Of a stretch of 64,000 nt of DNA, positions 1 through 64,000 are shown one piece after another (position 1 is the first letter of the stretch; each line of letters begins with the position of its first letter). Below the pieces are notes generated by a model. That model saw only the letters and a program-made list of their open reading frames with translations. It was not told the DNA's origin and ran no database searches. The position numbers and the translations under genes were made by a program. Origin of the DNA: a virus; IMG/VR virus record IMGVR_UViG_3300027976_000006, positions 64,001-128,000 of that record; one strand, written 5' to 3'.

Positions 1-20
1 ACAGAGCAGCTATCCCGGGG

Positions 21-560
21 TTGGAGGCCAGGCTAAAGCCTAAGCTTACTGTGCCTTCTGACGGCGATTTAGAATACAATTTATGCGTGGATAAGGTGCC
101 TTCTGACATACGGGCACAGATGCGAGATATCAAACAAGAAAGCGGGGAACACAAATGGGGGGAAAGTATTCAACATCATTGGTGTTTATGTGACATGCAA
201 GAAGGTGATTTTCCTAGGGTGTATATGTATCCAAATTTGCAAGGGTTGACGGAAGCAATTGCGAAGAGGGAGGGGAAGGAGACAGCTGTTTGGGCTATGT
301 ACGGTGTACCGTTGCAGCTGACCAAGCCGATCATTAAATCCAACGGGAATAAACAGCGTTATTTGTTGTTACCTAACCAGATGGCTGTTACTGTAGGCAG
401 CGAGGAGGACTGTGTTTTATTGGAACAAGCGGCATTACCGGCTATAACTTTAGAGGAAACTGGTTGGTTGGGTAATCCTTTATATCTAGAATCACAGCAA
501 TTCTATACCCCTGGGTTTGTGGATGATGATCAGTTTGCGGAAGAACAAGACGAAGAGTAG
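21..560 (+). CDS. hypothetical protein (frame open to window edge, possibly 5'-truncated)
   Basis: 179 aa ORF, acidic C-terminus, co-oriented with downstream operon. Confidence 0.65.
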   Translation: MEARLKPKLTVPSDGDLEYNLCVDKVPSDIRAQMRDIKQESGEHKWGESIQHHWCLCDMQEGDFPRVYMYPNLQGLTEAIAKREGKETAVWAMYGVPLQLTKPIIKSNGNKQRYLLLPNQMAVTVGSEEDCVLLEQAALPAITLEETGWLGNPLYLESQQFYTPGFVDDDQFAEEQDEE

Positions 561-603
561 ACACTTATAAACTAATTCTTTTTTTAGCTATTGGAGGGCA
601 GTT

Positions 604-1569
604 ATGGCAGATAGTTCAGTTAGAGCCGATACACCAGACCCAACGCGTTACCACGTCAACCGCTCTGATATGCCTGGAACTATGATACCTCGGGCGGGAG
701 CGGACGGGCAATCGTTAGGATTTGACCCGAATCGCCCGCAGGCTGTAATAGTAGACCCTGGGGTGGAAGGTGGTGGTTTTGTTTTAGATTTAAAAGCATT
801 AATTGAGTTGAATCCTAATTTTAATGCGGAAGCCAAGCGTAGCGGTGTGGTTGACGATGTTCATTCCTTCTACAAAGGGCTAAGCCGGCAGACTGTAGTG
901 GGAAGAAATATAAATGGCACAGAAAAGGAGCAGTTTATGTCTGAACCGAGCGAACCAACCGAACCAACCGAACCAACCGAACCAACCGAACCAGTAAACT
1001 CTAAAATGGGTAAAATGGAGGAGGCGATTAGAGGTTTACTTGATGAGCAATTTCCCAAGTTAGAAAATACAAAAAAGCAGGTTAAAAAGCATAAGTTGGC
1101 AACCGAGGCTGCAGTTGCAGCCATGTCTGCTGCGGATTCACAAAATCGTGCGCAGCAAGACCAACTTTTAAATGCTTTAGTTAATAGAGTAAATCGGCTT
1201 AGCGGTGGCTCGTCGGAACAAAAAGAAATACCAGATTCAGTTCAAAATGCCTTTTCTAAATTACAAATTCCGTTTCTTTCTGGCATTAAACCAGAACGCC
1301 CGCAATATGAAGTCTATTTTGAAATGGCAAAGTTGGGTACAATGTCTGCACGGTATCACGCAGTAATTGCTAGCGATGCCTGCGTCGCATTGATTTACGA
1401 CACTAGATTTGAAGACGGGTTTCAATATTTACCGCCTAATTTGAGGGAGGAGCAGATCGTGGTTTCTGTGCCTAAAACCAAAGAAACTTATACTTGTTCG
1501 TCACTTGGGTTGCATTGGTCGCTTGGTTGTTTGGATGTTGTTATTCTTATTCGTTACAAAGAGGATTAA
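604..1569 (+). CDS. hypothetical protein with EPT repeat and possible internal start at 937
   Basis: 321 aa ORF, GGAGG upstream; AAGGAG precedes in-frame ATG at 937. Confidence 0.75.
   Translation: MADSSVRADTPDPTRYHVNRSDMPGTMIPRAGADGQSLGFDPNRPQAVIVDPGVEGGGFVLDLKALIELNPNFNAEAKRSGVVDDVHSFYKGLSRQTVVGRNINGTEKEQFMSEPSEPTEPTEPTEPTEPVNSKMGKMEEAIRGLLDEQFPKLENTKKQVKKHKLATEAAVAAMSAADSQNRAQQDQLLNALVNRVNRLSGGSSEQKEIPDSVQNAFSKLQIPFLSGIKPERPQYEVYFEMAKLGTMSARYHAVIASDACVALIYDTRFEDGFQYLPPNLREEQIVVSVPKTKETYTCSSLGLHWSLGCLDVVILIRYKED
943..993 (+). repeat. 9-bp coding tandem repeat (GAACCAACC)n, Glu-Pro-Thr
   Basis: Directly visible, about 5.5 units. Confidence 0.9.
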
Positions 1570-1573
1570 TACG

Positions 1574-1801
1574 ATGGAAAAGAATGGGGCTATCACGGCA
1601 AATACACCTAGTTGCGGTAACGGCTGTAATGGCTGTTGTCGTGGGAATTGCAGCTGCAAAGTTAAAAGGGCAAATGCACAAAGTAGTGCGAAGCAGCCTT
1701 TGCTATTTCCAGAAACAAAGGAAGCTGCCGACACCATGGAACAGGATCTAATTAAACGGGCAGTTGAAGTAGTTCAAGAAAGAAGTAAACCTACCCACTA
1801 G
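1574..1801 (+). CDS. small Cys-rich protein upstream of portal
   Basis: GAGGA RBS then MEKNG..CGNGCNGCCRGNCSC; contains KRA/KEA motifs. Confidence 0.6.
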   Translation: MEKNGAITANTPSCGNGCNGCCRGNCSCKVKRANAQSSAKQPLLFPETKEAADTMEQDLIKRAVEVVQERSKPTH

Positions 1802-1833
1802 GTGTAGTAGTTTATACTGAGGGAGAACCAGTA

Positions 1834-3756
1834 ATGTCAATGATGTCTGCGGGTAATACTTACTTTAATCAAGGCACCAGCAATACTGGTTTTTCTGACC
1901 CTTTTAACGATATTGCCACCTCGCATATGCCGACTACGATGAAAACGGCGTTGTGGTGGTCTGAATACATCTGGACGATGCAGGGTACTTACCGCATGGC
2001 GATGGAGCGCATTGTCAGTTATTTTATTACAGAAATTGAAATAGGGGGCGAAGCTAACGACGAAGAAAAAGTTAAGTATTCTGATTTTTTAAAAAACCAA
2101 TTGCATGTTTTAGATTTTCTTAACCAAGTTATGCGAGATCGTCTTTGTTATGGCAATTCTTTTGCAAGCGTGGTCGTCCCGTTTCGCCGATTTTTACGAA
2201 ATCCAAAAACTGGTGATATTTATCCGCTTAAATTTGTGTATGAAAATTTTGATTTTAAATTTACAGAAAAGTTTGAATTTGAAGCAACTTGTCCAAAAAC
2301 AAAATGGCGAGGTCCTTGGGTTGTAGAAGACAAAGCGAGAGAAGAGTCTAAACATTTAATTTTAAAACGCTGGAGCCCTCACGAAATCGAAATTTTGCAT
2401 GATCCATATACCGATGAAGTTTCATACTTATGGCGCATACCTGAGTACTATAAAAAAATGGTTAAAGATGGGAATCTTTTTCATTTAGAACGGGCAAGTA
2501 AGCAAGTTCTTGAAACCATAAGAACGGATAAGTTATTTAGGTTTAATCCTGCTGCTATCTTTCACATGAAAGAACAAACTTTAGCTGGAATACGAAACCT
2601 TGGGTGGGGGTTACCCCGAAGTTTAATAAACTATCGTCAAATATGGTATGTGCAAGTTTTGCGCAGATACAACGAAGCTATCGCGTTGGATTATGTGATC
2701 CCCTTCCGTTTGATTACACCCGCAGCACGCAGTGGTGGGTCTAATGCGGGTAACATCGCAACGCAAGACCCTATGTCTATTTATTCAGCTGGTGATTTTA
2801 GATCACAAGTTAGACAAATGATTAACAGAAGAAGGCGGGATCCAGCTGCGTGGCAGCTTCTGCCTTTCCCTGTTAATTACCAGATTCTTGGCGGAGATGC
2901 CAAACAACTGGCACCTACGGAATTGATTCAGCAGGGCACCGAAGAATTGCTGAACGAATGCGGTACCCCTGTTGAATTTTATCAAGGTTCGTTGTCGTTA
3001 CAAGCCGCGCCTGTTGCTCTTCGTCTTTTTGAAAGCACGCATCGTCAATTAGTAACAGATGCAAACTCTTTCTTGCAGTGGATGTGTAATTCTATTAGCC
3101 AAATTATGTCCTGGGAACTTGTGGATTGTAGTTTACAGCGAGTTACTACTGCCGATGATATGCAGAAACAAATGGCTGCATTACAATTAATGATGGGTCA
3201 GCAGTTATCCGGTACAACTGGGCTTCGTGCGATGGGATACAGCTGGGATACGGAACAAAAATTGCTTGCTGCTGAGGCAAGTAAGCAGCAAAAAATGCAA
3301 GCGAGACAAGCGGAAGAAGCCGAACAGTCTGGATTCGCTGCCCAAATTTCTAAAGGTGTTAATCCAAGTGCGGGTGGTGCCCCTCCTGCAGGTGGGCCTG
3401 CAGGTGGTCCTCCTGCCGGTGGCGGTGCCCCACCTGCAGGTGGCGGTGGTGCTCCTCCGTCTGGCGGGGGTGCTACCGCAGGTGGTATCCCAACTCCTGT
3501 TACTAACTATTTGCAGTCAATGGGGCCAAACTCTGCTATTACTCCAAATGATCTACAAGCGGCTGCGGAGCAGTTATCTCAAGAATTACTCGGTATACCT
3601 GAAGCTATTAAAGATTCTGAACTGCGTAAACTTAAAGCAAATAACCCGACACTGCATTCAGTTGTTCGCACCAAGTTAGACGAAGCACGCAGTAAGCTGC
3701 GGCTGCAAGGTGGTGCGATGTTGCAACAACAGATGCAGCAGGGTGGAGGGGGTTAG
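1834..3756 (+). CDS. portal protein with Gly/Pro-rich linker and helical C-terminal extension
   Basis: Portal-like motifs DRLCYGNSF, IFHMK, GWGLPR, NEAIALDYVIPFRLI, CGTPVEF; size 640 aa. Confidence 0.75.
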   Translation: MSMMSAGNTYFNQGTSNTGFSDPFNDIATSHMPTTMKTALWWSEYIWTMQGTYRMAMERIVSYFITEIEIGGEANDEEKVKYSDFLKNQLHVLDFLNQVMRDRLCYGNSFASVVVPFRRFLRNPKTGDIYPLKFVYENFDFKFTEKFEFEATCPKTKWRGPWVVEDKAREESKHLILKRWSPHEIEILHDPYTDEVSYLWRIPEYYKKMVKDGNLFHLERASKQVLETIRTDKLFRFNPAAIFHMKEQTLAGIRNLGWGLPRSLINYRQIWYVQVLRRYNEAIALDYVIPFRLITPAARSGGSNAGNIATQDPMSIYSAGDFRSQVRQMINRRRRDPAAWQLLPFPVNYQILGGDAKQLAPTELIQQGTEELLNECGTPVEFYQGSLSLQAAPVALRLFESTHRQLVTDANSFLQWMCNSISQIMSWELVDCSLQRVTTADDMQKQMAALQLMMGQQLSGTTGLRAMGYSWDTEQKLLAAEASKQQKMQARQAEEAEQSGFAAQISKGVNPSAGGAPPAGGPAGGPPAGGGAPPAGGGGAPPSGGGATAGGIPTPVTNYLQSMGPNSAITPNDLQAAAEQLSQELLGIPEAIKDSELRKLKANNPTLHSVVRTKLDEARSKLRLQGGAMLQQQMQQGGGG

Positions 3757-3761
3757 TTACA

Positions 3762-4559
3762 ATGCTTAAAATTGGTTTTATCTGCCCTATCTATACTGCA
3801 GAAGTTTTTGCAAATTATACGCAAAAAGCTTTAGAATCTTTTTTTGCCACTACCCCCGGTGGTACAGCCATCATTGTAAATGACGGGTCGACTGGCTGGA
3901 GTAGCGATTACGAACAATCTTTACTCGGTTTAAAAAACAATTACTCTGATGTTTCATTGCATTTGTTAAACTTTCCCCAACTTGGCGGATTAACACGGAG
4001 TTGGAATGCGGGGCTGGCTAAAGCGGAGGAACTTGGTTTGGACTACGCCATTGCGGGTAACAACGACATAATATTTTCGAATAACTGGTATGAAGGTATG
4101 TTACTGGCGTTAGCTAATGGCTACGAGCTGGTGGGTCCAATCTCTAATGCTCCCGGTATAACTGCCGGAGGTAAACAAAATGTTGAGCTATATTCGCCCG
4201 ACTATACCCTTACCGATAATTTAGATGAGGTGAATAAAGTTGCGGAACACGTACATAAAACTTATTTTGGTAAAACAATAGAAAGCAAAGTTAATGGATT
4301 TTTTTTAATGGCGACTTTAAAGTCGTGGATAAAAGGAAAATTTGACGAACATAATTTTTTCAGACCTAAAAATTCGCATTACTCCACGGGATGGCTTAAC
4401 CCGACACCGTTAATGACAGCAAATGAAGACGAGCTACAAGGGCGATGGGCTGAAAAAGATATGAAATCAGGTATCGTTTTAAGCACATTTATATTTCATT
4501 ATCGATCTGTCTCCCGAGGTAATGGCTATAAGCTAGGAAAATGGTATCGGCAAGCATGA
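3762..4559 (+). CDS. glycosyltransferase, GT2/GT-A fold
   Basis: ICPIY, IIVNDGS, GLTRSWNAG, GNNDI, FIFHY motifs. Confidence 0.8.
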   Translation: MLKIGFICPIYTAEVFANYTQKALESFFATTPGGTAIIVNDGSTGWSSDYEQSLLGLKNNYSDVSLHLLNFPQLGGLTRSWNAGLAKAEELGLDYAIAGNNDIIFSNNWYEGMLLALANGYELVGPISNAPGITAGGKQNVELYSPDYTLTDNLDEVNKVAEHVHKTYFGKTIESKVNGFFLMATLKSWIKGKFDEHNFFRPKNSHYSTGWLNPTPLMTANEDELQGRWAEKDMKSGIVLSTFIFHYRSVSRGNGYKLGKWYRQA

Positions 4560-5281
4560 GCAAAATATTAGTTTACAGCTGTGTCGCTGGAAATTACGAT
4601 GATGTTACGAAGGGATTGTTATCTTCGCTCGCACCGGCAGAGCACGATGTTTCGTATGTCTTATACACAGACCAGCCAATTAAAGATTCAATAAAAATAA
4701 GTCAAGACTGTTTTCATTACCAAGCACCTGGAGGTAATATTACTTGGCAAATACGCCCTTTGGTGTGGGAACATCCTCTGTGTAAGCGGCGTACAGCTCG
4801 TTTCTGCAAAATTAACCCTCACATTTTTTGCGATAATTCGACAACCCACGACATATGGATAGACGGCAATCAAATCATTAAACAAGATGTTAGGCTGGTT
4901 GAAAGTTTGCTCCCTTACTTAAAAAACAATTTTATTGCCACTTTCAAGCATCCTGACCGTATCTGTATTTATCAGGAGTTGCCGCAATGCATACAATGGG
5001 AAAAAGACAATTCTACATTAATGCGGCGACAAGTCGATAATTACCGCAAAGAGGGTTATCCTGCCTATGTTGGATTGGTAGAGACATCTTGTCTTGTGCG
5101 AAAGCAGGGAAAAGAATCAGCTGATTTTAACAAACAGTGGTGGGATGAGATTAGTCGCAATAGCTATCGAGATCAGTTAAGTTTTAACTACGTGGTATGG
5201 AAACAAAAGCAAAAATATGGTTTACTCGTAGGGCACAGAACAAAATCTTCTTTTTTTCATTACGCTCCGCATTATGCCTAA
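4556..5281 (+). CDS. DUF616/TOD1-MUCI70-like glycosyltransferase
   Basis: YSCVAGNYD, LYTD, ARFCKINPH, IWIDGN, HPDRICIYQE, RDQLSF; ATGA overlap with previous stop. Confidence 0.8.
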   Translation: MSKILVYSCVAGNYDDVTKGLLSSLAPAEHDVSYVLYTDQPIKDSIKISQDCFHYQAPGGNITWQIRPLVWEHPLCKRRTARFCKINPHIFCDNSTTHDIWIDGNQIIKQDVRLVESLLPYLKNNFIATFKHPDRICIYQELPQCIQWEKDNSTLMRRQVDNYRKEGYPAYVGLVETSCLVRKQGKESADFNKQWWDEISRNSYRDQLSFNYVVWKQKQKYGLLVGHRTKSSFFHYAPHYA

Positions 5282-5304
5282 ACGACACTAGCCCTGGAGT
5301 CTTG

Positions 5305-6369
5305 GTGTTAAAAGTTGGAATTTTTGCTCCGTATGTTCGAAACGAAACTACGCTAGCTGCCGTACAAATAGCAGATTGGCTGGTTCGTTGCGGGATTAAA
5401 GTAGAATTTCTTTCAGATGGTAAGGTTTCAAAAGGCATTCATCCCATTTGGGATCACAAAGTTAAGCGTGCAAACGAAGATTCAATTCATCCTTGGGCGT
5501 TTCAAGCTACGCATTTGTGCTGGTTCAGTGCAAATGATTGGGCGTTAGCCGAAGCTAAATTAGTAAATTCGTTCAGCCCTAAATACCGAACTATGCATTA
5601 TTATTTTCCGCACTGGGGGGAATGGAATTCGACTAATTCAAATTTCTTAAATGCGGCAGATCGTATCATTTGTTTAAGCCACGATTTAGCTACTTGGCTG
5701 GATAAACAACAAAGAAGAGTTTTACCTACCCGCACTTGGGCTAATTTAGTAGTGGCGGACAAGCTGTTAATCCCGAAGATTGGCTGGGTGCGCCCTGGCA
5801 TTAAACAATTTTTAGTCATACTGGCAAAGTCAATTGAATTAGATCTAGGCCCAGAATTGTTTGAAATATTTTATCCACTTTTAAACAATTATGATGTTAT
5901 TCGATTTACTTTTTTGTTAGAACATTCTATGCCCAGAGCGTATCGCGTTGGCCTAAAGAAGCTGCAGCAGTGTTATCCTGATAGAGTTTCGATTGTTACT
6001 AGCCCCGCTTATTGCGATTATGCTAACTTAGCCAGGCAGCACGATTGGGTGTATCTGGCTGGTACTCGTTTTACTTATGGTGCAGTTATGGCATGCATTG
6101 TTAGCAGTTCTTCAATCCTGGTTTGCCACGACATTCCTCCGGTGGGTGCCCATGTGGTAGATGATTTAAATGGTAAATTAATCGTATGCGGACTAAGTGA
6201 TAAACCAGCACCTGCGGCTTTAGTGGGCTTAGCGGACGTAGAAACGGTATTATCTGGATTAGCGGAAGCATCTACGAAAACACTGGAAGCCATGCAACGG
6301 GTCTCGGCTGACTATTTGCGTAAAAAACAGAAAGCTTTTGAATGGTTCATCCACAACGAATTTGCGTAA
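5305..6369 (+). CDS. divergent GT-B (GT4-like) glycosyltransferase
   Basis: KVGIFAP, ADRIICLSH, LVCHDIPPVGAHVVDDLNGKLI; canonical EX7E not evident; GTG start after GGAG. Confidence 0.55.
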   Translation: MLKVGIFAPYVRNETTLAAVQIADWLVRCGIKVEFLSDGKVSKGIHPIWDHKVKRANEDSIHPWAFQATHLCWFSANDWALAEAKLVNSFSPKYRTMHYYFPHWGEWNSTNSNFLNAADRIICLSHDLATWLDKQQRRVLPTRTWANLVVADKLLIPKIGWVRPGIKQFLVILAKSIELDLGPELFEIFYPLLNNYDVIRFTFLLEHSMPRAYRVGLKKLQQCYPDRVSIVTSPAYCDYANLARQHDWVYLAGTRFTYGAVMACIVSSSSILVCHDIPPVGAHVVDDLNGKLIVCGLSDKPAPAALVGLADVETVLSGLAEASTKTLEAMQRVSADYLRKKQKAFEWFIHNEFA

Positions 6370-6941
6370 ATGATCATGTGCTAGTCGCAGGTACTCCTGG
6401 CGCTTTTATTCACCATGTGGCGGCACGCTTGCACAGTTTCGGGTGGGCAGTTCTTTGGCCGAATCAAGACATAGAAACGACTAATGTTCGTTTTTATTTT
6501 GAACACAACTATCAAAACTTTGAAACACAACGCATACACCGATCAATTTACGCACAAAATAGCGACAGCAAACTAGTTAGTAAGCCCCCTGTGTATTATG
6601 ATCCACCTTTTCCAGGACCAGCTGAGTTTATTGCTCAGTTTGACACGCCTGCGGTTATTTCCTGCGTTATGCTTGCTCCTTTCTTAGACTTGTGGGCCAG
6701 TGTAGCCGATGTTGTAATAGACATACAAGCCACAGAAGAAGAAGACGAGGCGACGCTTGCACGCTGGGCAAAGAATTTGTACCCGTTGGATTATGTAAAA
6801 GATGTCTGCAATTGCCAGCGAATGCGGTATAATAAGCACTTGAAATTGTTCGGTAGAATTTGCACAATAACAAACGCCGAGGTCAAAGATAAGAATTTTG
6901 ACAAGCTAGATAAGTTTCTTGCTTCTATCTGTAATTTTTAA
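6342..6941 (+). CDS. sulfotransferase/P-loop-fold-like protein, degenerate
   Basis: VLVAGTPGAFIHHVAARLHSFG resembles the sulfotransferase N-terminal strand-loop-helix. Confidence 0.4.
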   Translation: MVHPQRICVNDHVLVAGTPGAFIHHVAARLHSFGWAVLWPNQDIETTNVRFYFEHNYQNFETQRIHRSIYAQNSDSKLVSKPPVYYDPPFPGPAEFIAQFDTPAVISCVMLAPFLDLWASVADVVIDIQATEEEDEATLARWAKNLYPLDYVKDVCNCQRMRYNKHLKLFGRICTITNAEVKDKNFDKLDKFLASICNF

Positions 6942-6955
6942 ACAAGGAAATTCCA

Positions 6956-8218
6956 ATGAGCGATTCTGACAATCCTGTTGAGAGCAAAATGAAAGTTTCG
7001 TTGAATAAGGTTGCGGGTATATCCCCAATCGCTACTCCTTCGATATCCCCGCCTGCCTCAGTTACCGGAGTTGTAAACATAGGCAATATAGCTGCTGCGT
7101 TGCACCCTTCGTCGCACAAGCAGGCAGCAACTCAAGTCATAGTAAATGATGCCTTCAATTACGATGTTGCATTTAATATGGCATTTTTGGGGTCCGGGCA
7201 GGGTGGGGCACGGTTAGCTTCTAGTTTTTGGTCTTTAGGTTACAGGCGTGTATCGTTGTTCAACACTGCCGAGAGTGACTTCCAAGGTTTACCGGATGAG
7301 ATTCAAAGGCACACCTTGCAGTTAGGCGGAGCTGCAAAAGATGCAAGGTTTGCGGAGCAAGCAATAACGGGGCACGAGGAAGAGATTTGGGATTTGTTAC
7401 AGCGTTCGTGGGGTAACGATGTGGATTATGGTTTGATTTGTGTAGGGTTGGGTGGTGGGACTGGGTCTGGTACTAGTGGCAAGCTGGTGCAGATTGCTAG
7501 GGATTATCTGGATTCCAAGGGTAAACCACCTAGGGTTGGTGTAATAGCTTCAATTCCGGCTTTTACCGAAGGCCAGCAAGTATGTCGTAATGCAGTTACA
7601 TCGTTTCAACGGTTACTGGAGTTAAAGGTTAGCCCATTGATTTTAATTGACAACGCACGCATTAATCAGTTATATAGGCCGGGTATGGCTCAGTTGTACA
7701 GTGTGGCCAATAGCACGGTAAGTCAGTTGTTCCATTTGTTTAATCAGTTGGCAGCAGTACACAGCCCGTTAATAACCTTTGACCGCAGCGAGCTGGCCCA
7801 GTTGTTGGATCATGGTATTTGTGTAATGGGAGCTGCTAGCTTGCAAAACATTACAAGTCCTGCGGATATCTCTGCTGCTATTAGGGATCAGCTTACTAAC
7901 AATGTGCTGGCAGAAGTTGATTTAAAGCAGGGCACGAAGGGGGCTTGTTTGTTTGTAGGAGATCAGCATCATTTGGATAATCTTGGTCTAGAGTACTTCG
8001 ATGCGGGTTTTACACAGATGAATCGCACTTTGAAAGGGGGAAATAGCGTTGTGCATAGGGGTGTATACATTGGCTCTTCTCCTGGTTTACAGGCCTATGC
8101 AATGATCAGCGATCTTAAGCCGCCTTTTGCTACATTGGCAAAGCTAGCAAAAGAGGCAAACATTTCTAAAAGTCAGTTGACGAGTGGGTTGGCTCAGTTT
8201 CTAGGTGTGAACGATTAA
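6956..8218 (+). CDS. tubulin/FtsZ-superfamily GTPase (PhuZ/TubZ-like)
   Basis: GSGQGG, GLGGGTGSG tubulin signature, ILIDN, FDRSEL T7-like loop. Confidence 0.9.
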   Translation: MSDSDNPVESKMKVSLNKVAGISPIATPSISPPASVTGVVNIGNIAAALHPSSHKQAATQVIVNDAFNYDVAFNMAFLGSGQGGARLASSFWSLGYRRVSLFNTAESDFQGLPDEIQRHTLQLGGAAKDARFAEQAITGHEEEIWDLLQRSWGNDVDYGLICVGLGGGTGSGTSGKLVQIARDYLDSKGKPPRVGVIASIPAFTEGQQVCRNAVTSFQRLLELKVSPLILIDNARINQLYRPGMAQLYSVANSTVSQLFHLFNQLAAVHSPLITFDRSELAQLLDHGICVMGAASLQNITSPADISAAIRDQLTNNVLAEVDLKQGTKGACLFVGDQHHLDNLGLEYFDAGFTQMNRTLKGGNSVVHRGVYIGSSPGLQAYAMISDLKPPFATLAKLAKEANISKSQLTSGLAQFLGVND

Positions 8219-8237
8219 ACCAAAGAAAGGGATTAAA

Positions 8238-8537
8238 ATGTCACCAAATCTTATTGCAGGCGAACTTCCAGACCTTTTGGAGTTTTTAAAAACAGCGTAC
8301 AGGGAAAAAATCAAAATTCCCAACGGTGTCTCAGACCCTTCGGATATTTTTATCAGTTGGGCACAAGATTACCTTGCGCAGCATAGACCTAGCGAGGTAT
8401 TTGCTGTGGATAGTAACTATGGCGTGCAGTTGACCAACGGGCAGCGAGTGCAACTTAGTCCTAGTCAAACTGGAGCTAAAGAAGTTGCGGGTCAAATGGC
8501 TAGTCCAGACTCCTCTGTGGCTATCTTTAATAGGTAG
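8238..8537 (+). CDS. hypothetical protein
   Basis: 99 aa ORF with AAGGGA RBS directly after the tubulin gene. Confidence 0.6.
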   Translation: MSPNLIAGELPDLLEFLKTAYREKIKIPNGVSDPSDIFISWAQDYLAQHRPSEVFAVDSNYGVQLTNGQRVQLSPSQTGAKEVAGQMASPDSSVAIFNR

Positions 8538-8638
8538 GTTTGCCTTGTTAATAGTAAAGGTGAAGCTATTCATCCCTTGGTTTTATTAGGGATATCGTTG
8601 CGTAAGCGGTATGAACTACTAACCGGTTTAAGGAGAGC

Positions 8639-9268
8639 TTGGTTATGAGATTTTGGAAGCCTCGAACGAACATACCTAGTGCAGCCAAGATTGGCATATC
8701 TTTAGTGACATACAATCAAACGGATTGCTTGGCTGCCTTGGTCTACGCACTTAAGGCTCAAACCTTTAGAAACTTCAAGGTATACATAATACACGATGGG
8801 CCTTGGTTGCCAGAGGCACATAGGGTTTGTTTAGTCGCCATAGATGGGGATGATAGATTTTCTATGTCGTGCACAGAGGAGAGGGCTAATGCGTACGGGC
8901 ACAACCTAAGGCAGATAGGATTTGACAAGGCTTATGCAGCTGGGTGTGATTGGATAGGAACGATGAACGGGGACGGCTTGTACGCCCCTGTTTATTTTGA
9001 GTGGATGTTAAGTGAGGCAGAAACTGCGAAGGCCAACTTCGTATGCTGCAATATGATACACAGTCACAAACAGTGGCATGCTCTTGTAACTGGCTTAGTC
9101 AGAGCACGGATAGATGCAGGGAGTTGGCTGGCTCGGTCGAGTATTGCTTCGTTAAGCAAGTGGACCAGCTTAGCGTTCGAGGGGGATTGGGTATACATTC
9201 ACGGGCTTACGCAGGCTCCTGGCTTTGTACCTGCTAAGGTTAATGGTTTTTTGTTTGTGCATAACTAG
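8639..9268 (+). CDS. glycosyltransferase family 2
   Basis: LVTYNQ, AQTFRNF, IIHDGP, YGHNLR, NGDGLY, GDW. Confidence 0.8.
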   Translation: MVMRFWKPRTNIPSAAKIGISLVTYNQTDCLAALVYALKAQTFRNFKVYIIHDGPWLPEAHRVCLVAIDGDDRFSMSCTEERANAYGHNLRQIGFDKAYAAGCDWIGTMNGDGLYAPVYFEWMLSEAETAKANFVCCNMIHSHKQWHALVTGLVRARIDAGSWLARSSIASLSKWTSLAFEGDWVYIHGLTQAPGFVPAKVNGFLFVHN

Positions 9269-9280
9269 CTTGGAGGTTAT

Positions 9281-9853
9281 ATGAGTGACAAATCGGCTAT
9301 AGTTTCGATGCGGGCGGAAGGAAGAATGGCTGGTGGCCTGCAAGATATGATAGCGCATATCAACAGCATATCCCCAACGAAGGATATGCGTTTAATCGAG
9401 ATAGGTGCATATGCGGGGGAATCAACTGCTATTTTTTGTCAAAACTTTAAAGCTGTAGTTACGATAGACCCGTTTTTAAACGGCTATGACTCCGGGGATT
9501 CGGCTAGCCATGCTGCTCCGTTCTCGCAGGTTTACGCTGTTTTTTGCAAAAGAATGCAGAAGTATGCCAATTACACATTAATACAGAAAACCTCGGATGA
9601 CGCAGTTAAAGAGCTAATGGACCAACCAGTAGTGCATTGTTTTGATGTTGTGTACATAGATGGCATGCATCGGTATGAACAAGTAAAAAAAGACATTTTA
9701 AATTACAGCAAAATTGTAAAAATAGACGGGTTTATTACTGGGCATGATTATGTCAGTGGCTGGGGAGAAGTGGTTAGGGCAGTAAACGAGTTCTGTGTAA
9801 AACCAGATATGGTTTTTCGTGACGGTAGCTGGTTAGTGCGAAAAGTTAGCTGA
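9281..9853 (+). CDS. class I SAM-dependent methyltransferase (Methyltransf_24-like)
   Basis: IEIGAYAGEST, TIDPF, YIDGMHRYE, ITGHDY. Confidence 0.9.
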   Translation: MSDKSAIVSMRAEGRMAGGLQDMIAHINSISPTKDMRLIEIGAYAGESTAIFCQNFKAVVTIDPFLNGYDSGDSASHAAPFSQVYAVFCKRMQKYANYTLIQKTSDDAVKELMDQPVVHCFDVVYIDGMHRYEQVKKDILNYSKIVKIDGFITGHDYVSGWGEVVRAVNEFCVKPDMVFRDGSWLVRKVS

Positions 9854-9955
9854 AATGAATTGTTTTTTGCGTTAAGTAGAAAATAGGCTTAAAACATTGA
9901 TTCTACGCGATAAACAGCAGAATGGGTTTAAATCTCCAACAGAAAAGGTACAACA

Positions 9956-10207
9956 ATGGCTAATTTATACGGCGATTTAGCGGATATAATTGCAGAACAT
10001 TTAGGTGTAGCTTCTGACCGCATTCACAGCAGCGATTCGTTCCACACACTGGGGCTAGACAGCCTTAGCACTATGGAATTGTGGTTTGAAATTGAAACTC
10101 GATGGGGGGTCGACAAGGAGTTGCTAGACAACGGTACGCATCAACCTTTTGGGGAGCTGGCAAAGCAGATAGAGCAGCGAGTAAAAAAACCAGCATTTAT
10201 CGAGTAA
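9956..10207 (+). CDS. acpP: acyl carrier protein
   Basis: IIAEHLGV..F..LGLDSLSTMEL..EIE with the phosphopantetheine Ser (DSL). Confidence 0.8.
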   Translation: MANLYGDLADIIAEHLGVASDRIHSSDSFHTLGLDSLSTMELWFEIETRWGVDKELLDNGTHQPFGELAKQIEQRVKKPAFIE

Positions 10208-10217
10208 GTTACACATT

Positions 10218-10235
10218 TTAAAATCCGGATTTTAA
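10218..10235. promoter_or_regulatory. 18-bp perfect palindrome TTAAAATCCGGATTTTAA (dispersed motif)
   Basis: Self-complementary, intergenic, related copies elsewhere. Confidence 0.75.
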
Positions 10236-10252
10236 CCGGCAAGGATGCGTGT

Positions 10253-10603
10253 ATGTGGTTTGCACTGTCGGACGGAGGGGAGCTGAACAAAAACGAATTC
10301 TTGCAAGAACTAAGAATCAATCGTGTTTGTCCCCTGCTCGTGTATCATAAAGACGATCAACCAATCGTTCCTATTTTTTCAAGCCACGATCTTGCTGTTC
10401 GGTTTGCTCAGCGCAATACTTTAAAAGCCTGGTCGATTGGCTGTATGGAGGCGGTAGAGGAAGACATCCAAAAGTTGTGCAAAGAAGGATTTATTGTGGA
10501 GCAGCTGCATTGGCCCAGTAAGCGAGATGTTTCGGTACATATGCTTTGGCTAGAAAGAGAGGTAGACCCGATAACAAAAGGTTTTCGTAATAACATTGGA
10601 TAG
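10253..10603 (+). CDS. hypothetical protein (SseB-N-like VPIFSS motif)
   Basis: PIVPIFSSHDLAVRF; RBS GCAAGGATGC. Confidence 0.55.
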   Translation: MWFALSDGGELNKNEFLQELRINRVCPLLVYHKDDQPIVPIFSSHDLAVRFAQRNTLKAWSIGCMEAVEEDIQKLCKEGFIVEQLHWPSKRDVSVHMLWLEREVDPITKGFRNNIG

Positions 10604-10635
10604 TGTTACTTTAAAAGTTTACGAAAGGATTTCAC

Positions 10636-11328
10636 ATGTTTTGTTACTTATTTTTAATTGTGTTACCGTTGCAAGGGGCTGATCCAGTTTCCTTTCCTTA
10701 CGCTGGGCAGTATCAGTATCTGCCGTTAGCAAAGCAACAAGAGATATATAAAATCTGGCCTACGCCACTTGTGCTACCAGACAAATTGCATTTCTATGCC
10801 CGCTCAGGTTACAGCCAAAGGTTAACTATCACCAATGGGCTGGATCACCATATTTGGATGCCAACCTCGCAGGATGATTCTCTTGGGGCTCAAAACCCAA
10901 ATCGCAAGTCTCCATGGGTTGTATCCGGTGGCGCGGATGGTTTAACAGACTTTGTATCGTATGTGGGGGTTGCGTTCCCCAAGGATGCAACAGTAAACAT
11001 CTACAGTGAGAGCGTAGACGCGGGGGCTAGACGGCTATTACCTATGCACAAGTGGAGTTGGCCTAAGGGTTCCATCTTCATAGACATGCTGACGCATAAA
11101 AACCACACCTTTGAGGTGCGACAGCGAGAGAAGGTAGGGGAAGTTGACTGGGTTTCTAGTGTTATCTTCCACGATGCTCAGAAAGCTCCCAAAGAGTTTA
11201 AAGGTGCAGGGCAATCCTGTATATCGTGCCACGGTAAGGTAGGAAGTCAAGATGGCTATGGCATTCGTATACGGGGCGGAGATACAGTGTTTTCTCTGAC
11301 CCCTATTAGTTTACTACCCGGTAGATAA
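10636..11328 (+). CDS. exported c-type cytochrome-like protein
   Basis: Hydrophobic signal-like N-terminus; single CISCH heme-binding motif. Confidence 0.65.
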   Translation: MFCYLFLIVLPLQGADPVSFPYAGQYQYLPLAKQQEIYKIWPTPLVLPDKLHFYARSGYSQRLTITNGLDHHIWMPTSQDDSLGAQNPNRKSPWVVSGGADGLTDFVSYVGVAFPKDATVNIYSESVDAGARRLLPMHKWSWPKGSIFIDMLTHKNHTFEVRQREKVGEVDWVSSVIFHDAQKAPKEFKGAGQSCISCHGKVGSQDGYGIRIRGGDTVFSLTPISLLPGR

Positions 11329-11355
11329 TAGCGGGTTTTGGGGTGGCATGTAGCG

Positions 11356-11389
11356 AGGGGTGGGGGATTTTCTCCGCCCCTTTTTTTTT
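11356..11389 (+). terminator. Rho-independent terminator
   Basis: AGGGGTGGGGGA/TCTCCGCCCCT stem followed by T9. Confidence 0.85.
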
Positions 11390-11467
11390 GTCGGCACAGT
11401 TAAAAAATTAGTTATATTTGCTTAGATGCTGTGTACTTGCAGGGGGTACCATGCTTAAACTTATCTT

Positions 11468-11953
11468 ATGCACATAGATAAGTCGCACAACTACGATCAG
11501 AGGCAACAAAAACCTTTTCGGCACCAGCAAAAAGGTGGCGGGAAAGCGAGTTACGTTATGCCAGCTAAGACTATTCCTAAGATTTCCGTAGATTCGGCGT
11601 TTGCAGGGGCATGGCCCGTGTCCTTGCAAGTAAGCCGGCGTAGGCAGCAGATCATTCTGAGCGATATGAGTTCACACCCGTTGGCTGACCTTTGCTGCGG
11701 GCAATGGGAATGTGTTTTAAATCCGGAATTTAACTCTTTGTTTTTAAGCCCAGCAAAAGGTCAGAACAGGTTCTTACGCTACTGGGCAAAGAAGTTTGGT
11801 ATGCTGGGTCATACTCATTGCTTGGCGGTGCAACTGCCCAAGTCCCAAGTGATACTGTATCGCCCCGTGTGTGTGCAGGCAGATGGTGACCGTATTTGTT
11901 TTCAGTACTTAAACCGAGTTCCTAGTTTAACCAAGGTTGCCAATGCTGGATAA
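11468..11953 (+). CDS. hypothetical protein
   Basis: 161 aa ORF. Confidence 0.5.
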   Translation: MHIDKSHNYDQRQQKPFRHQQKGGGKASYVMPAKTIPKISVDSAFAGAWPVSLQVSRRRQQIILSDMSSHPLADLCCGQWECVLNPEFNSLFLSPAKGQNRFLRYWAKKFGMLGHTHCLAVQLPKSQVILYRPVCVQADGDRICFQYLNRVPSLTKVANAG

Positions 11954-13517
11954 TATTGCAAAACTGCGTTTGATGCTGTTAGGGCGAAAAACAGCTTCAG
12001 CAGCCACTGGTTTTGAGCAGATAGATTCCTTGGCCAAATTAGCCGTAGATGCCATAACTCGACAAAAAATTAATAAAATAAACAGCTACGCTTGCCAAAC
12101 TCCACAAACAAAACTTGCTGGGGCTACTTGGCGTACTCCTGAGAATCTTGCGAAGATTCTCAGACAGGCGTGGGGGTCGTCATCACCCGTTGTGGGCGAT
12201 ATGACCCAAGGTTTCAACAGAAACCAAGTTTTACAGGCAATTTCTGACCGTTTTGGGATGGGTAAGACCATAGCAAAAGGCTATCAAGATTTTACGGATA
12301 AGTTGAATTGGAGACCGCTACCTGAAAAGATCCAAAACAGCGTTTTGAAGACAATATTTGATCAGGCTACACCTAAATACATATTCAGAGGTACTACCCC
12401 AGGTAAAAACATAAATAACCCCTTTGCGGTCGACAACGCTGGGCTTGCAGCTAATTTCGTGCACGGTTCGCCTAGCCCTTTTATTTCAGATTACTATGCC
12501 AAACAATTTGGGGGTGGTAGGGCATTTCAAATGTTCAAGCCTACCAGAGCTCAAGGGTATATGCCCGACTTTCGCGCTCAGTACTATATTGATAAGAATA
12601 CTGGAACTTTAAAGGAAGATATAAAAAACCGTACATGGGCCAAGATATCTCCGGATTTTAAAACCAATATGAGCACGGAAGACTTCTTGCACCCAGGTAT
12701 GCTTAACAAGGAGGAATTAGCACATAAGGCTATTGGGCAAACTGTTTACGAAACACCAGTTATGCCGGCTAATAAGGTTTTTGGCACATTCTTGGCTAGA
12801 AGAAAATCGCAACAATATCATCCCGGAGTACAAAACTTTGACTACATGCCGTCTTTTCCGCGAGCTAGGGCATCCGATATACTTAAGTATACTGAGATAG
12901 CTAGCGTTCCAAACCATCTTAATAATAAGTTTGTTCAAATGAGTTTAGAAAAGCAAAGAAAGCTACCTACAGATTCATCAGGGAGGCTGCTCGCATCACC
13001 TATTCCTAAGCCACCTATTGCTGCGCCACCTATTGCCGCACCACCTATTGCCGCACCACCTATTCCTAAGCCACCTAATGCTGCGCCACCTATTGCTGCG
13101 CCACCTATTGCTGCTCATGCCCCAAATACGCTAGGGACTGCAGGGGACTACCCAGTACCACCTACCGGATTTTTAGCTAGTATGCAACAGTATCTACTTA
13201 GCTTCATGGGTGGTGGTGTTAAGCAAGGAAGTACAGCTTGGGTTAGAGCATTCCGAGCTGGAAAACTAAGTCCTGAATCTTTAGGGCGCATAGCGGCAAG
13301 GTTACCCGAAGGTACTAACCGTTTTGTTAGACCTCTTGGCAAAGGTATAAATATGCAGGCTGACCTAATGGTTGGCAACCTTGGCGGACAAGTTGGACAA
13401 GTTGTTCGTAAGCTGCCCATCCACGCAATTCCTCCAAAGGCGCTTGCTGCGGAAGCAGGCAACCTTCAACTGGCTCAGACTATTATTTCAAAGTTGTTGA
13501 AAGGGAGTAACAAATGA
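11937..13517 (+). CDS. putative virion polyprotein: ADP-ribosyltransferase-like domain, PPIAA repeats, kinase N-lobe-like stub
   Basis: YIFRG...HGSPSPFISDYYA...VYETP (R-S-E-like); LGKGINMQADL..VVRK; KTA/KLA/KQG motifs. Confidence 0.5.
   Translation: MPMLDNIAKLRLMLLGRKTASAATGFEQIDSLAKLAVDAITRQKINKINSYACQTPQTKLAGATWRTPENLAKILRQAWGSSSPVVGDMTQGFNRNQVLQAISDRFGMGKTIAKGYQDFTDKLNWRPLPEKIQNSVLKTIFDQATPKYIFRGTTPGKNINNPFAVDNAGLAANFVHGSPSPFISDYYAKQFGGGRAFQMFKPTRAQGYMPDFRAQYYIDKNTGTLKEDIKNRTWAKISPDFKTNMSTEDFLHPGMLNKEELAHKAIGQTVYETPVMPANKVFGTFLARRKSQQYHPGVQNFDYMPSFPRARASDILKYTEIASVPNHLNNKFVQMSLEKQRKLPTDSSGRLLASPIPKPPIAAPPIAAPPIAAPPIPKPPNAAPPIAAPPIAAHAPNTLGTAGDYPVPPTGFLASMQQYLLSFMGGGVKQGSTAWVRAFRAGKLSPESLGRIAARLPEGTNRFVRPLGKGINMQADLMVGNLGGQVGQVVRKLPIHAIPPKALAAEAGNLQLAQTIISKLLKGSNK
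13001..13116 (+). repeat. 15-bp coding repeat (PPIAA/PPIPK)
   Basis: CCACCTATTGCYGCR units visible. Confidence 0.85.
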
Positions 13518-13769
13518 TAAGACGTGCGACATCTAACAGTATGTCCAACACTTGGGGCACGGGTCTAAGGTATTCCTGTCGCACGCAGTTAAGAATGTGG
13601 TCAAAAGTATTTAGTGACAGCCACTCGGCGTCAAGAGCATCACATTACAGGTACAACTCGCTAAGTTGGAAATCCGATGTAGTTTTGTCAAAGTAACGAG
13701 CTACTGTTGTATTAACTGTTCGTAGTATTTAAACTAAGTTTGTTCGAACTTAACCTTAAGGAGTTTATC

Positions 13770-14558
13770 GTGCACAAACAATCAGGCATTCGTTCCGCTT
13801 TAGTTGGTACTGGTATTGGTGGCGTTCTGGGAGGGCTGCTTGGTCGATTTACTGGCTATAATGCTGGCAATAAAGAAGGGTACAGAAGTGGTAGTGAGTC
13901 CGGCTATAATGCTGGCAATAAAGAAGGGTACAGAAGTGGTAGTGAGTCCGGGGGTAGAGATACCTTGTTAAATCTACTTCGGGGTATGACTGATGTTGTA
14001 GATCAAGGGCGTAGAAGCGATGTAGATTTAAAACAATTGCTTATGCCACTAGAAGGGGGCGCTTCTCCGGCTATGTCCTCAGTAGCGGTTAAAACCGCAA
14101 AACTACGAAGAATGTTTGCCCGCATAGAAAAGAAAGCTGAAGAAAAACAATCAGGCATTCGTTCCGCTTTAGTTGGTACTGGTATTGGTGGCGTTCTGGG
14201 AGGGCTGCTTGGTCGATTTACTGGCTATAATGCTGGCAATAAAGAAGGGTACAGAAGTGGTAGTGAGTCCGGCTATAATGCTGGCAATAAAGAAGGGTAC
14301 AGAAGTGGTAGTGAGTCCGGGGGTAGAGATACCTTGTTAAATCTACTTCGGGGTATGACTGATGTTGTAGATCAAGGGCGTAGAAGCGATGTAGATTTAA
14401 AACAATTGCTTATGCCACTAGAAGGGGGCGCTTCTCCGGCTATGTCCTCAGTAGCGGTTAAAACCGCAAAACTACGAAGAATGTTTGCCCGCATAGAAAA
14501 ACAAGCTATTGCTAGTTTAAGCAGAAAGTTATTTGGGCCTGACAGATACGGCGCATAA
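13770..14558 (+). CDS. tandemly duplicated glycine-zipper head/ejection protein
   Basis: AAGGAG then GTG at 13770; two identical 123-aa units bounded by KQS/KTA/KKA/KQA. Confidence 0.7.
   Translation: MHKQSGIRSALVGTGIGGVLGGLLGRFTGYNAGNKEGYRSGSESGYNAGNKEGYRSGSESGGRDTLLNLLRGMTDVVDQGRRSDVDLKQLLMPLEGGASPAMSSVAVKTAKLRRMFARIEKKAEEKQSGIRSALVGTGIGGVLGGLLGRFTGYNAGNKEGYRSGSESGYNAGNKEGYRSGSESGGRDTLLNLLRGMTDVVDQGRRSDVDLKQLLMPLEGGASPAMSSVAVKTAKLRRMFARIEKQAIASLSRKLFGPDRYGA
13776..14500 (+). repeat. 369-bp-period direct duplication with nested 48-bp tandem repeat
   Basis: 13776-14131 matches 14145-14500; inner repeat 13854-13901/13902-13949. Confidence 0.95.
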
Positions 14559-14757
14559 TTTCATCTTGGCTTACAGAGATGGGGCGACCAAGTGGCAGTT
14601 TAGAACAATATTCAAATAAGTGGAATGAAATTGCACCAAGCACATATCAGCCTTTCCCAGCTTCGCCTAGCTGGCGAAGCCCATAACCAGCTGCGATTGC
14701 CAAACAGAGTAAATAAAGTTAGAGTATCAGTTACCTTTATAATTTCTGGGGAGCACT

Positions 14758-17700
14758 ATGTACGAGTACACGGAAAAAGCGGGCGATGCTGCAGCTAAGA
14801 CTGAGAAGACAGCGGCATTAGAAGATACGAAACTCGGCATACCGATTAGTGCTGCAATCGCGGGTGGACTGGGTGGAGGGCTTTACGGAGGGCTTAAAGG
14901 TTTAATATCTCCCGGCGAATATGAAACGACAGACGAGGAAGGGCAGAAGGTTAAAAAAAAGCGTAATAGGCTAATAGCAGCTTTACAAGGTTCTTTGTAC
15001 TCTGGTGCTTTGGGGGCCGGAGCTGGGGCGTTAGGTGGGACGGCGTTTAATGCGGCCACTTCCGCCGACCCACAAAGAACTCCTTACACCGATGCTTACC
15101 GCAGTCTGCTTGTAGGTCAGGGCTTGGCTAACAATTATAAGTCGGCAGAGGCGGGACAAGACAGCAAACCTTCAGCAATGTCTTACATTCCCGGGATTGG
15201 CGGATTCCTTAGCGGAATAGCTAATCCTATGGTTCGCAAAAGTGATATAGGTATAGATTCCCTTGCAGGTATTCTGAAACCCATAGCGGCACCCATAGCG
15301 GCAGTGAATGAAGGCGTGGCTGGATTAATTGGGGGTATGGCAGGCGGCTTAGGTGGTGGCATGATTGGCCGTTTAGGGGGCAAGGCCCTTAAGACGCTTT
15401 TAAGTAAGCTTACAAAAAATTCGCTAAAGCCGACTGTGCTTACGAAGCTTAATCCAGGCGAATTCCGAAGTATACCGAGAGTGCCAACTGGTGCGGCGGA
15501 AGGGGTTCACAAATTAGTTGATAAATTTGACGATAATTCCGGTATCCTTGGGTTCCTTGGTGGAGCTTCTTTGGGTACACATGGCGGTGCCAGTGCTTAC
15601 CGCAGTCTGAAGGACTGGGCTATCAATTACGCGGATAAACTAAAACCTAAACTTGAGGATACGATTACAATGCCTGAGAAAATTGCAGAATGGGCTTCAG
15701 CTCCTAGCTTTTCGGCTAATGTGCCATTACCGCAGAAACTTAATCCGCTGGTTGCCGGTAGAAAATCATCAACAACCAAAGCGGACGCTAATGGAGTTCG
15801 AGAAGCACTTGCCAAGCTTGGTGCGTATGACAGCGCTTCACTTGCTGTTTCGGCAGCCGGGGATAGCAAAGGGTCTAAATATAAACAACAAGATGAAGAT
15901 CACGCAACTGGTGCAGCTGCGTTTGATTCGCTTGATAAGTATCGAAGGATGACTAAGAAAGCAGGCATGACTCAGTTCCAGACTAAATTCTTTGAACGCT
16001 TTATTTTAGAAGGTAAAAGTGCACAACAGCTACAAGCTGTGGTTAAGCAAGCAGGAGAACAGTTTGGATCTAAGATAGGTAAAGAATTAGCACGTGGGTT
16101 TAAAAAGCTTGCTTCTGCGGGGTTAGCCGGTGCCCGCTGGTTTGCTCGGGCTACCGGCAGCCCGACCGGTGCGGCTGCGCAGCGCCCAAGCCAGCAAGGA
16201 CTCCCTTCAGCTGGCGGGTTTGGCTTTTCTCAACTTCCGGCAGCGATGACTAATTTTGGTAAGCGGGTTGGAGAAGCATTCCCCGGATCAAAAGACTACA
16301 TGGGCATGGGGGGTGCTGCGTTTGATGGTGTTAAAGGAGCGTTACCTGGAATGGGCCAACAGCTTCAACAAGCAGCAACCAAAGGAGTAGAAGGCTGGGT
16401 TAAGCAACCCGGTGTCTTTACTAACCCTGCGGAAGTATGGAGGCGTAGAAACCAAGCTCAAGGTGTTCAGAAGACTTTAGGGGATATAACGACTGGCATG
16501 GGTAAGCTTATGGGCAAGCAGTCTAGTGAAAAGCGAGGGGCTAACTGGGCTGCGCTTGGGAAAGGGGCATTAAAATATATGGGAATGGGTGCGGGAAAAC
16601 CCGGGGCAGAAGTAGCAAATACTTTTAGGCATGCTATGGGCACGGCGGGAACGACTGCAGGAGGTGCAGCTTTAAAAGTATTGAAAAATCCTGTTCTGCA
16701 AGGGCGAGCAGGTACTGGGGCTGTGACTGGTGCAATAAACCCTATGACTGGTTTACTTTCCCAAGATGAAAATAGAAGCTGGGGTGACTATCTTACTAGT
16801 GCGGGTCTTAGCGGCTTAGCTGGTGCTGGTGCAGGTGTTTTAGGGGGCAAAGGCACGCAAAAGATGATGGGGCGTATGCAAGCAGGCGGAAACTTAGGTT
16901 TTATGGGTGATATGGCAGCAGATTTAGCTGGGTATGACACAGGTGGTCGGTTAGGGCAAATTGGATTTTTAGGCGGAGCTGCATTGCCCGCAAAGGTGCC
17001 TCAATGGTTAGGGCAAAAGGCGACACAGATGGGAGGTGGCCGTGTCGGCACGAATATTCCCGGAAGGGCAGGAGACACTGCAAAACTTATGAATAGTGTG
17101 GATTATTTAAGCAAGGGGCAGAACTGGGTACTCGGTAAAGGTAGGCAAGGTGCAGGCTTAGGCTATCAAGCAGCTAAAGCTAATCCGTTGATGGCAGCTG
17201 GTCTAGGTACTGCGGGACTTGGCGGTACCTACGGGTTACACCAACTTGGTAGAGCGGCAGACGCAGCTGAGGGCATGCGTGGTGATGCGAATGCACAGAT
17301 GAGTGCTCTTAGGCAGCAAGTTGCTGGCATGGGTGGCATGGGTGGCATGGGTCAGTTCTTTAATGAAAATAAGCATTGGTTAATGCCTGCGTTGTTAGCT
17401 GGTGGGGGTGCTTTGGCCGGGGGTGCAATGGGTGGTGGTGGTGGTGCTGCACTGGGTGGCCTCGGCTTGCCAGCCCTTTATGCGATGCATCAAAGTGGTA
17501 TGTTTGGCGGCGGAGGCGGCGGAGGCGGCGGAGGCGGCGGAGGCGGAGGCGTTGATCTTTATCGACCTGAGTCAAACGGGGGCCGTGACTTAATACAACT
17601 TCAGTTCCAAAATGCACAAGAAGATACAAATAGACAAATTGTCGCTCGGACAAGAGATCCGAGAATAGCTGTACCTAAAACAGCCAGTGCTAATGCAGTA

Positions 17701-17829
17701 CGGCTTATGCATCGAATAGAAAAGAAAGCCGAAGAAAAGCAAGCTATAGCCGCTCTTGTTAAAGCTTTGTCCGTGAGCGGGGCAAAAGCTTTAATGTCAC
17801 GATTAGAAAGTTACGCAGGGCAACGATGA
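14758..17829 (+). CDS. large Cys-free glycine-zipper-rich internal virion protein
   Basis: 1023 aa, many GxxxG hydrophobic segments, repeated KxA, poly-Gly; C-terminal RIEKKAEEKQAIA shared with ORF 13770. Confidence 0.7.
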   Translation: MYEYTEKAGDAAAKTEKTAALEDTKLGIPISAAIAGGLGGGLYGGLKGLISPGEYETTDEEGQKVKKKRNRLIAALQGSLYSGALGAGAGALGGTAFNAATSADPQRTPYTDAYRSLLVGQGLANNYKSAEAGQDSKPSAMSYIPGIGGFLSGIANPMVRKSDIGIDSLAGILKPIAAPIAAVNEGVAGLIGGMAGGLGGGMIGRLGGKALKTLLSKLTKNSLKPTVLTKLNPGEFRSIPRVPTGAAEGVHKLVDKFDDNSGILGFLGGASLGTHGGASAYRSLKDWAINYADKLKPKLEDTITMPEKIAEWASAPSFSANVPLPQKLNPLVAGRKSSTTKADANGVREALAKLGAYDSASLAVSAAGDSKGSKYKQQDEDHATGAAAFDSLDKYRRMTKKAGMTQFQTKFFERFILEGKSAQQLQAVVKQAGEQFGSKIGKELARGFKKLASAGLAGARWFARATGSPTGAAAQRPSQQGLPSAGGFGFSQLPAAMTNFGKRVGEAFPGSKDYMGMGGAAFDGVKGALPGMGQQLQQAATKGVEGWVKQPGVFTNPAEVWRRRNQAQGVQKTLGDITTGMGKLMGKQSSEKRGANWAALGKGALKYMGMGAGKPGAEVANTFRHAMGTAGTTAGGAALKVLKNPVLQGRAGTGAVTGAINPMTGLLSQDENRSWGDYLTSAGLSGLAGAGAGVLGGKGTQKMMGRMQAGGNLGFMGDMAADLAGYDTGGRLGQIGFLGGAALPAKVPQWLGQKATQMGGGRVGTNIPGRAGDTAKLMNSVDYLSKGQNWVLGKGRQGAGLGYQAAKANPLMAAGLGTAGLGGTYGLHQLGRAADAAEGMRGDANAQMSALRQQVAGMGGMGGMGQFFNENKHWLMPALLAGGGALAGGAMGGGGGAALGGLGLPALYAMHQSGMFGGGGGGGGGGGGGGGVDLYRPESNGGRDLIQLQFQNAQEDTNRQIVARTRDPRIAVPKTASANAVRLMHRIEKKAEEKQAIAALVKALSVSGAKALMSRLESYAGQR

Positions 17830-17868
17830 CCTCTACAGAGCACGATCTGGGGGAATACCAAGCTGTGT

Positions 17869-18159
17869 GTTGAGTAAGTAGCTGTGTAGGTCGCAAGGCG
17901 GATTGGAAAGATCCGACTCATGCCTAACAGCTAGGTGCATTTATGCTAAAGAATAAATGTACAGAACGCTGCTGGGACAAACCCTTGCGGACAGTGTTTC
18001 GGGCAGTTGGAATGGTGGCAGTTTTTCGAGGGTCCTCGGCTCCCAGGCTTCCTTTCACCCTCCCACCGTACAACTTGAGACCGCTGGCACCGCGCAGAGT
18101 GTCACGTTTCTACGAGGAAAGGCGGAAACGCTAGACCGGGTGCGACTGCCTAGCTCGAC
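17869..18159 (+). ncRNA. candidate large structured ncRNA of unknown class
   Basis: At least 7 helices with G-U pairs favouring the + strand, terminal stem, predicted pseudoknot. Confidence 0.6.
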
Positions 18160-18177
18160 TTAAATTCTGGATTTTAA
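18160..18177. promoter_or_regulatory. dispersed 18-bp palindrome copy
   Basis: TTAAATTCTGGATTTTAA fits TTAAAWTCYRGAWTTTAA. Confidence 0.7.
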
Positions 18178-18190
18178 AAGGTGGTTAAGA

Positions 18191-18730
18191 ATGAGACACG
18201 CAAGTTTACCTTACCACCTTTATCTGAATGTGGACAATAGCTATCTTGGTCCTGATATGCCAAAAGGCATGACACTTTGTATATGGCACGCTTCTTACGG
18301 CAGGCTTGGGCAAATGTTGATGTGCCATGTTTTATTAGAATCTGGGGCACACTGGAGTGGGTTACCGCTGCATGCACTATCCAACACTACTAATTTTTCT
18401 CTTTTACCTGAACAAGTAATGCCTTGGGCAGCTATGGGGGAATCCCTAGAGATTGAACTCTTCCCGCTGTTGGAAGGTTTGCAAACAAAGATTATGCAGC
18501 CGTTTAGCGGAGAGGGAAGACATACTGGTATGATCTTCGACTGGAAAGACGGTTACAGCCGTTATCCCCAAGAGCATAAGCCCCTCAACCTAATACAGAC
18601 CGACGATGGGCAACTAGCTTTGTTGCCAAACAATTTTATACTCTTAAGTGATAAGCATTTTGTGTCAGAAGACGCAAAGCTAAACCTTAAAAATTATAAA
18701 CGCGGGGCTATAACGCATTGGGGGACTTGA
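18191..18730 (+). CDS. phage hypothetical protein
   Basis: 179 aa, CHVLLESGAHWSGLPLHAL, AGGTGG RBS. Confidence 0.7.
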   Translation: MRHASLPYHLYLNVDNSYLGPDMPKGMTLCIWHASYGRLGQMLMCHVLLESGAHWSGLPLHALSNTTNFSLLPEQVMPWAAMGESLEIELFPLLEGLQTKIMQPFSGEGRHTGMIFDWKDGYSRYPQEHKPLNLIQTDDGQLALLPNNFILLSDKHFVSEDAKLNLKNYKRGAITHWGT

Positions 18731-18811
18731 TAAAATAACGCCTTGCTACTATGGTGCGGTTGGCTATAGAAGGTATAATGCCTTTTGCTGCTAAGTTGGT
18801 GCAGCTATTCT

Positions 18812-18897
18812 CTCTTCACGGATGAAGGAGGTCGGCATGAATACTTTTGTGAAAGGTAGGTGATCCGTATCTCGGTCGGGCTTGTCCCGGAGATACG
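18812..18897 (+). promoter_or_regulatory. regulatory RNA element: ANGGAN hairpin, micro-ORF MNTFVKGR (18837-18863), anti-16S tract, hairpin
   Basis: CTTC-ACGGAT-GAAG, AAGGAGG, GAAAGGTAGGTGATCC, CGTATCTC/GAGATACG. Confidence 0.45.
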
Positions 18898-19009
18898 AAT
18901 TTCTGGGATGGGCTCGATTTGTTTAACAGCACGGGTCTGTTGACATAAAGTAATAAGGTTAGTTATTATTAATGTTTGATCATACAAGACAATAACAAGG
19001 AGTAGTGGT

Positions 19010-20140
19010 ATGTCATTAGCAAAAGTAGCCAGTTATTACAGAATTAAAGTGGCTCGTCATTTGATTAATATCGTTTCGTTGCGGCAAGAGCTGGGTACTT
19101 ACAATGTAAACGGGCTGTTAAAAGCTGCGTCTGCGGGGCAGAGCAAAGAAGCTTGTTTGCGCTATGCGGGATTACACACGGCTATACTTTTTGAGCAGCG
19201 AGAGCTGGAGAAGCTCGGAGCAGTGGGCGGGTATAACTCGCAAATGCGAAAAGTGGCCGTTGGCAACTATGGCAGCATACCACCTGGAGGATTCAAAGAT
19301 TACCCGAAGCCAGCAACTCCAGCCCCTGATGCGATAAGAGCACAGGCAAGTAAGCCCGTCTCTAGTTATACACCGGATGCGATAAGAGCACAGGCAAGTA
19401 AGCCCGCACCTAGTTACACGCCTGGGCAAATTGACGATGGTGGTAGGGGTTTTGAGATGGACCGCCTAAATAAGACGGATACAGGCAATCGGCAACAAGC
19501 AGTACTTGACGCAAATCGGGCTGGTCGCCAAAACTTGCCCTCTGGTATGCTAGATCTTAATGCTAATATGCTGGGGAATCACAGCAAACTTCCAGACGCC
19601 CCAACCAGAGGTCAGCTTGCTGATGATGTCGCAGGGACAAGCACAGCAGCTCGGAGGGCAGCAATGGCACAAGCCGGTACAAATGTCGGGGGTGGCTTCC
19701 CTGTAGGCACAAATGGTAGAGTGGCGGGCACAAATGTCGGGGGCGGGCCGGCGGAAGGATTTGCAGCGGCGCAAGCGGCACAAGCGGTGGCAGCTGCCCC
19801 AGCTACATCCGTTCCTGCATCTGTGATTCCTAAGCCGGAGCAGGGCACTGCAAATGCAACGAGTGGATTAGGCTATGATCCGACAGGGTCCGGCAGCGCA
19901 GGAAGGTATTCCGAAACAGCAGACCCCGTAGAGGAGGCTTACACTAGGAGTCTAGGGGCATCGGGTTATGCGGGGCATGTCAGCGACACTGAAACACAAC
20001 CCGAAGCACAACCCGAAGCACAACCCGTGTCACAAGTGCAACAGGGGCGTGGTAGGCGCGGTGGGCGTGGTGGTCCAATACGCAATATGATAGGTAATGT
20101 GCAGCAAGGCCAAGGGCTATTTGGTAGGCGAGGCCGGTAA
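19010..20140 (+). CDS. low-complexity internal virion protein with KxA propeptide
   Basis: KVA/KAA/KLG/KVA in N-terminal ~85 aa; PDAIRAQASKP duplicated; Arg/Gly-rich C-terminus. Confidence 0.65.
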   Translation: MSLAKVASYYRIKVARHLINIVSLRQELGTYNVNGLLKAASAGQSKEACLRYAGLHTAILFEQRELEKLGAVGGYNSQMRKVAVGNYGSIPPGGFKDYPKPATPAPDAIRAQASKPVSSYTPDAIRAQASKPAPSYTPGQIDDGGRGFEMDRLNKTDTGNRQQAVLDANRAGRQNLPSGMLDLNANMLGNHSKLPDAPTRGQLADDVAGTSTAARRAAMAQAGTNVGGGFPVGTNGRVAGTNVGGGPAEGFAAAQAAQAVAAAPATSVPASVIPKPEQGTANATSGLGYDPTGSGSAGRYSETADPVEEAYTRSLGASGYAGHVSDTETQPEAQPEAQPVSQVQQGRGRRGGRGGPIRNMIGNVQQGQGLFGRRGR

Positions 20141-20182
20141 TTAAAATTGAACTTAGCTGATATTTTTATGTTGAGGTGAATT

Positions 20183-20845
20183 ATGTCGAAGTATGCAATG
20201 GAAAAACAAGCTTTTCACGCTAACCGCTTGTCTAGCTTAAACGCAGAAATAGCCCGTTACAACCCAGCCAGTTTGTTGAAGCAAGCGTCAACTTACCCAA
20301 CTACACATAACAAGCAGTTGTGTACTTATTACCTTGCATTAACTAAGCAGGCAGCCTTTGAGAAGAAAGCATTTCTAAAGGCAATTTTAAAAGCTTTGAT
20401 GAAACCAAAGATTAGTCTACTTCCTGCCGCTGGTCTACTGGGGGCATATAGCTACGGGCCAAGTGCAATCAAGGCGACTGGTAGTGCAATTGGTGGTGCT
20501 GCAGATGCTGCTGTGGAAGGAACACAAAATCTTCTACACAGAGCTGGAAGAGGATGGCAAGGGCTGTGGTCAGATCCGACGAGTGATATGTCAAGCAAAG
20601 GTATAAATAAAAAAGTAGAAGAAAGTCTTAAGCCTGTGACTAAACCTACCGGGATACAGCTAGCGCCAAAAACCCGTTGGGTGCAGGTAGACGATGACTC
20701 ATTAAGTCCGGAGCAGAGACGCAGATATTATACTGAGGGTGCCAACACTGGATTTGAAGATTATCAAATTAGCCCAGCAACACGTGGGCAAGTGCCTTAT
20801 AGAAGGCCTCCTACTTATCCTGGGTATTATAGTGGTAATCATTAG
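20183..20845 (+). CDS. internal virion protein with KxA propeptide and hydrophobic segment
   Basis: KYA, KQA x3, KKA; N-terminus resembles ORF 19010. Confidence 0.65.
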   Translation: MSKYAMEKQAFHANRLSSLNAEIARYNPASLLKQASTYPTTHNKQLCTYYLALTKQAAFEKKAFLKAILKALMKPKISLLPAAGLLGAYSYGPSAIKATGSAIGGAADAAVEGTQNLLHRAGRGWQGLWSDPTSDMSSKGINKKVEESLKPVTKPTGIQLAPKTRWVQVDDDSLSPEQRRRYYTEGANTGFEDYQISPATRGQVPYRRPPTYPGYYSGNH

Positions 20846-21079
20846 TTTTTTGTTAAAAATGTTGACAATTATTTAGCTTAACCAAATCACATCTTGCTTC
20901 ATTTGTGCGATTGTTATAGGCTCGTTTAAAGTCAAATAAGCTCTGTTTGCTAACTTTCACCAGCGTCGCACCGTCATGGAGGATTTGCGTATGTCGGTTA
21001 AGCTTAAGCAGAATATCCACATCCAAGTCATACCCCCTTGTTCCGTGCTTGGGTGACACCTAGCGTTTTGAGGTGTCTA

Positions 21080-21496
21080 ATGAAACTTTTTTGGGCTGGT
21101 TTATTCTTGTTCGCTGGCCTAGTCGTGTGGGGAATTTTTCCCGACCCATCCTCAAATGTATTTATACCCCCTGAGCCACCTTCGCAAATTGCGGAAATGG
21201 TATCACATCACCACGCAATATTTGAAGGGCCTCGCTCGGGCAAGTGGCCAACGGTTAGGCAGCGGTTTATTGCAGTGCACTCTCGTTGTGCGGCGTGTGG
21301 TAGCCCCCTTAACTTAAATGTCCATCATTTGATTAGTTTTCACGAACAACCAGAGTTGGAGTTAGATCCAGATAACTTAATTACTTTATGCCGCTTGCAC
21401 CATTTTTTGCTGGGGCATTCCAGTAACTGGTCAGACACTAACGAAAACTGCAAGGAAGCAGTTAAAGTTTATCGTCGTTTGCATCCGTGGAAATAG
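21080..21496 (+). CDS. HNH endonuclease with N-terminal hydrophobic segment
   Basis: CAACG..NVHHL..DPDNLITLCRLHH; GAGG RBS before ATG 21080. Confidence 0.8.
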   Translation: MKLFWAGLFLFAGLVVWGIFPDPSSNVFIPPEPPSQIAEMVSHHHAIFEGPRSGKWPTVRQRFIAVHSRCAACGSPLNLNVHHLISFHEQPELELDPDNLITLCRLHHFLLGHSSNWSDTNENCKEAVKVYRRLHPWK

Positions 21497-21521
21497 GCTG
21501 TTAATTACCAAGGAGGGTGAT

Positions 21522-21872
21522 ATGGCTAATAGAATAGATAAACGAAATACAAAGTTTCATGATGTTTTGCGAATGCTACGCAAAGAGTGTAAAGTAGCTA
21601 GACCTATAAAGGTAGTAAGTAAGGATTTAAACAAGGAAAAGTTATGTGGCTGCTGCATAGCCTATTTAGACAAGTATGGCGGGGTAAGTCGTTTCGTCAT
21701 TGAAGTTGATAACAATCTTGCTCCGGTTACCGCGATCGACACGCTTTTACACGAATGGGCGCATGCGTTAAACCAAGTGGCTAATGGAGTCACAGGTGAA
21801 CCACACAGTGGCAGCTGGGGTAAATGTTACGCACGTGTGTGGCGTTCTTATGTCACAAAAATAATTGATTAA
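21522..21872 (+). CDS. zincin metalloprotease-like protein (SprT/ImmA-like)
   Basis: LLHEWAHAL followed by PHSGSWG. Confidence 0.7.
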   Translation: MANRIDKRNTKFHDVLRMLRKECKVARPIKVVSKDLNKEKLCGCCIAYLDKYGGVSRFVIEVDNNLAPVTAIDTLLHEWAHALNQVANGVTGEPHSGSWGKCYARVWRSYVTKIID

Positions 21873-21877
21873 TTTAT

Positions 21878-21906
21878 TTGACTATGCCCTTTTAAATAGG
21901 TACAAA
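21878..21906 (+). promoter_or_regulatory. possible sigma70-type promoter
   Basis: TTGACT-17 bp-TACAAA upstream of ORF 21951. Confidence 0.35.
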
Positions 21907-21950
21907 TTATCTGCTTTAGGCTGCCTATGTACTAAATCCAAGGAGGGTAT

Positions 21951-22724
21951 ATGGCTTGGTACAATCGAGAAGACAAAGAAATTATTAATTTTATGGTTCT
22001 TGGAAATCAACACTCTGGGTATGGTTTATTACAATCTTCCTTAGCCGCGCATCCTGATATAGTATGCCACGGTGATTTACTTCACGACGACGAAAAGATT
22101 AGAAAAATTGAGCATTCCATGTACTTTGGAACGGCGGATAAGGTCACTGATCACTTTGATCCATCACATCTTAGTGTAGAACAATACTTTAATAACAAAA
22201 TTTTTGATAACATTTTTCACGGCGAAAAAGCCGTAGGTGTAAAGGTAAGCTACGATCATTTACGCCGCTACGATTTGTGGGAGTACATTGATCAGCGATG
22301 CCGCCAAGGTGATTTCTGTCTGGTGCATGTTGTCCGTAACCCGATTTCTTGCTATGTGGCCTGGAAACAGCAACACGTACTTAGCCGAGTTGAAAGCGGC
22401 AGCCGAGAACGATTGCCGGCTATTTGGGTGGACGCAGCAGAATTGACACAATTTGTACGGGAGCATGCGGCCACCGCAGCAAAAATAAATCGACTTTGTC
22501 CTGATCGCGCAATTATTCCTTACCACGAATTGATTTTAGATTTTCGCGGCGTGTTGGAAAAGTTGCTAGAATTCTTAGAATTGAAGTTTAGCTCAGTGTG
22601 TTTGCCTAACCAAAAGCGGGCACAGTGTAAGGATATACGCAGCCGGGTGACGAATTGGACAGATTTAAAAAATACAGTTCCTCGTGATGTTCTTGAATAT
22701 GCGGATAGCCCGACTTTATTTTAA
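21951..22724 (+). CDS. Stf0-like sulfotransferase-family protein, degenerate PAPS motifs
   Basis: FMVLGNQHSGYGLL..HPDIVCHGDLL, AVGVK, VHVVRNP, YHEL. Confidence 0.7.
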   Translation: MAWYNREDKEIINFMVLGNQHSGYGLLQSSLAAHPDIVCHGDLLHDDEKIRKIEHSMYFGTADKVTDHFDPSHLSVEQYFNNKIFDNIFHGEKAVGVKVSYDHLRRYDLWEYIDQRCRQGDFCLVHVVRNPISCYVAWKQQHVLSRVESGSRERLPAIWVDAAELTQFVREHAATAAKINRLCPDRAIIPYHELILDFRGVLEKLLEFLELKFSSVCLPNQKRAQCKDIRSRVTNWTDLKNTVPRDVLEYADSPTLF

Positions 22725-22735
22725 AAGGAGTAAGT

Positions 22736-23497
22736 GTGGCCGAGAACAATAAAGCAGAAAAACAAAGGGTGTGCATTGTTTGTATTGCCAAGGACGAGGA
22801 CAGAACCATACAAGAATGGGTGGATTACCACCTCAAATTAGGCTTTGATAAAATTTTTATTTACCAAAACGACTGGACTTGCCCCATTGAATGTGCCCAG
22901 CTTGTGAAACTGCGCGCGGATGGAAATGAGCGGCAGATGCCGGCGTACAATCATTGGCTTTCATCCGGATACCGAAACGATTTTGATTGGGTAGCAATTA
23001 TCGACTGTGACGAGTTTATTGTGTTGCACAAACACAAAACCATATCGGAATTTATTTCTGAATTTGATGTAACCAGTACGGCTGGCGTGTCCGCAAATTG
23101 GGTTATGTTCGGTAGCGGGGGCCAACAATTACCAACCCCAAACCCAGAAAGTCTTATTAAAAGATTTACATTCAGACAAAAAGACCCATATGCGGTTGTA
23201 AAGCCGATACTTAATTTAAAAATGAAATTCAGCATACCTAATCCACATTATCCAAGCCTACCCACCATTGATACTAATCACAGAAAATTTGTAGGGGCAT
23301 ACAACCCAGATGGTCCAATTGATATCATTCAGATAAATCATTACCAACATAAATCCAGACAAGAATGGATTGAAAGGATTCAGCGTGGGTCGGCTGACGG
23401 GCGTCCCAAGCAAATGGATAATTGGGACAAAGAAAGCCATAGTTATCACGATGTCGAAGATTTAAAAGCATTAAATTTCCTTTATGGGGGGCATTAA
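22736..23497 (+). CDS. glycosyltransferase (GT2_4/GT92-like)
   Basis: IAKDEDRTIQEWVDYH..GFD, IIDCDEF, NWVMFGS, INHY. Confidence 0.85.
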   Translation: MAENNKAEKQRVCIVCIAKDEDRTIQEWVDYHLKLGFDKIFIYQNDWTCPIECAQLVKLRADGNERQMPAYNHWLSSGYRNDFDWVAIIDCDEFIVLHKHKTISEFISEFDVTSTAGVSANWVMFGSGGQQLPTPNPESLIKRFTFRQKDPYAVVKPILNLKMKFSIPNPHYPSLPTIDTNHRKFVGAYNPDGPIDIIQINHYQHKSRQEWIERIQRGSADGRPKQMDNWDKESHSYHDVEDLKALNFLYGGH

Positions 23498-23499
23498 GC

Positions 23500-24153
23500 A
23501 TGATCAAGTTAGACCGAGCAACTATCTTGTACGGCGAAAAACAATGGAAGCAATATCAAAAGGATATGCTCCTTGTGTTAATGGAAGCTAATGCGGGTCA
23601 GAATATTACACTGCAGGTTCCCGTTCCAGAGTCATATCCATGCCTAGTTTATTTGCCGCATACGCCAACAGCTATTTCAGACACATTAACCATTAATTGC
23701 TGTTACATTTACACCGAGGAGCCAGAAAAACTGCTAGAGAAGTTAAAAACGGAGGGCACACTCGATCTTACCTCGCTTGCCCGTAAACTTAGATGTTACG
23801 GTTACGTAGCGCCTCAAGCTAGTTTAGATGCGTCCGACGAAGCCGACGAAGTTGTTTTTGATGATGACAATTATCAGCCAACTGAAGATTCTTTTGAAAG
23901 TGACGCTGCCGAGCTTCAAGATGAATTCAGGGATAAGCCGGCTGTCGCAAAATCTTATGTCCCCACATCGGCGGCTGTGCTACTGTTGTCCTTAGTTGTC
24001 GAGTTACGCAGCATAGGTGCTTTACGCCTAGACCACATGCTAGACACAGTAAAAGAAATAGAACAATGGATGACAGCCAATCAAGAAGAAAACTCGCAGC
24101 TTAATGCACTGGAATTATTAAAAAGGCTATGGGACGAACAGACTGATCGATAA
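23500..24153 (+). CDS. hypothetical acidic protein
   Basis: 217 aa ORF, coupled to previous gene. Confidence 0.65.
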   Translation: MIKLDRATILYGEKQWKQYQKDMLLVLMEANAGQNITLQVPVPESYPCLVYLPHTPTAISDTLTINCCYIYTEEPEKLLEKLKTEGTLDLTSLARKLRCYGYVAPQASLDASDEADEVVFDDDNYQPTEDSFESDAAELQDEFRDKPAVAKSYVPTSAAVLLLSLVVELRSIGALRLDHMLDTVKEIEQWMTANQEENSQLNALELLKRLWDEQTDR

Positions 24154-24193
24154 GATTATTGCTCAGCGCGGTATTCTACTGTATTTCCTACTC

Positions 24194-24223
24194 TTGTCGT
24201 TGCGACACCTATCCCGGTATAAT
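24194..24223 (+). promoter_or_regulatory. sigma70-type promoter for the downstream ncRNA
   Basis: TTGTCG-18 bp-TATAAT ending 6 nt before the RNA terminal stem. Confidence 0.5.
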
Positions 24224-24229
24224 CAGCTT

Positions 24230-24416
24230 AAGTGGCTTTATCGCAGGTGCCGATAGGTTAGGAGATGCAACACAGCTAGGATAGACGTGATTTGCATCGG
24301 GATAGCTGGGCGAGTGAAAAACAGCCAGCTGGTGGAGTTTCAGTCGCACCTTATGACTGTTACAGGCGGAACGCTTCCGCACCGGGCTTGAGGGAGGGGA
24401 TCTCAAGGGGTCACTT
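24230..24416 (+). ncRNA. candidate structured ncRNA (~190 nt) with kissing loops
   Basis: Terminal stem AAGTGGCTTT/GGGGTCACTT enclosing six hairpins; loops AGGTGC and GCACCT are complementary. Confidence 0.6.
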
Positions 24417-24434
24417 CACTATTTTTATGTAAGG

Positions 24435-24788
24435 ATGCCGCTAAGCATGACAAGTACGCAATATCAAGTTTTAACTAATGTACAAGAACGGCTAATGCAG
24501 CAGACAGCCTCAATTGATACTACCCTGGGGCATATGAGCCAAGATATTAATATTTTGTGTAAGTTGGTGCGCGACGGGAACGGACAGCCTTCCATTTTGC
24601 AGCGATTAACTCAAGCCGAAATAGTCCTTGCGGGGCAGATTAAATCACTGGAAGAAATTGGCCGGCATGCTAATTCTATAACGGCATCTCGCATGCTGAC
24701 ACACACCCAGTTAATAGTAGGATTATCAGGTATGATTCTTACTGTGCTGCTCTCCTCATTTTCGGTTTATGCCGCATTTATAAAATAA
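24435..24788 (+). CDS. coiled-coil protein with C-terminal TM helix (holin/XhlA-like)
   Basis: LVRDGNGQPSILQRL; hydrophobic C-terminus. Confidence 0.5.
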   Translation: MPLSMTSTQYQVLTNVQERLMQQTASIDTTLGHMSQDINILCKLVRDGNGQPSILQRLTQAEIVLAGQIKSLEEIGRHANSITASRMLTHTQLIVGLSGMILTVLLSSFSVYAAFIK

Positions 24789-24801
24789 GTTAGGAGTTTT
24801 T

Positions 24802-25371
24802 ATGAGTTTGCTTTTTACAGTGGACATTCCAGATTATAGACATTTGCTGTTGTACGATGTCGTAAGTTGTCCCGAGAAGCGAGCTGAAGTAAAAATGACT
24901 GGGTTGTTACAGGTTACTAGTTCTGGTTATCTAATTATTGGTGTGCCTACTGCCTTAGTTCGTGGAATTTTTGATGCTATGCACGAGCCTGGTATTTCTT
25001 TGCCCAATGCGGTAGACGAAGGAGCTTTGCGTGCCGGGATCGTGGTGATGACCCCTGCCGAGCTTGAGCAGGCAGGCGGTTCTGATTACATTAGCGAAAG
25101 AGGCAAGAACTTTACTTACTATCTTGGCGGGCTTAAAGAGACACAAGCCATAGGTTGGCCCGGTGTCTCCACTTGTTGGCACATGAAAATAAAGTCGCCA
25201 GATTTAGGTAAATTACGCCGAAGCTACGGGCTGCCCACTAAAGTCGAAGGAGACTCCGACTTTTCTATTGTGGTGGCGGTACGAAAAACCGGTGTACTGG
25301 CTGGCAATGCTGCGAGTAAAGTTATGAAGCAGAAGGATTCGCAGAAGCTTCCAAGTTGGACGCTGCCTTAA
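24802..25371 (+). CDS. 2H-phosphoesterase-fold protein lacking both catalytic His
   Basis: GYL..VP, AGIVVM (HxS position), SPDLGKLRRSYGLP, FSIVVA (HxT position). Confidence 0.5.
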   Translation: MSLLFTVDIPDYRHLLLYDVVSCPEKRAEVKMTGLLQVTSSGYLIIGVPTALVRGIFDAMHEPGISLPNAVDEGALRAGIVVMTPAELEQAGGSDYISERGKNFTYYLGGLKETQAIGWPGVSTCWHMKIKSPDLGKLRRSYGLPTKVEGDSDFSIVVAVRKTGVLAGNAASKVMKQKDSQKLPSWTLP

Positions 25372-25534
25372 GCTTATCTTGGATTAACTTGGCTATCTCG
25401 TGGCGGTGTACTACAATTTCTCGTGGAGCTTTTATCCCAATTTGAATTTTGTCCCCACGGATGCCGACAATGGTAATGGAGATGTTATCACTAATTTGAA
25501 TACTTTCGCCTTTTTTTCTACTTAACACTAGCAT
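25322..25534 (-). CDS. csrA: carbon storage regulator CsrA/RsmA
   Basis: MLVLSRKKGESIQI..IGIKAPREIVVHRHEI. Confidence 0.95.
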   Translation of the reverse strand: MLVLSRKKGESIQISDNISITIVGIRGDKIQIGIKAPREIVVHRHEIAKLIQDKLKAASNLEASANPSAS

Positions 25535-25619
25535 TTGAGGTATCCTTCCTTAGAACGGGAATGCCGAGAATTTTACTACATTACTTATTTAGCAAGAAGA
25601 AGTCAAGTAAGGAGTTGCC

Positions 25620-26057
25620 ATGGAAGCTTTTCTTCAGAGGTTGCGTACTGATGCAAACTTAGCTTACAAAGCGGCGGCTAGCCACAATGGTTGGTATATC
25701 GGCGACTCGCATATAAAAGGTAAAGGTATTTTTGCCTCCAAGGATTTTAATGAAGGTGCTCAGATTGGGCAAGGCGGTGCGGCGGGCGGTGAAGATGAAT
25801 TTGGGTCTAAAATCTGGAATTTAACGGAGTTGGCCCGTTATTGTAACCATCAGTGGAAATCGAACGTTGACATAAAGAAAAATAATGATCAGCTTGATTT
25901 AATCGCTAATAAAAAAATTAATAAAGATGAGGAAATTGTGGCGGATTATTCACAAATTTCTCGGGCGCTCGGAGCTAGATCCCGCATGCTGTGGCAGGGT
26001 AAAGATGTTCCTACTACAGATTTTTCGGACTATACTGAGAAAGACGCGCGTAATTAA
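25620..26057 (+). CDS. SET-domain protein methyltransferase
   Basis: SHIKGKGIFA, ARYCNH, INKDEEIVADY. Confidence 0.85.
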   Translation: MEAFLQRLRTDANLAYKAAASHNGWYIGDSHIKGKGIFASKDFNEGAQIGQGGAAGGEDEFGSKIWNLTELARYCNHQWKSNVDIKKNNDQLDLIANKKINKDEEIVADYSQISRALGARSRMLWQGKDVPTTDFSDYTEKDARN

Positions 26058-26104
26058 TAAGTAAACCTGTCTCGACAATAACAACATTTAACTAGGAGAT
26101 ATCC

Positions 26105-28384
26105 GTGCAAATCGCTTCATTTAAAAAGGATTCTACTTCACAAAAGCGTAATGGTCTAACAGTCAAAAAGCGAAACGGCAAAGTGGTAAATTTTGATCAA
26201 GCTCGCATTTATACCGCATTACATCGATGTTTAGTAAGTGAGTTAAAGTATGATGAGGCTGAGGCGGTGCGCATTAGCAAAATGGTTGGTGAGCAGGTAT
26301 ACAATATCGTGGGTAGCGACAATAAGATAGTTGGTGTCGAAGAGATACAAAATTTAGTTGAAACTCAATTGATGGCTAATGGGCTGTACCTTGTGGCCAA
26401 ACAATATATTCTCTTTAGAGAAGTAAAGAGACAGCAACGAGAAAACGCACCATTACCCGAGGCAGTTGTTGCCGCATTTCAAGAGAATGACACTTATTTT
26501 AGTAATGAATTACAGAAGTTTCAAGCTTTGGACAAGTTTGCACGCTTTGTGCCAGAGCTAGGGCGGAGGGAGACTTGGCCTGAAACAGTAGACCGAGTTA
26601 ATCAATTTTTTCAAGCACATTGTAAGCGTGAAAATTATACTGTAACTGACGAAGAGTGGGAAAACCTTAAACAAGGTCTTTTGCGTCTAGAGTCTGCACC
26701 TTCCATGCGCTGCGTGCAGATGGCTGGACCTGCGCTAGAGAGATGCCATGTCGGTGTGTATAATTGCTCGTTCCAAATATTACAAGATACAACGGACATG
26801 GCTGAAGAACTGTATGTCTTAATGCAGGGCACAGGTGTTGGTTTTTCAGTGGAAGAAGAATTTAGCGTAGAAAAGTTTCCGCGCGTTAAGCGACAAAAGA
26901 AGCACAGTGAGCTTCTTACCTATGTGATCGAGGACAGCACTGAAGGTTGGTGTGATGCCTACAAGGCAGGGCTAGATGCGTGGTGGGCCGGTGAAGATAT
27001 TCATTTTGATTACAGCCGGATACGGGCGAAAGGCACGCCACTTAAGATTAAGGGGGGGAGGGCGTCGGGTCCTGGGCCATTAAAGGATTTACTGGAGTTT
27101 GCCAAGGCAAGAATTACGGCAAGGCAGGGGCGTTATCTCTCTAGTCTAGACCTACATGACATTAATTGTTTTGCCCATAGGATTGTGCGGATGGGAGGGG
27201 TGCGCAGAGCGAGTGGCATCTCGTTGTCAGATTTACAAGACCGAGAAATGCGTGATTGCAAGCAGCAAGGTTTTTGGACCACCAACGAGCAGCGCAATCA
27301 GGCTAACAATTCAGCCGTATATAACGAAAAACCGGATCAGCTGGTGTGGATGGAGGAGTGGTTATCTATAGCTAACTCGGGGACAGGAGAACGGGGTATT
27401 TTCAATAGGGGCGGGTTAAAGAATCAATTCCCTAAACGGCGTAAGCATCAGGGCCATTTTTTCGGGACCAACCCCTGCGGAGAGATTATTTTAAGGCACA
27501 AACAATTTTGTAACTTGTCTATTGCCGTTATTCGCACTACGGATTCGTACGAAGACATCGCACGAAAAGTAGAATTAGCTACAATTTGGGGGACATTGCA
27601 AGCCACTATGACTCGCTTTAATTACATAGGTGAAGAATGGAAAAAGAATAGCGAGGAAGAACGATTACTAGGAGTAGATTTGCTTGGTTTTCTTGATCAT
27701 CCGCTATTTCAGGATAACGCAAAAGCTGGTGTAATCCTGGCTAAATTGTTATGTTTAGTCAATGAAGTTAACGCCAAATGGTCGGCTCGTTTGGGTATTA
27801 ACATCTCTGCTGCTACTACATGTATTAAGCCGTCAGGGGATAGTAGCGTGTTCTTTAACACAGCAGCCGGGTTTAAAGGGCATCACGGAAAGTGGTACGT
27901 TAGACGCGTTAGAGCAAACACCACTAACCCTGTGGCACAGATGCTAAAAGATGAAGGCGTACCTTGCCTCGACGATTACGATGGCAGCGGTTTGGTATTG
28001 GAGTTTCCTATGCAGGCACCCGAAGGTGGTGTGTTGTTAGAAACGCAAACAGTTTTGAGCCAGCTAGAGAAATGGAAAACGTTTAAGCTGCATTGGACCG
28101 AGCACAATCCTAGTGTCACGATATATATTCGTCCTTCCGAGTGGCTGGACGCGGGCAAATGGGTTTACGATAACTGGGATATTGTTGGAGGTTTAAGCTT
28201 CCTGCCTTACGACGGGGGTATATACCATTTAGCCCCGTATGAAGCAATTTCGGAGGAGGAGTACGATCGCAGGGTTGCGGCTATGCCTACGATCAACTGG
28301 GCTAAGCTGATTCGTTACGAGAAATCAGATATGACTGATTTGCACCAGCAGACGGCCTGCACGGGTGGGGCTTGCGCTGTTTAA
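26105..28384 (+). CDS. nrdJ: class II (AdoCbl) ribonucleotide reductase with N-terminal ATP cone
   Basis: VKKRNG ATP cone, RRETWPETVDR, GTGVGFS, GGVRR, TNPCGEI, IKPSG, C-terminal CTGGAC. Confidence 0.92.
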   Translation: MQIASFKKDSTSQKRNGLTVKKRNGKVVNFDQARIYTALHRCLVSELKYDEAEAVRISKMVGEQVYNIVGSDNKIVGVEEIQNLVETQLMANGLYLVAKQYILFREVKRQQRENAPLPEAVVAAFQENDTYFSNELQKFQALDKFARFVPELGRRETWPETVDRVNQFFQAHCKRENYTVTDEEWENLKQGLLRLESAPSMRCVQMAGPALERCHVGVYNCSFQILQDTTDMAEELYVLMQGTGVGFSVEEEFSVEKFPRVKRQKKHSELLTYVIEDSTEGWCDAYKAGLDAWWAGEDIHFDYSRIRAKGTPLKIKGGRASGPGPLKDLLEFAKARITARQGRYLSSLDLHDINCFAHRIVRMGGVRRASGISLSDLQDREMRDCKQQGFWTTNEQRNQANNSAVYNEKPDQLVWMEEWLSIANSGTGERGIFNRGGLKNQFPKRRKHQGHFFGTNPCGEIILRHKQFCNLSIAVIRTTDSYEDIARKVELATIWGTLQATMTRFNYIGEEWKKNSEEERLLGVDLLGFLDHPLFQDNAKAGVILAKLLCLVNEVNAKWSARLGINISAATTCIKPSGDSSVFFNTAAGFKGHHGKWYVRRVRANTTNPVAQMLKDEGVPCLDDYDGSGLVLEFPMQAPEGGVLLETQTVLSQLEKWKTFKLHWTEHNPSVTIYIRPSEWLDAGKWVYDNWDIVGGLSFLPYDGGIYHLAPYEAISEEEYDRRVAAMPTINWAKLIRYEKSDMTDLHQQTACTGGACAV

Positions 28385-28474
28385 GCTCAGCTTAGTCTAG
28401 CTATGCGTGGCATAAATCAAGTAAGATAGTCAGGTGTATGCCGTTTTGGAATATGACTTTGCACCCGTAACTTA

Positions 28475-29590
28475 ATGGATGAGACTGTGGTACACGCTAG
28501 CGAGCTACCTAACTTAAATGTCGAACAAACTCTAGACTTAGGGCTGTACGCTGATTTTCCGGGCACTATTGACTATCTGGCAGAAAAATGTGCATCGCCC
28601 GCTAGGTACATTCGACGGATAATCTCGCCGCTGTATACAAAAACGGATATAGGTATTTATTGGAATCCCGCAGTTGAAAAAGCCGGAATGTATGTTCGAC
28701 CGGTATTTAATCAAGAAGAGTTTGGCTGGTGTTTGCAACTTTTGACGGAAAAGCTTGGGGCGGAGCATGTGCAAACGGAGCCACTTACCCCTTATGCCTT
28801 GCAAGATTGGTGGGTAAAGGTGGCTTATTCTCCGACGCTTAGACGTTTGGGTGAATTAGCTCAATTTTTTCCCAGTAAAGATATTCCTGGTTTTGGTGGT
28901 CGTCCTATTGCAACTATGGTTGCTAGCGGTCTTTTGGGAGCAGGGCTTGGATATGGAGCTGGTTATTTAGGTGAGAAGATATTACCAAATAGTTTGCAAA
29001 CAAAAGGTACATTGCGTAAACGGCTGGCTTTGATGGGCGGGGCAGGTGGTGCTTTAATGGGGACAATACCGGGTTTAGTCAATTGGCACGATGGCCGAGA
29101 TTTTAATGACCCTGCGCTTTGGCAAGGTGGGCCAGAAGATGGGTTTGAATCTGATATCCCTACTTCTGCCAAATATAAAGAAGCCGTTGCACATTTTATT
29201 GAAAAACAAGCTGAAGCGGAGTTCGGCACTATAGGTGGTCCGTCTTTTACTGAAATGCCACTAATACGAACAAATGAGTTGGGCCAAGTGCTGTGGGGAA
29301 CAAATGCTAGTCCTCAAACTACCGCCATGACTATGGGAGCGGTTTACGGGGCGGGGCAAATGTCTGATCCTAATGCGAGCCCAGGTATAGTAACACCACA
29401 CCAAGTTGGATTGTTTGGGATGGCGATGGGGGCGGCAGGTGGCGGGATTAAAGGCTATATTACAGGGCGTACAATCGGGTATGGTCTAGGTCTATTGACT
29501 GGAATGCCCGCAGGAACACAGAATACATTAGGGCAAACCGGGGCAACCCTAGGTGTGATTAACAGTTTAGTGCCTCGACTTTTTAACTAA
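28475..29590 (+). CDS. glycine-zipper membrane-like virion protein
   Basis: GLLGAGLGYGAG, GGAGGALMG; KVA and KQA sites; Cys only upstream of KVA. Confidence 0.65.
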   Translation: MDETVVHASELPNLNVEQTLDLGLYADFPGTIDYLAEKCASPARYIRRIISPLYTKTDIGIYWNPAVEKAGMYVRPVFNQEEFGWCLQLLTEKLGAEHVQTEPLTPYALQDWWVKVAYSPTLRRLGELAQFFPSKDIPGFGGRPIATMVASGLLGAGLGYGAGYLGEKILPNSLQTKGTLRKRLALMGGAGGALMGTIPGLVNWHDGRDFNDPALWQGGPEDGFESDIPTSAKYKEAVAHFIEKQAEAEFGTIGGPSFTEMPLIRTNELGQVLWGTNASPQTTAMTMGAVYGAGQMSDPNASPGIVTPHQVGLFGMAMGAAGGGIKGYITGRTIGYGLGLLTGMPAGTQNTLGQTGATLGVINSLVPRLFN

Positions 29591-29602
29591 GGAGATAGTA
29601 TT

Positions 29603-30031
29603 ATGTCCGTACAAGATCAACTAGACCAAGCTGTGCTTGCACTAACGACGCATTACAAGGAATACACAGCAGATGGAAAATTAACTTACAAAGAAGTGCT
29701 TTCGTTGCTATGCAACGGGGCTGCTACCCTTATTCGAGTAGTGGAGATATTTGGGGGAGGTAGCCGTGAAGACAACAAAAAGTTAGTGTTAGGCGGGCTT
29801 AGCACATTTTACGATAATGTAATTGCCCCAATAGACATTGTTGGCATCCCGAATATCATTGAGCCTGCGGTAGACGCGTCCATAAAATCGCTATTACTTG
29901 TTACGGTGGAGGGGGCTGCTGATTCATTATTCAATGTATTTGAAAAGATGGGTTGGTTGCACGCAGCTACACCACAAGCTCTGCGGTTAATGGGCGCAAC
30001 CGCTAAAGCGCAACCTGTTATGCTTTTTTAA
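29603..30031 (+). CDS. hypothetical protein
   Basis: 142 aa, AAGGAG RBS. Confidence 0.7.
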   Translation: MSVQDQLDQAVLALTTHYKEYTADGKLTYKEVLSLLCNGAATLIRVVEIFGGGSREDNKKLVLGGLSTFYDNVIAPIDIVGIPNIIEPAVDASIKSLLLVTVEGAADSLFNVFEKMGWLHAATPQALRLMGATAKAQPVMLF

Positions 30032-30045
30032 ATTCTAGATTTTAA
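30028..30045. promoter_or_regulatory. dispersed 18-bp palindrome copy
   Basis: TTAAATTCTAGATTTTAA overlapping a stop codon. Confidence 0.7.
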
Positions 30046-30053
30046 GGTTTGCT

Positions 30054-30452
30054 ATGACTATATTACTTGGGATGGATCATGGAGTTGTTTTTTTTGGCCC
30101 ACGGGCTAACCCAAAAGCGGTACGCTGGTGGGCAGAACGTGGACAACTGCATTGGGAGGATTCCCGCGACAATGCTTATGGCACGGTTGCGTTGCGGGAA
30201 TTCCTTCTGCGTTTACAAGGTATCAATGATATGGTATCTAATGGGCGTACTAAAGAAAATGAAGGGTTTATGCACGCAGACGAATTGGAACGTCATATGA
30301 GATTTATTGAACAAGCATTAGGATTAGTGCACAAGGCAAAAGAACAAGGTGCACCGGATGACCCTGTGGCACAGAGGCATAAGGCGATGAGTCTGCCAGT
30401 TACAGTGGCTATGCCATCGTGTTTGACTAACGATAAAAAGGCTGAACTCTAG
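30054..30452 (+). CDS. hypothetical protein
   Basis: 132 aa ORF in operon. Confidence 0.65.
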   Translation: MTILLGMDHGVVFFGPRANPKAVRWWAERGQLHWEDSRDNAYGTVALREFLLRLQGINDMVSNGRTKENEGFMHADELERHMRFIEQALGLVHKAKEQGAPDDPVAQRHKAMSLPVTVAMPSCLTNDKKAEL

Positions 30453-30463
30453 GAGGTTATACA

Positions 30464-30874
30464 ATGCAGGTACAGGAAGCATTTAAAATTGGTTTCTTGT
30501 CTAGATGTGTCGAAGAAGGTTTAAGCTCAGAGAACACACACAAGCTGGCTAAGATGGCTGCGACCTTATTTGAAAAGGAAGCGCTTATTAACGTTAGTCC
30601 GACGGGAGAGGCGCGTAACGCTGTTGGGATACTGAGAGATGTCGCCCCTTACCTGCTGGCTGGTTTGGCTGTCCCTCCTGCGCTCGGCGGGGCTGCGGCC
30701 TATCTGTCTAACACGGCGATGGAAACCGGTGGTGGGGCTGCCCACGGTGTTGAAAATGTTAAACGGGAAGAGTTGCAGACAACTTACGACAGGCTTACAG
30801 CTCAGCTGCAAAGACAGAAAGAATTACGAGATTACAAGTCAAAGCGTAAAAGCACTGGACGAGTTTTTCTATAG
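30464..30874 (+). CDS. small virion protein with KxA propeptide and hydrophobic helix
   Basis: AGGAGG RBS; FKIGFLSRCVEEG, KMA, KEA, then LLAGLAVPPALGGAAAY. Confidence 0.65.
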   Translation: MQVQEAFKIGFLSRCVEEGLSSENTHKLAKMAATLFEKEALINVSPTGEARNAVGILRDVAPYLLAGLAVPPALGGAAAYLSNTAMETGGGAAHGVENVKREELQTTYDRLTAQLQRQKELRDYKSKRKSTGRVFL

Positions 30875-30889
30875 GGTGAAGGAATAAAA

Positions 30890-31264
30890 ATGGCTACTAG
30901 TTTAATAAAGTTCGCAAGTCAAAAAGAAGGAAACGAGCGTGGTCGCTTGTTTTGGGACCGGGCAGACGTCGATGGTTTGCCTTTTCGAGGGCACCAAGCC
31001 CCGGCATACCGTAACGAGGAATATGAAGATAGACTTGTACGCATAGCCGATCCAAAAAATGCGACTTTCTACACAGGGGATCCTGTACAAAATCAAGCGT
31101 ATTTAAAAGTTATGGATGGCGTGTCAAACTCGTGGTACCAGCTCTCCTTTATCGAGCGTTGGCGTGAAGTTAAAGATATACATCATTACATCTACGTAGA
31201 ATGGCTCGAATACTTTTTAGAAGACGGTAATCCTTGTTTAATTCCTTCTCCATCTGCTCTATAG
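30890..31264 (+). CDS. hypothetical protein
   Basis: 124 aa, AAGGA RBS, N-terminal KFA. Confidence 0.7.
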   Translation: MATSLIKFASQKEGNERGRLFWDRADVDGLPFRGHQAPAYRNEEYEDRLVRIADPKNATFYTGDPVQNQAYLKVMDGVSNSWYQLSFIERWREVKDIHHYIYVEWLEYFLEDGNPCLIPSPSAL

Positions 31265-31274
31265 GGATACTCAC

Positions 31275-32075
31275 ATGAATAAGACAAATGCACAAAAATT
31301 ATTAAAACGAATTCGAGCCGAAAAATCTGCTGAGTTAGGTGATTCACTTGGTGACACACTTAGGCAGCAGGTCAATCAGCAAATGCAAAATGATGCAATT
31401 AAAACCATTCTTAAAACAGTAGCATTGTCTGCCGGAGCGGGTGCTGCATTCCGCGGAGCTATGGGATTTTCCGACTTCTCACAAGTTAGTAAAAAAGGGC
31501 CACGAGTAGTTGAAATGCCGGTAATATACCCTAAAGAAAAAGACAAAACCTTGCCGAAACCAGAGAAAACCGCAATAGATTCTAACGCTAGAGCAACTGC
31601 TCCGCATGGTTTGGACTATTATTTGCCTAGTTTACTTGTGGGGGCGCCGCTAGCCGCTTACGGTGGGTGGAAAGGCGTAGACTTTATTTTAAGTAACGCA
31701 CGAGAGCAAGAAAGTAAAGCAAAGCTTGAAGCTTCTAAAAAGAAATACGAAGAAGCACTGCTTGGTTCGTACAAAACAGCAACTGACGGTTATTTAGATC
31801 GTGCGTTTGTTGGATATGCTCAAAAAGTTGCGTTTGACCCAATTGGGGCTACATCTGCTGCATTCAATTCTACTTTTCCAAACGCTTCTGGGCTTGGTAA
31901 AGGTTTGGCTTTAACTTATCTGCTAGCGAGTGTTCCTGCTGGGTATTTTCTAGTAAATAAGGCTATGAAGAAAAATAGCAGGAATAAAATACTGGAAGAG
32001 GCTGTTGCGGAAAGAGCGCGACGACAAGCGATAGCACAACCTCCTGAACTTTACGCTGTGCCGCACAGCATATAA
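31275..32075 (+). CDS. Cys-free three-module virion polyprotein
   Basis: KSA, KTA, KTA, KVA sites separate three hydrophobic-helix modules. Confidence 0.65.
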   Translation: MNKTNAQKLLKRIRAEKSAELGDSLGDTLRQQVNQQMQNDAIKTILKTVALSAGAGAAFRGAMGFSDFSQVSKKGPRVVEMPVIYPKEKDKTLPKPEKTAIDSNARATAPHGLDYYLPSLLVGAPLAAYGGWKGVDFILSNAREQESKAKLEASKKKYEEALLGSYKTATDGYLDRAFVGYAQKVAFDPIGATSAAFNSTFPNASGLGKGLALTYLLASVPAGYFLVNKAMKKNSRNKILEEAVAERARRQAIAQPPELYAVPHSI

Positions 32076-32077
32076 TT

Positions 32078-35000
32078 TTGGCTGGAGTTTTACAAATGCT
32101 TCCGTTTTCTTCTAATTTGTTTAATCCCGACGCTATGTCCTTGTTGAGTAACGTGCCACAACCGTTGCCAGAAGCTCCCGTGGTTCCATCGTTTCCAGCG
32201 GTTCCGTCGTTTCACGAATTTCATGATACTAATAAAGTTAGATCGCTCATTTACGACAAAGTGCTGAATGCGGCGCAGCAGGTGCAGCCTATCTCCAACG
32301 ATCGGCACACGCTGAGGTTATCTGATATAAATTATCGAGATGGTGACAAGTTTAGTAAGCAAGATCAAAAATCTTCCATTCTCAATGGGAGGACTCAAGG
32401 GCGTAGGCTAGAAGGAACTTGGGAGCTCTTGGATAATGCGACACAGCAAGTAATAGACTCCAAGAAGTCAGTGCTGGCGACTGTTCCGCACTTGACTGAT
32501 CGTGGCACGTTTATAAATAACGGTACCGAGTATATTTTACGAAATCAACAGCGGTTATTGCCAGGAGTTTATACCCGGGCAAGGAACAATGGCGAGATTG
32601 AATCGCATGTTAATGTTATGGCAGGAAAAGGCGTTTCACACCGTTATTTTTTAGACCCAGAAAAAGGTAGATTTAAACTCAAGGTAGGCCAAGCATCGGT
32701 AGGATTAACTCCTTTGTTGAAAGCTATGGGGGTTACCTCCGAGCAAGCCAAAGAAGCGTGGGGCACGGATCTATTTGCTGCCAACTATAACTCAGATGAC
32801 GCTTCCGACTATACACGGCTTAAAGGTATGTTTCTTTCGTCCAAAGAATTACAAGGGCCGGAAGATCAACAGAGACAAGCTTTGCTTGCTAAATTTTCTA
32901 AAATGGAAATGGACCCCGAAGTAACACGGCGCACGCTGGGAAAGCCTTATGCAAATATGTCATTGGACGCTGTGCTAGACATCACGAAGAAATTAATAAG
33001 TGTTAACAAAAATGAATCAGACCCTGATGACAGGGACGCGCTTCATTTTCAGCAGTTTGTCGGGCCAGAGGATTTGTTTTCAGAGCGAATCGCACGAGAT
33101 AAAGGGCAGGTACGCCGTAATTTACTATGGAAAATGTCAGGAAAAGGTAATTTAAGCTCAATGCCTTCGTCCGCATTAGACAAGCAGTTGAAAAGTGCAT
33201 TGCTTAGTAGTGGGTTAGGGCAGGCAATTGAAGAAATCAACCCGACAGACCTTTACGAAAAAACAATGTCGGTTACCCGCGTGGGCGAGGGCGGTATTTC
33301 TTCCATGGATTCTATCCCCAAAGAATCTCGAAATGTGCAATCAAGTATGCTGGGCTATATAGACCCTGTCCGTACTCCGGAATCTGGGCGTGTGGGTGTA
33401 GACACTTATTTGGCAAGAGGTTCTCGAAAAGGAAGCGATGGAAAGCTATACGCGCAGTTTCGAGATTTACGAACTGGTGAAATGGTGTATAAAACTCCAC
33501 AAGATGTGGCAAACTTAACTGTTGGATTTCCAGGAAGTCTAGAAGGGCCAGATAAGCGGGTGCCGGCAATGCGAGACGGCAAAATGCTTCATGTTCCTAA
33601 GGATAGTATTGATCTAGAATTACCTAATATGGAAGAGGCATTCAACCCTCTTTCTAATGTTATTCCGATGAAAAGCCAGGTAAAAGGGCAAAGATTAGTA
33701 ATGGCTTCTCGTATGACTACGCAAGCTTTACCTTTAGTATCGCCCGAAGCTCCTTTAGTACAGTCGGCAGTTCCCGGTACAAACGGGAAGCAAAGCTATG
33801 AAGAGTTGTATTCGCCAGGGATGGGAGCTTTGCGGGCGACACAAGCCGGTAAAGTTATGGCGGTTACTGACGAAGGGATTAAAGTGCGTAATGCGGACGG
33901 TACCGAGGAAACGCATGAGCTTTATAATAACTTCCCTTTTAATCGAAAAACTTTCTTTCAGCAGACTTCGGTAGTTAAGCCAGGCGACACTATCCAGCCA
34001 AATCAATTGTTGGCCAGTTCTAATTACACAGACAAGGTAGGAACGATGGCTTTAGGGGTAAACGCACGTACTGCTTATATCCCGTGGCAGGGCAAGAATT
34101 TTGAAGACGCGATTGTTATTTCAGATAGTTTTGCAAAGAGAACGGCTTCGTCGCATATGTACCAGCACGAGCTGGAGATTGACGACAAAACACAATTAGG
34201 TAAAAGGCAATTTATCCAAGCATTCCCGGCGACATTTAAAAAAGAAACATTAGCGACTATAGATGATCAAGGAATGGTTAAGCCAGGTACGGTAGTTAAT
34301 TTTGGTGATCCTTTGGTTCTTGGTATTACGCAAAAAGAAAATGCATATAACAAGGTGCACAAACAAGGGCAAAAGGGATTTAATAACGCAGCCGTACTTT
34401 GGGAACATCACGATAGTGGCGTTGTCACTGATGTGGTTATGGGTAAAAAAGGTCCGGTTGTTGTTGTTAAAGCTGAATCTCCAACGCAAGTCGGCGATAA
34501 ACTGTCCGGTCGCTACGGGGACAAAGGCGTCATTGCTGATATCATTCACGATAATGAAATGCCACAAGGGGCGGACGGTCAACCTTTTGAAGTGTTGCTT
34601 AATCCTCTTGGGATAATTAGTCGAACTAATCCTGCGCAAATGTCTGAATTGTTTTTAGGAAAAATAGCGGCTAAGCGGGGAACGCCGATTAAAGTAGATG
34701 ATTTTGATACTAAAAAAGACATGAGCCAATGGGTGTTGCAGGAATTAGCCAAAGAAGGTTTGTCTGACTTAGAAGATATTGTAGACCCATCTAAAGATCA
34801 AAAAATTAACAATGTGGCAACGGGTAGTCGTTTTTTTATGAAATTGCACCACACTGCTGAATCTAAAGGGCAGGGTAGAAGTGGCGGAGCTTACACTACG
34901 GAAGATGCCCCAGCTAAAGGCGGTACGGAAGGTTCTAAGCGCATAGGTTTGATGGATGCCAACGCATTGCTTTCTCACGGGGCTACGGACACGTTACAAG

Positions 35001-36562
35001 ACATTTTCACAATACGCAGGCAAAAAAATGACCAGTATTGGATGCAATTTATGGCTGGTTACGATCCAAAAATCACTACAGTTCCTTTTGCATATCAAAA
35101 ATTTGTGAATCAGCTGCGCTCGGCTGGCGTTAATGTGGTCAAGCAGGGAACGCAGACTCAGATTATGGCGATGACGGATAAGGACATTGACAGTTTAGCT
35201 GGAGACCGTGAGTTGACTAACGCAGATGGCGTAGAGTGGGGTAACCAACTAAAAGAGATCAACGGCGGACTATTCGACAAGGCTAAGACTGGAGGGCATG
35301 GCGGGACACGCTGGTCATTCATCAAACTTCATGAACCTTTGCCCAATCCTGTGATGGAAGAACCTATTAGGTCCATGCTTGGACTGACAAAGAAAAAGTT
35401 TGAAGGTGTAATAGCGGGTACAGAATCTTTAGACAAATACGGCAGCGGTACGGCAGCGCTGCAAAAAGCATTAGAAAATTTTAATGTAGATGCGGAAATT
35501 TCTAAAGCACGCGCAGTTATTTCCGCAGGTAGAGGCTCGCAGCGAGATGAAGCAATCCGTAAACTTAGTTATGCTAAAGCGGTGCAGAAGCTTGGGTTAC
35601 AGCCTAAGGACTATATGCTGACCAAGGTACCGGTTCTTCCTCCAATGTTTCGTCCTGTTAGTCTGATGAGTAATGGTATGCCTTTGGTTAACGATGCCAA
35701 CCACCTGTACAAAGAGTTGTTTGAGGCTAACCAGAATTTCAAGAGAATGCAGCAAGAAGTCGGAGAAGATGCTTCTGGGACAGAACGCCTCTCTACCTAC
35801 CAAGCGTTTAAAGCGGTGACTGGGCTGGGGGATCCTATTAGTGCAAAAAGCCAAGAAAAGAATGTTCGTGGTGCATTAAAAAATGTATTTGGAGAAAGCC
35901 CTAAGTTCGGGGTGGTGCAGCGTAAGTTGATTTCTTCCACCGTTGACAATGTAGGGCGTGCTGTTATTACCCCAAACCCATCTTTGGATATGGACTCTGT
36001 TGGTTTACCGGAGGATAAAGCATTTAAGGTTTACGAAAAGTTCGTCACCAGAAGATTGGTGCGACAAGGTATGTCGATGCTGCAGGCTCGTACCCAACTA
36101 GAAGACAAGACGCCAGTAGCCCGTAAGTTACTGGTTGAAGAAATGGAGCATAGGCCAGTGTATATTAGTCGTGCCCCTGTGTTGCATAAATTTGGGATTA
36201 TGGCAATGAAGCCAAGATTGACTAAAGGAAATACATTGCAGGTAAGCCCATTAATTGTAAAAGGGTTTGGAGCTGACTTTGACGGGGACACTATGAATTA
36301 TCATGTGCCCAGCACAGAAAAAGCTAGAAAAGAGGCTTTAGATCGTTTACTTCCCAGCCGTAACCTTTTTAGTATAGCTGACATGAAGTCGGTAATGCAC
36401 GCTCCTGCTAACGAATACATTGGCGGGTTGTTTATGGGGACAGACCCATCACGTAAATCCACGCGGCCTGTCCGGATTTTTCAAAACATACAGGATGCGA
36501 AGCGAGCACACGAAAGTGGAACTATTTCGGTCAATGACCCTGTCCGAATTTTAAATGGTTAG
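32078..36562 (+). CDS. DNA-directed RNA polymerase: beta fused to N-terminal half of beta'
   Basis: beta: GTFINNGTE, TPESGRVG, GDKLSGRYGDKG, LNPLG, MKLHH; beta': GGLFD, VPVLPPMFRP, RAPVLH, GADFDGD (36269-36289). Confidence 0.95.
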   Translation: MAGVLQMLPFSSNLFNPDAMSLLSNVPQPLPEAPVVPSFPAVPSFHEFHDTNKVRSLIYDKVLNAAQQVQPISNDRHTLRLSDINYRDGDKFSKQDQKSSILNGRTQGRRLEGTWELLDNATQQVIDSKKSVLATVPHLTDRGTFINNGTEYILRNQQRLLPGVYTRARNNGEIESHVNVMAGKGVSHRYFLDPEKGRFKLKVGQASVGLTPLLKAMGVTSEQAKEAWGTDLFAANYNSDDASDYTRLKGMFLSSKELQGPEDQQRQALLAKFSKMEMDPEVTRRTLGKPYANMSLDAVLDITKKLISVNKNESDPDDRDALHFQQFVGPEDLFSERIARDKGQVRRNLLWKMSGKGNLSSMPSSALDKQLKSALLSSGLGQAIEEINPTDLYEKTMSVTRVGEGGISSMDSIPKESRNVQSSMLGYIDPVRTPESGRVGVDTYLARGSRKGSDGKLYAQFRDLRTGEMVYKTPQDVANLTVGFPGSLEGPDKRVPAMRDGKMLHVPKDSIDLELPNMEEAFNPLSNVIPMKSQVKGQRLVMASRMTTQALPLVSPEAPLVQSAVPGTNGKQSYEELYSPGMGALRATQAGKVMAVTDEGIKVRNADGTEETHELYNNFPFNRKTFFQQTSVVKPGDTIQPNQLLASSNYTDKVGTMALGVNARTAYIPWQGKNFEDAIVISDSFAKRTASSHMYQHELEIDDKTQLGKRQFIQAFPATFKKETLATIDDQGMVKPGTVVNFGDPLVLGITQKENAYNKVHKQGQKGFNNAAVLWEHHDSGVVTDVVMGKKGPVVVVKAESPTQVGDKLSGRYGDKGVIADIIHDNEMPQGADGQPFEVLLNPLGIISRTNPAQMSELFLGKIAAKRGTPIKVDDFDTKKDMSQWVLQELAKEGLSDLEDIVDPSKDQKINNVATGSRFFMKLHHTAESKGQGRSGGAYTTEDAPAKGGTEGSKRIGLMDANALLSHGATDTLQDIFTIRRQKNDQYWMQFMAGYDPKITTVPFAYQKFVNQLRSAGVNVVKQGTQTQIMAMTDKDIDSLAGDRELTNADGVEWGNQLKEINGGLFDKAKTGGHGGTRWSFIKLHEPLPNPVMEEPIRSMLGLTKKKFEGVIAGTESLDKYGSGTAALQKALENFNVDAEISKARAVISAGRGSQRDEAIRKLSYAKAVQKLGLQPKDYMLTKVPVLPPMFRPVSLMSNGMPLVNDANHLYKELFEANQNFKRMQQEVGEDASGTERLSTYQAFKAVTGLGDPISAKSQEKNVRGALKNVFGESPKFGVVQRKLISSTVDNVGRAVITPNPSLDMDSVGLPEDKAFKVYEKFVTRRLVRQGMSMLQARTQLEDKTPVARKLLVEEMEHRPVYISRAPVLHKFGIMAMKPRLTKGNTLQVSPLIVKGFGADFDGDTMNYHVPSTEKARKEALDRLLPSRNLFSIADMKSVMHAPANEYIGGLFMGTDPSRKSTRPVRIFQNIQDAKRAHESGTISVNDPVRILNG

Positions 36563-36636
36563 GAAACTAAGTAATATATCTCTATCGTAGATTTTAATTA
36601 GGGTTTAGAATCACAAGGTGAGATGACACAAGGAGT

Positions 36637-37389
36637 ATGATTATGGCAGTTAATTTTGAATTGTTACGAATGGCACGACAAAGCATAGGAAAAAAACACT
36701 TATCTAAATATGCATTCGTTGCAGCGGGTGACCCGGCTATGGGTGCTCCCCCGATGGACCCTTCTATGGGCGGTGGCGGTGCTCCCCCGATGGACCCTTA
36801 TATGGGCGGTGGTGGTGCTCCCCCGATGGACCCTTCTATGGGCGGTGGCGGTGCTCCCCCGATGGACCCTTATATGGGCGGTGGCGGTGCTCCCCCGATG
36901 GACCCTTATATGGGTGGTGGCGGTGCTCCGCCCCCAGCCGACCCGATGGCTGCAATAATGCCGATGATTCAGCAAGCGGTACAGCAGGCAATGTCCGCCA
37001 ACGGCGGAGGACAAGCACAAGCAACGCCGTCTGGGCTCAGACCTAAAATCGATATCAATGTCGAAATTGTACAAATTAAGAAAATGCTTGCCAAAATTAT
37101 TGACTCACTTGGTATTCACGTGCCTGTGTCTGATATGGTGGTAACACCTGAAGATTTAAATCAAATTGCGCAAGGTGGCCCTGGCTATGCGGCGGCAACG
37201 CCCGACCAGCCGGCGGGCGGGGGTGGGCTTGGGCAGATTCAGCCTGTTTCTCCCATGAAAGCGGCAGAGGCCTGGGAAAGTGGTGCAGCTTTCAGTTTAC
37301 CTTCTGATTATTACCCAGCGCAAACAGCGCATAAAAGTAAAAGTGTAGCGGAGTTGGCTACTGCTCTTTTAATGCGAAAATCTATGTAA
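36637..37389 (+). CDS. Pro/Gly/Met-rich virion protein
   Basis: KYA then (APPMDP[S/Y]MGGGG)x5; Cys-free. Confidence 0.7.
   Translation: MIMAVNFELLRMARQSIGKKHLSKYAFVAAGDPAMGAPPMDPSMGGGGAPPMDPYMGGGGAPPMDPSMGGGGAPPMDPYMGGGGAPPMDPYMGGGGAPPPADPMAAIMPMIQQAVQQAMSANGGGQAQATPSGLRPKIDINVEIVQIKKMLAKIIDSLGIHVPVSDMVVTPEDLNQIAQGGPGYAAATPDQPAGGGGLGQIQPVSPMKAAEAWESGAAFSLPSDYYPAQTAHKSKSVAELATALLMRKSM
36742..36929 (+). repeat. 36-bp coding tandem repeat x5
   Basis: GGTGCTCCCCCGATGGACCCTT(C/A)TATGGGCGGTGGC units, no spacers. Confidence 0.95.
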
Positions 37390-37401
37390 GGAGTTTATGT
37401 T

Positions 37402-37626
37402 ATGTTCATTGTGGAGGTTCTTACTACCGTAGGGAAACCTCCACTTAGGCTTCCTGCTTCTCAAGTTGTAGTGCGTATGCCGGATGGCACTCCAATTAGC
37501 GTGGCGGCTTTGTTCGGCGGGGTTACTAGCGTTTTGGTATCGCATTGTGAAGACTCTAGCTTCAATGACAATTTACGTAAGTTAGGCATTAACGAAACCG
37601 TTATTTCTACAAAGGTACAAGTGTAA
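37402..37626 (+). CDS. hypothetical protein
   Basis: 74 aa, AAGGAG RBS. Confidence 0.65.
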   Translation: MFIVEVLTTVGKPPLRLPASQVVVRMPDGTPISVAALFGGVTSVLVSHCEDSSFNDNLRKLGINETVISTKVQV

Positions 37627-37627
37627 T

Positions 37628-38203
37628 ATGGACAATTCTTTGCGCTCTTCCGACATATATTACAGAGATAGGCAACCAATAGTTGTGCCTAAGCCTGTGC
37701 CGATGCCGACTTATCGGCAATCTTCTAACGAAAGTTTTTCCAATAATAAATATTATGCGGAGATGTCAACACCGGCTGGCACAGACGACATAGTTAAAAT
37801 GCAACTGCGACCAAAAAAAGAATCGGAATTGGAGTTAGCGGATAACTGGGACGGTATAGCAACTTTTCAGAATGAATTTAAAGAAGGTGCCACTTCTATC
37901 GTGGTAAAATCAACTGAAGCTGTAATCCTGCAGTTACAAGTTGCTGTGGATATGGCAGTCGGGCGTAACGAGTTGACGAGAGAGCAGGTAGACTCTATAA
38001 CTTTTGTAGCAACAGCTCGTGCCCCGATTTTTGCGGTACCAAAAGTGCCTCCGATTAAAGAAACAACTGTTTCTCCCAAGAGCACACCCGAGGCAGCCGA
38101 TATCCTAAACGCCCCGACTAAACCGGGCAATAAAAAGGCAAAGCGGGGCATTACCCTGAAAGACATTGCAGCTGTGTTTGATGTCGACGATAGCGACGCT
38201 TAA
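37628..38203 (+). CDS. hypothetical protein
   Basis: 191 aa, coupled to previous gene. Confidence 0.6.
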   Translation: MDNSLRSSDIYYRDRQPIVVPKPVPMPTYRQSSNESFSNNKYYAEMSTPAGTDDIVKMQLRPKKESELELADNWDGIATFQNEFKEGATSIVVKSTEAVILQLQVAVDMAVGRNELTREQVDSITFVATARAPIFAVPKVPPIKETTVSPKSTPEAADILNAPTKPGNKKAKRGITLKDIAAVFDVDDSDA

Positions 38204-38217
38204 AATCCAGATTTTAA
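38200..38217. promoter_or_regulatory. dispersed 18-bp palindrome copy upstream of beta'(C)
   Basis: TTAAAATCCAGATTTTAA. Confidence 0.72.
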
Positions 38218-38244
38218 ATAATTTGTTCAGGGCAAAACTATTTT

Positions 38245-41200
38245 ATGTTGAACACAACCGTTGGGCAATTGTTGATTAATGATGTACTCCCCGAAGAGAT
38301 GAGAGACTCGCACCGTGTGTTAGATAAGAAGGGGTTGCAATCTTTATTACAACAAGTGGCGCAACAATACCCAGAACGCTATCGAGATATTTCTTTTCAG
38401 CTAAGCCAGCTAGGTCAAAGCATGGCGCAGCAGCAGGGTGGTATGTCGTTTGGTCTGCGACATCTGCAAGTAAGTAAAGCGGCTATGGCATCTCGGCAGA
38501 AAGTTAAAGTTTCACTTGCTAATATACTAGCGGACGACACATTGACGGACCGCCAACGAAATGACCAGATTATTCTTGCTGTTGGCAAGGAAAGTCCCGA
38601 GCAACAAAAGCAAGTTCTGGCAGAAGCATTAAAAGACAAAAACCCGCTTGGGCTGCAGGTGATGTCGGGAACCCGCGGTAAGTCGATGAACCTAACTAGT
38701 CTGCTGGGTTCGGATATGTTGTATTCTGACCAGCGTGACGAAGTGATTCCGATTCCTGTATTGCACAGTTATAGCGAGGGGTTGTCACCTGCGGAATATT
38801 GGGCTGGAACTTACGGGGCGCGCAAAGGGATTATGGCAACTAAGTTTGCCACACAAGAAGCTGGTTTTTTTAACAAGCAGCTAAACCAAACTAGTCATCG
38901 TCTTGTGGTTACGGGAGAGGATGCCGAGGAGGACAAAGACGCACCTATTCGTGGCTTGGTGGTAGACACCGAAGATGCGGATAACGAAGGTGCTTTATTG
39001 GCCCGTGACGCAGGTCCTTACGCACGCAATACCCCACTTACCCCGAAAATACTAAACCATTTACAACGGCTAGGGCACCCTAGAATTTTGGTACGCTCCC
39101 CGCTAGTTGGTGGTTCTCCCGAGGGTGGTGTTTATTCTAGAGATGTAGGTATTAGGGAAACAGGAAGGTTGCCGGGTATTGGGGAGCAAGTTGGGTTGCA
39201 GGCTGCACACGCTCTAAGTGAACCGATCAGCCAAGGGCAACTATCTGCAAAGCATTCTGGTGGGGTTGCGGGGCAAGAAAAAGCTGTAAGCGGGTTTCAA
39301 TATTTAAACCAATTAGTGCAGGTTCCTAAGAAAATGCAAGGCGGGGCAGCCCATTCCCTTACAGATGGCACGGTGCAGCGGATTGAGGCAGCTCCAGCGG
39401 GTGGTAGCTATGTGACCATCGGGGATAAAAGACATTATGTAGGAGTAGGGTATGAGCTTAAAGTTAAAAAAGGAGACGAAGTAGAAGCTGGTGATGTAAT
39501 TAGTACGGGGATTCCTAACCCCGCAACTATTACAGAGCATAAAGGAATTGGGGAAGGTCGGCGATATTTCGTTAACGAATTTCGTAAGGCTATGGGTGAC
39601 AGCGGAATGTTCGGACATCGGCGTAATGTTGAAGTGTTGGCAAGGGGGCTTATCAACCACGTAAGGTTGACGGAAGAAACTGACGATAACGTTCCTGATG
39701 ATATTGTACCTTATTCAACGCTTGAGCACACTTATAAGCCGCGGGCAGACTATCAGCGATTAACGCCCAAGCGTGCGTTAGGTCAATATCTTGAACGACC
39801 TGTGCTGCATTACACCATAGGCACCAAGATTCAACCCTCGATGCTTAAGAATTTTGAAGAATTTAAAGTTAATGAAATTCCAGTGCACAAGAACCCTCCT
39901 CCATTTGTGCCACAGATGGTACGTGGGTTGTATCAAATGCAGCACGACCCCGATTGGATGACACAAATGTATGGGTCTGGGCTGAAGAAAAGTTTTTTAG
40001 ACTCGGTTACGCATGGTGCAGTTAGCGAAGAGCGAGGTACAAGCTTTGTGCCGAGTTTGGCCTTGGGGCTTAATTTTGGTGAAGGCAGTGATCGTGCCGT
40101 AATAAAGCCGAAGTCTGGGGCAACTCCTCCTTTTTTTGGTGGCAGTTTTACTCCGGGTCAAACTAAATTTGCAGCAGATACTCCGAATGTCTCTGCCCCG
40201 CCTTCTGCTTCTAAACCGCCTGCTGTTTCTACCCCACCTAGAACTTTAGCTCCGGGCACAAACATTATGCCGACAGCACCGACACCTGTAAAAGCACCTA
40301 CACCTGCTCCGACATACTCGAACTCTAACGCAAATCAATTTAGTAATTTAATGCATAGTAATTCTCCCTTTGCTCAACAAACCGGGCAGGCGTTGAATCA
40401 AATGAATCCATTACACGCAATGATGATGTTGGGGGGGATGGCTAATAATAATAATAATAATAATATGTCTAGTAATATAATGAATGGGTTTGGCGGGCAA
40501 AATAATGGTGGAATGTTTAATATGTTTAATGGGGGGCAAAATAATAACGGGCAAAATAGCGGAGGAATGTTCAATAATATGTTTAATATGCCCAGCTCGT
40601 ACGATTCGGAATCTAACATGCCTGCTGAGCCTGTAACTGAAAGCCCATATGTCTCGGCTCAAGGTCCAGTAAGTAATACTGCCTCTGGTGCTGCGTATGA
40701 CACCGCAGCAAAGGGGGTAGGTGCGGGATATTCAGCAGTAGCAAATAAATTTTCAAGTCCTCCTATCTCATCTAATATTATGCCTCCGCCGTTGCCTAGA
40801 ACACCTCCTCCGATACCCGCTAAGCTTCCTCCGATACCCGGAATGACTCCTCCTCCGATACCAGGAATGACTCCTCTTCCGCTGCCTGGGGTTAAACCTC
40901 TGGCTGGTATGCTCAGTAAAGCCACTTCAATAGGTGGTACAGGTTTAAAGTTAGTAAGTAAAGCGGCACTGCCACTATCTGTGGCTCTGGACACAATAAA
41001 CGTCGGGCAAGACATATACAACAAAGGTTGGGATAATACAACTAACGACGCAGCACAAAAATGGCGAGATATACTTTCGGCCAAGGATGGGCTACATACC
41101 TTGTATCAAGCTCCATTACAAGTTCTAAACCCTGTGGCTAATGCACAATTAATTGCTGGCGGGGCAACACAGACTGCCCAGATGGTAGGAGAAAAAGCAC

Positions 41201-41865
41201 AAGAAGGGCTAACCCATGCGTATGACAAAGTAACGGGTACGGATACTCGTTCTCGTAATTTTGCAGAGGACAAGACACAAGTTAAAAACATGGAGTTAGA
41301 AAATCAAAGAGATTTAGAAGGACAAAGAGCACTAAATAAGCCGAATCCAAATCTACCCCCAGATAGGTTAGCTTTAAATACGCAAGAAAATGCCCGTCTT
41401 GATGCTAAAATACAAGATTCTAAAACGAGGCAAGGAAATACGGCGGATGAAACTGCAAACTGGAGGCTAGGCCAGCAAAATTGGTTTGGCAGTGGTGGCC
41501 ACAAATTTAGGGATGCTATGCAAAATTCGATTACTAATTCAGCTGCCGAATTGCAGGGTTTAAATAACGGAGGCACACTAGATGCAGGGCAGCAGGCTAG
41601 GAAAGAACAGTTAGAAAACGGACAAGCACAGCGTAAACAAATGATCGGTACTTACGATCGGGAGGGCGGGGCATCTGGTAAAGGTTTGTTTAGTACAGAT
41701 ATGCGCAACCGGGTTAGCAGTCTTAAGGAAAATATTGTGCAGGTCGGTTCACAACTTAGAGACCCCAACCTTCCTCCGGACCAAAAAGCAAAATTAGAGG
41801 CACAATTAAAAAATAATAATGAAATGTTAGAAGAATATCGAGGATGGGCAGAAAGTTCTAAATAA
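38245..41865 (+). CDS. RNA polymerase beta' C-terminal half (aa 1-~625) plus ~560 aa non-RNAP tail
   Basis: TTVGQ, SGTRG, EGLSPAEY..GARKG bridge helix, GEQVG..ALSEPISQ..KHSGG trigger loop, NVEVLAR. Confidence 0.92.
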   Translation: MLNTTVGQLLINDVLPEEMRDSHRVLDKKGLQSLLQQVAQQYPERYRDISFQLSQLGQSMAQQQGGMSFGLRHLQVSKAAMASRQKVKVSLANILADDTLTDRQRNDQIILAVGKESPEQQKQVLAEALKDKNPLGLQVMSGTRGKSMNLTSLLGSDMLYSDQRDEVIPIPVLHSYSEGLSPAEYWAGTYGARKGIMATKFATQEAGFFNKQLNQTSHRLVVTGEDAEEDKDAPIRGLVVDTEDADNEGALLARDAGPYARNTPLTPKILNHLQRLGHPRILVRSPLVGGSPEGGVYSRDVGIRETGRLPGIGEQVGLQAAHALSEPISQGQLSAKHSGGVAGQEKAVSGFQYLNQLVQVPKKMQGGAAHSLTDGTVQRIEAAPAGGSYVTIGDKRHYVGVGYELKVKKGDEVEAGDVISTGIPNPATITEHKGIGEGRRYFVNEFRKAMGDSGMFGHRRNVEVLARGLINHVRLTEETDDNVPDDIVPYSTLEHTYKPRADYQRLTPKRALGQYLERPVLHYTIGTKIQPSMLKNFEEFKVNEIPVHKNPPPFVPQMVRGLYQMQHDPDWMTQMYGSGLKKSFLDSVTHGAVSEERGTSFVPSLALGLNFGEGSDRAVIKPKSGATPPFFGGSFTPGQTKFAADTPNVSAPPSASKPPAVSTPPRTLAPGTNIMPTAPTPVKAPTPAPTYSNSNANQFSNLMHSNSPFAQQTGQALNQMNPLHAMMMLGGMANNNNNNNMSSNIMNGFGGQNNGGMFNMFNGGQNNNGQNSGGMFNNMFNMPSSYDSESNMPAEPVTESPYVSAQGPVSNTASGAAYDTAAKGVGAGYSAVANKFSSPPISSNIMPPPLPRTPPPIPAKLPPIPGMTPPPIPGMTPLPLPGVKPLAGMLSKATSIGGTGLKLVSKAALPLSVALDTINVGQDIYNKGWDNTTNDAAQKWRDILSAKDGLHTLYQAPLQVLNPVANAQLIAGGATQTAQMVGEKAQEGLTHAYDKVTGTDTRSRNFAEDKTQVKNMELENQRDLEGQRALNKPNPNLPPDRLALNTQENARLDAKIQDSKTRQGNTADETANWRLGQQNWFGSGGHKFRDAMQNSITNSAAELQGLNNGGTLDAGQQARKEQLENGQAQRKQMIGTYDREGGASGKGLFSTDMRNRVSSLKENIVQVGSQLRDPNLPPDQKAKLEAQLKNNNEMLEEYRGWAESSK

Positions 41866-41955
41866 TATTAATAAGGTGTTTGTATTGCGGTATAAGCCAC
41901 TATATGGCTAAACTACTTTAATAACTTTAAGCTTCAGATAACTTAGGAGGACTCT

Positions 41956-42225
41956 ATGGGGAATAAACCGCTGCTTGGCGGGCTTGACATAAAGTATGCT
42001 GCCGCATATCTGCTGCCCCCATCTACCTCGGAGTTCGGTGAAGATAAAAAGAAAAAGAAAAAGAAAATACAAGCAGAGGACGAGGGTGCTGCTGTGGAGA
42101 AAATGGCAGCCACCTACGGGGATGCCATTGTTGGCGCACGCTTATCCTTGGTTAGACAGCAGATGCGTTCTGGCGATCTAGGCGGCGGGTGGCATCCAGA
42201 TAATCAAATTAATCCGATTAAGTAG
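41956..42225 (+). CDS. small KxA-containing protein with poly-Lys
   Basis: AGGAGG RBS; KYA, K7, KMA. Confidence 0.6.
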   Translation: MGNKPLLGGLDIKYAAAYLLPPSTSEFGEDKKKKKKKIQAEDEGAAVEKMAATYGDAIVGARLSLVRQQMRSGDLGGGWHPDNQINPIK

Positions 42226-42245
42226 CACAATCAAGGAATGTCCTT

Positions 42246-44720
42246 ATGGAAATGCCTAAGCAGAGTAATTCAATAAAGAACGCCAGCATAGGCGGTAAAG
42301 GCGGGGAGACGGAATTTGCCCAGGCTTTTTCCAGCTTAGCCTATGCATACCTAAAAGACAAGGCACCACGACTTCTTGACTATATGTTGGGTTTTCAGCT
42401 AATTGATCGCAATGAAGATAATACTAAAGCAGTTGGTGTTTTTGGTTTCCAGCTCGACAAACAGTGGCTTTATGCCCCTGTATTTTTTTTAAACGGCGAT
42501 TTAAAAGGGCATGAGTTGCTATACGTAAAAAACAATGATTCATTTGTTCCGATGAAAGAAAACTGGATTAACTATCTGATGAGTCGAAAGCCTCATATTT
42601 TAGGCGAACCTTCAGTAAACAAATTGCAAGAGCTTGGTGGGATTGCTCCTGACATTAATTCGTTGTCCTTGTCACCTACCGGCAACAAGAACGCAAGTGA
42701 CATATATTGGCTTCGTCCAGTGCTACCCATGCTGGCAGCTTTTAAAGTAAAACTTGCTAACTCCTTGTATCGAGGAGCGGGCAATCGGCAGCTTGATCAA
42801 AAGGCGATTGTTCGATCGCCATTTACGGCTGCATTAGCCAAGACTGCTTCAAATCTGGATTTTAACCAAGTTCTGCCTAAAAGTCTCTTACTGCTTGAAG
42901 CTGCCTATGACTTAGCCGAGCGGTACCCTGCCATCAAAAAAGCTACTTGTGATTTTTACGGAGCTAACTGTTTTTCACGCTGGGGGAAAGAATTTAGAAG
43001 CAATACGATCAAGCAAGCTAGCAGCATTCTTTATTCACCTACCACGGTCACACTTACATCTACTAATTTGTTAAGCGGGGCAGCACAATCGAGGCCTACC
43101 ATCGATCACATTAAAGAAGGCAAGCTACAAGTCGTTACTTCCGTAACTTCGGATCAAGGCGGGCTGGATACTAAAGACCAAGAGAACTTATTGCAGGGCA
43201 AGATAGTTATTAAGGATAGGCGAGAAGATGCAGAAGTAAGTAAAGTCTATGCAACAGAAAACGAGATTAGACTTTTCAATCCTTCTGAAACCGAACTGTA
43301 CTCTGTACTGGAGAAGTCTGGAGAATTTAGCAAAATGCTGGTGGTGTTAAACGGGATTAGCAGCCGCGGCGCTGAATATATGACCACAGTAATACGCATA
43401 GACGATAAGGATAGTCAGAACAAAAGTTGGTTAAACGCAGACAATACGGCAGTTTTTGCTACGCAAGTTTCCATGGACAAAAATGATTGGAAAGATTGGT
43501 TCGATGGTTTATCCTCCGAGACTGACTTAGCCGAGGAGGCTGAATATATTGCGATAAACGCCACCCATTCCGCCACTGCTCCTTTTCATGTACTCACCGA
43601 TATGGGAGATGGGCAATATAAAGTAGATTTTCGCATAAGTAAAGATTATCTATCTTCTCGTGACTCGCTGCTGCCACAGGTACAATCGCGCTACGCTAGC
43701 GGGGGCGACAACCGCACTCGCGGTGTGACTCTAATTGTGGGTAAACAGGATAAACCAGGGCTTAGACTTCGACCCCTGTCCAGCGAACTGTGCGTGCCTG
43801 CATCTTTTAAATTTATTAAACTGTCTGATGGTTCTTCCTCTGGCTTTTTTGGTAGTTGCGGTTGTTCTCCTTTGGACGAAGATTCAAACCCAATTAAGTT
43901 AGGTAGCTTAAGCGACATTCAACGATTGCTGGTTGAAAAAACAGCCAGGCTTAAAGTGTTCAATAACGGAACTGACGTCTACCTGGATTCGGTTATTGGC
44001 TCTGTGCAGTTAAGTAAAAAGGCAGCATTATGCCAGCTGGTCGCCACACATGGCCTACGCGAAAAAGCAGCCATGGACATGCTGAAAAAAGCGGAGCAGA
44101 AAGGACATGCTGTTTATCGTGTTCGATATGCCCCAGGTTATGGGGCCGAAAAGCAAGCTGCTCCAAATACCAGTGTGCTAGCTGGTGGCCCTACTTTCCC
44201 GCTTGATACTGAATCAAATAACGATGGTAGTGAGACTTATGGCCCTAGCACTTCTGTCCGAACCCAGACTAGTACGGAAAAAACTTCGCCCATACCTTCA
44301 TTAAGCGGGCGTAACACAAATAGGTCCAAGTGGGACAACTGGCAAAACTTCGAGGCTAAGGATTTTAAGCAAAATCTGCAGGCGGCACAAGTCGCGGGCA
44401 AGGAAGGGCAGAAAGAAGTGTTTGATGTTTCGATGATGGCTGGTATGTTAAAAACAGTGCGACAAGATTCAATTGTAGACCGCCACTTAGGTGATTTAAT
44501 GTCGGCGTTAGATTCGCTAGGTCGTTTGATAATGAATTTCTACTGGCACCAGGAAGAATTTGAAGATCGGTATGGCAAAAGTGATCTTCCGGAGTTGGAA
44601 GATAGTTTGCGTAACGCTTTTGAATCTCTTGGGGATATCACACTTTTCTTAAAAGAAAAAACCATAGAATCGTCGGCGGATAAAGGTGATATTAACTTAG
44701 ATGAAGTTTCAAGGAACTAA
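42246..44720 (+). CDS. large putative inner-head/core protein
   Basis: 824 aa, many KxA sites, start of head module. Confidence 0.55.
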   Translation: MEMPKQSNSIKNASIGGKGGETEFAQAFSSLAYAYLKDKAPRLLDYMLGFQLIDRNEDNTKAVGVFGFQLDKQWLYAPVFFLNGDLKGHELLYVKNNDSFVPMKENWINYLMSRKPHILGEPSVNKLQELGGIAPDINSLSLSPTGNKNASDIYWLRPVLPMLAAFKVKLANSLYRGAGNRQLDQKAIVRSPFTAALAKTASNLDFNQVLPKSLLLLEAAYDLAERYPAIKKATCDFYGANCFSRWGKEFRSNTIKQASSILYSPTTVTLTSTNLLSGAAQSRPTIDHIKEGKLQVVTSVTSDQGGLDTKDQENLLQGKIVIKDRREDAEVSKVYATENEIRLFNPSETELYSVLEKSGEFSKMLVVLNGISSRGAEYMTTVIRIDDKDSQNKSWLNADNTAVFATQVSMDKNDWKDWFDGLSSETDLAEEAEYIAINATHSATAPFHVLTDMGDGQYKVDFRISKDYLSSRDSLLPQVQSRYASGGDNRTRGVTLIVGKQDKPGLRLRPLSSELCVPASFKFIKLSDGSSSGFFGSCGCSPLDEDSNPIKLGSLSDIQRLLVEKTARLKVFNNGTDVYLDSVIGSVQLSKKAALCQLVATHGLREKAAMDMLKKAEQKGHAVYRVRYAPGYGAEKQAAPNTSVLAGGPTFPLDTESNNDGSETYGPSTSVRTQTSTEKTSPIPSLSGRNTNRSKWDNWQNFEAKDFKQNLQAAQVAGKEGQKEVFDVSMMAGMLKTVRQDSIVDRHLGDLMSALDSLGRLIMNFYWHQEEFEDRYGKSDLPELEDSLRNAFESLGDITLFLKEKTIESSADKGDINLDEVSRN

Positions 44721-44723
44721 ACT

Positions 44724-45407
44724 ATGTCTTCAGAATATTCTCGTGTTGTTGCGTTTTACGGTAGCTCCGCTGCCGTTACAAGCCTAGAACTTCCTGCTTT
44801 TACGAATGGATCGCTGGAGCGTGTTATTATTATTCAAACTAATCCTTCGGTGGCGGTTGGATCTGGTTCTTTTAAAATCTATGACCGCAAAGCTGCTTGT
44901 ATAGGCTTGACTGATCTAAATGTAAAAGCTTCGGGGACTGTTTCGAGTGTATCGACTAGCTCTACCGGTGTAATCACTTTAGTGTCTAACATTTCGCATA
45001 ATTTAGGCATAGCTGATACATTTTTTATTAAGGATTGTGCAGATCCCGCATACAACCTTGACTATCAAGTTACGGCTATAAACTCCAACACTTCAGTGAC
45101 GATTTCTCCTGTAGGGGGGACACCAGCTAATTCTTCGACAGCTAGTAGCGGAGTTTGGCAAACATACCCGTTCGATGCCCGAACTTCTCCGGCTACTAAC
45201 TTAATTTATTCTGGAACGATAACCGCTGGAGTTACTTTTCAACAGTTCAGCTTAGGGCGAGCTTATGAAAATAAAGATAACCAAGACATTAACCTACGGT
45301 GTCGGCACACGGGTCTTTGGTTGGAATTCACGCCCGCGACTCTATCGCCCGTAGCCACATTAAACTGGGAAATCGCTTACACCTGCAAAAAAAATAATGT
45401 CGATTAG
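44724..45407 (+). CDS. beta-rich virion protein with FCCH-like insert
   Basis: SHNLGIADTFFI..AYNLDYQVTAI pattern typical of phage structural proteins. Confidence 0.5.
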   Translation: MSSEYSRVVAFYGSSAAVTSLELPAFTNGSLERVIIIQTNPSVAVGSGSFKIYDRKAACIGLTDLNVKASGTVSSVSTSSTGVITLVSNISHNLGIADTFFIKDCADPAYNLDYQVTAINSNTSVTISPVGGTPANSSTASSGVWQTYPFDARTSPATNLIYSGTITAGVTFQQFSLGRAYENKDNQDINLRCRHTGLWLEFTPATLSPVATLNWEIAYTCKKNNVD

Positions 45408-45413
45408 GAGTCA

Positions 45414-46436
45414 TTGTTGAAAAGTTACAAGGATGTGCGTCTAGCTGACCCGTTTCTTCGCCCTTACTGGAGGCACGAGCGTGTACTTCGCATGCTTCGC
45501 AGCGTTCCACCGGAGCGTTGTAAACGATTTGATGATCGCTGGATTCAAGAATATAAAAAGTTTTTGTTTTTTTGGAATAAAGGCGAAGCCCAGCGGGAAC
45601 GACTTCTCTATGAAAATCCAGGCTTGTACTTCGCCTATAATTTATACGACAGGCTGGCGATTGAACCCGAGCTGACCTTGATGATTGAAGCCAGGCTGTT
45701 AGCTGGGTCTTCTGTCCAAAGCATTGCTAATGACTGCAAGACCATACCAGAAACCATTGAATGGTACGAACGACTATTTTTTAATGTGTCTGATTTCTTG
45801 ACTCACCACGATTGGATCGTAAAAAATGTATTGTTGCCCGCGTCTGACCGTTTTGTAGAACAACTACCTCCGGACAGTGCTGGGTCAACGCAGCCGGCTA
45901 TGTCTTCTGGGCTAATGCGCACACAATTAGATTTACCTTTGAAATTCTTTGCGTATTTTGGTGGTCCTTTAGTTTGCGATGTCATGATTAGCGGGTTTCG
46001 ACGCAACAATCATGTATTAACCTCAGATAATTTGTCTGAATTTTTTAACAATCAATTTGCACTTCAAGTGCAGCGGCGCAGTGCGCAAGCCGCAGGACAG
46101 TTTGAGGTCAACAAGTATAATGTATTGGAACTTCTTAACACGCATATCAGGTTGATGGAATTGCATAAATCCGGCAAGAGTCAAGAAGTGCGACATAACG
46201 AATTTGAAAAAAATGTAAGTGCAATGATGCTGGAAATTCCTTGGAGTGTAGGTAAAAACGGAGAACAGCTATATCAAGGAACCGCTGTTGGTAGGTACGA
46301 TAAAGGGCCAGTTGAGTTGAATTCAGAAGAAGCTATTTTAATCGCCGCTGGAACTAACTTACCCGTACTGGAACATGACGAAGGTATCGATGTTTACAAA
46401 CGGGGGGAGACGGATACACATGCAACCATTGAATAA
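45414..46436 (+). CDS. hypothetical protein in head module
   Basis: 340 aa ORF. Confidence 0.7.
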   Translation: MLKSYKDVRLADPFLRPYWRHERVLRMLRSVPPERCKRFDDRWIQEYKKFLFFWNKGEAQRERLLYENPGLYFAYNLYDRLAIEPELTLMIEARLLAGSSVQSIANDCKTIPETIEWYERLFFNVSDFLTHHDWIVKNVLLPASDRFVEQLPPDSAGSTQPAMSSGLMRTQLDLPLKFFAYFGGPLVCDVMISGFRRNNHVLTSDNLSEFFNNQFALQVQRRSAQAAGQFEVNKYNVLELLNTHIRLMELHKSGKSQEVRHNEFEKNVSAMMLEIPWSVGKNGEQLYQGTAVGRYDKGPVELNSEEAILIAAGTNLPVLEHDEGIDVYKRGETDTHATIE

Positions 46437-47799
46437 GGCAGATGAACAGCAGCTACTAGCTGGCGTAAAAAAGGCTGTGGACTTGGTTGATAACCAAAAC
46501 ATAGATCCTACCGATGCCATGTATCAAGTAGCAAAATCTATGCAGTTTTCTCCCGGATTTTTAAAAGCAGCTTGCAACGCTTTTAACACAGGGAGACAGC
46601 TCGCCCAGTGGAACGCTAATGATTCTGCGCTGGATAAGCTGGCTAGTTTTACTTTGGCAGATTACTCGACAGTACACGACAGAATCTGGGGACAAAAAGT
46701 AGAAAAAGTTGCTTCAGTATCTAATTTTTTACCTGTCTTTGATTCTTACGAAGAACAAGCAAGACAGCAGTTTCTCCGCGCGGATTTAACTACGCTGGAA
46801 AAATCGGCAGCTGAAGTGCAACAGCACCCGTTAGCGCTGGAAGAGTACGCTGGAAACAAAGTCACAAAAAACTACTCAAACTACGACTATTGCCGGCGTA
46901 TGGCCGAAGAAGCTAGGCGAGAAAAATCAGCAAACGAAGACAGATTAAACCTTAAGCTACATCTGCTGGAAAATTATTTCCGTAAGTTTGCCCAGGATCG
47001 GGTGCCGTTGGCACAAGTAGAACATGCTGTTTCAGTTTGTCGTGGCGCGGTGGGTAAGACACTTATGGACCACGTGGCGGGGAAATTTCAAAAAGAAAAA
47101 AGAGCAGCAGATCACAAAGCTAGCTGGGTAGGTTTTCAGCAAGAAGTCGACTGGAAAAAAGAACCTTACACATTAATCGATGCCACAATAAAACAAGCTA
47201 GAGATTACTACAAGTCTGCGCTGGCACTGCAAAATCTAGAGATTAAAGCGGCAGAAGCTAAAGAAATTACTACTTCTTTTTATCGCCCTTATGTACCCAG
47301 CTATCCGGATAGCCGGCCTCCTTCTGTTAATCTTATGGAAGAAAAACGAGGGGCGGCACTTGCAAGCGGATTAGGGGGAGGACTAGGATTAGGATTAGCA
47401 AGCAGCATCGCTGGTTTGGCACGGGATTCCCACGACAAACTAGTAGACAAACAAATAAGGGAGTTAGATGCCCCTGACCATTTAAACGAGTTGCGAAAAA
47501 TCAGGGCACAGACGGTACTCACTCAACTAATGAGTGATCCTGAAAATCCTTTAAGCCAATACGATCCAGAGGAAGTACTGGGTAAATACAATGAAATGGT
47601 GCAATTATCCCCAAGACTTGCAGATCAATCTGCAAGCATTGGACCTTTGTTAAACAAACGAATGCTTGGTAATACGGAACCTTTTGAAATTTCTGAGCTG
47701 TTGAAAATGGAAGAAAGTGCCAAGAAAACTCAGACTTCACCTTCTCGTGACGATAACCAAATAGGAAACGCGCAAAATGGCAGCATTATCGCTAAGTAG
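46420..47799 (+). CDS. helical inner-head protein with many KxA sites and a Cys-free glycine-zipper C-terminal module
   Basis: KLA, KVA, KSA, KFA, KRA, KQA, KRG; GGAG RBS before ATG 46420. Confidence 0.6.
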   Translation: MQPLNKADEQQLLAGVKKAVDLVDNQNIDPTDAMYQVAKSMQFSPGFLKAACNAFNTGRQLAQWNANDSALDKLASFTLADYSTVHDRIWGQKVEKVASVSNFLPVFDSYEEQARQQFLRADLTTLEKSAAEVQQHPLALEEYAGNKVTKNYSNYDYCRRMAEEARREKSANEDRLNLKLHLLENYFRKFAQDRVPLAQVEHAVSVCRGAVGKTLMDHVAGKFQKEKRAADHKASWVGFQQEVDWKKEPYTLIDATIKQARDYYKSALALQNLEIKAAEAKEITTSFYRPYVPSYPDSRPPSVNLMEEKRGAALASGLGGGLGLGLASSIAGLARDSHDKLVDKQIRELDAPDHLNELRKIRAQTVLTQLMSDPENPLSQYDPEEVLGKYNEMVQLSPRLADQSASIGPLLNKRMLGNTEPFEISELLKMEESAKKTQTSPSRDDNQIGNAQNGSIIAK

Positions 47800-48898
47800 T
47801 ATTACTTATGAGCAAGGGTTGCAGTTACTGGCGGCTCGAAAGCAGGCTTTTGACTCGGGGCGTATCCGTCGTATGTCTAAAGAGGCAATGGCTACTTCCT
47901 TTTATTTGCGCGACATCGGTACAGATTTTTTAGGGAAGGTAGCAGAATCTGGTTTGCTCGATTCTTTAAAATCCGGATTTGGAAGTTTAGGATCTATGGA
48001 TGCTTCTACGCGTAATGTGCTGTTATCGGGGTTAGCCGGTGCTGGCGTTGGGGCAGGCACAAATGCGGCATCCTCCCTACTGAAAGGCGAAGAAGGGGTA
48101 GGCTGGAAAGCGTTAACTGGTGGGTTGGCCGGTGGGGCTGTTGGGGGCGGGATTGGTTTGGCGCTTAACCCGGATATACTAAGCAAATTTGTTGACAAAA
48201 ATCAAAACGGGCCACCCGATTCTACCCCTCCAAATAGAAATTCGCAAGTAGCTGCGGCTATAAAAAGCAGATCCCCAGCAGAACAGTTAGCGGAAATAGA
48301 CAAGTTACAAGGTGTGGCAGACAGCAGTATGCCAGAAATTAAAAGCTACGCGGCACATGGGGCAAACGTGGCGGCGGGTGGCGCTGCTGGTGCCTATGTG
48401 GCAACTAGAGCTACATATAATCCTGATGACATTGCACATAAGCTACGCACCGAGCTACACATGGCAGACCCTAGCAACACTCACACCTACGAGCGGTTTC
48501 ATCGTGGAATGACAGCCCCAGACCTCGGCGTAATTGACGACGTAGCCCGCGCCAAACTTAGAGATGACATGCTTAAAATGACTCGCGATCAGTTTAGAGA
48601 TGCATATGTGCCTAAATCTCGGTTTGGGCGTATTCCTTCTACTTTTGCGAGTAATTTACATACAGCTGCCCCTAACATGGCTGATGCGATTCTTAAAAAC
48701 AATACTGTAACTGGCGGTATGTTTACTGGTGCGGGCAAAATACGATCGGGCAAGGCAGGTATACTGGCGGCACTAGCCGGACTCGTTGCGGCAGGGGCTG
48801 GGACTATACGCCACAACTACAATCAAAATAATGCAGAACGCAGCAATGCACAAGAAACATTAAAATCGTTAGCTGGTCTTACTAAGCAACAGCAGTAA
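47777..48898 (+). CDS. Cys-free glycine-zipper virion/ejection protein
   Basis: KVA then GLAGAGVGAG, GGLAGGAVGGGIG. Confidence 0.65.
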   Translation: MAALSLSSITYEQGLQLLAARKQAFDSGRIRRMSKEAMATSFYLRDIGTDFLGKVAESGLLDSLKSGFGSLGSMDASTRNVLLSGLAGAGVGAGTNAASSLLKGEEGVGWKALTGGLAGGAVGGGIGLALNPDILSKFVDKNQNGPPDSTPPNRNSQVAAAIKSRSPAEQLAEIDKLQGVADSSMPEIKSYAAHGANVAAGGAAGAYVATRATYNPDDIAHKLRTELHMADPSNTHTYERFHRGMTAPDLGVIDDVARAKLRDDMLKMTRDQFRDAYVPKSRFGRIPSTFASNLHTAAPNMADAILKNNTVTGGMFTGAGKIRSGKAGILAALAGLVAAGAGTIRHNYNQNNAERSNAQETLKSLAGLTKQQQ

Positions 48899-48910
48899 AG
48901 GAGCAAAGCC

Positions 48911-50389
48911 ATGGCGTTAATTAAACTTGTTTCTCCTGCTGGTTGGGACTTTGATCAGCAAATTGTTTCTCCGATTAAAGTGAGTAGCCGTGGATTGATT
49001 GGTAACGATCGTCAAGAGTTTTTAAAACGGGCTAGTCATTCTTTTTTGGACCAGTTAGATAATGTTAAATTTGCCTCAGACGAAGTTCCTGTGCATTTAA
49101 TCGCATTAGGTGCAAGTGAAGCTTATGGCCCCAATAGAAACGGTGATGGGTTTAAAGAAGCCACTTGTCGCGAGCATCATGACACCTTTGTTAAATTTGC
49201 CAAATTTTTTCGCAATCATAAAAACAAGGCCGAGCGAGGCGATCCTTTCTATGGTGTGGTTAAAGCTTCTGCTTATAACGAAGATATGCGACGGGTAGAA
49301 TTGCTTTGTGCTTTAAACGCAAGCAAAGCAGCCGCGGATCGGAATGGTGGTTTTATTGCAGATACCGAGTTAGAAAAGATTGCGAAAGGCGAAGACATAG
49401 GCGTAAGCATGGCGTGCCGTGTTTCCCATGACGTTTGTTCTTTTTGCAAGCACGCAGCTAAAACACGAGACGAATACTGTACAAGAGAAAAGTGTGCAGC
49501 GGGTGGGTGCAAGGAAAATCTCACTAAGCTAGTAAAAGTCGGTAATGATGTGCATCATTTGCATGTCGACAATCCCAACCCAGTTTGGTTTGACATCAGC
49601 CGAGTTTTTCGCCCCGCGGATCGTATTGCTTATGGCACCCGTGCAGATTACCTAACCAAAGCAGCCGCAGATTCCGGCATATTCGAACTGCAGGATTACA
49701 TCAAATTAGCTTCGGCTTCTACTGCTCCTCTGGCTGTCATTTTGTACCAAGCGGGGCACCACGGTTTATGGTCGGAAAAAAATACTGCCCAAGTTAAATT
49801 AGGATATGGGCTTGCTGCTCTTGAAAAATTTGCAGAAATGCTGGATGCTAATACTTACCGAGCCGTAGTAACCTCTGCTTTTCCTATAGAAAGGCTGGCA
49901 AAATTAGGTTCGGCACACTGTGATAAGCAGTTAGCCGCGTTGGCAGATAATAAAATATTTTTAACATTGTATGATTATGCACGATTGGCAGGACAAGAAA
50001 AGTACATGAAAGCTGCAGCCGCGATACTCCCCGAAATATATACGCTAATGGCCGAGGATGAATCCTTGCCTTTAGCAATTGAGCGCGGGGTCGGCTCAAT
50101 TGGCGATAAAACAGCTAATGAAAGTGCTAGGGCGTTTGCTGCCACGTTGACGGCGAGTCATTCGTTTCACCGAGTGGCAGCGGAAGACCGAAACCTTTTG
50201 AGCTGTATACGTGGGCAGGCTGCTCCTACGATCTGGCAAAAGGCAGCTGCATATAATTTGGAAGGCGAAAGCCTAGCCAAGGAGTATGCAATGTATAAGC
50301 TAGCAGGGTTATGGCGATTGGCTGCACTAGACAACGACTTTACTTCAACAGTCAAGTTAAGTCTTAAGCAGAATAGAATATTTAACTAG
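48911..50389 (+). CDS. prohead maturation protease (HK97/assemblin fold) with KxA-rich C-terminal region
   Basis: NRNGDGF, FFRNH (His), GVSMAC (Ser), CSFC insert, FDISRV..PAD; upstream of scaffold and capsid genes. Confidence 0.7.
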   Translation: MALIKLVSPAGWDFDQQIVSPIKVSSRGLIGNDRQEFLKRASHSFLDQLDNVKFASDEVPVHLIALGASEAYGPNRNGDGFKEATCREHHDTFVKFAKFFRNHKNKAERGDPFYGVVKASAYNEDMRRVELLCALNASKAAADRNGGFIADTELEKIAKGEDIGVSMACRVSHDVCSFCKHAAKTRDEYCTREKCAAGGCKENLTKLVKVGNDVHHLHVDNPNPVWFDISRVFRPADRIAYGTRADYLTKAAADSGIFELQDYIKLASASTAPLAVILYQAGHHGLWSEKNTAQVKLGYGLAALEKFAEMLDANTYRAVVTSAFPIERLAKLGSAHCDKQLAALADNKIFLTLYDYARLAGQEKYMKAAAAILPEIYTLMAEDESLPLAIERGVGSIGDKTANESARAFAATLTASHSFHRVAAEDRNLLSCIRGQAAPTIWQKAAAYNLEGESLAKEYAMYKLAGLWRLAALDNDFTSTVKLSLKQNRIFN

Positions 50390-50429
50390 GTCATCGGAAC
50401 TCGGTGCCGTTTTCAAGGAGTACATCTAA

Positions 50430-51683
50430 ATGGCGACAACAGTTAAGACTCAAATAGACTCTATTGATCGATTTCTAAAAGCCGTAGGCTATTCTGAAAA
50501 GAATGCCGAGGCGAACACAGAGGCAGGTTCAATTGGTGGAGACACCACCCATCCTATTAAAGATGTGGATGATTCCACAGAAGACGCAACAGAAGGTTTC
50601 CGTTCTACCGAAAACACAGCAGATGTTAAGGCCGACCAAGGTCCTGCTTCTGTTGAAAATGCTAAAAAGGCTGCAGCTAGAAAACGTGCTTCGGTGCGTA
50701 AACGAGCCGATGAACACGATCCTAACGGGTCGGCCTCGGATGATCAAATACAGATTGGTACTAACAAAAAACCAACAGGGGAAGATCCTTCAGTGGAAAC
50801 TTCCTCAGTAAAATCAGAAAAAGAAGATACCGACACGGCACATCCGGCTAGCACTGACAATAGTGAATTAGACGGCAACAAGTATGCCTCTATGTCAACG
50901 GCACAGCTTTACAAGATTTCAAATGATCTTGGGAATCGTGTTCTTGTTGCGCTGACAAAATTTGCCGACAAGGCCGATTTTATGGATGATGACGACTCTG
51001 ACCGCAACGACTCTGAATCTGAATCTGACTCTGAAGTCACAGAAGAAAAAGATGCAGTAGACCTTGCTGGGCAAGCTGGTTGGGAACTTGCAGGTTTGTT
51101 AAGCGGTAAGTTTGACAAACGTGCTGCCGACTCGCTTGTATATTCAACTTTAAGCGAAATTATCAAGACTGCTAACGACGATGCAGATAAAGCTGCAGTT
51201 TACTTGCAGAGCTATCACACTGAATTGCGTAAGCAAGCTGAGGGAGAGGAAGAAGCCGCTTTAGCCGCCATGGGCGGTGGTGGCGGTGACGAGGCTGCTT
51301 TAGCACAAGCTATGATGGATGGTGGCGGTATGGGCGATGGCGGTATGGGCGATGTCGGTATGGGCGATGGTGGTGGTGCTGGCGGTATGGGTGACGGCGG
51401 CGGCGACGGTGCTGACGGTGGTGGTGATGTAGAACAATTAGCCGCTATCTTAGATCAACTTGGCATTTCTCCTGAAGAGTTAGAGGCTGCTATGTCTGAG
51501 CATGGCTCCGAAGGTGCTGGTGCTGGGCAGCCAGACGCAATGGCTTCTGCCCCGCCTTCTCCTGATGAAGAACCTAAAATGGAGGTTGAAGCGGCACATA
51601 AACAAGCAGTAGCTAAAAAGGGGGCGGCGTCTAAAAATGTGCGGGATTACATTCAGGAAGTTCTGGAGCGTTCCCGCCGTTAA
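50430..51683 (+). CDS. acidic scaffold/core protein
   Basis: Very acidic, dense KxA, MGDGG repeats, between protease and capsid genes. Confidence 0.6.
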   Translation: MATTVKTQIDSIDRFLKAVGYSEKNAEANTEAGSIGGDTTHPIKDVDDSTEDATEGFRSTENTADVKADQGPASVENAKKAAARKRASVRKRADEHDPNGSASDDQIQIGTNKKPTGEDPSVETSSVKSEKEDTDTAHPASTDNSELDGNKYASMSTAQLYKISNDLGNRVLVALTKFADKADFMDDDDSDRNDSESESDSEVTEEKDAVDLAGQAGWELAGLLSGKFDKRAADSLVYSTLSEIIKTANDDADKAAVYLQSYHTELRKQAEGEEEAALAAMGGGGGDEAALAQAMMDGGGMGDGGMGDVGMGDGGGAGGMGDGGGDGADGGGDVEQLAAILDQLGISPEELEAAMSEHGSEGAGAGQPDAMASAPPSPDEEPKMEVEAAHKQAVAKKGAASKNVRDYIQEVLERSRR

Positions 51684-51725
51684 TTTTTTTTTTTGTTTGA
51701 ATCTTATTTTTGGAGGATTTGCACA

Positions 51726-52166
51726 GTGAACACAAAAACCGCGGCCATGCTTGTCGAATACATTGCCTCTGCCTCGACATTAACCGAACGTTTGTTAAAA
51801 CAAGCACACATACAATATGAACACAACAAGCAGGCTGCCTCCAGGCGGAGTGCTGTTCTTGCTCGACTAGAGCAGACTGGGTGTATTGCCCCGCATCAAA
51901 AACAGGCAGCTGCTGCGATGCTGGATAATCATGCCCATAGTTTAGACTTATTAAGCAATGCCATTGATAAGGTGCAGCAACTTAAAACTGCTGTAGAAAA
52001 AACCGGCACTGACCTCGGACAAGCTGTTTCGGACAGAGAAGCAGGCATTAAGCCCGCTAACAAAGGCCGTAACAGTTTAAATGACCCATATGTGGGCCGA
52101 CGTACTTCTGAAAAGAAGGCATCGGATATAGCGATTTGGGCGGTTATGGACGCCCCTGGTTATTAA
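51726..52166 (+). CDS. small scaffold-like helical protein
   Basis: GGAGG RBS then GTG; KTA, KQA x3, KKA. Confidence 0.55.
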   Translation: MNTKTAAMLVEYIASASTLTERLLKQAHIQYEHNKQAASRRSAVLARLEQTGCIAPHQKQAAAAMLDNHAHSLDLLSNAIDKVQQLKTAVEKTGTDLGQAVSDREAGIKPANKGRNSLNDPYVGRRTSEKKASDIAIWAVMDAPGY

Positions 52167-52220
52167 TTTTAACACTAAAGACTCGTTTGAGTCTTAAACA
52201 CAAGTCTTAGGAGGACGATT

Positions 52221-52751
52221 ATGGCTGCTCCACGGCAAATGACTGCCAACACCCTTAACGCGTTAAAGGGTTGGCCCCAGATGAACGCAGTAGACTACGC
52301 AACATCAATTGATGCGTCTGTAACTACTGTTGTCCCAGCTGGTTCGGTGGTTTCGTTAAATTCATCTGGTAAATTCATTCTTGGTGTAGGCAATCTTAAA
52401 GTAATGCCTATGTTTCTTTTTGCCAATTCGGATGATCCAGATATTACCAATGACGGTGGAGATGCCTCCACTGTTAAAGGCGTATTTATTCCGATAGGCC
52501 CAACTGGACAAGCTTTGGCTCTGGTAGCAACTGGGGCATACGAGTTGGTAAGTACCACTTATGTCTCTGGTTCTTACGCTCCAAACGCTGCCTTAACTTC
52601 TGCGACGACTGGTGCAAATGCCGGTAAACTTGCAGCAGGCACGATGTATACCAATATGATTGTTGGTATAGTTTCCCGCGGTGTTGTAGACAATGGTTAC
52701 GGCAAGAATGCTTTAGCATTTTGGCCTTGCCCCGTGTTCCCTACTGCTTAA
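52221..52751 (+). CDS. capsid decoration/cement protein
   Basis: Small beta-rich protein directly upstream of MCP; AGGAGG RBS. Confidence 0.6.
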   Translation: MAAPRQMTANTLNALKGWPQMNAVDYATSIDASVTTVVPAGSVVSLNSSGKFILGVGNLKVMPMFLFANSDDPDITNDGGDASTVKGVFIPIGPTGQALALVATGAYELVSTTYVSGSYAPNAALTSATTGANAGKLAAGTMYTNMIVGIVSRGVVDNGYGKNALAFWPCPVFPTA

Positions 52752-52813
52752 TTTTTAAATATTAACTCAATCTAACCACAAGTTTGATTGATACCACAAG
52801 GAGGTTTTTACGC

Positions 52814-53761
52814 ATGTCTAATTCCAATACTATGACTCAAGAAGAAAGCAAACTTCTTAGTCAGACAATTTTTGAAAAGTTGGCTTCTAGGGACTCTGGT
52901 CTTGAAAAGCAAGCCGTTGACGCCGTTAACGACTTTACTAGAACTAAGATGCGCGAAGATGGATTTTATCGTAGGATTATGCCGCCGATTCCATTAAGCA
53001 ACGATGATCTTGATCGCCAAGTCGATACGGACAAACCTGTAAAGATTGTGGACAAGGAACCTGATAGTCCAGCGGCTATCTCAATTCCTTTTGCCACGCT
53101 TCCCACTAACCTGTACATTCGTGGTGACAGGTACAAAGTTACTTTTGACCGCATCGTGACCCCTAAATTCACGAAAGATGTGGACGAACTTCGTACTTGG
53201 CACATGGACATCCGCCAAATTTTGTCGGACAATGCCATTAAGGATATGCTAGCGGAAGAAGATGGAAAATTTATTTCTGCGGTCAACACCGCTCTAGTTG
53301 GTGCAGAAACAATTGTTCCTACCTCTGGCGTAATCCAGTACAAGCAGCTTGGTGGTGGCGTCACCCGTGGCAACTTGTGGGATAGCTTCAAGATTATGCC
53401 AAGCACGCCTTCTAATCTGGAAGTTCACTCTGTCCTGCTTAATAACATCACGATTAAAGAAGTTGCAAAACTTAATCGTACTGAGATGGGCGGCGACCTT
53501 AGCGAAGAGATTATGCGTAATGGTTGGACTTACAGTGAATTCATGGGAGTTCAGTGGATCATCACAATTAAGAAGGGACTTGTCCCGACTAACACGATGT
53601 ATCATTTCGCAGACCCTAAATTTATTGGCAAGAGCTATATGATAGAAGACACTACGATGTATATCCGTCGTGAAGCGTATTTTATCGAATTTTTTGCCTA
53701 TGAAACTTTGGGTGGCACCATTGGGCATACCTCCGGTCTTGCTCGGGTTGACTTTACCTAA
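52814..53761 (+). CDS. major capsid protein (HK97 fold)
   Basis: AAGGAGG RBS; short leader ending EKQA, then FTRTKMREDGFYRRIMP..EEDGKF; strong terminator follows. Confidence 0.75.
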   Translation: MSNSNTMTQEESKLLSQTIFEKLASRDSGLEKQAVDAVNDFTRTKMREDGFYRRIMPPIPLSNDDLDRQVDTDKPVKIVDKEPDSPAAISIPFATLPTNLYIRGDRYKVTFDRIVTPKFTKDVDELRTWHMDIRQILSDNAIKDMLAEEDGKFISAVNTALVGAETIVPTSGVIQYKQLGGGVTRGNLWDSFKIMPSTPSNLEVHSVLLNNITIKEVAKLNRTEMGGDLSEEIMRNGWTYSEFMGVQWIITIKKGLVPTNTMYHFADPKFIGKSYMIEDTTMYIRREAYFIEFFAYETLGGTIGHTSGLARVDFT

Positions 53762-53769
53762 TCACAAGT

Positions 53770-53807
53770 CTAAGTTAGCCCTGGACTGCTGGGGCTAACT
53801 TAGTTTT
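53770..53807 (+). terminator. terminator after MCP
   Basis: 12-bp stem CTAAGTTAGCCC/GGGCTAACTTAG then TTTT. Confidence 0.75.
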
Positions 53808-53833
53808 AAAATCCAGAATTGGAGTAATGAATT

Positions 53834-54217
53834 ATGTCTAAGCTTCCTAATCCTACTGACGCTTACAACTATTTGTTTAACAAGGTGCATGCTCAAGTAT
53901 TTTTGAACAAATTAGCCAGTTACGGTATTACCCCTAGTACCGAACAGGAAGTTTCAGATTTATTTGAACTTGCCGGACAACTGCGACATATCGAAAGCCC
54001 CGAAAAGCAAGCTGCAGAGGGTAGCCGTTTTGGCTCCGCCGTAGCTGGACTTAACGAGGCTATAAATGCGACCCCTCAAGGTCAATGGCAGCAAGCAGTA
54101 TATGAAGATTCCGCAGTAAAGCAGGCAACTTATGATTTAGCAAATGACCCTGCTATCTATGCTTCCATCCTTTCGTTGAAAGCGCACGAAGCCGCTGTTT
54201 TGGCTGGTAACAGCTAA
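53834..54217 (+). CDS. small head protein with KxA sites
   Basis: KLA, KQA x2. Confidence 0.6.
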   Translation: MSKLPNPTDAYNYLFNKVHAQVFLNKLASYGITPSTEQEVSDLFELAGQLRHIESPEKQAAEGSRFGSAVAGLNEAINATPQGQWQQAVYEDSAVKQATYDLANDPAIYASILSLKAHEAAVLAGNS

Positions 54218-54259
54218 GCCAGTTACTTCAAAAAACTTTCTATAAAAGTATGCAATTTA

Positions 54260-54294
54260 AGATCGACTGGTTACAATAAACCGGTCGATTTTTT
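54260..54294 (+). terminator. terminator
   Basis: ATCGACTGGTT/AACCGGTCGAT stem then T-run. Confidence 0.65.
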
Positions 54295-54307
54295 ATTTTA
54301 GAAAGTA

Positions 54308-55534
54308 GTGCTTATGAAATTAAGTCTGTTCACTCCTACGCATAAACCCACTTACCTAGTTAAAGCGTATGACTCGTTGAAAGCACAGACGCTTACTGAT
54401 TGGGAATGGGTTATTCTACCCAACGGCCCAGATGCTAAAATCCCCGAAATTATACAGAATGATGTAAGGGTAAAGATAATAACTACTGGCGATAATTCAC
54501 ACAACATAGGGGCGCTAAAGCGGGCTGTGTGTGATGCGGCAACAGGCGATGCGTTTATTGAGTTTGACCACGATGATTTGCTAGTGCCGGGAGAAAGTCT
54601 GCAAAAAATCCATGACAAATTCGAGGAGGGTGCCGGTTTTGTTTATTCAGATGCCGCCGTATTTAAGCACAAAGGTAATTCGGAATTTAATCCATTTACT
54701 TATTCTGCCCAATACGGCTGGCAAGATTACGAAATTAATGCGTATGGGCATAACCTGCGGGCTAGCCGTTGCTTTCCTGTGTCTCCTCGTTCTTTAGCTG
54801 AGATTTATTATTGTCCAGACCATGTGCGATGTTGGTCCCGTGCTGCTTATTACAAGGCTGGCGGGCATAACCCTGATTTGTCTGTTTGTGACGATCACGA
54901 GTTGATGATTAAAACCTACATAAGCGGGGCTAACTTTGAACACACCGGCGGATGTCATTACTTGTACCGAATGTTTGAGCATAATACAGTGTGGGCTAGG
55001 AACAACTTAATTCAAGAAACCACGTTAAAATTACGACAGCAATATGTACAGCAGTTAATTCAGTCTTGGTTAACCCGGAATAACTTGCCTTCACTGGACA
55101 TCACGCAGCTACGCACTGAAGGGTGGAAAGCAGATACGCAATTGTTACAAGGGTTTGGTCATAATATGTATGGGCACATAGTAGCTGACACCGAGTTACA
55201 GTGGTGGGCAGGCCGACAAGTAAGGGAATTCATGAACGTGGCTTATGCTGCTTTAATCCCAGGTGGCTATCTAACGATTACAGTACCAGAGGTAAAGTCT
55301 GGAATGGGTTATGGCGACGTGGAGTGGCAATCGTATTTCAGCAACACAAGTATGTGCCCATACACGCGCAGTAACTTTGCGAAAAGTAATGGGAATATCA
55401 CTTGCAGATTTCAGCAAATTAATTGTTTGGAAGTTTTTCCTTCAGATTGGCACAAAGAGAATAAGTTTAAATTTTTACGCTTCGAGCTTGTGGCTTTAAA
55501 AGGGCAAAGACACCCGGGATTACAACATATTTAA
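54308..55534 (+). CDS. GT2 glycosyltransferase fused to methyltransferase-like domain
   Basis: FTPTH, QTLTDWEWV, FDHDD, DDHEL, LYR; C-terminal ALIPGGYLTITVP. Confidence 0.8.
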   Translation: MLMKLSLFTPTHKPTYLVKAYDSLKAQTLTDWEWVILPNGPDAKIPEIIQNDVRVKIITTGDNSHNIGALKRAVCDAATGDAFIEFDHDDLLVPGESLQKIHDKFEEGAGFVYSDAAVFKHKGNSEFNPFTYSAQYGWQDYEINAYGHNLRASRCFPVSPRSLAEIYYCPDHVRCWSRAAYYKAGGHNPDLSVCDDHELMIKTYISGANFEHTGGCHYLYRMFEHNTVWARNNLIQETTLKLRQQYVQQLIQSWLTRNNLPSLDITQLRTEGWKADTQLLQGFGHNMYGHIVADTELQWWAGRQVREFMNVAYAALIPGGYLTITVPEVKSGMGYGDVEWQSYFSNTSMCPYTRSNFAKSNGNITCRFQQINCLEVFPSDWHKENKFKFLRFELVALKGQRHPGLQHI

Positions 55535-55595
55535 GCTACTACTATTTAGATTTCTTGTTTAACCGCTTACAATATTTTAAAAGGAGTATGCGAAT

Positions 55596-56546
55596 ATGCC
55601 AAATGAAAGCACTAATCAAAACAGCCTTACGCCAAAACAAACTTTGGTAGACGGTTGTCCTGTGCTGGCCAAAATCCAGTGTCACGAAATCCAAATGGGT
55701 CAATACGCTCGTTTGTTGTGGAATTTAAAAACTCCGCAGGGAACTCTTGTCGATTTAGCTGGGGTTGCTGGCTGCTCAGATAGCTTAGCAATTAGCCAAG
55801 CTGGTGTTTCTTTCGATGCCGTCGGTAACCCTCCTTGTGGAGTTACGCTGCGTATGCGGGAGTTGACCGGAATTGATCCGGTTAACGATTTGATTTATTC
55901 CATAGATACCACCATTATCAATCCCGCTACCGGATTGGTTCGAGCTGCGCCGCTACCTGATGCCATTGTTCGAAATCCTGGAGTTTATCTGGAAGAGTGG
56001 GCAGTATTTGATTTTAACGGCAACATGCTGTTTAGTAACCAAAGCTGTGCCTTCGTACGCCGTGGATTATTCGGTGTCGATGCAGATATGACAAAGCGAA
56101 TTCTCGGGCCCCCTACGATTGAAGAAATAAGATTGTCTATGCGGGACAACGGGCCAGCGGATAACTCACTGTTAGACGATGTGGAGTTTGATGCGGCTGA
56201 AATCACGCAAGCTGTTTTGCGCCCAATTATGTACTGGAATGAAACACCACCTCCTATCCAGCCTTTGCTTACCACTAAAACATTTCCTTTTCGAGAGATG
56301 TGGATGGTAGGTATTCAATCTTATCTGTTTGATATGGTGTCTAGCCATTATCGCCGTAATCAACTTGCTTATAACGCAGGCGGTCTATCTATTGACGACA
56401 AAAATAAAGAGCAGCAATATAGAGCAGCCAGCAACCAACTCACTCAGCAGTTTCGCGAAATGTTACGAGCCAAGAAAATGGAAATTAATATTGGATTGTT
56501 TTCTGGGTCATTAAATTCAAGTTATTCTGGTGTGTTTTATTCTTAG
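55596..56546 (+). CDS. neck/head-tail adaptor protein
   Basis: Position after capsid; WNETPP, RNQLAYNAGGLSIDD. Confidence 0.5.
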   Translation: MPNESTNQNSLTPKQTLVDGCPVLAKIQCHEIQMGQYARLLWNLKTPQGTLVDLAGVAGCSDSLAISQAGVSFDAVGNPPCGVTLRMRELTGIDPVNDLIYSIDTTIINPATGLVRAAPLPDAIVRNPGVYLEEWAVFDFNGNMLFSNQSCAFVRRGLFGVDADMTKRILGPPTIEEIRLSMRDNGPADNSLLDDVEFDAAEITQAVLRPIMYWNETPPPIQPLLTTKTFPFREMWMVGIQSYLFDMVSSHYRRNQLAYNAGGLSIDDKNKEQQYRAASNQLTQQFREMLRAKKMEINIGLFSGSLNSSYSGVFYS

Positions 56547-56562
56547 CATAGGGGCACCCAAT

Positions 56563-57432
56563 ATGCGTGATAACTGCGAAACAAATCAATGTCCTCCGTC
56601 AGATTGCTACAATGTTTTTGATATGGTACATGTCTCGTATTTGATACGAGGTGGTAGCCGTGTCATGTGGACATTGGTTGATACTTTTACAGATCCGACT
56701 CCTTGGGTATTTCAATTACAAGTCGGGCACGGTGGAACACAAACCGCCGACGACTGGGAAAATGTTGGTCTTCCTATTACAAATTCTGTCTACGCCGTTG
56801 ACCCAGGACAGGAAAATTACAGTACCGTATCATTACCCTTTTATTACCGTGTTAAGCTGACTACCTCTGTGGGGGTTTACTATTCTGACCCGACTATAAA
56901 AACTGGTATTCTTTCCGTTAAAGATTGGCGAATAGCAAAGGAAATTGTGCGGAAAGAAAAGTTACGCTTTAAGCATACTTCACAAGATGGTTATCTGTTG
57001 AAACGACGAGCAATGGGAGCAGATTGCCCTATATGCCTAGATTTTCAAACACTGGAAACTACCAACCCCTATTGCCCGCAATGCTGGGGCACCGGCAAAG
57101 AGTGTGGTTATTTTTATCCAGTTGGCTGCATCTGGGCGGATCTTTCTCCGCAATCGCAGAATATGAACATAGATAACCAAGGCATGCGGGGTACGGTGCA
57201 AGATATTAAAATAACAGCACGGATGTTAATGCTGCCTTTAATCGGAGAGCAAGATGTTTGGGTCAGTCGCAAGACAGACGATCGCTATTATATTCACGCC
57301 ATACAGCATACTACCGAAATCAGAGGCGTGCCTTTGGTGGCTACTGTAGAGTTACGCCCTGCCCCGTTTTCAGATGTGGTTTACAGAATTGCGATACCGC
57401 AGCAAGACGAATGGCTGCAATCTTTAGTCTAG
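56563..57432 (+). CDS. neck/head-closure protein with Cys cluster
   Basis: CPIC..CPQCWGTG..GY, DRYYI; neck position. Confidence 0.5.
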   Translation: MRDNCETNQCPPSDCYNVFDMVHVSYLIRGGSRVMWTLVDTFTDPTPWVFQLQVGHGGTQTADDWENVGLPITNSVYAVDPGQENYSTVSLPFYYRVKLTTSVGVYYSDPTIKTGILSVKDWRIAKEIVRKEKLRFKHTSQDGYLLKRRAMGADCPICLDFQTLETTNPYCPQCWGTGKECGYFYPVGCIWADLSPQSQNMNIDNQGMRGTVQDIKITARMLMLPLIGEQDVWVSRKTDDRYYIHAIQHTTEIRGVPLVATVELRPAPFSDVVYRIAIPQQDEWLQSLV

Positions 57433-57439
57433 GACACTT

Positions 57440-57703
57440 ATGCCATATATTCCAAGATCGCCAGCTGCCGCCCTTCCTAACTTAGAAAGCGTGCCTCGTG
57501 CCCCTTCTCGTGCAACTTCAGGAAAGCCTTCAGTCCCTTATGCTGAAACTTCTAACACGAATAAAGCTAATCCTTTAGTAGGTCGGTTAAGTATGTTAAA
57601 ATTCGATGTGCCGGCTCTTAGCATTTTAAATCACATAACAGGTAAGGAGTTTAAAGTCGATGGATACAACAGACTGGTGCCCCCCGAGCGTACCTCCTCC
57701 TGA
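57440..57703 (+). CDS. hypothetical protein
   Basis: 87 aa ORF with AGGA RBS. Confidence 0.45.
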   Translation: MPYIPRSPAAALPNLESVPRAPSRATSGKPSVPYAETSNTNKANPLVGRLSMLKFDVPALSILNHITGKEFKVDGYNRLVPPERTSS

Positions 57704-58391
57704 ACGAGATGCACCAAAAGTACAAAGTACGATTGATATCAGTTACTTGTGCGACAACGGGTGGCAACCTCTTCTTATTACTGGATTTATTCGGGATTTG
57801 CTTATCAGACAGTGGGCTAACCCACATAATATTATTAGTCCGGAAATGAAACAATATGGCTGGCAGGAACAAGTAAGCTCTGGTATACTTATCGAAAGTG
57901 TGTATCGTTATAGATCTGATCTTGTTGAAAAACGACCAGCTATAATGATAAAAAGAAATGCTTTTAAAGATATGCCACTTGGCTTAGGCGGTGGTTTTAT
58001 CTTTGGAGGCGGTCTTGACGCATACGAAACCGAAAAGGGTGCAATTAGTCGGCACGCAACTGTATTTGTCGGTTCGCACACTCTTTTCTGCATCCATAAA
58101 ACGGGTGCTTCAACGGAGATTCTTGCTGCGGAGGTCCTAGGGCATCTGGTTGCCTGCATGTGGCCGATTCGCCAGAATCTTGGATTGAGAAATTTCTCAG
58201 TCACCGATGTAGGGGCTATTCAAGAACTTGAAGAGTCCACCGAGAATTATGTGATTCCTATAACTGTTGGGTGGGCTTACGAGCACACTTGGGAGCTTAA
58301 ACAAGAATCACTGCCCGTGCAAGGTTTTTCGTTTACTGGTGTACTGGATGGAGACGACATTAGTTTGAACTCTCCATATCAAGGCCCATAA
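57660..58391 (+). CDS. tail terminator/completion protein
   Basis: RPAIMIKR motif, directly upstream of sheath. Confidence 0.55.
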   Translation: MDTTDWCPPSVPPPERDAPKVQSTIDISYLCDNGWQPLLITGFIRDLLIRQWANPHNIISPEMKQYGWQEQVSSGILIESVYRYRSDLVEKRPAIMIKRNAFKDMPLGLGGGFIFGGGLDAYETEKGAISRHATVFVGSHTLFCIHKTGASTEILAAEVLGHLVACMWPIRQNLGLRNFSVTDVGAIQELEESTENYVIPITVGWAYEHTWELKQESLPVQGFSFTGVLDGDDISLNSPYQGP

Positions 58392-58422
58392 CTCTTATAC
58401 ATTCTTAGGCAGGAGGCCACCA

Positions 58423-61230
58423 ATGGCAACTTATGTTCTTCCGCAAGTTCTTGTTTTCCAGGATTTTACCATACAGCCATCCGTGGCTGCTAACCCTTTG
58501 TCCGCACACATATCGGGCGGGCATGCCAAGCTTGTTCGTTGGAGCGAGGAATCCGAACGAGAATTTGGTAATTTAGGTTTTTATGACAATGGTACTTCGT
58601 TAGTTTCGGCTTGGCCACATCGACCAGCTGGTGCGGTAATGGATACCAGCTACACTAAACTGTTTATAAAAGACGCATTGTTGAAGTATTTTACCGAGGC
58701 AACCAGCGGTGGTTCTAATATTAGTGTGGTTTCTAGCTACCGCAATAGAATTACATCTGATTCGGTAAACTTCACTTCTAGTGGTGCGTATGTGCGTGCC
58801 TCCGCTTTAGGTAACCGAGATGCAAAAATTGGTGATGTTATCCGCATACGCGGTGTTGCTGAAGGAACTAATGCCACGGCTGATGTCCTCACTTTATGGA
58901 CTTACATTCGTGGATTTATCGCGGAGACAGTTGCTTCTTCCGTCGCTGCCCCGCTATCAGCTTCTAGCAATAAAGTAACTCAAGCCGCAGCTTCAGTTGC
59001 AACTCGGACTAGCGGGGTGGCTAACTCCATCACCATCACACCTGCGGGCACCTACAATGGGTTGCCTTCCGGCATAATTACTGAAGTTTACACTCTTACC
59101 GTGGTGGACGGGTCAATCAATGGTGATTTGACTACCGCTCGTTTGCGTGTTACTTCAGCAAGCGGAACGGATAATGTGGCTGCCTTGTTTCCTGCTGCAG
59201 GCGTCGCCGTAGGTGCACGCGGGTTGCTCGTGACTTTTGGTAGCACTCCTACCTCAGATACTGCGGCTACTTCTACGGATGCTGGTGTTAGCGATGTAGA
59301 TTTGTTAGTTGGGCAAGTGTTTACTATGACCGTTTCCCAGACATTTGACGCACCTGTCAAAGCAACAAGCGGAACATACACAAACACTGCTGACACTAAC
59401 TATATTGTTACAGTCACTAAAGGCGGGGCATGGTCAGCTCACCCTGAGATTTCTGTTTCTACGGCAGACGGGATTGATCAAAGCGGCCCCACCATTATAA
59501 ATACGACTGTCGCTACTTCTATTGGTAACTATGGCGTTTTAATCGAGCTAACCAGTACAGCTGGCTTGTGCAAAGGCGATCGCTTTTACATTCAGGCTAC
59601 TGGCATCGGTGAAGGTGCAGTCCGAACCCTCGTGCTTGGACATAACTTAGACCAAACTTTTGGGGGTGGCGAGAATATCGGAATTGACCTTTACATCCGC
59701 AAGCCACTTCTTGAAGTGACTCAGAATCGTACAGGTATGGCTCCGTTGACTAACTGGGATCAGTCTTCCCTTGAGTTTACGGTAAATTCTGGCATTGTTG
59801 CTTACGACGCTGAGGTAGGTATCGCAACTGCGTTGGATGTTTATTCTTCTGCCGCCCTTGGCTACGGTGAGTTATATGCTGAGTATCGTGCGTGGTTACC
59901 TGATTTGGCGGGCAAAGTTAACAGCATTATCGATGTTGGCAACATTGACGATATCTCGGGTTCATTAACTCCTGACAATCCGCTTAAATGGGGCGTATTT
60001 AAAGCGTTATCCAACAACAACGGCACTCCCGTGCTGTACACTGCGGTTAACGATCCCAATGATATCAATTACTGGGATGAAGTGATAGAAGTGTTGTTAG
60101 GGAGAGATGACGCTTATAATTTGGTACCCTTGACCTACGACGCGACAGTGATTGGGCTGTTTCAAGCTCACATCAATAGTGCGTCATCCGCATCTGAAGG
60201 AGCTTGGTGTGTGCTTTGGGCGAACTTGCAAGGCGTGCCTGAAATTCCTCTTGTTGCGGCTGCGTCTACTATTGCCAATCACATGGAAGCCACCAGCACA
60301 AATGGAGAAATTGTTTTGGCGAATTTTGAAGAAAATTCTGCCACAGATGCAACAGATTACACAATTTGTTATGTTCCCTCCGGCAACGCTGGGTTTGAGC
60401 ACAACGGTGTAAGGCCCGGGGACATTGTTCGGGCACTGTACACTGGAGATGGTTTTGGCAACTTTACCTACAGCGAATTTGTTGTAGACGAAGTGCTGTC
60501 CGAAGACCAGCTCCGTGTCAAGACGGGACCTTCCATAGCACAGCTAGTTCCTTCCAAAATAGAAGTTTGGAGGACATTATCCGCCAGTGAAGAAGCTGTT
60601 GAAATTGGTAAAAATGCAGCTGCTTATGGGAATCGGCGCGTTAGAGCCACTTGGCCCGACCGCATTGAATCCTCCGGTACAATTCAACTAGGTTACTTTT
60701 TGAACTGTGCTCTCGCTGGTTTAGCCTCGGCAGTACTTCCTCAGCAAGGTTTGACCAATGTAGAGGTTGTCGGATTTTCTAGTACACAACGCACAAACGA
60801 TAAGTTTAATAAGCCACAACTAAATATTATGGCTACTGCTGGTGTGTGGGTTGTACAGCAGTCTGCTACTGGAAACATACATACCAGACATTCGGTAACA
60901 ACTGGCGATTATATTGATATTAACCAGCGAGAAGAAATGCTGACGCGTAATGTAGACAGCATCAGCTACCGGTTTAAGGATTACTTTGCTCCGTTTATTG
61001 GCGTTACTAACGTAACTCCAACAATGAACGACATCATTCTTGGGGGTATTGAAAAGCTAATTCGCACTTTGCGAGTAGAGCGGGCTACCCCTCAACTTGG
61101 CGGACAGCTGATTGGTGCAACTGTTGAACGTTTCGATGTGTCAGAAGTGTTTAAAGATCGCTATGTTGCTTTCATTAGTTTGCAAGTACCATATGCACTT
61201 AACAACATTGAATTACACCTTGTAGTTTAA
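58423..61230 (+). CDS. contractile tail sheath protein
   Basis: MATYVLPQVLVFQ start, LAGL..QQGLTN, RNVDSIS, VPYALNNIELHLVV end. Confidence 0.85.
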   Translation: MATYVLPQVLVFQDFTIQPSVAANPLSAHISGGHAKLVRWSEESEREFGNLGFYDNGTSLVSAWPHRPAGAVMDTSYTKLFIKDALLKYFTEATSGGSNISVVSSYRNRITSDSVNFTSSGAYVRASALGNRDAKIGDVIRIRGVAEGTNATADVLTLWTYIRGFIAETVASSVAAPLSASSNKVTQAAASVATRTSGVANSITITPAGTYNGLPSGIITEVYTLTVVDGSINGDLTTARLRVTSASGTDNVAALFPAAGVAVGARGLLVTFGSTPTSDTAATSTDAGVSDVDLLVGQVFTMTVSQTFDAPVKATSGTYTNTADTNYIVTVTKGGAWSAHPEISVSTADGIDQSGPTIINTTVATSIGNYGVLIELTSTAGLCKGDRFYIQATGIGEGAVRTLVLGHNLDQTFGGGENIGIDLYIRKPLLEVTQNRTGMAPLTNWDQSSLEFTVNSGIVAYDAEVGIATALDVYSSAALGYGELYAEYRAWLPDLAGKVNSIIDVGNIDDISGSLTPDNPLKWGVFKALSNNNGTPVLYTAVNDPNDINYWDEVIEVLLGRDDAYNLVPLTYDATVIGLFQAHINSASSASEGAWCVLWANLQGVPEIPLVAAASTIANHMEATSTNGEIVLANFEENSATDATDYTICYVPSGNAGFEHNGVRPGDIVRALYTGDGFGNFTYSEFVVDEVLSEDQLRVKTGPSIAQLVPSKIEVWRTLSASEEAVEIGKNAAAYGNRRVRATWPDRIESSGTIQLGYFLNCALAGLASAVLPQQGLTNVEVVGFSSTQRTNDKFNKPQLNIMATAGVWVVQQSATGNIHTRHSVTTGDYIDINQREEMLTRNVDSISYRFKDYFAPFIGVTNVTPTMNDIILGGIEKLIRTLRVERATPQLGGQLIGATVERFDVSEVFKDRYVAFISLQVPYALNNIELHLVV

Positions 61231-61239
61231 TGTAGCCTT

Positions 61240-61270
61240 TCTAGGGGGCTAGCCAGCCCCTTGGATTTTT
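61240..61270 (+). terminator. terminator-like hairpin between sheath and tube
   Basis: TCTAGGGGGCT/AGCCCCTTGGA then T5. Confidence 0.55.
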
Positions 61271-61328
61271 CTTAGTGACTAACCGCCGTAGTGGCAGCAC
61301 GGCTTTATAACTTCAAGGAGTAATTAAC

Positions 61329-61889
61329 ATGGCAGACATCTATTCACGACAAAAAACGCAATTTGCCGGAGCTTTTGCTTCGGATGTTGCGGCTTTAACG
61401 CTTGCGGGGGCTACTACTGGTCTTGGTATAGTACAGAATGTTCAAGTGACATATGCGCAGCAAGTTGCTCGCATTTATGATGTTTCAAATGGCGGTCTTG
61501 GCGGAGGTGCCGCAGCCGGTATCGTTCCTGTATTCTACGTGGGCGGGCGTACTCAAGGGCAAGGAACGATTGCACGAGTTCTTGGACCAAAATCTGGAGC
61601 TCTTTGCGACTTCTATAACAGCATGGGTAATGTTTGTTCCCCTCAAGATCTAACATTTACATTTGGCGGAGGTTGCGGGGTATCGGGTGCCTCAGGCAAA
61701 AATCCATCTAAAGTCGCAGCAATAACAAATAATGCGGGTAGCAACACTTTTAATAAAGTGGCGTACACACTAACAGGTGCACTAATGACCAACATTGGTG
61801 TTACCGTGGGCTCGCAAGATATGCTTGTAAATGAGAGTATTACACTCATGTTTGCAAACATGGAGTGCAGCGACGCTTCTGGTAAATAA
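61329..61889 (+). CDS. tail tube protein
   Basis: Follows sheath; VQNVQVTYAQQVARIYDV..YVGGRTQG..ESITLMF. Confidence 0.75.
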   Translation: MADIYSRQKTQFAGAFASDVAALTLAGATTGLGIVQNVQVTYAQQVARIYDVSNGGLGGGAAAGIVPVFYVGGRTQGQGTIARVLGPKSGALCDFYNSMGNVCSPQDLTFTFGGGCGVSGASGKNPSKVAAITNNAGSNTFNKVAYTLTGALMTNIGVTVGSQDMLVNESITLMFANMECSDASGK

Positions 61890-61890
61890 G

Positions 61891-61908
61891 TTAAATTCCG
61901 TATTTTAA
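61891..61908. promoter_or_regulatory. dispersed 18-bp palindrome copy (1 mismatch)
   Basis: TTAAATTCCGTATTTTAA. Confidence 0.6.
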
Positions 61909-61912
61909 ACTC

Positions 61913-61943
61913 GCTGGCTCGACTTAGGTTGAGCCAGCATTTT
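61913..61943 (+). terminator. terminator after tail tube
   Basis: GCTGGCTCGAC/GTTGAGCCAGC stem then ATTTT. Confidence 0.65.
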
Positions 61944-61982
61944 GAGTTTTAAACTCCAAACGCACCATGAGGTGAGACACAT

Positions 61983-64000
61983 ATGACATACAGTTCGGGA
62001 TCGTCTGTTGACAGTAAACCTGCAGTATACAACAAGGATTCTACTGGAGTAACTGATGGTATTCCTCTGCGCCTGGTTAACGGTATACAAGGAAAATTAG
62101 ATTCAGCTTCTCCTTGGAATCAATTCAATACCGGCGGTCAAGTTGGTGACTCAAGAAACAATGCAGCCATTCATTCAGCTCCGCTAGCTAGCGACACGCC
62201 GTTGCGTGTAGGCCGTGTGCTTTTAGCTCTTCCTTATGTCCATTGCTACAAAGTTCAATTAACAGGGCGACAAGGTACCTGTATAGCTACTGCTGCCTCC
62301 AATCATTCGCATACCCCGCTGGGCGTACGCTCTGGCGAGGTAATCCCGCCTAATTCTAATGTGTTAATCTGGAAACCAGCAACCGCGGAACTCGCTTATA
62401 TTTTAGCGGTACTTCCGTCGCCTGTGTTGCACGATAATTTTAACGCTTCAGACCACATCCAGCAGGGTGGTAATTCTGGGCCTAAAAAAGTAGAAGCTTA
62501 TCGCAACATCCCCAAGACGGTAGCAAAAGGGCATGGCTGGGTTTCCCAGTCTTGTGGACGACCAATGGACGGCACTATTGGCGAATACGTGAGGATGTCC
62601 GAAACAGGTATTGGACTTTTGATTGATTCTTTTCAAACTTATTTACGTGTAAATGAAACTTGCGGGCTGTGGTTAAACTATTTTGACAGCTACACTAAGC
62701 TAGCAGGTCTGTCTTTAACTATTATGTCGTACTGTACGCACAACATGCAGTATTACGATGAGGGCGAAAACTTTTCTATGCTGGGGCATATAACTTACCC
62801 CTGGGAAGCCGCTGGGATGTATGCCCCCAATACAAAGTTTTCTGAAACTAACGACATAGAAAAAGTTCAGTTGGATAAGCAATTTCCATTCGGTTTAGAG
62901 GATTTACAGGATCAGAGCCAAACTCCAATTTATAGAGTAACCGATTATACGGGTTATCTCGGGCAAGGGTTTAATCGGACACTAATGAAGCCGGCCAAAG
63001 ACAGCGGCAAACGATTAATGGTAGAGACAGACAAAGATGTCGGCTTGTTTCAAGAATTAACCGCATTGGACGGGGGATACTCACTACGGTCGGCTAAGCA
63101 TATTATGCTGGCCAAGTATCCGTTAATACCCAATCCCAGACGCATCCGCGCGCCAGAGGATGCTAAAGGCGACGATTTACTAGAAAGGCCGGGTAAAGGA
63201 GAATATAAATTCAGCGGTAAATTTGGAGAAGGGCCAGAGCATAAAGTTCGAGATTGGAAAGACGACAAAGTTTCTTCAATTCCGAATATGCTGCGTCCTG
63301 CGGGTATTATGGATTTGTTAACCCACCATTATAATTGGAAATCCACTCACCCATTCTTCTACCATAAAAAAGATTATGATTACCCTGAAGAAGGAGACAG
63401 CACTAGTCCGCTTAAAGCAATTAAATTTTATCGTGGAAAAATGGCTGAATCTTATGTCGAGATCAGACCTAAACGTTTAAAAATTGACGATCGGTACCAA
63501 GATGTAAATTACTACAACACGGCATCGTTTATTACACTGGCAGAAGACGGAAGTATTATTATTGCGGATGGTTACGGCTCTCAGCTATTATTGGGGGGAG
63601 GTCAAATTAGGCTGGAGGCGGGCGGTGACATAATGTTAATGTCAGGTTCGCGCGTGGTAACCTTGGCAAAAGAAGCAATAATCAGGGCTAAAGAGAATGT
63701 AGATATATCCGCAACGGTACACGATGTTAGGATTAAAGCAGAACGAAATATGCAGTTGCTTGCTGGAAATGCAGGGTCCGGTGGGATGCTTTTAGAATCC
63801 AAAGGAAAAGGATCAACCCAAGCATACGAAGGTAGGATTGGAACTGAAGTTGCGGGGTCGGGTATAACGCTGCTAAGCCGAGGTGGCTCTGTAAACACTA
63901 TGTCAAAAACTGCGTACATTCGCACAGGAGTAGACGAAGGTAATCCAGAAAGCAGCGGAGATTTGATCATTGATTGTGCTAATGGTCGTTCCAGCTTAGT
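61983..64000 (+). CDS. baseplate hub/spike protein (gp5/VgrG-like), runs off window; absent from the ORF track
   Basis: GAGGTG RBS, ATG 61983; OB-fold-like VGRVLLALPYVHCYKV; beta-helix-like AEDGSIIIADGYGSQLLLGGGQIRLEAGGDI in the same frame. Confidence 0.7.
   Translation, partial: MTYSSGSSVDSKPAVYNKDSTGVTDGIPLRLVNGIQGKLDSASPWNQFNTGGQVGDSRNNAAIHSAPLASDTPLRVGRVLLALPYVHCYKVQLTGRQGTCIATAASNHSHTPLGVRSGEVIPPNSNVLIWKPATAELAYILAVLPSPVLHDNFNASDHIQQGGNSGPKKVEAYRNIPKTVAKGHGWVSQSCGRPMDGTIGEYVRMSETGIGLLIDSFQTYLRVNETCGLWLNYFDSYTKLAGLSLTIMSYCTHNMQYYDEGENFSMLGHITYPWEAAGMYAPNTKFSETNDIEKVQLDKQFPFGLEDLQDQSQTPIYRVTDYTGYLGQGFNRTLMKPAKDSGKRLMVETDKDVGLFQELTALDGGYSLRSAKHIMLAKYPLIPNPRRIRAPEDAKGDDLLERPGKGEYKFSGKFGEGPEHKVRDWKDDKVSSIPNMLRPAGIMDLLTHHYNWKSTHPFFYHKKDYDYPEEGDSTSPLKAIKFYRGKMAESYVEIRPKRLKIDDRYQDVNYYNTASFITLAEDGSIIIADGYGSQLLLGGGQIRLEAGGDIMLMSGSRVVTLAKEAIIRAKENVDISATVHDVRIKAERNMQLLAGNAGSGGMLLESKGKGSTQAYEGRIGTEVAGSGITLLSRGGSVNTMSKTAYIRTGVDEGNPESSGDLIIDCANGRSSL

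Follow-up and report, generated by a model that had tools for sequence, protein, structure and literature searches.

An 18-bp palindrome recurs along the genome of an uncultured giant phage, and its copies are most likely docking sites for the phage's own ParB-like protein, through which the genome as a whole would be controlled or organized. The reading that we favor, tentatively and with a little less than even confidence, is that the palindromes are KorB-like, autoregulated, genome-wide duplex operators read by a dimer of a phage protein, the likeliest being a 300-aa basic protein that we call p300. The data show the palindrome itself, its constraint at the DNA level, where it lies, and how p300 folds and is placed among its neighbors; that p300 is the binder, and that transcriptional control is the outcome, we infer. 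The stretch of DNA analyzed (the window) is 64 kb long and lies within a record of 156,975 bp (G000). The phage belongs to a widespread, uncultured clade with genomes of roughly 200 kb that encode a tubulin and a single rearranged multisubunit RNA polymerase, located in the head module; most genes of the clade match no family.

The window holds four exact copies of the palindrome, four with one mismatch, and two with two mismatches (Table 1), which reproduces every coordinate and mismatch count of the initial annotation. Dinucleotide shuffles predict 0.00 exact copies in the window and 0.04 with two or fewer mismatches. Across the whole record we found 18 sites, compared with 0 for a reversed control pattern, and the excess held against a Markov background, with 16 occurrences of the 12-bp core AAWTCYRGAWTT compared to 0.43 expected under a third-order model. 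With a symmetrized weight matrix, 19 sites scored at least 14 bits, whereas shuffles gave 0.2, and no intermediate scores appeared. Together, the shuffles, the Markov model, and the weight-matrix scans rule out chance matches in an AT-rich background. This genome and its relatives carry 18 to 31 sites each, at intervals of ~6 to 9 kb, dispersed along the whole record and not clustered at a single locus. The even spread described initially was confirmed: gaps between sites are more regular than random, both here (coefficient of variation [CV], 0.52; P = 0.002) and in four relatives (CV, 0.52 to 0.59; P = 0.001 to 0.004). Full-text literature queried with the core sequence returned primers only.

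All 18 sites occupy orthologous positions in genomes that are ~75% identical, and many are also found in relatives G010 and G009, at 68% identity. Sequence identity is 0.95 to 0.96 within the motif and 0.74 to 0.76 in its flanks, and third-codon (synonymous) positions are 93 to 95% conserved within the motif, compared with 50 to 54% (P about 2e-8), and this holds for each of the three reading frames. Conservation in relatives, synonymous constraint included, thus speaks for the element that had been proposed. Turnover between relatives is restricted to weak intragenic copies. Orthology of 18 of 18 sites at 75% identity, together with the ten copies that lie inside ORFs, rules out a mobile REP/MITE-like repeat.

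Farther afield, p300 and the palindrome are absent together, which favors the proposed pairing. Distant cultured relatives lack both, with no palindrome sites in the complete genomes of Arash and Vibrio phage D181, and so does a genome fragment, G011. A search for families of exact palindromes, covering G011 and the initial 50 kb of Arash, returned nothing, by a method too strict to be informative, and the Arash paper makes no mention of promoters or motifs. When 185,579 species genomes were scanned, nearly all of the matches listed were single and scattered, which argues against the palindrome belonging to a host regulon; three tandem copies on a Calothrix contig are unrelated.

The initial annotation took the dyad symmetry to imply a dimeric DNA-binding protein, and our data agree. 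Both arms share the same base preferences and no asymmetric flank is conserved, as expected of a two-fold dyad. Lone half-sites occur at about chance level, which rules out the half-site as the unit, and the half-sites vary independently: positions W6 and W13 are complementary in 38 of 86 sites (44%), below the independence expectation, so that there is no covariation. As RNA, the palindrome folds at −0.2 to −1.1 kcal/mol (z-scores, −1.9 to +0.8), no different from shuffles. Given the absent covariation, the half-sites at chance level, and the negligible hairpin, we regard the element as a duplex-DNA site for a dimer, conserved at the DNA level, and not as a hairpin, promoter stem, or terminator. 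The weak folds and missing covariation rule out a hairpin or cruciform, and the suggestion of hairpin promoters like those of phage N4 falls with them. The stem is A/U only and has no U-run of its own, which excludes an intrinsic terminator; elsewhere the genome uses ordinary GC-rich terminators. A stoperator of the Cluster A type is likewise ruled out by the two-fold dyad, which has no fixed orientation.

The sites are enriched 4- to 6-fold at gene borders: across five lineages, each genome has 6 to 8 of them there, where 6 to 9% of sites would be expected (P = 9e-5 to 3e-3). Placement of the exact copies at gene or RNA boundaries, as first described, holds for gene borders in all four cases but, as worded, is not supported for RNA boundaries, as no tRNA or Rfam RNA was found within the window. 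Border copies fill a tight slot, with the upstream stop codon on one side and the next Shine-Dalgarno sequence on the other; at most of them the right arm adjoins the Shine-Dalgarno sequence and the start codon follows 8 to 13 nt past the motif. Minimal gaps are used, and not the many larger intergenic regions nearby. Two single-gene units consist of motif, gene, and terminator in that order. Other copies lie deep within genes (42848, which had been correctly placed inside a coding sequence, and 47966) or inside upstream ORFs, 200 to 280 nt before the next gene (25807 and 11716). At least five sites in the genome are 0.6 to 1.9 kb from any gene start, yet they are anciently conserved. One strand carries almost all of the genes. 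Between −60 and +45 around the sites we detected no conserved flank or hidden promoter element, and no promoter was identified upstream of the border sites. An inverted repeat flanking site 11716 was dropped from consideration, since it is not retained in G002. Our in-house terminator finder was noisy, and only clear hairpins were used.

Table 1. Copies of the palindrome and adjacent features, in window coordinates (G001, G002, and G010 are relatives)
Feature	Coordinates	Strand	Location	Remarks
Weak extra site (TTCAATTCCGGCTTTTAC), 17.4 bits	7549..7566	.	Within tubulin gene	Probably not functional, because it has no counterpart among G001 or G002 sites
Palindrome, exact (TTAAAATCCGGATTTTAA)	10218..10235	.	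Between ACP-like gene 9956-10207 and 116-aa gene (10253)	17 nt to downstream start codon; orthologous site in G001 and G002
Palindrome, 1 mismatch	11716..11733	.	Inside weakly conserved ORF; ~200 nt 5' of 526-aa gene (11937)	335 nt downstream of terminator 11357-11380
Palindrome, exact	18160..18177	.	13 nt 5' of 179-aa ferredoxin-like gene start	Preceded by 330 nt with no convincing ORF
Palindrome, 1 mismatch	25807..25824	.	Within SET-domain ORF (25620-26057)	280 nt upstream of ribonucleotide reductase gene
Palindrome, exact	30028..30045	.	Includes stop codon of gene 29603-30031; 8 nt 5' of 132-aa gene	132-aa gene heads gene run toward RNA polymerase beta-beta'N gene
Palindrome, exact	38200..38217	.	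Includes stop codon of gene 37628-38203	27 nt upstream of RNA polymerase beta'C gene (38245-41865)
Palindrome, 1 mismatch	42848..42865	.	Deep within 824-aa gene; next start 1.9 kb away	Same position retained in G001, G002, and G010
Palindrome, 2 mismatches (outer arm)	47966..47983	.	Within 373-aa gene	Retained in G001 and G002
Strong conserved hairpin, −23 to −26 kcal/mol	53772..53801	+	Directly 5' of site 53806	May be processing or stabilizing element rather than terminator, because G001 and G002 have a poor U-run
Palindrome, 2 mismatches	53806..53823	.	10 nt 5' of 127-aa gene; right arm is Shine-Dalgarno sequence (TTGGAG)	127-aa gene is followed by terminator 54263-54288
Palindrome, 1 core mismatch	61891..61908	.	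2 nt past stop codon of 186-aa gene	Perfect palindrome in G001
Intrinsic terminator	61913..61950	+	Hairpin 61913-61938 and U-run, directly 3' of site 61891	Structure maintained by compensatory changes in G001, G002, and G010

The candidate binder, p300, is encoded at G000 positions 57621 to 58523, 5.5 to 6.4 kb upstream of the window. A palindrome precedes its gene in 16 of 16 contigs, at 4 to 20 nt in 15 of them and at 85 nt in the most distant, over a range of 25 to 82% protein identity and 38 to 61% GC. Synteny alone does not single out p300, because other sites, including the one 5' of the polymerase gene, are as conserved as that 5' of p300. AlphaFold2 models (pLDDT, 83 to 84) predict two long helices at the N terminus, followed by a core with a ParB/KorB/SopB/Noc DNA-binding fold, an invariant R-x-GGRKP arm that resembles an AT-hook, and a C-terminal helical hairpin that may mediate dimerization.

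When the core alone was compared with PDB representatives, six of the eight matches with Z scores of at least 5 were ParB, Spo0J, KorB, or SopB DNA-binding domains (6s6h, Z = 7.5; 1vz0, 7.2; 8qa8, 6.4; 1r71, 6.3; 3mkw, 5.2; and a sixth at 5.1), with 93 to 101 residues aligned; the other two were Raf1. Foldseek ranks 1 to 24 were all ParB, SopB, Noc, or Spo0J (probability, 0.6 to 1.0; TM score up to 0.55), the Noc matches being 7ng0, 7nfu, and 6y93. These fold matches are moderate, with Z scores below 8 and Foldseek E values of 0.1 to 0.7. At the sequence level, 22 of 51 family members have weak matches to HTH_ParB (PF17762), the best with an E value of 0.008 and below the cutoff, and 48 of 51 match DUF1016_N; the p300 of this genome has no match to PF17762. 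The ParB_N CTPase domain (PF02195) had no match in G000, G001, or G010 at E values up to 0.1, and ahead of the DNA-binding domain the model has only two long helices. In the same three records, which are 76 to 94% complete, no ParA-type ATPase was found with PF13614, the sole ATPase family queried. No homologues of p300 were found in 50,697 GenBank phage records, and its profile matched no PDB sequence.

Other proteins are weaker candidates. ORF 8238, which had been put forward as a possible binder, found no backing: the protein is acidic and belongs to no family in Pfam or PHROG, and it has a low-confidence model whose only structural neighbors are FtsQ/POTRA-like, with no DNA-binding fold among them. 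When 30 small conserved proteins were scanned against Pfam and PHROG, the result was a single lead, a protein resembling the C-terminal domain of the RNA polymerase alpha subunit (alpha-CTD), and no classical helix-turn-helix protein or repressor. We found no second RNA polymerase and no sigma factor; one subthreshold match in G001 contains an internal stop codon.

We propose that a p300 dimer would bind its own leader, giving autoregulation, and would bind ~20 to 30 further sites, about one every 6 to 9 kb, with a preference for the stop codon/Shine-Dalgarno slots that head gene blocks. In this model p300 would be a KorB-like global regulator, acting as a repressor or a roadblock that gates transcription units. 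The arrangement is that expected of a KorB-type operator network, a single dispersed palindrome with one copy at the gene of the candidate regulator itself in all 16 contigs. The even spacing and the intragenic sites far from any gene start are easier to reconcile with an architectural role than with one confined to the neighborhood of promoters. A roadblock heading late genes would need a relief mechanism, and we can name none.

Operator and parS/NBS-like readings had been offered side by side in the initial annotation; site positions fit the former, and the ParB/KorB/SopB/Noc DNA-binding fold in the core of the adjacent gene's product lends weight to the latter. Of the alternatives to KorB-like operators, genome organization survives best, although we consider it unlikely. 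In this reading, p300 or a different dimer would occupy the palindromes as centromere- or NBS-like marks and would bridge, compact, or position replicating DNA, possibly via tubulin, and transcription would be affected secondarily, if at all. Even spacing, deep intragenic sites retained at orthologous positions, and a candidate binder with a ParB-type fold are all in keeping with this, and the long N- and C-terminal helical hairpins modeled for p300 could bridge sites. The missing CTPase domain and ParA-type ATPase count against it, as do the border enrichment and the preference for minimal, purpose-built gaps over larger intergenic regions. The tubulin gene is confirmed in this genome and conserved in the clade, but no site cluster adjoins the tubulin operon here, and known tubulin-based partition relies on TubR and direct repeats. 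An improbable variant is that a CTPase-less ParB-fold protein on ~25 even dyads both insulates or gates transcription units along a jumbo genome with its genes on one strand and hands replicating DNA to the phage's tubulin filament; if true, it would be a new DNA-positioning machinery, with a ParB-fold adaptor in place of TubR or a phage nucleus.

Still less likely, the phage's multisubunit RNA polymerase would use the palindrome as a promoter, or as the core element that it recognizes, with transcription starting inside the motif or at its edge. Some 20 to 30 near-identical copies are typical of phage polymerase promoters, and the sites head gene blocks or lie 100 to 300 nt 5' of major genes; the left arm holds a −10-like TAAAWT, and the 127-aa gene, flanked by a strong hairpin and a terminator, has the motif alone upstream. 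Strict two-fold symmetry would, however, fire bidirectionally in a genome with nearly all its genes on a single strand. Because the start codon lies 8 to 13 nt past the motif at most border sites, the transcription start would fall inside the bound or melted motif. Five sites deep within genes, the strong terminator directly after site 61891 and its orthologues, and the failure to find a sigma-like factor also argue against promoters.

We think it improbable, too, that the dyads are read by something other than p300: the stand-alone alpha-CTD-like protein (G000 33571 to 33885), some other phage protein that lacks annotation, or a factor of the host. Every lineage conserves the alpha-CTD-like protein, which retains R265, N268, N294, and G296 of the DNA-binding determinant. 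The natural targets of alpha-CTD are A/T tracts, like the motif arms; it reads the minor groove of A-tracts, however, which leaves the invariant TC..GA center unexplained, and no motif lies alongside its gene. That most proteins of this phage lack annotation leaves room for another phage binder, whereas the matches listed among species genomes, which contain no host regulon, speak against a host factor. Least of all do we expect an RNA-level signal in the transcript (hairpin, processing site, translational operator, or terminator): the motif adjoins the Shine-Dalgarno sequence at most border sites, its right arm is compatible with the loose consensus of RNase E, and one copy in G009 forms the top of a terminator stem, but the two stem positions do not covary, hairpin energies are no different from those of shuffles, the motif lacks a U-run in a genome that relies on GC-rich terminators, and mid-gene sites are conserved.

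Almost nothing is known of how genomes are run in this clade, and the palindrome and its candidate binder would be the first cis/trans pair. The putative 18-bp operator is unchanged from 38% to 61% GC, with a candidate binder that diverges down to 25% identity. That candidate comes from an uncharacterized, DUF1016_N-like family, which combines a ParB DNA-binding fold with the lack of a CTPase domain. If p300 is confirmed as the binder, the repertoire of the ParB fold would extend to clamp-less, genome-wide regulators in lytic phages, and the palindrome together with p300 would make a compact operator-repressor pair that is orthogonal.

Among known systems, the promoters of the N4 virion RNA polymerase are extruded hairpins that need a paired stem and a 3-nt loop. 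They resemble our sites as inverted repeats heading genes, with an RNA polymerase that is probably packaged; they differ in that the polymerase here is multisubunit, the hairpin is unstable, and the stem lacks covariation. Cluster A stoperators occur in tens of copies in short intergenic gaps, where one phage regulator (gp71 of L5) blocks elongating polymerase. Both are many-copy, genome-wide elements, but stoperators are 13 bp, asymmetric, and oriented with transcription, and serve prophage silencing by a monomeric repressor, whereas the palindrome is a strict dyad, in a phage for which no sign of lysogeny was noticed in passing. Noc/NBS, ParB/Spo0J-parS, and SopB/sopC also rely on palindromes, of 14 to 18 bp, which are read by a dimer with the fold predicted for the p300 core. 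NBS sites are many, scattered, and mostly intragenic; parS sites cluster near origins, whereas the phage palindromes are evenly dispersed and favor gene heads. Unlike Noc, ParB, and SopB, p300 has no CTPase or spreading domain.

KorB of plasmid RK2 uses a DNA-binding domain of the ParB fold to recognize OB, a short palindrome with the core TTTAGCGGCTAAA; OB operators are spread over the replicon, some at promoters and some far away, and one lies at the regulator's own operon (PMC11790492; PMC3597684). The phage likewise has a dispersed palindrome with a copy at the gene of a candidate regulator, and p300 matches include the operator-bound KorB domain (1r71 and 8qa8). In contrast to KorB, p300 lacks the N-terminal CTPase domain needed for the KorB sliding clamp, and we found neither a KorA-like partner nor IncC/ParA. 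Further differences are the length of the site, 18 bp, its A/T arms, a replicon that is a phage of roughly 200 kb, and a sequence similarity of p300 that is below family cutoffs. Cluster O mycobacteriophages carry more than 30 invariant, genome-wide copies of a 17-bp dyad, TGTTCGGNNNCCGAACA, of unknown function, ~40% of them intergenic and others just inside gene starts, and their genomes encode a protein with a ParB-like domain (PMC4351075). There is no relation to our case in sequence, host, or phage type, the Cluster O dyads are denser (34 in about 70 kb), and conserved synteny links no binder to them, unlike p300 here. If confirmed, the pairing of palindrome and p300 would offer a parallel for these long-unexplained repeats.

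Searching the window with the 18-bp palindrome TTAAAWTCYRGAWTTTAA returned 4 exact matches and 10 matches with up to two mismatches, compared with chance expectations of 0.00 and 0.04, respectively, in dinucleotide-preserving shuffles, and it reproduced precisely all ten coordinates reported in the initial annotation. The source IMG/VR virus record (G000; 156,975 bp, 44% GC, estimated to be 76% complete, with ~90% of its ORFs on one strand), of which the window is positions 64001 to 128000, has 18 sites, versus 0 for a reversed control pattern. A 12-bp core, AAWTCYRGAWTT, occurs in 16 copies (0.43 expected under a third-order Markov model), and a symmetrized weight matrix found 19 sites at 17 to 29 bits, clear of all else (0.2 in shuffles). 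Mismatches are confined to the three outermost positions of each arm, and within the core only two A/T-ambiguous (W) positions, one per half-site, and the central YR vary. Genes were called throughout as longest ORFs, and the records used are 76 to 94% complete.

Relatives were found by a pattern scan of IMG/VR for many-copy contigs, followed by protein searches. G001 (179 kb, 21 sites) and G002 (173 kb, 21 sites) are each ~75% identical to G000 and 85% identical to each other; the fragments G003, G004, and G005 (7, 10, and 6 sites, respectively) are 94 to 99% identical to G001; G009 (80 kb, 10 sites) and G010 (194 kb, 94% complete, 21 core sites) are ~68% identical to G000 over 13 kb and 61 kb, respectively. 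These are pattern counts; for G001, G002, G009, and G010, the strict core and the weight matrix give somewhat more sites. Three unrelated contigs with a single exact match showed no enrichment of the palindrome, and a literature search found no published description of the motif.

The initial annotation had allowed that the matches might reflect background or might not be conserved in related phages. Neither was seen: the record has 18 sites versus ~0 in shuffles, and alignment placed a site at the orthologous position in both G001 and G002 for all 18, and in G010 and/or G009 for at least 8, sites in relatives being nonindependent samples. Motif identity was 0.96 and 0.95, versus 0.74 and 0.76 for 60-nt flanks. 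At seven sites in well-supported genes, third-codon positions were 93 to 95% conserved within the motif versus 50 to 54% beside it (Fisher P, ~2e-8). Intragenic copies are translated in all three frames, and weak ones turn over between lineages. The palindrome is therefore a real element under strong selection at the DNA level.

Several properties bear on what kind of element this is. Complementary W positions, as a paired hairpin would need, are present in just 38 of 86 sites (below the 53% expected for independently varying half-sites), the RNA hairpin contributes no more than −0.2 to −1.1 kcal/mol, no better than shuffles, and lone half-sites are near chance (4 and 11 versus 3.8 expected per orientation in G000; 2 to 8 in relatives). 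From −60 to +45 around the motif there is no conserved companion sequence besides the purines of Shine-Dalgarno sequences at +19 to +22, and terminators elsewhere in the genome are of the ordinary GC-rich hairpin plus U type. Together these observations favor a protein dimer that reads a site of two-fold symmetry in duplex DNA. They support the dimeric binding protein proposed from the dyad symmetry and argue against the suggested N4-like hairpin promoters, as well as against cruciform, terminator, and RNA operator readings; an RNA-level role of any kind is highly improbable.

Among the matches listed in a scan of 185,579 prokaryote species (one genome each), essentially only scattered single ones were found, giving no sign of a host regulon. 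The sole multicopy case among them was a tandem repeat of three exact 18-mers with 28-bp spacing in a Calothrix sp. MAG. In the window, a lone right half-site, AGATTTTAA, lies in a conserved 74-nt spacer 3′ of the RNA polymerase beta-beta′N gene; since lone half-sites are not enriched overall, it is probably due to chance.

Coordinates of the palindromes and neighboring features
Feature	Record	Coordinates	Remarks
Exact palindromes	Window	10218, 18160, 30028, 38200	
Palindrome before p300 gene	G000	57593	Perfect; 6.4 kb before the window
p300 gene	G000	57621-58523	300 aa, pI 9.4; clean terminator after the gene
Tubulin/FtsZ-family gene	Window	6956-8218	Confirmed (PF00091, 42 bits); conserved in G001 and G010
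ORF 8238	Window	8238-8537	99 aa, after the tubulin gene; no recognizable family match
Sulfotransferase-family protein	Window	21951-22724	Sulfotransfer_3, E-value 9e-10; among phage metabolic genes
Small SET-domain protein	Window	25620-26057	Pfam SET, E-value 2e-7; among phage metabolic genes; palindrome just 5′ of the SET-matching part
RNA polymerase beta-beta′N	Window	32078-36562	1494 aa
Lone right half-site	Window	36589-36597	
RNA polymerase beta′C	Window	38245-41865	1206 aa
Small hairpin and leader of 934-aa gene	Window	61939-61985	
Alpha-CTD-like protein	G000	33571-33885	L209:13571-13885; ~30.1-30.4 kb before the window; 104 aa
35-nt elements	G000	8369-8410, 10075-10110	Outside the window
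Palindrome in terminator stem	G009	64629-64646	L052-L055 record, reverse orientation
Tandem 18-mers, Calothrix sp.	JAAUPE010000112.1	L088 2640-2713	

In each of five lineages, gene borders account for 6 to 8 sites per genome, against an expected share of 6 to 9% (P = 9e-5 to 3e-3). They occupy minimal intergenic gaps, and larger intergenic regions nearby have no palindromes. The TAA of the left arm is often the stop codon of the upstream gene (as at 30028 and 38200), the next gene's Shine-Dalgarno sequence begins at or within the right arm, and the start codon follows 8 to 13 nt downstream in most cases. Border sites precede the genes for p300, a 147-aa protein (with a 240-nt spacer between), a 116-aa protein, a ferredoxin-like protein, a 132-aa protein (the first of a run that includes beta-beta′N), beta′C, a 127-aa protein, and a 934-aa protein. 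Five other sites lie 100 to 300 nt upstream of major genes: a large gene whose counterpart in relatives is DNA polymerase A and the genes for an SbcD-like protein, ribonucleotide reductase, a 526-aa protein, and a 261-aa protein; five palindromes are 0.6 to 1.9 kb away from any start. Spacing of the 18 G000 sites is more even than random (gap coefficient of variation [CV], 0.52; P = 0.002), as it is in G001, G002, G009, and G010 (CV, 0.52 to 0.59; P = 0.001 to 0.004), whereas the G000 strict-core list, with two sites fewer, gave a nonsignificant CV of 0.80.

A palindrome is combined with an RNA hairpin at three loci: 53806 has a strong conserved hairpin immediately upstream, 61891 has a terminator immediately downstream that is maintained by compensatory changes, and in G009 a palindrome has GCCGGT on one side and ACCGGC plus a T-run on the other, so that it makes up the top of the stem in a perfect intrinsic terminator in the tubulin operon, directly 3′ of the ORF 8238 orthologue. 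Between the terminator after 61891 and the 934-aa gene, we also detected a small hairpin, GAGTTTtAAACTC (GAGCTTTAAGCTC in G001, with compensatory changes), and a leader, AAACGCACC-N4-GGTGAGA-N5-ATG, that is near-invariant as far as G010, at 68% identity. Because its CACC/GGTG stem would hide the Shine-Dalgarno sequence, the leader may be a translational control element. Separately, two copies of a 35-nt element, CCTAAATAATAGGYAAATCSGTGTCATTATTATAT, follow strong terminators in what looks like an early region. We regard these copies, which are conserved in G001 and G002, as candidate early promoters, of a class other than the palindrome.

No classical repressor emerged when 30 small conserved phage proteins were scanned against Pfam and PHROG. 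ORF 8238, the binder proposed in the initial annotation, found no support: its product is acidic, without a family match, and has only low-confidence FtsQ/POTRA-like structural neighbors. A different candidate is p300, whose neighbors in a protein structure atlas are Noc, ParB, and KorB-type proteins and whose homologues form 71 clusters, nearly all unnamed and many from contigs of 100 to 200 kb. Its AlphaFold model (51 sequences; pLDDT, 83) is all-helical. The central domain, modeled alone (pLDDT, 84) and compared with 48,161 PDB representatives, matched only eight at a Z of ≥5, with unrelated structures appearing from Z 4.5. Six of the eight were ParB-family DNA-binding domains, namely, Caulobacter ParB with parS (Z, 7.5; root mean square deviation, 3.0; 96 residues), Thermus Spo0J (7.2), KorB (6.4 and 6.3), and SopB with its 18-mer (5.2 and 5.1); the other two were Raf1. 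Foldseek ranks 1 to 24 were all ParB, SopB, Noc, or Spo0J (probability, 0.6 to 1.0; TM, ≤0.55; E-values, 0.1 to 0.7). These moderate matches between predicted and known structures suggest that p300 shares the ParB-type DNA-binding fold. DUF1016_N was matched by 48 of the 51 family members, and HTH_ParB matched 22 of the 51 below threshold, G000 p300 not among them. Profile searches of G000, G001, and G010 found neither the ParB N-terminal CTPase domain nor a ParA-type ATPase, and p300 is outside the ParB family both by this defining domain and by the sequence threshold. An invariant, AT-hook-like segment, R-x-GGRKP-x-x-P, follows the domain, and seven family members have Pfam AT-hook matches; we speculate that the GGRKP arm reads the A/T arms of the palindrome.

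The palindrome precedes the p300 gene in all 16 contigs examined that have a homologue (~12 distinct lineages, 25 to 82% protein identity, 38 to 61% GC). It lies 4 to 20 nt upstream of the start in 15 of them and 85 nt upstream in the most distant, with a terminator-like hairpin between; three of these leader palindromes have one core mismatch. The gene order is conserved: primase-like, DNA polymerase A with a UDG domain, RecA-like, 187-aa protein, palindrome, p300. No p300 homologue was found in 50,697 GenBank phage records. Salmonella phage Arash and Vibrio phage D181 are the closest cultured relatives as judged by RNA polymerase (26 to 28% identity); their complete genomes have zero palindromes even with two mismatches allowed, and the distant fragment G011 has neither palindrome nor p300. 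An autoregulated DNA-binding protein and its operator would be expected to co-occur in this way; the link is circumstantial, because other sites are equally well conserved.

The record also encodes a stand-alone homologue of the bacterial RNA polymerase alpha C-terminal domain (CTD) (Pfam RNA_pol_A_CTD, E-value 1e-10; PDB alpha CTDs down to 7e-5), conserved in all five lineages. It retains R265, N268, N294, and G296 of the DNA-binding determinant and is odd here in that the phage's own polymerase has no alpha subunit. That polymerase is encoded by a single set of genes among the head genes, with one gene for a fusion of beta and the N-terminal portion of beta′ and another for the remainder of beta′. 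Beta and beta′ are abundant proteins of the Arash virion (PMC10585845).

We tentatively favor, at a little under even confidence, a KorB-like scheme in which one phage-encoded dimer, predicted to be p300, would recognize the dispersed palindromes through a ParB-type DNA-binding domain, the copy at its own gene included, and would gate transcription units along a genome read nearly all one way. Since the whole gap from stop codon to Shine-Dalgarno sequence is taken up by the site, the dimer, once bound, would either be a roadblock to polymerases that come from upstream or affect initiation where it overlaps the palindrome. This operator scheme does not explain well the even spacing or the anciently conserved sites deep within genes. 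Both would fit a structural role, in which the sites bridge or position replicating DNA, conceivably with the conserved tubulin, an explanation we consider rather unlikely overall. The copy number and location of the palindrome make it attractive as a promoter of the phage's one RNA polymerase, but we consider this unlikely; the strict two-fold symmetry, start codons only 8 to 13 nt away, and the terminator directly after the 61891-family sites are difficult to reconcile with it. A binder other than p300, such as the alpha-CTD-like protein, seems to us quite improbable. 

Among known systems, the stoperators of Cluster A phages work much as the operators proposed here would, except that they are asymmetric and have a fixed orientation. 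Noc and its NBS sites resemble the present case in their many scattered palindromes. The nearest phenomenon among phages is the 17-bp dyad of Cluster O mycobacteriophages, which has 34 copies, ~40% of them intergenic, and is of unknown function (PMC4351075). The closest working analogue of p300 and the palindrome is KorB of plasmid RK2 (PMC11790492) with its OB sites, which are scattered throughout the plasmid (PMC3597684); the long-range action of KorB needs a CTPase clamp, which p300 lacks.

Follow-up and report, generated by a model that had tools for sequence, protein, structure and literature searches.

In bacteriophage T4, the prohead protease gp21 acquires its activity through self-cleavage at the N-terminus (PMC9958956). 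The capsid-targeting sequences of T4 are N-terminal and conserved; in T4 as in the phiKZ-like phages, targeting leaders terminate in the protease motif and are cut off, and the ejection proteins of SPN3US carry long multi-site propeptides that are followed by a transmembrane segment (PMC5694885). Herpesvirus assemblin is fused to the scaffold by a linker and released at an autocleaved site, its mature C-terminus being Ala (PMC4498786). Salmonella phage Arash, the Vibrio phage D69-like phages and Bacillus phage G, all of them cultured but distantly related, share with the phage investigated here a homologous major capsid protein (MCP), a homologous protease and an RNA polymerase (RNAP) beta subunit fused to the N-terminal part of beta'; no processing or cleavage motif is reported in those published descriptions of these phages that were consulted.

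The window, i.e. the whole analysed stretch of 64,000 nucleotides, originates from an uncultured phage of ~157 kb (ORFs are named by their first nucleotide; all features given below are located on the + strand). According to our analysis, the tripeptide K-x-A, more fully (L/F)-E-K-(Q)-A with S/A and D behind it, is with a probability of about 0.68 the recognition motif of the prohead protease encoded by ORF 48911 and part of a scheme of leaders and cargo proteins; this assignment is based on the invariant MCP leader site, the sites at the N-terminus and in the linker of the protease, the turnover of sites in scaffold-like proteins and the avoidance of the motif by the mature MCP. It suggests a new cleavage specificity for a T4-gp21-like protease, after Ala and not Glu. 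Conservation was assessed in homologues from 64 IMG/VR contigs, the cultured phage Arash and Vibrio phage D69, which are non-independent samples.

The identification of ORF 48911 (48911..50389; 492 aa) as prohead protease is supported by its predicted fold, its gene position and a match at profile level with gp19 of phage G. In the AlphaFold model (pLDDT 76), a protease domain (residues about 16-236) is followed by a disordered linker (235-272) and a helical C-terminal domain (273-492). The superposition of residues 16-236 with T4 gp21 (5jbl_A; VIA-align) gave a moderate Z of 7.0 (rmsd 4.1, 144/165 residues), followed by the VZV protease with Z 4.4, i.e. 2.6 Z below gp21; the HCMV protease was also listed, and the top three Foldseek matches were gp21 chains, with a weak E of 0.23. 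The sole sequence-profile link was the HHalign match (98.9%) to phage G gp19, which is annotated as a head maturation protease (PMC12484599): there was no family match in Pfam or PHROG at E<=0.01, and no match among PDB sequences at E<=10. Residues H62, S166, H90 and H103 and four Cys were invariant in 28 homologues, and H218 nearly so; H62 and S166 are candidate counterparts of the catalytic residues of gp21. Downstream of the protease follow the scaffold-like ORFs 50430 and 51693, ORF 52221 and the MCP (ORF 52784); the order protease-scaffold-MCP is the same in Arash, D69 and phage G. The protease itself contains 15 K-x-A versus 5.2 expected. Among these, K39-R-A41 (49025..49033), the candidate N-terminal activation site, was invariant (28/28 and 42/42 aligned homologues), and K250-A-A252 (49658..49666), the candidate autoprocessing (release) site in the linker, was present in 42/42 homologues within a segment of pLDDT<50 and with a flank conservation of 0.16; at the aligned place, phage G gp19 reads E-K-V-A-S.

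In the enrichment region (ORFs 11937 to 53834), K-x-A occurred 139 times versus 83.1 expected from per-protein shuffles (z 6.8; 0/2000 shuffles as high) and ranked first among all a-x-b pairs. The sequence-only reading had reported the recurrence of K-x-A in about 20 ORFs, which proved correct (98 versus 48.3 expected in the 17 that it listed); the remaining ORFs of the window contained 31 versus 25.3 expected (not significant), and the rest of the 157-kb genome was not enriched (ratio 0.9). The additionally proposed variants K-x-G (0.92x) and K-x-S (0.91x) found no support, as neither was enriched; the same applied to R-x-A. V-x-A was not singled out, and none of the ten most enriched a-x-b pairs of the region ended in E. 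As a control, the same scan was applied to T4 gp20-24, where IxE ranked first and LxE third (ranks 1 and 2 in the core proteins); the known gp21 motifs were thus recovered. The codon use at K-x-A sites equalled the background, which places the motif at the protein and not the DNA level. The excess was borne by about 8-10 ORFs (42246, 46375, 48911, 50430, 51693, 19010, 53834, 28475 and 13740; 13740, 46375 and 51693 are the full starts of ORFs formerly read from the internal start codons 13770, 46420 and 51726); the total numbers in ORFs 11937, 14758, 31275, 47777 and 36637 were at expectation, their sites being N-terminal only. A K-x-A within the first 60 residues was found in 21/36 region ORFs (10.8 expected) versus 20/112 ORFs elsewhere (27.5 expected). 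In the head modules of Arash (46 versus 21 expected) and D69 (51 versus 22.4), K-x-A likewise ranked first, with only 4 K-x-A in nine D69 tail/baseplate genes; it was the top pair in phage G as well but weak, and a K-x-A leader is missing from the MCP of phage G.

The MCP (52784..53761) was identified by tblastn to the Arash MCP (2e-31) and to the phage G major head protein; its identity is 29% to Arash, 29.5% to D69 and 23% to phage G, and 64 homologues are present in IMG/VR. Its translation probably begins at an internal Met near residue 11-17. The motif formerly noted at the MCP leader (E-K-Q-A before V-D) was confirmed: Lys and Ala of K42-Q-A44, the candidate cut site at 52907..52915, were kept in 46/46 distinct homologues, and the MCPs of Arash and D69 have a leader site at the same place (K-E-A followed by G). 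The mature part of the MCP avoids the motif throughout the family (2 K-x-A versus 40.5 expected). The acidic, Cys-free, scaffold-like protein of ORF 50430 (50430..51683) contains 14 K-x-A versus 4.0 expected (homologues: mean 9.8 versus 4.8); sites 230 and 391 are conserved and the remaining ones turn over. Further motif-rich members of the head module are the small protein of ORF 51693 (51693..52166; 7 versus 1.7 expected; homologues 3.65x), the 824-aa protein of ORF 42246 (42246..44720; 12 versus 4.7 expected, clustered at 148-256 and 565-636) and the 127-aa Cys-free protein of ORF 53834 (53834..54217; three sites, of which 26 and 58 are conserved). The homologue of the annotated Arash portal is ORF 1834-3756 and not ORF 42246. 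ORF 46375 (46375..47799) encodes, according to its model and homologues, an all-helical two-part protein: The N-terminal part of about 290 aa is rich in K-x-A and holds all three Cys; behind it come a segment rich in Gly (326-349) and, at the C-terminus, a domain devoid of K-x-A and Cys. In its family (36 homologues), K-x-A and Cys were restricted to the N-terminal half, and K88-L-A90 was kept in 97%. Homologues of less than 60% identity of ORFs 42246, 46375, 48911, 50430, 51693 and 53834 contained 2.0-3.65x the expected K-x-A, and the homologues of neighbouring genes had no excess.

Numerous K-x-A sites are situated in long predicted helices, and some conserved ones lie within the folded domain of the protease, so that not all of them can be cut. 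K-x-A might accordingly be a structural signature (packing or capping) of helical or coiled-coil head proteins with no link to proteolysis, and the T4 head proteins do show a mild excess (1.5x) though gp21 cuts after Glu; a small share of the signal may therefore be generic to helical head proteins. As an explanation of the whole signal, however, such a signature is improbable. The enrichment of K..A was confined to the spacing +2 (i+3 and i+4 were not enriched) and to one direction (A-x-K: 81 versus 83 expected), and the surrounding sequence is asymmetric, with E at P4, S (z 3.9) or A (z 3.7) at P1' and D at P2'. Moreover, the most conserved sites are found in the disordered linker and at leader ends, the few invariant ones (48911 K250, 46375 K88, 50430 K230 and K391) standing in poorly conserved or disordered surroundings; the other sites shift position among homologues while their number is maintained, and the mature MCP avoids the motif. 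In the pooled comparison with the same residue elsewhere, the excess conservation of the motif Lys was weak (p 0.08), that of the Ala more distinct (p 0.006).

Putative N-terminal leaders ending in the motif, conserved among paralogues or orthologues, were recognized in a set of proteins, of which those of ORFs 28475, 30464 and 31275 are presumed cargo. ORF 28475 (28475..29590) has its Cys in an N-terminal part that is about 115 aa long and is free of Cys in the remainder, with the conserved K115-x-A117 (nt 28817-28825) preceding two Gly-zipper segments; the positions of the Cys differ among five relatives, yet none is found beyond residue 95, and the site is kept at about 107-115. The small protein of ORF 30464 (30464..30874) contains C15, K-x-A at 27/30/38 and a hydrophobic Gly-rich segment (60-82), and its relatives keep C15 and K30-x-A. 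The Cys-free ORF 31275 (31275..32075) starts with a 19-residue leader (K17-S-A19), the site of which is kept in 4/5 relatives. ORFs 19010 and 20183 (19010..20845) possess paralogous leaders (phmmer 1e-4); these are about 65-130 aa long, and each contains 5-7 K-x-A and a single Cys. In one relative, a leader of this type (6 K-x-A, no Cys) is attached to a different body that begins with a Gly-zipper. The 1023-aa Cys-free protein of ORF 14758 (14758..17829) has a 19-residue leader (K17-T-A19, nt 14806-14814) followed by five Gly-zipper segments. In the adjacent pair at 11937..14558, ORF 11937 contains K-x-A at 18, 34 and 59 and a single Cys at 53, and the Cys-free ORF 13740 an internal duplication of a Gly-zipper plus K-x-A pair and no N-terminal site. 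Further Cys-free proteins are encoded by ORF 36637 (36637..37389; leader site K24-Y-A26, PPMDP-x-MGGGGA repeat), the 89-aa ORF 41956 (41956..42225; K13-Y-A, K49-M-A) and ORF 47777 (47777..48898; leader K-x-A at 22, 35 and 54, Gly-zipper segments behind the leader).

K-x-A might also be recognized and left uncut, as a capsid-targeting or scaffold-docking motif or as a place where Lys is modified or cross-linked for prohead loading: binding and cleavage are indistinguishable from sequence alone, Lys is at the motif centre, and the T4 targeting sequences are likewise N-terminal and conserved. We consider this quite unlikely, since the targeting leaders known from T4 and from phiKZ-like phages are cut off, the protease motif standing at their end, since invariant sites in the linker and N-terminus of the protease, together with the dozens present in scaffold-like proteins, are more compatible with clearance than with docking, and since avoidance by the mature MCP is the pattern expected of a destructive motif. 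Cleavage at K-x-A by ORF 48911 is what we infer, with the scissile bond most likely after Ala, by analogy with herpesvirus assemblin and from the preferences for S/A at P1' and D at P2'. The former claim of a protease that cuts after K-x-A with non-Glu specificity is accordingly sustained as regards protease identity and motif pattern, whereas the cut and its bond are deduced.

The motif had also been proposed to separate Cys-containing propeptides from Cys-free injected cargo. The distribution of Cys agreed with the description: ORFs 14758, 13770, 47777, 31275 and 36637 are Cys-free, and in ORFs 11937, 19010, 20183, 28475, 30464 and 46420 every Cys is N-terminal to a K-x-A. The N-terminal Cys bias in this single genome was modest, 14/25 Cys of the low-Cys region ORFs being in the first third (p 0.016) versus 29% elsewhere. 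General avoidance of Cys in virion or helical low-complexity proteins combined with chance placement, without any propeptide/cargo boundary, is a serious alternative for this part of the scheme, its odds being somewhat below even: Cys is likewise lacking in the scaffold-like protein 50430 and in the MCP, so that the absence of Cys is no exclusive mark of injected proteins; the small ORFs 30054, 30890 and 52221 of the region have C-terminal Cys, a Cys occurs in the body of one homologue of 31275, and the Arash RNAP subunits contain 1 and 4 Cys. It would less readily explain that the Cys of the 28475 family shift among relatives without ever passing downstream of the conserved site, that the C-terminal half is free of Cys in 36 homologues of 46375, and that ORF 14758 and both RNAP subunits (3723 aa) contain 0 Cys versus about 50 expected, which holds in five relatives. 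In the families of 28475 and 46375, Cys is accordingly tolerated upstream of the conserved sites and absent downstream. In phage N4, the virion RNAP (0 Cys in 3500 aa, as had been stated), gp51 and gp52 are Cys-free, other N4 proteins not.

The RNAP beta subunit fused to the N-terminal part of beta' (32078..36562; 1494 aa; Pfam Rpb2_6 7e-50, Rpb1_2 1e-23) and the C-terminal part of beta' (38245..41865; 1206 aa; Rpb1_5 1e-18) together comprise Rpb2_6, Rpb2_3, Rpb1_1, Rpb1_2 and Rpb1_5, i.e. the beta and beta' catalytic domains; both are Cys-free, here and in five relatives, and are 30% and 26% identical to Arash gp206 and gp216, respectively. Among the 116 proteins of the Arash virion preparation, gp206 had the top spectrum count and the RNAP subunits were among the highest; these fully tryptic data, with many proteins at 100% coverage, neither show nor exclude processing (PMC10585845). 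Neither RNAP subunit has an N-terminal K-x-A leader, and the packaging of the largest presumed cargo is consequently left unexplained by a K-x-A code. Ejection of the cargo is suggested by its lack of Cys, the Gly-zippers after the leaders, the abundance of the RNAP subunits in virion preparations of Arash and the precedent of N4; of the former claim of Cys-free injected cargo, the placement of Cys therefore stands, and the injection is conjectural, 50430 being Cys-free as well.

If K-x-A is the cleavage motif, the protease would activate and release itself at K39-R-A41 and K250-A-A252 inside the assembled prohead, remove the MCP leader of about 27-33 residues, degrade the scaffold-like 50430 and 51693 as well as the N-terminal part of 46375 to small peptides, and detach leaders of 13-130 residues from internal proteins, the bodies of which would begin with membrane-like glycine-zipper segments. 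The RNAP and the matured internal proteins would be kept Cys-free, probably because they remain in the virion and pass from it into the host; the parts cut off before release could tolerate Cys.

In comparison with the known systems, ORF 48911 resembles T4 gp21 in fold (Z 7.0) and in a three-residue motif with P3 and P1 specified, but the sites are (L/I)-x-E for T4 gp21 and (S/A/G)-x-E for phiKZ gp175 and SPN3US gp245, whereas P1 would be Ala and P3 Lys here. Self-cleavage, MCP leader removal, multi-site core degradation and leaders, as in these three systems, are proposed here from the sequence. ORF 48911 further deviates from the gp21 type by a four-Cys insertion, a fused helical C-terminal domain of about 220 aa and the missing Pfam/PHROG match. 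With assemblin it shares a related fold and the succession of an N-terminal protease, a linker (with the candidate site) and a helical C-terminal part, and the assemblin P1 Ala and P1' Ser fit the S/A enrichment following K-x-A. In the consensus of the herpesviruses, P3 is hydrophobic (V/L/I-x-A followed by S); in contrast, P3 is Lys here, with Glu at P4, the scaffold is a separate gene with no C-terminus in common with the protease, and the host is bacterial. A large Cys-free RNAP is common to N4, where it is carried in the virion, and to the present phage, where this is presumed; the N4 enzyme is single-subunit and no processing by a prohead protease is known for N4, whereas the RNAP encoded here is of the multisubunit type in two polypeptides.

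The tripeptide K-x-A (Lys-x-Ala) was observed 139 times in the ORFs of the head and internal protein region (11937..53834) compared with 83 expected (z 6.8), a number reached in 0 of 2000 per-protein shuffles, and among all a-x-b pairs it ranked first in these ORFs. The 17 ORFs listed as carriers in the sequence-only reading contained 98 sites (48 expected), and the remaining window ORFs showed no excess (the + strand carries every long ORF of the window); the frequency proposed there thus exceeded the composition expectation relative to both shuffles and control genes, in this region only. Within the whole genome the ratio of observed to expected sites was 0.92 upstream of the region and 0.89 downstream, and the metabolic genes lying inside the region gave 0.81. 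A site was present within the first 60 residues of 21/36 region ORFs (10.8 expected) versus 20/112 elsewhere (27.5 expected), and the wider context of the motif revealed preferences for L/F at P5, E at P4 (31 versus 7.3), Q at P2, S/A at P1' and D at P2'.

An artefact of composition or of amphipathic helices was ruled out by the offset profile and the control pairs: the enrichment was restricted to Lys at position i and Ala at i+2, spacings of 1, 3, 4, 5 and 6 residues as well as the reverse order A-x-K were at expectation, and R-x-A was at or below it. The same applied to K-x-G and K-x-S, so that their earlier designation as motif variants found no support. A motif at the DNA level was excluded because codon use at the K-x-A sites matched the background. 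When the T4 proteins gp20, 67, 68, 21, 22, 23 and 24 were subjected to the same a-x-b scan, IxE ranked first and LxE third (first and second for the core proteins alone); these are the gp21 motifs established by experiment, and a known prohead protease motif is therefore recovered by the scan. The K-x-A signal was stronger than that of the T4 motifs under the same scan; a small generic component of it is possible, since the T4 head proteins themselves showed a mild K-x-A excess (25 versus 16.7).

The highest K-x-A density outside the head module was found beyond the window in one of the few minus-strand genes (genome 18956-20134, -; locus L075:960-2135:-), the 392-aa product of which contained 15 sites versus 4.1 expected, was 88% identical in 7 IMG/VR contigs and matched no Pfam family; among its possible roles are those of an additional internal protein, a scaffold protein or a decoy protease substrate.

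The full virus record comprises 156,975 bp, with the window at bases 64001-128000. A megablast search of the phage record collection with the window yielded no nucleotide match, and Pfam and PHROGs searches assigned no family to most window proteins, nearly all head-region ORFs included. With the major capsid protein (MCP), 64 IMG/VR contigs (mostly ~155-235 kb; 56-95% identity) were retrieved; distant cultured relatives are Salmonella phage Arash, Vibrio phages D69, D181 and D148, and Bacillus phage G. Among IMG/VR homologues less than 60% identical, K-x-A exceeded expectation 2.4-fold for ORF 42246, 2.6-fold for the two-part helical protein 46375, 3.2-fold for the candidate protease 48911, 2.0-fold and 3.65-fold for the scaffold-like 50430 and 51693, respectively, and 3.0-fold for 53834, and it was at or below expectation in those of 45414, 52221 and the downstream genes; at eight divergent loci, spacing +2 clearly exceeded the other spacings. 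As in the present genome, K-x-A led all pairs in the head module of Arash (46 versus 21 expected); it likewise came first in D69 (51 versus 22.4), where nine tail/baseplate genes held only 4 sites, and in phage G, but weakly so (24 versus 13.5). Several sites were near-invariant amid variable flanks (K39 and K250 of 48911, 100%; K88 of 46375, 97%; K230 and K391 of 50430, 94% and 78%; K26 and K58 of 53834, 78%), while for most others the homologue alignments revealed a maintained number of sites at non-conserved positions. The K-x-A observation is confirmed and clade-wide.

A scarcity of the motif was recorded among the homologues in L001-L064 of three + strand ORFs, 58423-61230 (32 versus 89.7 expected), 57660-58391 (13 versus 28.2) and 52221-52751 (17 versus 38), the counted homologues being related sequences and not independent samples; avoidance of a protease motif or an effect of beta-rich composition could account for it.

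The MCP (52784), which matches the 'major capsid protein' of Arash (2e-31) and the major head protein of phage G, carried the leader K-x-A in 46/46 distinct homologues, with an equivalent position in Arash and D69. The mature part of the whole family contained 2 sites versus 40.5 expected, a depletion that does not represent 46 independent events because the sequences are related. ORF 1834-3756 (+) is homologous to gp204, the annotated portal of Arash (25% identity, 4e-52), and precedes the head module by ~40 kb; it contained 5 Cys and lacked K-x-A enrichment (1 versus 2.7 expected). ORF 42246 was accordingly ruled out as portal, and its BLAST comparison with the phage G portal was negative. 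A Tubulin/FtsZ homologue (Pfam Tubulin 1.4e-10, GGGTGSG motif) is encoded at 6956-8218 (+); judged by the capsid protein, this phage is not phiKZ-like. Six K-x-A (1.7 expected) were counted in the homologue, including sites in an N-terminal extension (18, 55) and a C-terminal tail (396, 399).

Among the presumed substrates, 50430 contained 14 K-x-A sites and 51693 seven. The all-helical model of 46375 placed 11 K-x-A and 3 Cys in the first 291 residues, followed by a disordered Gly-rich segment and a C-terminal domain, and in 36 homologues both K-x-A and Cys were confined to the N-terminal half. Uncharged glycine-zipper segments followed the N-terminal K-x-A in eight proteins (13740, 14758, 20183, 28475, 30464, 31275, 47777 and 46375), a layout reminiscent of gp47 of SPN3US, for which ejection has been inferred and in which a transmembrane segment opens the mature part (PMC5694885). 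ORFs 19010 and 20183 had paralogous leaders; in one relative this leader had six K-x-A and no Cys and preceded a different Gly-zipper body. When five divergent relatives were searched for counterparts of 19010 and 11937, the sole match was one to the 19010 leader.

Further sequence features were recorded in three proteins. The product of 13740-14558 (+) contained a tandem internal duplication with an identical 17-residue Gly-zipper at 19-35 and 142-158, each copy preceding a K-x-A pair (118/131; 241/254). The Cys-free product of 36637-37389 (+) had 5-6 tandem P-P-M-D-P-(S/Y)-M-G-G-G-G-A units directly after the leader site K24-Y-A26. Downstream of the window, genome 130250-135442 (+) encodes a protein of 1730 aa with 0 Cys (23 expected), a Met-, Gly- and Gln-rich N-terminus and unenriched K-x-A (17 versus 21.7); it is a candidate tape measure or other delivered protein.

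The description of Cys-free ORFs, and of others with their Cys upstream of candidate sites, proved correct for this genome. ORF 14758 and the RNA polymerase polypeptides 32078 and 38245 contained no Cys compared with ~14, 20 and 16 expected, respectively. Cys was likewise absent from both polymerase subunits of five relatives (70-87% identity), and in the 28475 family the Cys positions varied among relatives (5, 25 / 36, 63, 86, 94 / 18, 31 / 39) and always preceded the conserved K-x-A site near residue 107-115. The N4 precedent invoked earlier held as well (vRNAP, 3500 aa, 0 Cys; gp51 and gp52 also 0). The proposed division into Cys-containing propeptides and Cys-free cargo was supported comparatively in two families; on the other side, the N-terminal Cys bias was modest within the genome (p 0.016) and the scaffold-like 50430 and the MCP were likewise Cys-free. 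Further limits were C-terminal Cys in three small ORFs of the region, body Cys in one 31275 homologue, and 1 and 4 Cys in the Arash polymerase subunits. A Cys partition between removed and retained parts is therefore suggestive and not established. Two ORFs of 759 aa, each containing 15 Cys, were unrelated to one another on comparison.

The polymerase comprises two polypeptides, 32078 (beta fused to the N-terminal part of beta') and 38245 (C-terminal part of beta'), with 30% and 26% identity to Arash gp206 and gp216, respectively; in Arash virion mass spectrometry, which yielded 116 proteins, the spectrum count of gp206 was the highest of all and that of gp216 ranked fifth (PMC10585845). Packaging of the polymerase is unexplained by the motif, because neither subunit has an N-terminal K-x-A leader.

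The AlphaFold model of 48911, based on an alignment of 28 homologues (mean pLDDT 76), consisted of a mixed alpha/beta domain up to ~residue 236, a disordered segment (235-272) and a helical C-terminal domain. In exhaustive structural comparison T4 gp21 was the best match (Z 7.0, 144 residues), followed by the VZV protease (Z 4.4), with the HCMV protease also among the matches; the best three Foldseek matches were gp21 chains, although weak, and a PDB sequence search with the 48911 profile gave no match. Against gp19 of phage G, listed as head/capsid maturation protease (PMC12484599), the profile reached 98.9% probability with the common motifs G-x-N-x-N-G-D, V-S-M-x-C-R, C-S-x-C-G-N and F-F-(D/E)-I-S, and E-K-V-A-S of gp19 was aligned with the K-A-A-S site of the 48911 linker. 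Residues invariant in the 28 homologues include H62, S166, H90, H103 and C176, C179, C190 and C195. These four Cys form a C-x2-C ... C-x4-C insertion in the protease domain (residues 176-195, window 49436-49495), also present in phage G gp19, that looks like a zinc-ribbon-like element and would be unusual for gp21-type proteases. The protease and the scaffold were compared for a common C-terminus of the herpesvirus UL26/UL26.5 type, and none was found. The candidate site K39-R-A41 near the N-terminus parallels the N-terminal self-activation of gp21 (PMC9958956); the invariant K250-x-A252 in the disordered linker parallels the linker release site of herpesvirus protease-scaffold precursors, the mature protease of which ends in Ala (PMC4498786).

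The best reading of K-x-A is that a divergent prohead protease of gp21/assemblin fold recognizes it, with Lys probably in the P3 and Ala in the P1 position; this would be a new variation on a known mechanism, and a literature search for such a prohead motif found none. To our knowledge, prohead protease cleavage rules are known for very few phages, and the well-documented gp21-type enzymes all cut after Glu. In a wider reading, to which we assign a probability of roughly 0.35, a deep clade of large myoviruses (the uncultured ~155-235 kb group, Arash, the D69-like Vibrio phages and possibly phage G) would possess a gp21/assemblin-fold protease of Lys(P3)-x-Ala(P1) specificity; the boundary that the motif sets would, in this clade, double as a limit of Cys tolerance, and sequence alone could then reveal which proteins are processed and delivered, among them a set of Gly-zipper membrane proteins and an RNA polymerase free of Zn and Cys. 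The specificity would then bridge the Glu-specific phage and the Ala-specific herpesvirus enzymes.

More than 60 related genomes follow the rule, as do the cultured phages Arash (Salmonella) and D69 (Vibrio), which makes it directly testable; with it, the processed head and internal proteins could be predicted for an entire clade that is mostly uncultured. The Cys partition, if general, would provide a simple marker of proteins staying in, or leaving with, the virion. The T4 capsid-targeting sequence directs foreign proteins into capsids, and the leader supplied by the present rule (motif and propeptide) might be used in the same way. With respect to the proteases themselves, the rule would add a second specificity class in the gp21 fold, akin to that of the herpesvirus enzyme.

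What the first reader, a model, noticed from the sequence alone, without database searches (positions are those of the whole stretch)
17869..18159. ~290-nt pseudoknotted ncRNA candidate
Seen helices: GTTGAG/CTCGAC (17869/18154), TAGCTGT/ACAGCTA (17879/17927), CGGAT/ATCCG, GTGCATTTAT/ATAAATGTAC (17935/17953), CTGGGA/TCCCAG (17972/18041), ACCCTTG/CGAGGGT (17981/18027), TGGCAC/GTGTCA, GGCG-GAAA-CGCT. AGTTG..ATGGTGG (18005-18018) can pair with CCACCGT.CAACT (18063-18075) as a pseudoknot, and GTCGCA/TGCGAC (17890/18141) is a long-range option. G-U pairs favour the + strand. It ends exactly at a palindrome copy. I cannot assign it to tmRNA, RNase P or a group I intron, so it may be a new large phage RNA or ribozyme.
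Basis: partly seen in the sequence, partly recalled or inferred. Interest (0 to 1): 0.75.

Follow-up and report, generated by a model that had tools for sequence, protein, structure and literature searches.

The report
New 290-nt structured phage RNA
The gap after a glycine-rich gene of an uncultivated large phage encodes a roughly 290-nt RNA whose multi-helix fold is kept by compensatory mutations in 16 related phage contigs. It matches no known RNA family, so it is a well-supported new phage RNA whose function is still unknown.

Summary
The finding holds. Window 17869-18159 (+) is a non-coding, highly structured RNA that fills the 361-nt gap between a 1023-aa Gly-rich ORF (stop at 17829) and the next gene (start at 18191).

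**Homologs.** I found 15 in viral and metagenome contigs: 13 close and 2 divergent (L126, L127). Each begins within about 16 nt of the stop codon of the homologous Gly-rich gene. The downstream gene differs between contigs.

**Structure.** On the 16-sequence alignment:
- 97.6% of pair cells are standard pairs, against 33-43% when partners are slid.
- 47 of 88 pairs change on both sides, against 6-12 when slid and 9.3±2.4 when shuffled (0 of 500 shuffles reach it).
- G-U pairs fix the strand as +.
- Variable columns show no codon periodicity and no ORF is conserved.

**Known families.** Rfam 15 gives nothing useful at E ≤ 10 for four representatives, and ARAGORN finds no tmRNA.

**Fold.** The fold has two junction domains, P1-P6 and P6-P9, tied by a 6-7-bp loop-loop pseudoknot (CUGGGA 17972-77 with UCCCAG 18041-46).

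Most are confirmed. AGTTG/CAACT, GTCGCA/TGCGAC and ACCCTTG/CGAGGGT are not.

**Open.** Function is unknown and expression could not be tested. My best guess is a stable RNA made from the 3' UTR of the upstream gene. The scan has not noted this element on other DNA.

The parts
17869..18159 (+). Whole structured RNA, from the 5' strand of P1 to the 3' strand of P1
   Evidence: CM R1 matches window 17865-18162 at 298 bits. There is a single copy in the 157-kb record. Fifteen homologs were found.
17869..17875 (+). P1 5' strand (GUUGAGU), pairs with 18153-18159
   Evidence: 7 bp, 98% of cells paired, 3 pairs with both-side changes. L126 has GUGAGC/GCUCAC and L127 has GGGCGAG/CUUGCCC.
17880..17932 (+). 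P2-P3 arm: P2 17880-91 with 17922-32, P3 17899-902 with 17912-15. Its internal loop carries the near-invariant GCAAGG.
   Evidence: P2 has 8 of 11 pairs with both-side changes and P3 has 3 of 4. Coordinates.
17935..17962 (+). P4 variable hairpin
   Evidence: 11 of 12 pairs change on both sides.
17964..17999 (+). P5 hairpin (GAACGCUG 17964-71 with CAGUGUUU 17992-99). Its 20-nt loop in the window (23 alignment columns) carries the pseudoknot 5' strand.
Evidence: 6 of 8 pairs change on both sides. L126 has AGGUGUUA/UGACACCU.
17972..17977 (+). Pseudoknot 5' strand CUGGGA (P5 loop), pairs with UCCCAG 18041-18046 (P7 loop)
   Evidence: 100% of cells paired, although this helix was not part of the CM. 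Variants are CUGAGG/CCUCAG (L034), CUGGAGG/CCUCCAG (L127) and CUGGGGG/CCCCCAG (L126).
18001..18009 (+). P6 5' strand GGGCAGUUG, a long-range helix with CGACUGCCU 18143-18151. It closes the second junction.
   Evidence: 100% paired, 3 pairs with both-side changes. L118 has G-to-A with C-to-U, L126 has GGCAACUG/CAGUUGCC and L127 has GGUAAUUG/CAAUUACC.
18012..18069 (+). P7 arm: P7 AUGGUGG 18012-18 with CCACCGU 18063-69, and P7b GAGGGU 18028-33 with ACCCUC 18057-62. Its loop carries the pseudoknot 3' strand (18041-46) and the conserved UCCUUUC.
   Evidence: P7 has 4 of 7 pairs with both-side changes, and L127 has AUUGCAG/CUGCAAU. P7b is 5-7 contiguous bp in all 16 sequences, with different sequences.
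18076..18111 (+). P8 hairpin (18076-81 with 18106-11, and 18085-90 with 18099-104)
   Evidence: 98-99% paired, 4 pairs with both-side changes. This arm is absent from L127.
18112..18141 (+). P9 hairpin with a GAAA tetraloop (GCG-GAAA-CGC 18122-31)
   Evidence: Invariant in 14 sequences, so it carries no covariation. It is replaced by a longer insert in L126 and is absent from L127.
18153..18159 (+). P1 3' strand GCUCGAC
18160..18177 (.). Palindrome TTAAATTCTGGATTTTAA directly after the RNA. It is a generic motif of this phage found before gene starts and is probably not part of the RNA core.
   Evidence: 13 matches in the window at up to 3 mismatches, against 0.17 expected. It is conserved in the 14 close members but absent from L126 and L127.
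14758..17829 (+). Upstream gene P0001 (1023 aa, Gly-rich, no Pfam, PHROG or NCBIfam match). The RNA always follows its stop codon.
18191..18730 (+). Downstream gene P0002 (179 aa, phrog_3704). It is not conserved next to the RNA in relatives.

Best explanation
Window 17869-18159 (+) encodes a member of a previously unclassified family of structured non-coding RNAs, about 260-320 nt long. The family is carried by a clade of uncultivated large phages (contigs of 71-179 kb). The window's own phage encodes a multisubunit RNA polymerase.

**Shown by comparison**
- The RNA folds into two multi-helix junctions. P1 closes a junction of P2/P3, P4, P5 and P6. P6 closes a second junction of P7/P7b, P8 and P9.
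- A 6-7-bp loop-loop pseudoknot joins the P5 loop to the P7 loop and ties the two domains together.
- The core kept in all lineages is P1-P7 plus the pseudoknot. P8 and P9 are dispensable, since L127 lacks them.

**Inferred**
- No sigma-70-type promoter was found on the + strand near it, and it starts 3-39 nt after the stop codon of the Gly-rich gene. I therefore infer it is transcribed as the 3' UTR of that gene. P1 followed by a U-rich tract may mark or protect its 3' end.
- I infer it acts as a folded RNA: a stable RNA derived from the 3' UTR that binds a phage or host protein, or that self-associates through the loop-loop helix.
- I consider this more likely than a leader for the variable downstream gene.

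The existence, strand, boundaries and fold rest on comparative evidence. The transcript, its ends and its function are inference only.
For: 1. **Homologs.** The element aligns at 82% nt identity to L032 and L034, in all six tblastx frames, while the flanking protein is only 41-61% identical. Fourteen distinct close sequences were collected. Two divergent members scored with CM R1: L126 at 89 bits (E 3e-30) and L127 at 59 bits (E 2e-19). They are only 32-44% identical to the window's copy.
2. **Covariation.** In the 14 close sequences, 98.6% of cells pair against 37-47% when slid, and 9 pairs show compensatory change against 0-3 when slid. In all 16 sequences, 97.6% pair against 33-43%, and 47 of 88 pairs change on both sides against 6-12 when slid. 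Shuffles give 9.3±2.4, with 0 of 500 reaching the observed value. The pseudoknot was not in the CM, yet it is 100% paired with variant pairs. P7b is 5-7 bp in all 16.
3. **Strand.** 207 G-U cells. The minus strand would pair only 83.2% of cells.
4. **Not coding.** Variable columns fall 36/36/34 by codon position, no ORF is conserved, indels are not multiples of three, and L127 lacks whole arms.
5. **Position.** In all 15 relatives the large upstream ORF ends 12 nt or less before the model start (in L127 its last base overlaps it), and the next gene starts 15-38 nt after the model end. Downstream genes differ: PhyH, polysaccharide deacetylase, sulfotransferase, unknowns and P0002.
6. **No known family.**
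7. **Single-sequence fold.** The MFE fold of the window's copy reproduces P1-P9 at -108 kcal/mol, z = -1.92.
Against:
- No promoter or canonical terminator was found on the + strand, so the RNA's ends are unknown.
- The 14 close members come from near-identical phages (SNF2 helicase 96-97% aa identity). Their 91% nt identity is therefore not exceptional in itself.
- Most both-side changes trace to two divergent lineages, so there are fewer independent events than cells.
- Alignment A7 was fitted to the CM structure, which favours the nested helices.
- Single-sequence folding energy is only marginally better than shuffles.
- A relative whose upstream gene is a distant homolog (L124/L125) has a 112-nt gap and no such RNA. 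The RNA is therefore not essential to this gene arrangement.
- Nothing measured here bears on the function.
Confidence: 0.85

Rival explanations
1. It is a cis-regulatory leader (riboswitch-like aptamer) that controls the gene cluster immediately downstream. The P1 3' strand followed by a U-rich tract and the Shine-Dalgarno sequence would serve as the expression platform.
For: The RNA ends 15-38 nt before the next start codon in every member. That gene is always the first of a cluster of small-molecule or glycan-modifying enzymes: PhyH, sulfotransferase, polysaccharide deacetylase, methyltransferase and glycosyltransferase. The P1 3' strand is followed by U-rich sequence, and in L127 by AGGAGG-ATG. 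Kissing-loop architecture is known in cobalamin riboswitches (my own knowledge).
Against: The first downstream gene belongs to at least five different families across members. In the main family a generic gene-start palindrome of the phage lies between the RNA and the gene. The constant neighbour is the upstream gene, whose stop codon abuts the RNA. No terminator-like hairpin was found. About 300 nt is large for an aptamer.
Confidence: 0.12
2. It is a self-cleaving or otherwise catalytic RNA (a new ribozyme class) that processes the polycistronic transcript at the boundary between the Gly-rich gene and the downstream cluster.
For: It has a large conserved tertiary architecture, with two junctions and an inter-domain pseudoknot. 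Several unpaired nucleotides are invariant in all three lineages: AGU in J1/2, GGAA in J6/7, UCUCCU in the P7 loop and UA.AAC in J7/8. It sits exactly at a gene boundary. Large ncRNAs with complex folds are often ribozymes (my own knowledge).
Against: No similarity to any Rfam ribozyme family at E ≤ 10. No biochemical data exist. Conserved unpaired nucleotides are equally expected for protein binding or tertiary contacts.
Confidence: 0.1
3. It is not an RNA. Instead it is a conserved DNA element (origin, packaging site or protein-binding region), or an unannotated short protein-coding gene (ORFs 17943-18134 and 17957-18163).
For: High nucleotide conservation. ORFs of 63 and 68 codons overlap it in the window. 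A palindrome that may bind a protein abuts it.
Against: Compensatory changes keep pairing, and the G-U tolerance is asymmetric between strands: 97.6% paired on + against 83.2% on -. There is no codon periodicity (36/36/34), no ORF conserved among homologs, and whole arms are inserted or deleted. P0004 has no family match. Cumulative GC skew rises steadily through the region with no turning point.
Confidence: 0.03

Closest known systems
Large ornate RNAs of unknown function linked to phages: ROOL (Rfam RF03087) and GOLLD (RF01998)
   Same: These are orphan, large, multi-junction RNAs with well-covarying helices, often found in phages or prophages and discovered by comparative genomics. ROOL and GOLLD self-assemble through inter-molecular loop contacts (bioRxiv 10.1101/2024.12.08.627333, abstract only, seen). 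The P5-P7 loop-loop helix here could in principle act between molecules.
   Different: No sequence or structure match in Rfam 15. This RNA is much smaller: about 290 nt, against roughly 580 and 800 nt (from memory). It sits in the 3' UTR of a specific protein gene rather than near tRNAs. Multimerisation is untested.
phi29-type packaging RNA (pRNA, Rfam RF00044)
   Same: A phage-encoded structured RNA in which complementary loops covary to keep a loop-loop helix. The element here lies in a region the first-stage readers took to be a head or virion module; that is an unchecked note.
   Different: No Rfam match. pRNA is about 120-174 nt, has a 4-nt inter-molecular loop pairing, and belongs to small podoviruses with protein-primed DNA (my own knowledge). 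This is a phage of 157 kb or more, and the helix is 6-7 bp and may well be intramolecular.
Cobalamin-riboswitch-type kissing-loop leaders (Rfam RF00174)
   Same: A multi-helix junction whose peripheral loop forms a kissing-loop pseudoknot with a distant hairpin loop, placed directly upstream of a gene.
   Different: No Rfam match on either strand. CAGGUCUCCU is the reverse complement of part of the B12 box as I recall it, but G-U pairs exclude the minus strand. The downstream genes are unrelated to cobalamin.
RNAs encoded at or just past the 3' end of a protein gene (3'-UTR-derived sRNAs; TnpB reRNA/omega-RNA)
   Same: The position is comparable: the RNA starts at or within a few nucleotides of the stop codon of one particular gene and stays linked to it across lineages.
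   Different: The upstream protein has no nuclease or any other known domain. There are no transposon ends and no guide-like variable 3' segment. At about 290 nt with two junctions, it is far more complex than typical 3'-UTR sRNAs.

Membership tests
Any Rfam 15 family (4227 covariance models) | Score at or above the family's gathering threshold | tested here: not met
   The whole window gives 0 matches at gathering. At E ≤ 10, the window, L034, L126 and L127 give only chance-level hits of 10-20 bits, against gathering thresholds of 33-85.
tmRNA | tRNA-like domain plus a tag reading frame, as detected by ARAGORN | tested here: not met
   ARAGORN finds no tRNA or tmRNA in the window.
Group I intron | Match to the group I core (RF00028), and interruption of a gene whose exons rejoin in frame | tested here: not met
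   No Rfam hit. The upstream ORF ends with its own stop codon, and the downstream gene belongs to different families in different members.
Bacterial RNase P RNA | Match to RF00010 or RF00011, with P4 formed by long-range pairing of CR-I and CR-V | tested here: not met
   No Rfam hit. The GAGGAAAG and ACAGAAC strings resemble CR-I and CR-V (from memory), but they are in reversed order and lie in local hairpins P9 and P5. P9 is missing altogether in L127.
phi29-type pRNA | Match to RF00044, and inter-molecular loop-loop pairing that builds a ring on the portal | tested here: not met
   No Rfam hit. Complementary covarying loops exist, but these tools cannot tell whether they pair within or between molecules.
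ROOL / GOLLD / OLE / raiA / HEARO large ornate RNAs | Match to the respective Rfam model | tested here: not met
   No hit at E ≤ 10 for any of four representatives.
Riboswitch / cis-regulatory leader | The same aptamer upstream of functionally related genes, with an expression platform (terminator or SD-sequestering helix) | tested here: inconclusive
   It is always 15-38 nt upstream of a gene, but the first gene varies among at least 5 families. No terminator-like site was found. A U-rich tract follows P1.
Conserved structured ncRNA (general criterion) | Compensatory base-pair substitutions beyond controls, with strand asymmetry of G-U pairs | tested here: met
   47 of 88 pairs change on both sides, against 6-12 when slid, and 0 of 500 shuffles reach this. 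Pairing is 97.6% on + against 83.2% on -.
Protein-coding gene | A conserved ORF and three-base periodicity of substitutions | tested here: not met
   Variable columns fall 36/36/34 by phase. The longest open frame differs between homologs. Indels and arm loss are seen in L126 and L127.

The most novel reading that the evidence does not exclude
The RNA founds a new functional class. It could be a new ribozyme that processes the phage transcript at this gene boundary. Or it could be a self-assembling RNA whose P5-loop/P7-loop helix forms between molecules, as in pRNA, ROOL or GOLLD, to build a multimeric particle used during infection or virion assembly by phages that carry their own RNA polymerase.
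Probability: 0.15. Interest if true: 0.9.

Novelty: categorically new. Interest (0 to 1): 0.66.

Why it matters
Bacterial and phage RNAs of about 300 nt with several junctions and a conserved inter-domain pseudoknot are rare. As far as I know, most that have been characterised proved to be ribozymes, ribonucleoprotein scaffolds or self-assembling particles.

This one has clean boundaries, a minimal core defined by a natural deletion variant (L127), and a fixed genomic partner in the fast-evolving Gly-rich gene. It can therefore go straight to synthesis, probing, cleavage and oligomerisation assays, cryo-EM and pull-downs. It also marks a poorly known clade of large aquatic phages whose genes mostly match no known family.

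One caveat on novelty. A 2023 computational screen of IMG/VR listed 10,006 unnamed candidate structured RNAs (PMC10690425). Its supplement is not held here, so I could not check whether this element is among them.

Tried and rejected
- **P0002 as anchor.** 30 viral loci carry the downstream gene P0002, mostly from contigs far smaller than this phage's, and none has the element upstream. P0002 is a mobile neighbour and not a partner of the RNA.
- **Window ORF 11937-13517 as anchor.** No relatives found.
- **SNF2 helicase alignment as anchor.** It returned only the two viral contigs already known.
- **15-mer GACCGGGTGCGACTG.** 70 hits, all chance except the known contigs.
- **Loose pattern TGGAA..CAGGTCTCCTT.** None of the 113 new loci matched the profile, so real members may have been missed.
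- **Metagenome 19-mer scan.** 5 true members. The other 5 hits (L104, L106, L109, L110, L112) share only the 19-mer and a few flanking bases with the element, so I treated them as chance.
- **Genome contigs pattern scan.** Two Nitrospirae MAG hits with no CM match, so chance.
- **phages collection (blastn).** No match.
- **Paralogs in the same genome.** None.
- **First CM attempt.** A trimmed 303-position model was built instead.
- **RNAalifold helix AAAGGG/UCCUUU.** Rejected in favour of P7b.
- **Stop-codon readthrough stimulator.** Considered because the structure starts about 11 nt after the stop codon. Rejected because in the close members' sequences the next in-frame stop (GAG-UAA in J1/2) follows after 6 codons.
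- **Minus-strand cobalamin riboswitch.** Considered because CAGGTCTCCT resembles the reverse complement of the B12 box, as I recall it. Rejected on the absence of an Rfam hit and on G-U strand asymmetry.
- **Literature.** Nothing describing this RNA turned up.

Full report
**Setting**

The window is bases 64001-128000 of a 156,975-bp IMG/VR virus record, estimated 76% complete. All long ORFs lie on the + strand. The phage encodes:
- a ribonucleotide reductase;
- a multisubunit RNA polymerase, including a beta/beta'-N fusion at 32078-36562 and a further subunit at 38245-41865.

Most other proteins match no family. The finding lies in a 361-nt gap. Upstream is ORF 14758-17829 (P0001, 1023 aa, Gly-rich, with no Pfam, PHROG or NCBIfam match). 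Downstream is ORF 18191-18730 (P0002, 179 aa).

**Observation**

The element ends at 18159, directly before TTAAATTCTGGATTTTAA. That palindrome occurs 13 times in the window at up to 3 mismatches against 0.17 expected, mostly about 30 nt before start codons.

Folding energy alone does not single the region out. With flanks, z is -0.50 on + and -0.17 on -. With exact boundaries the fold is -108 kcal/mol, z = -1.92, and it already contains P1-P9. Rfam finds no family at gathering thresholds, and only noise at E ≤ 10. ARAGORN finds nothing.

**Homologs**

The downstream gene was a poor anchor. Thirty viral loci carry a P0002 relative in other contexts, and none has the element.

The upstream gene was the key.
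- One relative contig (L032, 172 kb) carries a P0001 homolog. Window 17860-18179 aligns to the DNA just after it at 82% identity over 325 nt, in all six tblastx frames. The protein itself is barely alignable.
- A 19-mer from the core found a third viral contig (L034) and five metagenome contigs.
- Protein homologs of P0001 and their contigs gave more.
- In total there are 14 distinct close sequences.
- Two distant P0001 homologs (E 5e-14 and 3e-17) are followed by gaps of 352 and 274 nt. Covariance model R1 matches these gaps over its full length: L126 at 89 bits (E 3e-30) and L127 at 59 bits (E 2e-19). They are only 32-44% identical to the window's copy.
- A third distant homolog (L124/L125) has a 112-nt gap and no element.
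- The element is single-copy in its own genome.
- It was not found in the phage collection or in prokaryote genomes.

**Is it coding or a DNA element?**

Variable columns fall 36/36/34 over the three phases, and the longest open frame changes from homolog to homolog. L126 has a 30-nt insert and L127 lacks two arms. Of 1379 pair cells, 207 are G-U, so the minus strand would pair only 83.2% of cells against 97.6% on +. This is an RNA read from the + strand.

**Structure**

RNAalifold on the 14 close sequences gave 96 pairs. Of their cells, 98.6% are paired, against 37-47% with partners slid. Nine pairs show compensatory change, against 0-3 slid, and 0 of 500 shuffles reach this.

The two divergent members make the test much stronger. 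On the 16-sequence CM alignment I added the pseudoknot and P7b. Of the 88 pairs, 97.6% of cells are paired (33-43% slid) and 47 change on both sides. That compares with 6-12 slid and 9.3±2.4 shuffled, and 0 of 500 shuffles reach it.

Helices in window coordinates:

| Helix | 5' strand | 3' strand |
|---|---|---|
| P1 | 17869-75 | 18153-59 |
| P2 | 17880-91 | 17922-32 |
| P3 | 17899-902 | 17912-15 |
| P4 | 17935-46 | 17951-62 |
| P5 | 17964-71 | 17992-99 |
| P6 | 18001-09 | 18143-51 |
| P7 | 18012-18 | 18063-69 |
| P7b | 18028-33 | 18057-62 |
| P8 (outer) | 18076-81 | 18106-11 |
| P8 (inner) | 18085-90 | 18099-104 |
| P9 | 18112-24 | 18129-41 |
| Pseudoknot | 17972-77 (P5 loop) | 18041-46 (P7 loop) |

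The pseudoknot was not in the CM, yet it pairs in every sequence with variant pairs:
- CUGGGA/UCCCAG (window);
- CUGAGG/CCUCAG (L034);
- CUGGAGG/CCUCCAG (L127);
- CUGGGGG/CCCCCAG (L126).

P7b is 5-7 contiguous bp in all 16 sequences. Its forms are AGGGU/GCCCU, CAGGGUG/CGCCCUG, GAGGGU/ACCCUC, GGAAGU/ACUUCC and GGAAG/CUUCC.

P6 is fixed by double changes in L118, L126 and L127.

Nucleotides that are unpaired yet invariant in all three lineages include AGU (J1/2), GGAA (J6/7), UCUCCU (P7 loop) and UA.AAC (J7/8).

**Caveats**

- The 14 close members come from nearly identical phages (helicase 96-97% aa identity). Their 91% identity is therefore not remarkable in itself.
- Most both-side changes come from two lineages.
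- A7 is fitted to the model for the nested helices.
- The within-family changes, the unmodelled pseudoknot and P7b are independent of that fit.

**Context and likely mode of action**

In all 15 relatives the large upstream ORF ends 12 nt or less before the model start, which is 4 nt before P1. In L127 the ORF's last base overlaps the model start. In the window the spacer to P1 is 39 nt. The next gene starts 15-38 nt after the model end.

The upstream gene is the constant partner. The downstream gene may be PhyH, polysaccharide deacetylase, sulfotransferase, an unknown 174-aa protein or P0002.

No sigma-70 promoter or canonical terminator lies on the + strand. The phage may also use its own polymerase and signals. 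I therefore infer that the RNA is made as the 3' UTR of the Gly-rich gene. The terminating ribosome would stop just short of P1.

A conserved complex fold with invariant unpaired nucleotides points to a trans-acting or protein-binding stable RNA. It is less likely to be a mere terminator or a leader of a variable gene. These steps are inference.

The rivals are a riboswitch-like leader, a ribozyme, and a DNA element or small gene. They are weighed in the rival explanations above.

**Comparison with known RNAs**

No Rfam 15 family matches any of the four representatives. The tests for tmRNA, group I intron, RNase P, pRNA and the large ornate RNAs (ROOL, GOLLD, OLE, raiA, HEARO) are all negative.

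It is the same sort of object as ROOL and GOLLD: an orphan, ornate, phage-borne RNA. It shares the covarying loop-loop principle with pRNA and cobalamin riboswitches. It belongs to none of these families.

The literature search found no description of it. It might be among the unnamed candidates of PMC10690425, which I could not check.

**Verdict**

This is a real, well-supported new family of structured phage RNA of unknown function. I corrected the pseudoknot and three of the listed pairings.

Noticed in passing
window 10218-10235, 18160-18177, 30028-30045, 38200-38217, 53806-53823, 61891-61908 and others: The palindrome TTAAA(A/T)TC(Y)(R)GA(A/T)TTTAA recurs 13 times at up to 3 mismatches, against 0.17 expected. 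Most copies lie about 25-35 nt before a start codon, sometimes overlapping the previous stop. It may be a promoter or operator for the phage's own RNA polymerase, or a 5'-UTR hairpin. It is conserved after the RNA in the 14 close relatives.
   Followed up: partly
window 14758-17829 (P0001) versus helicases in L032, L113, L114, L117 and L119: The Gly-rich protein evolves very fast. The window's protein is only 41-61% identical to its homologs, and those homologs range from 766 to 1251 aa. In the relatives' contigs the neighbouring SNF2 helicase is 96-97% identical. This is typical of a host-interaction or low-complexity cargo protein.
   Followed up: partly
window 19010-20140 (P0003): This 376-aa protein is low in complexity and ends in an RGG/RG-rich tail (…GRGRRGGRGG…GRRGR), a motif type often linked to RNA binding. 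Homologs are present in L032 and L034. It is a possible partner for the RNA. Not tested.
   Followed up: no
window 32078-36562 and 38245-41865: The 1494-aa ORF carries both Rpb2 (beta) domains and Rpb1 (beta' N-terminal) domains on one chain. The next large ORF has weak RNA polymerase beta matches, 26-28% identical to Salmonella phage Arash and to Vibrio phages D181, D148 and D69. This agrees with an earlier first-reader note.
   Followed up: partly
window 13890-14153 and 14259-14507: Two tandem copies within ORF 13740-14558 (a Gly-zipper protein) both match the same stretch of L032 (225-500). This indicates an internal duplication of about 369 bp.
   Followed up: no
window 17505-17553: A run of GGC/GGA codons encodes 15 consecutive glycines near the C-terminus of P0001. 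Such a tract may be prone to slippage.
   Followed up: no
L002-L031 (30 viral loci): The downstream gene P0002 (phrog_3704, labelled ferredoxin, E 3e-9) has 55-64% identical relatives in 30 viral loci, mostly from contigs far smaller than this phage's, in varied gene neighbourhoods. It behaves like a mobile auxiliary gene.
   Followed up: partly
L127:7186-7445: A natural minimal variant of the RNA (260 nt) lacks P8 and P9, which are replaced by a short hairpin (GAGCG…CGCUC). Its P1 3' strand is followed by UUUU and then AGGAGG-N6-ATG of a sulfotransferase gene.
   Followed up: partly
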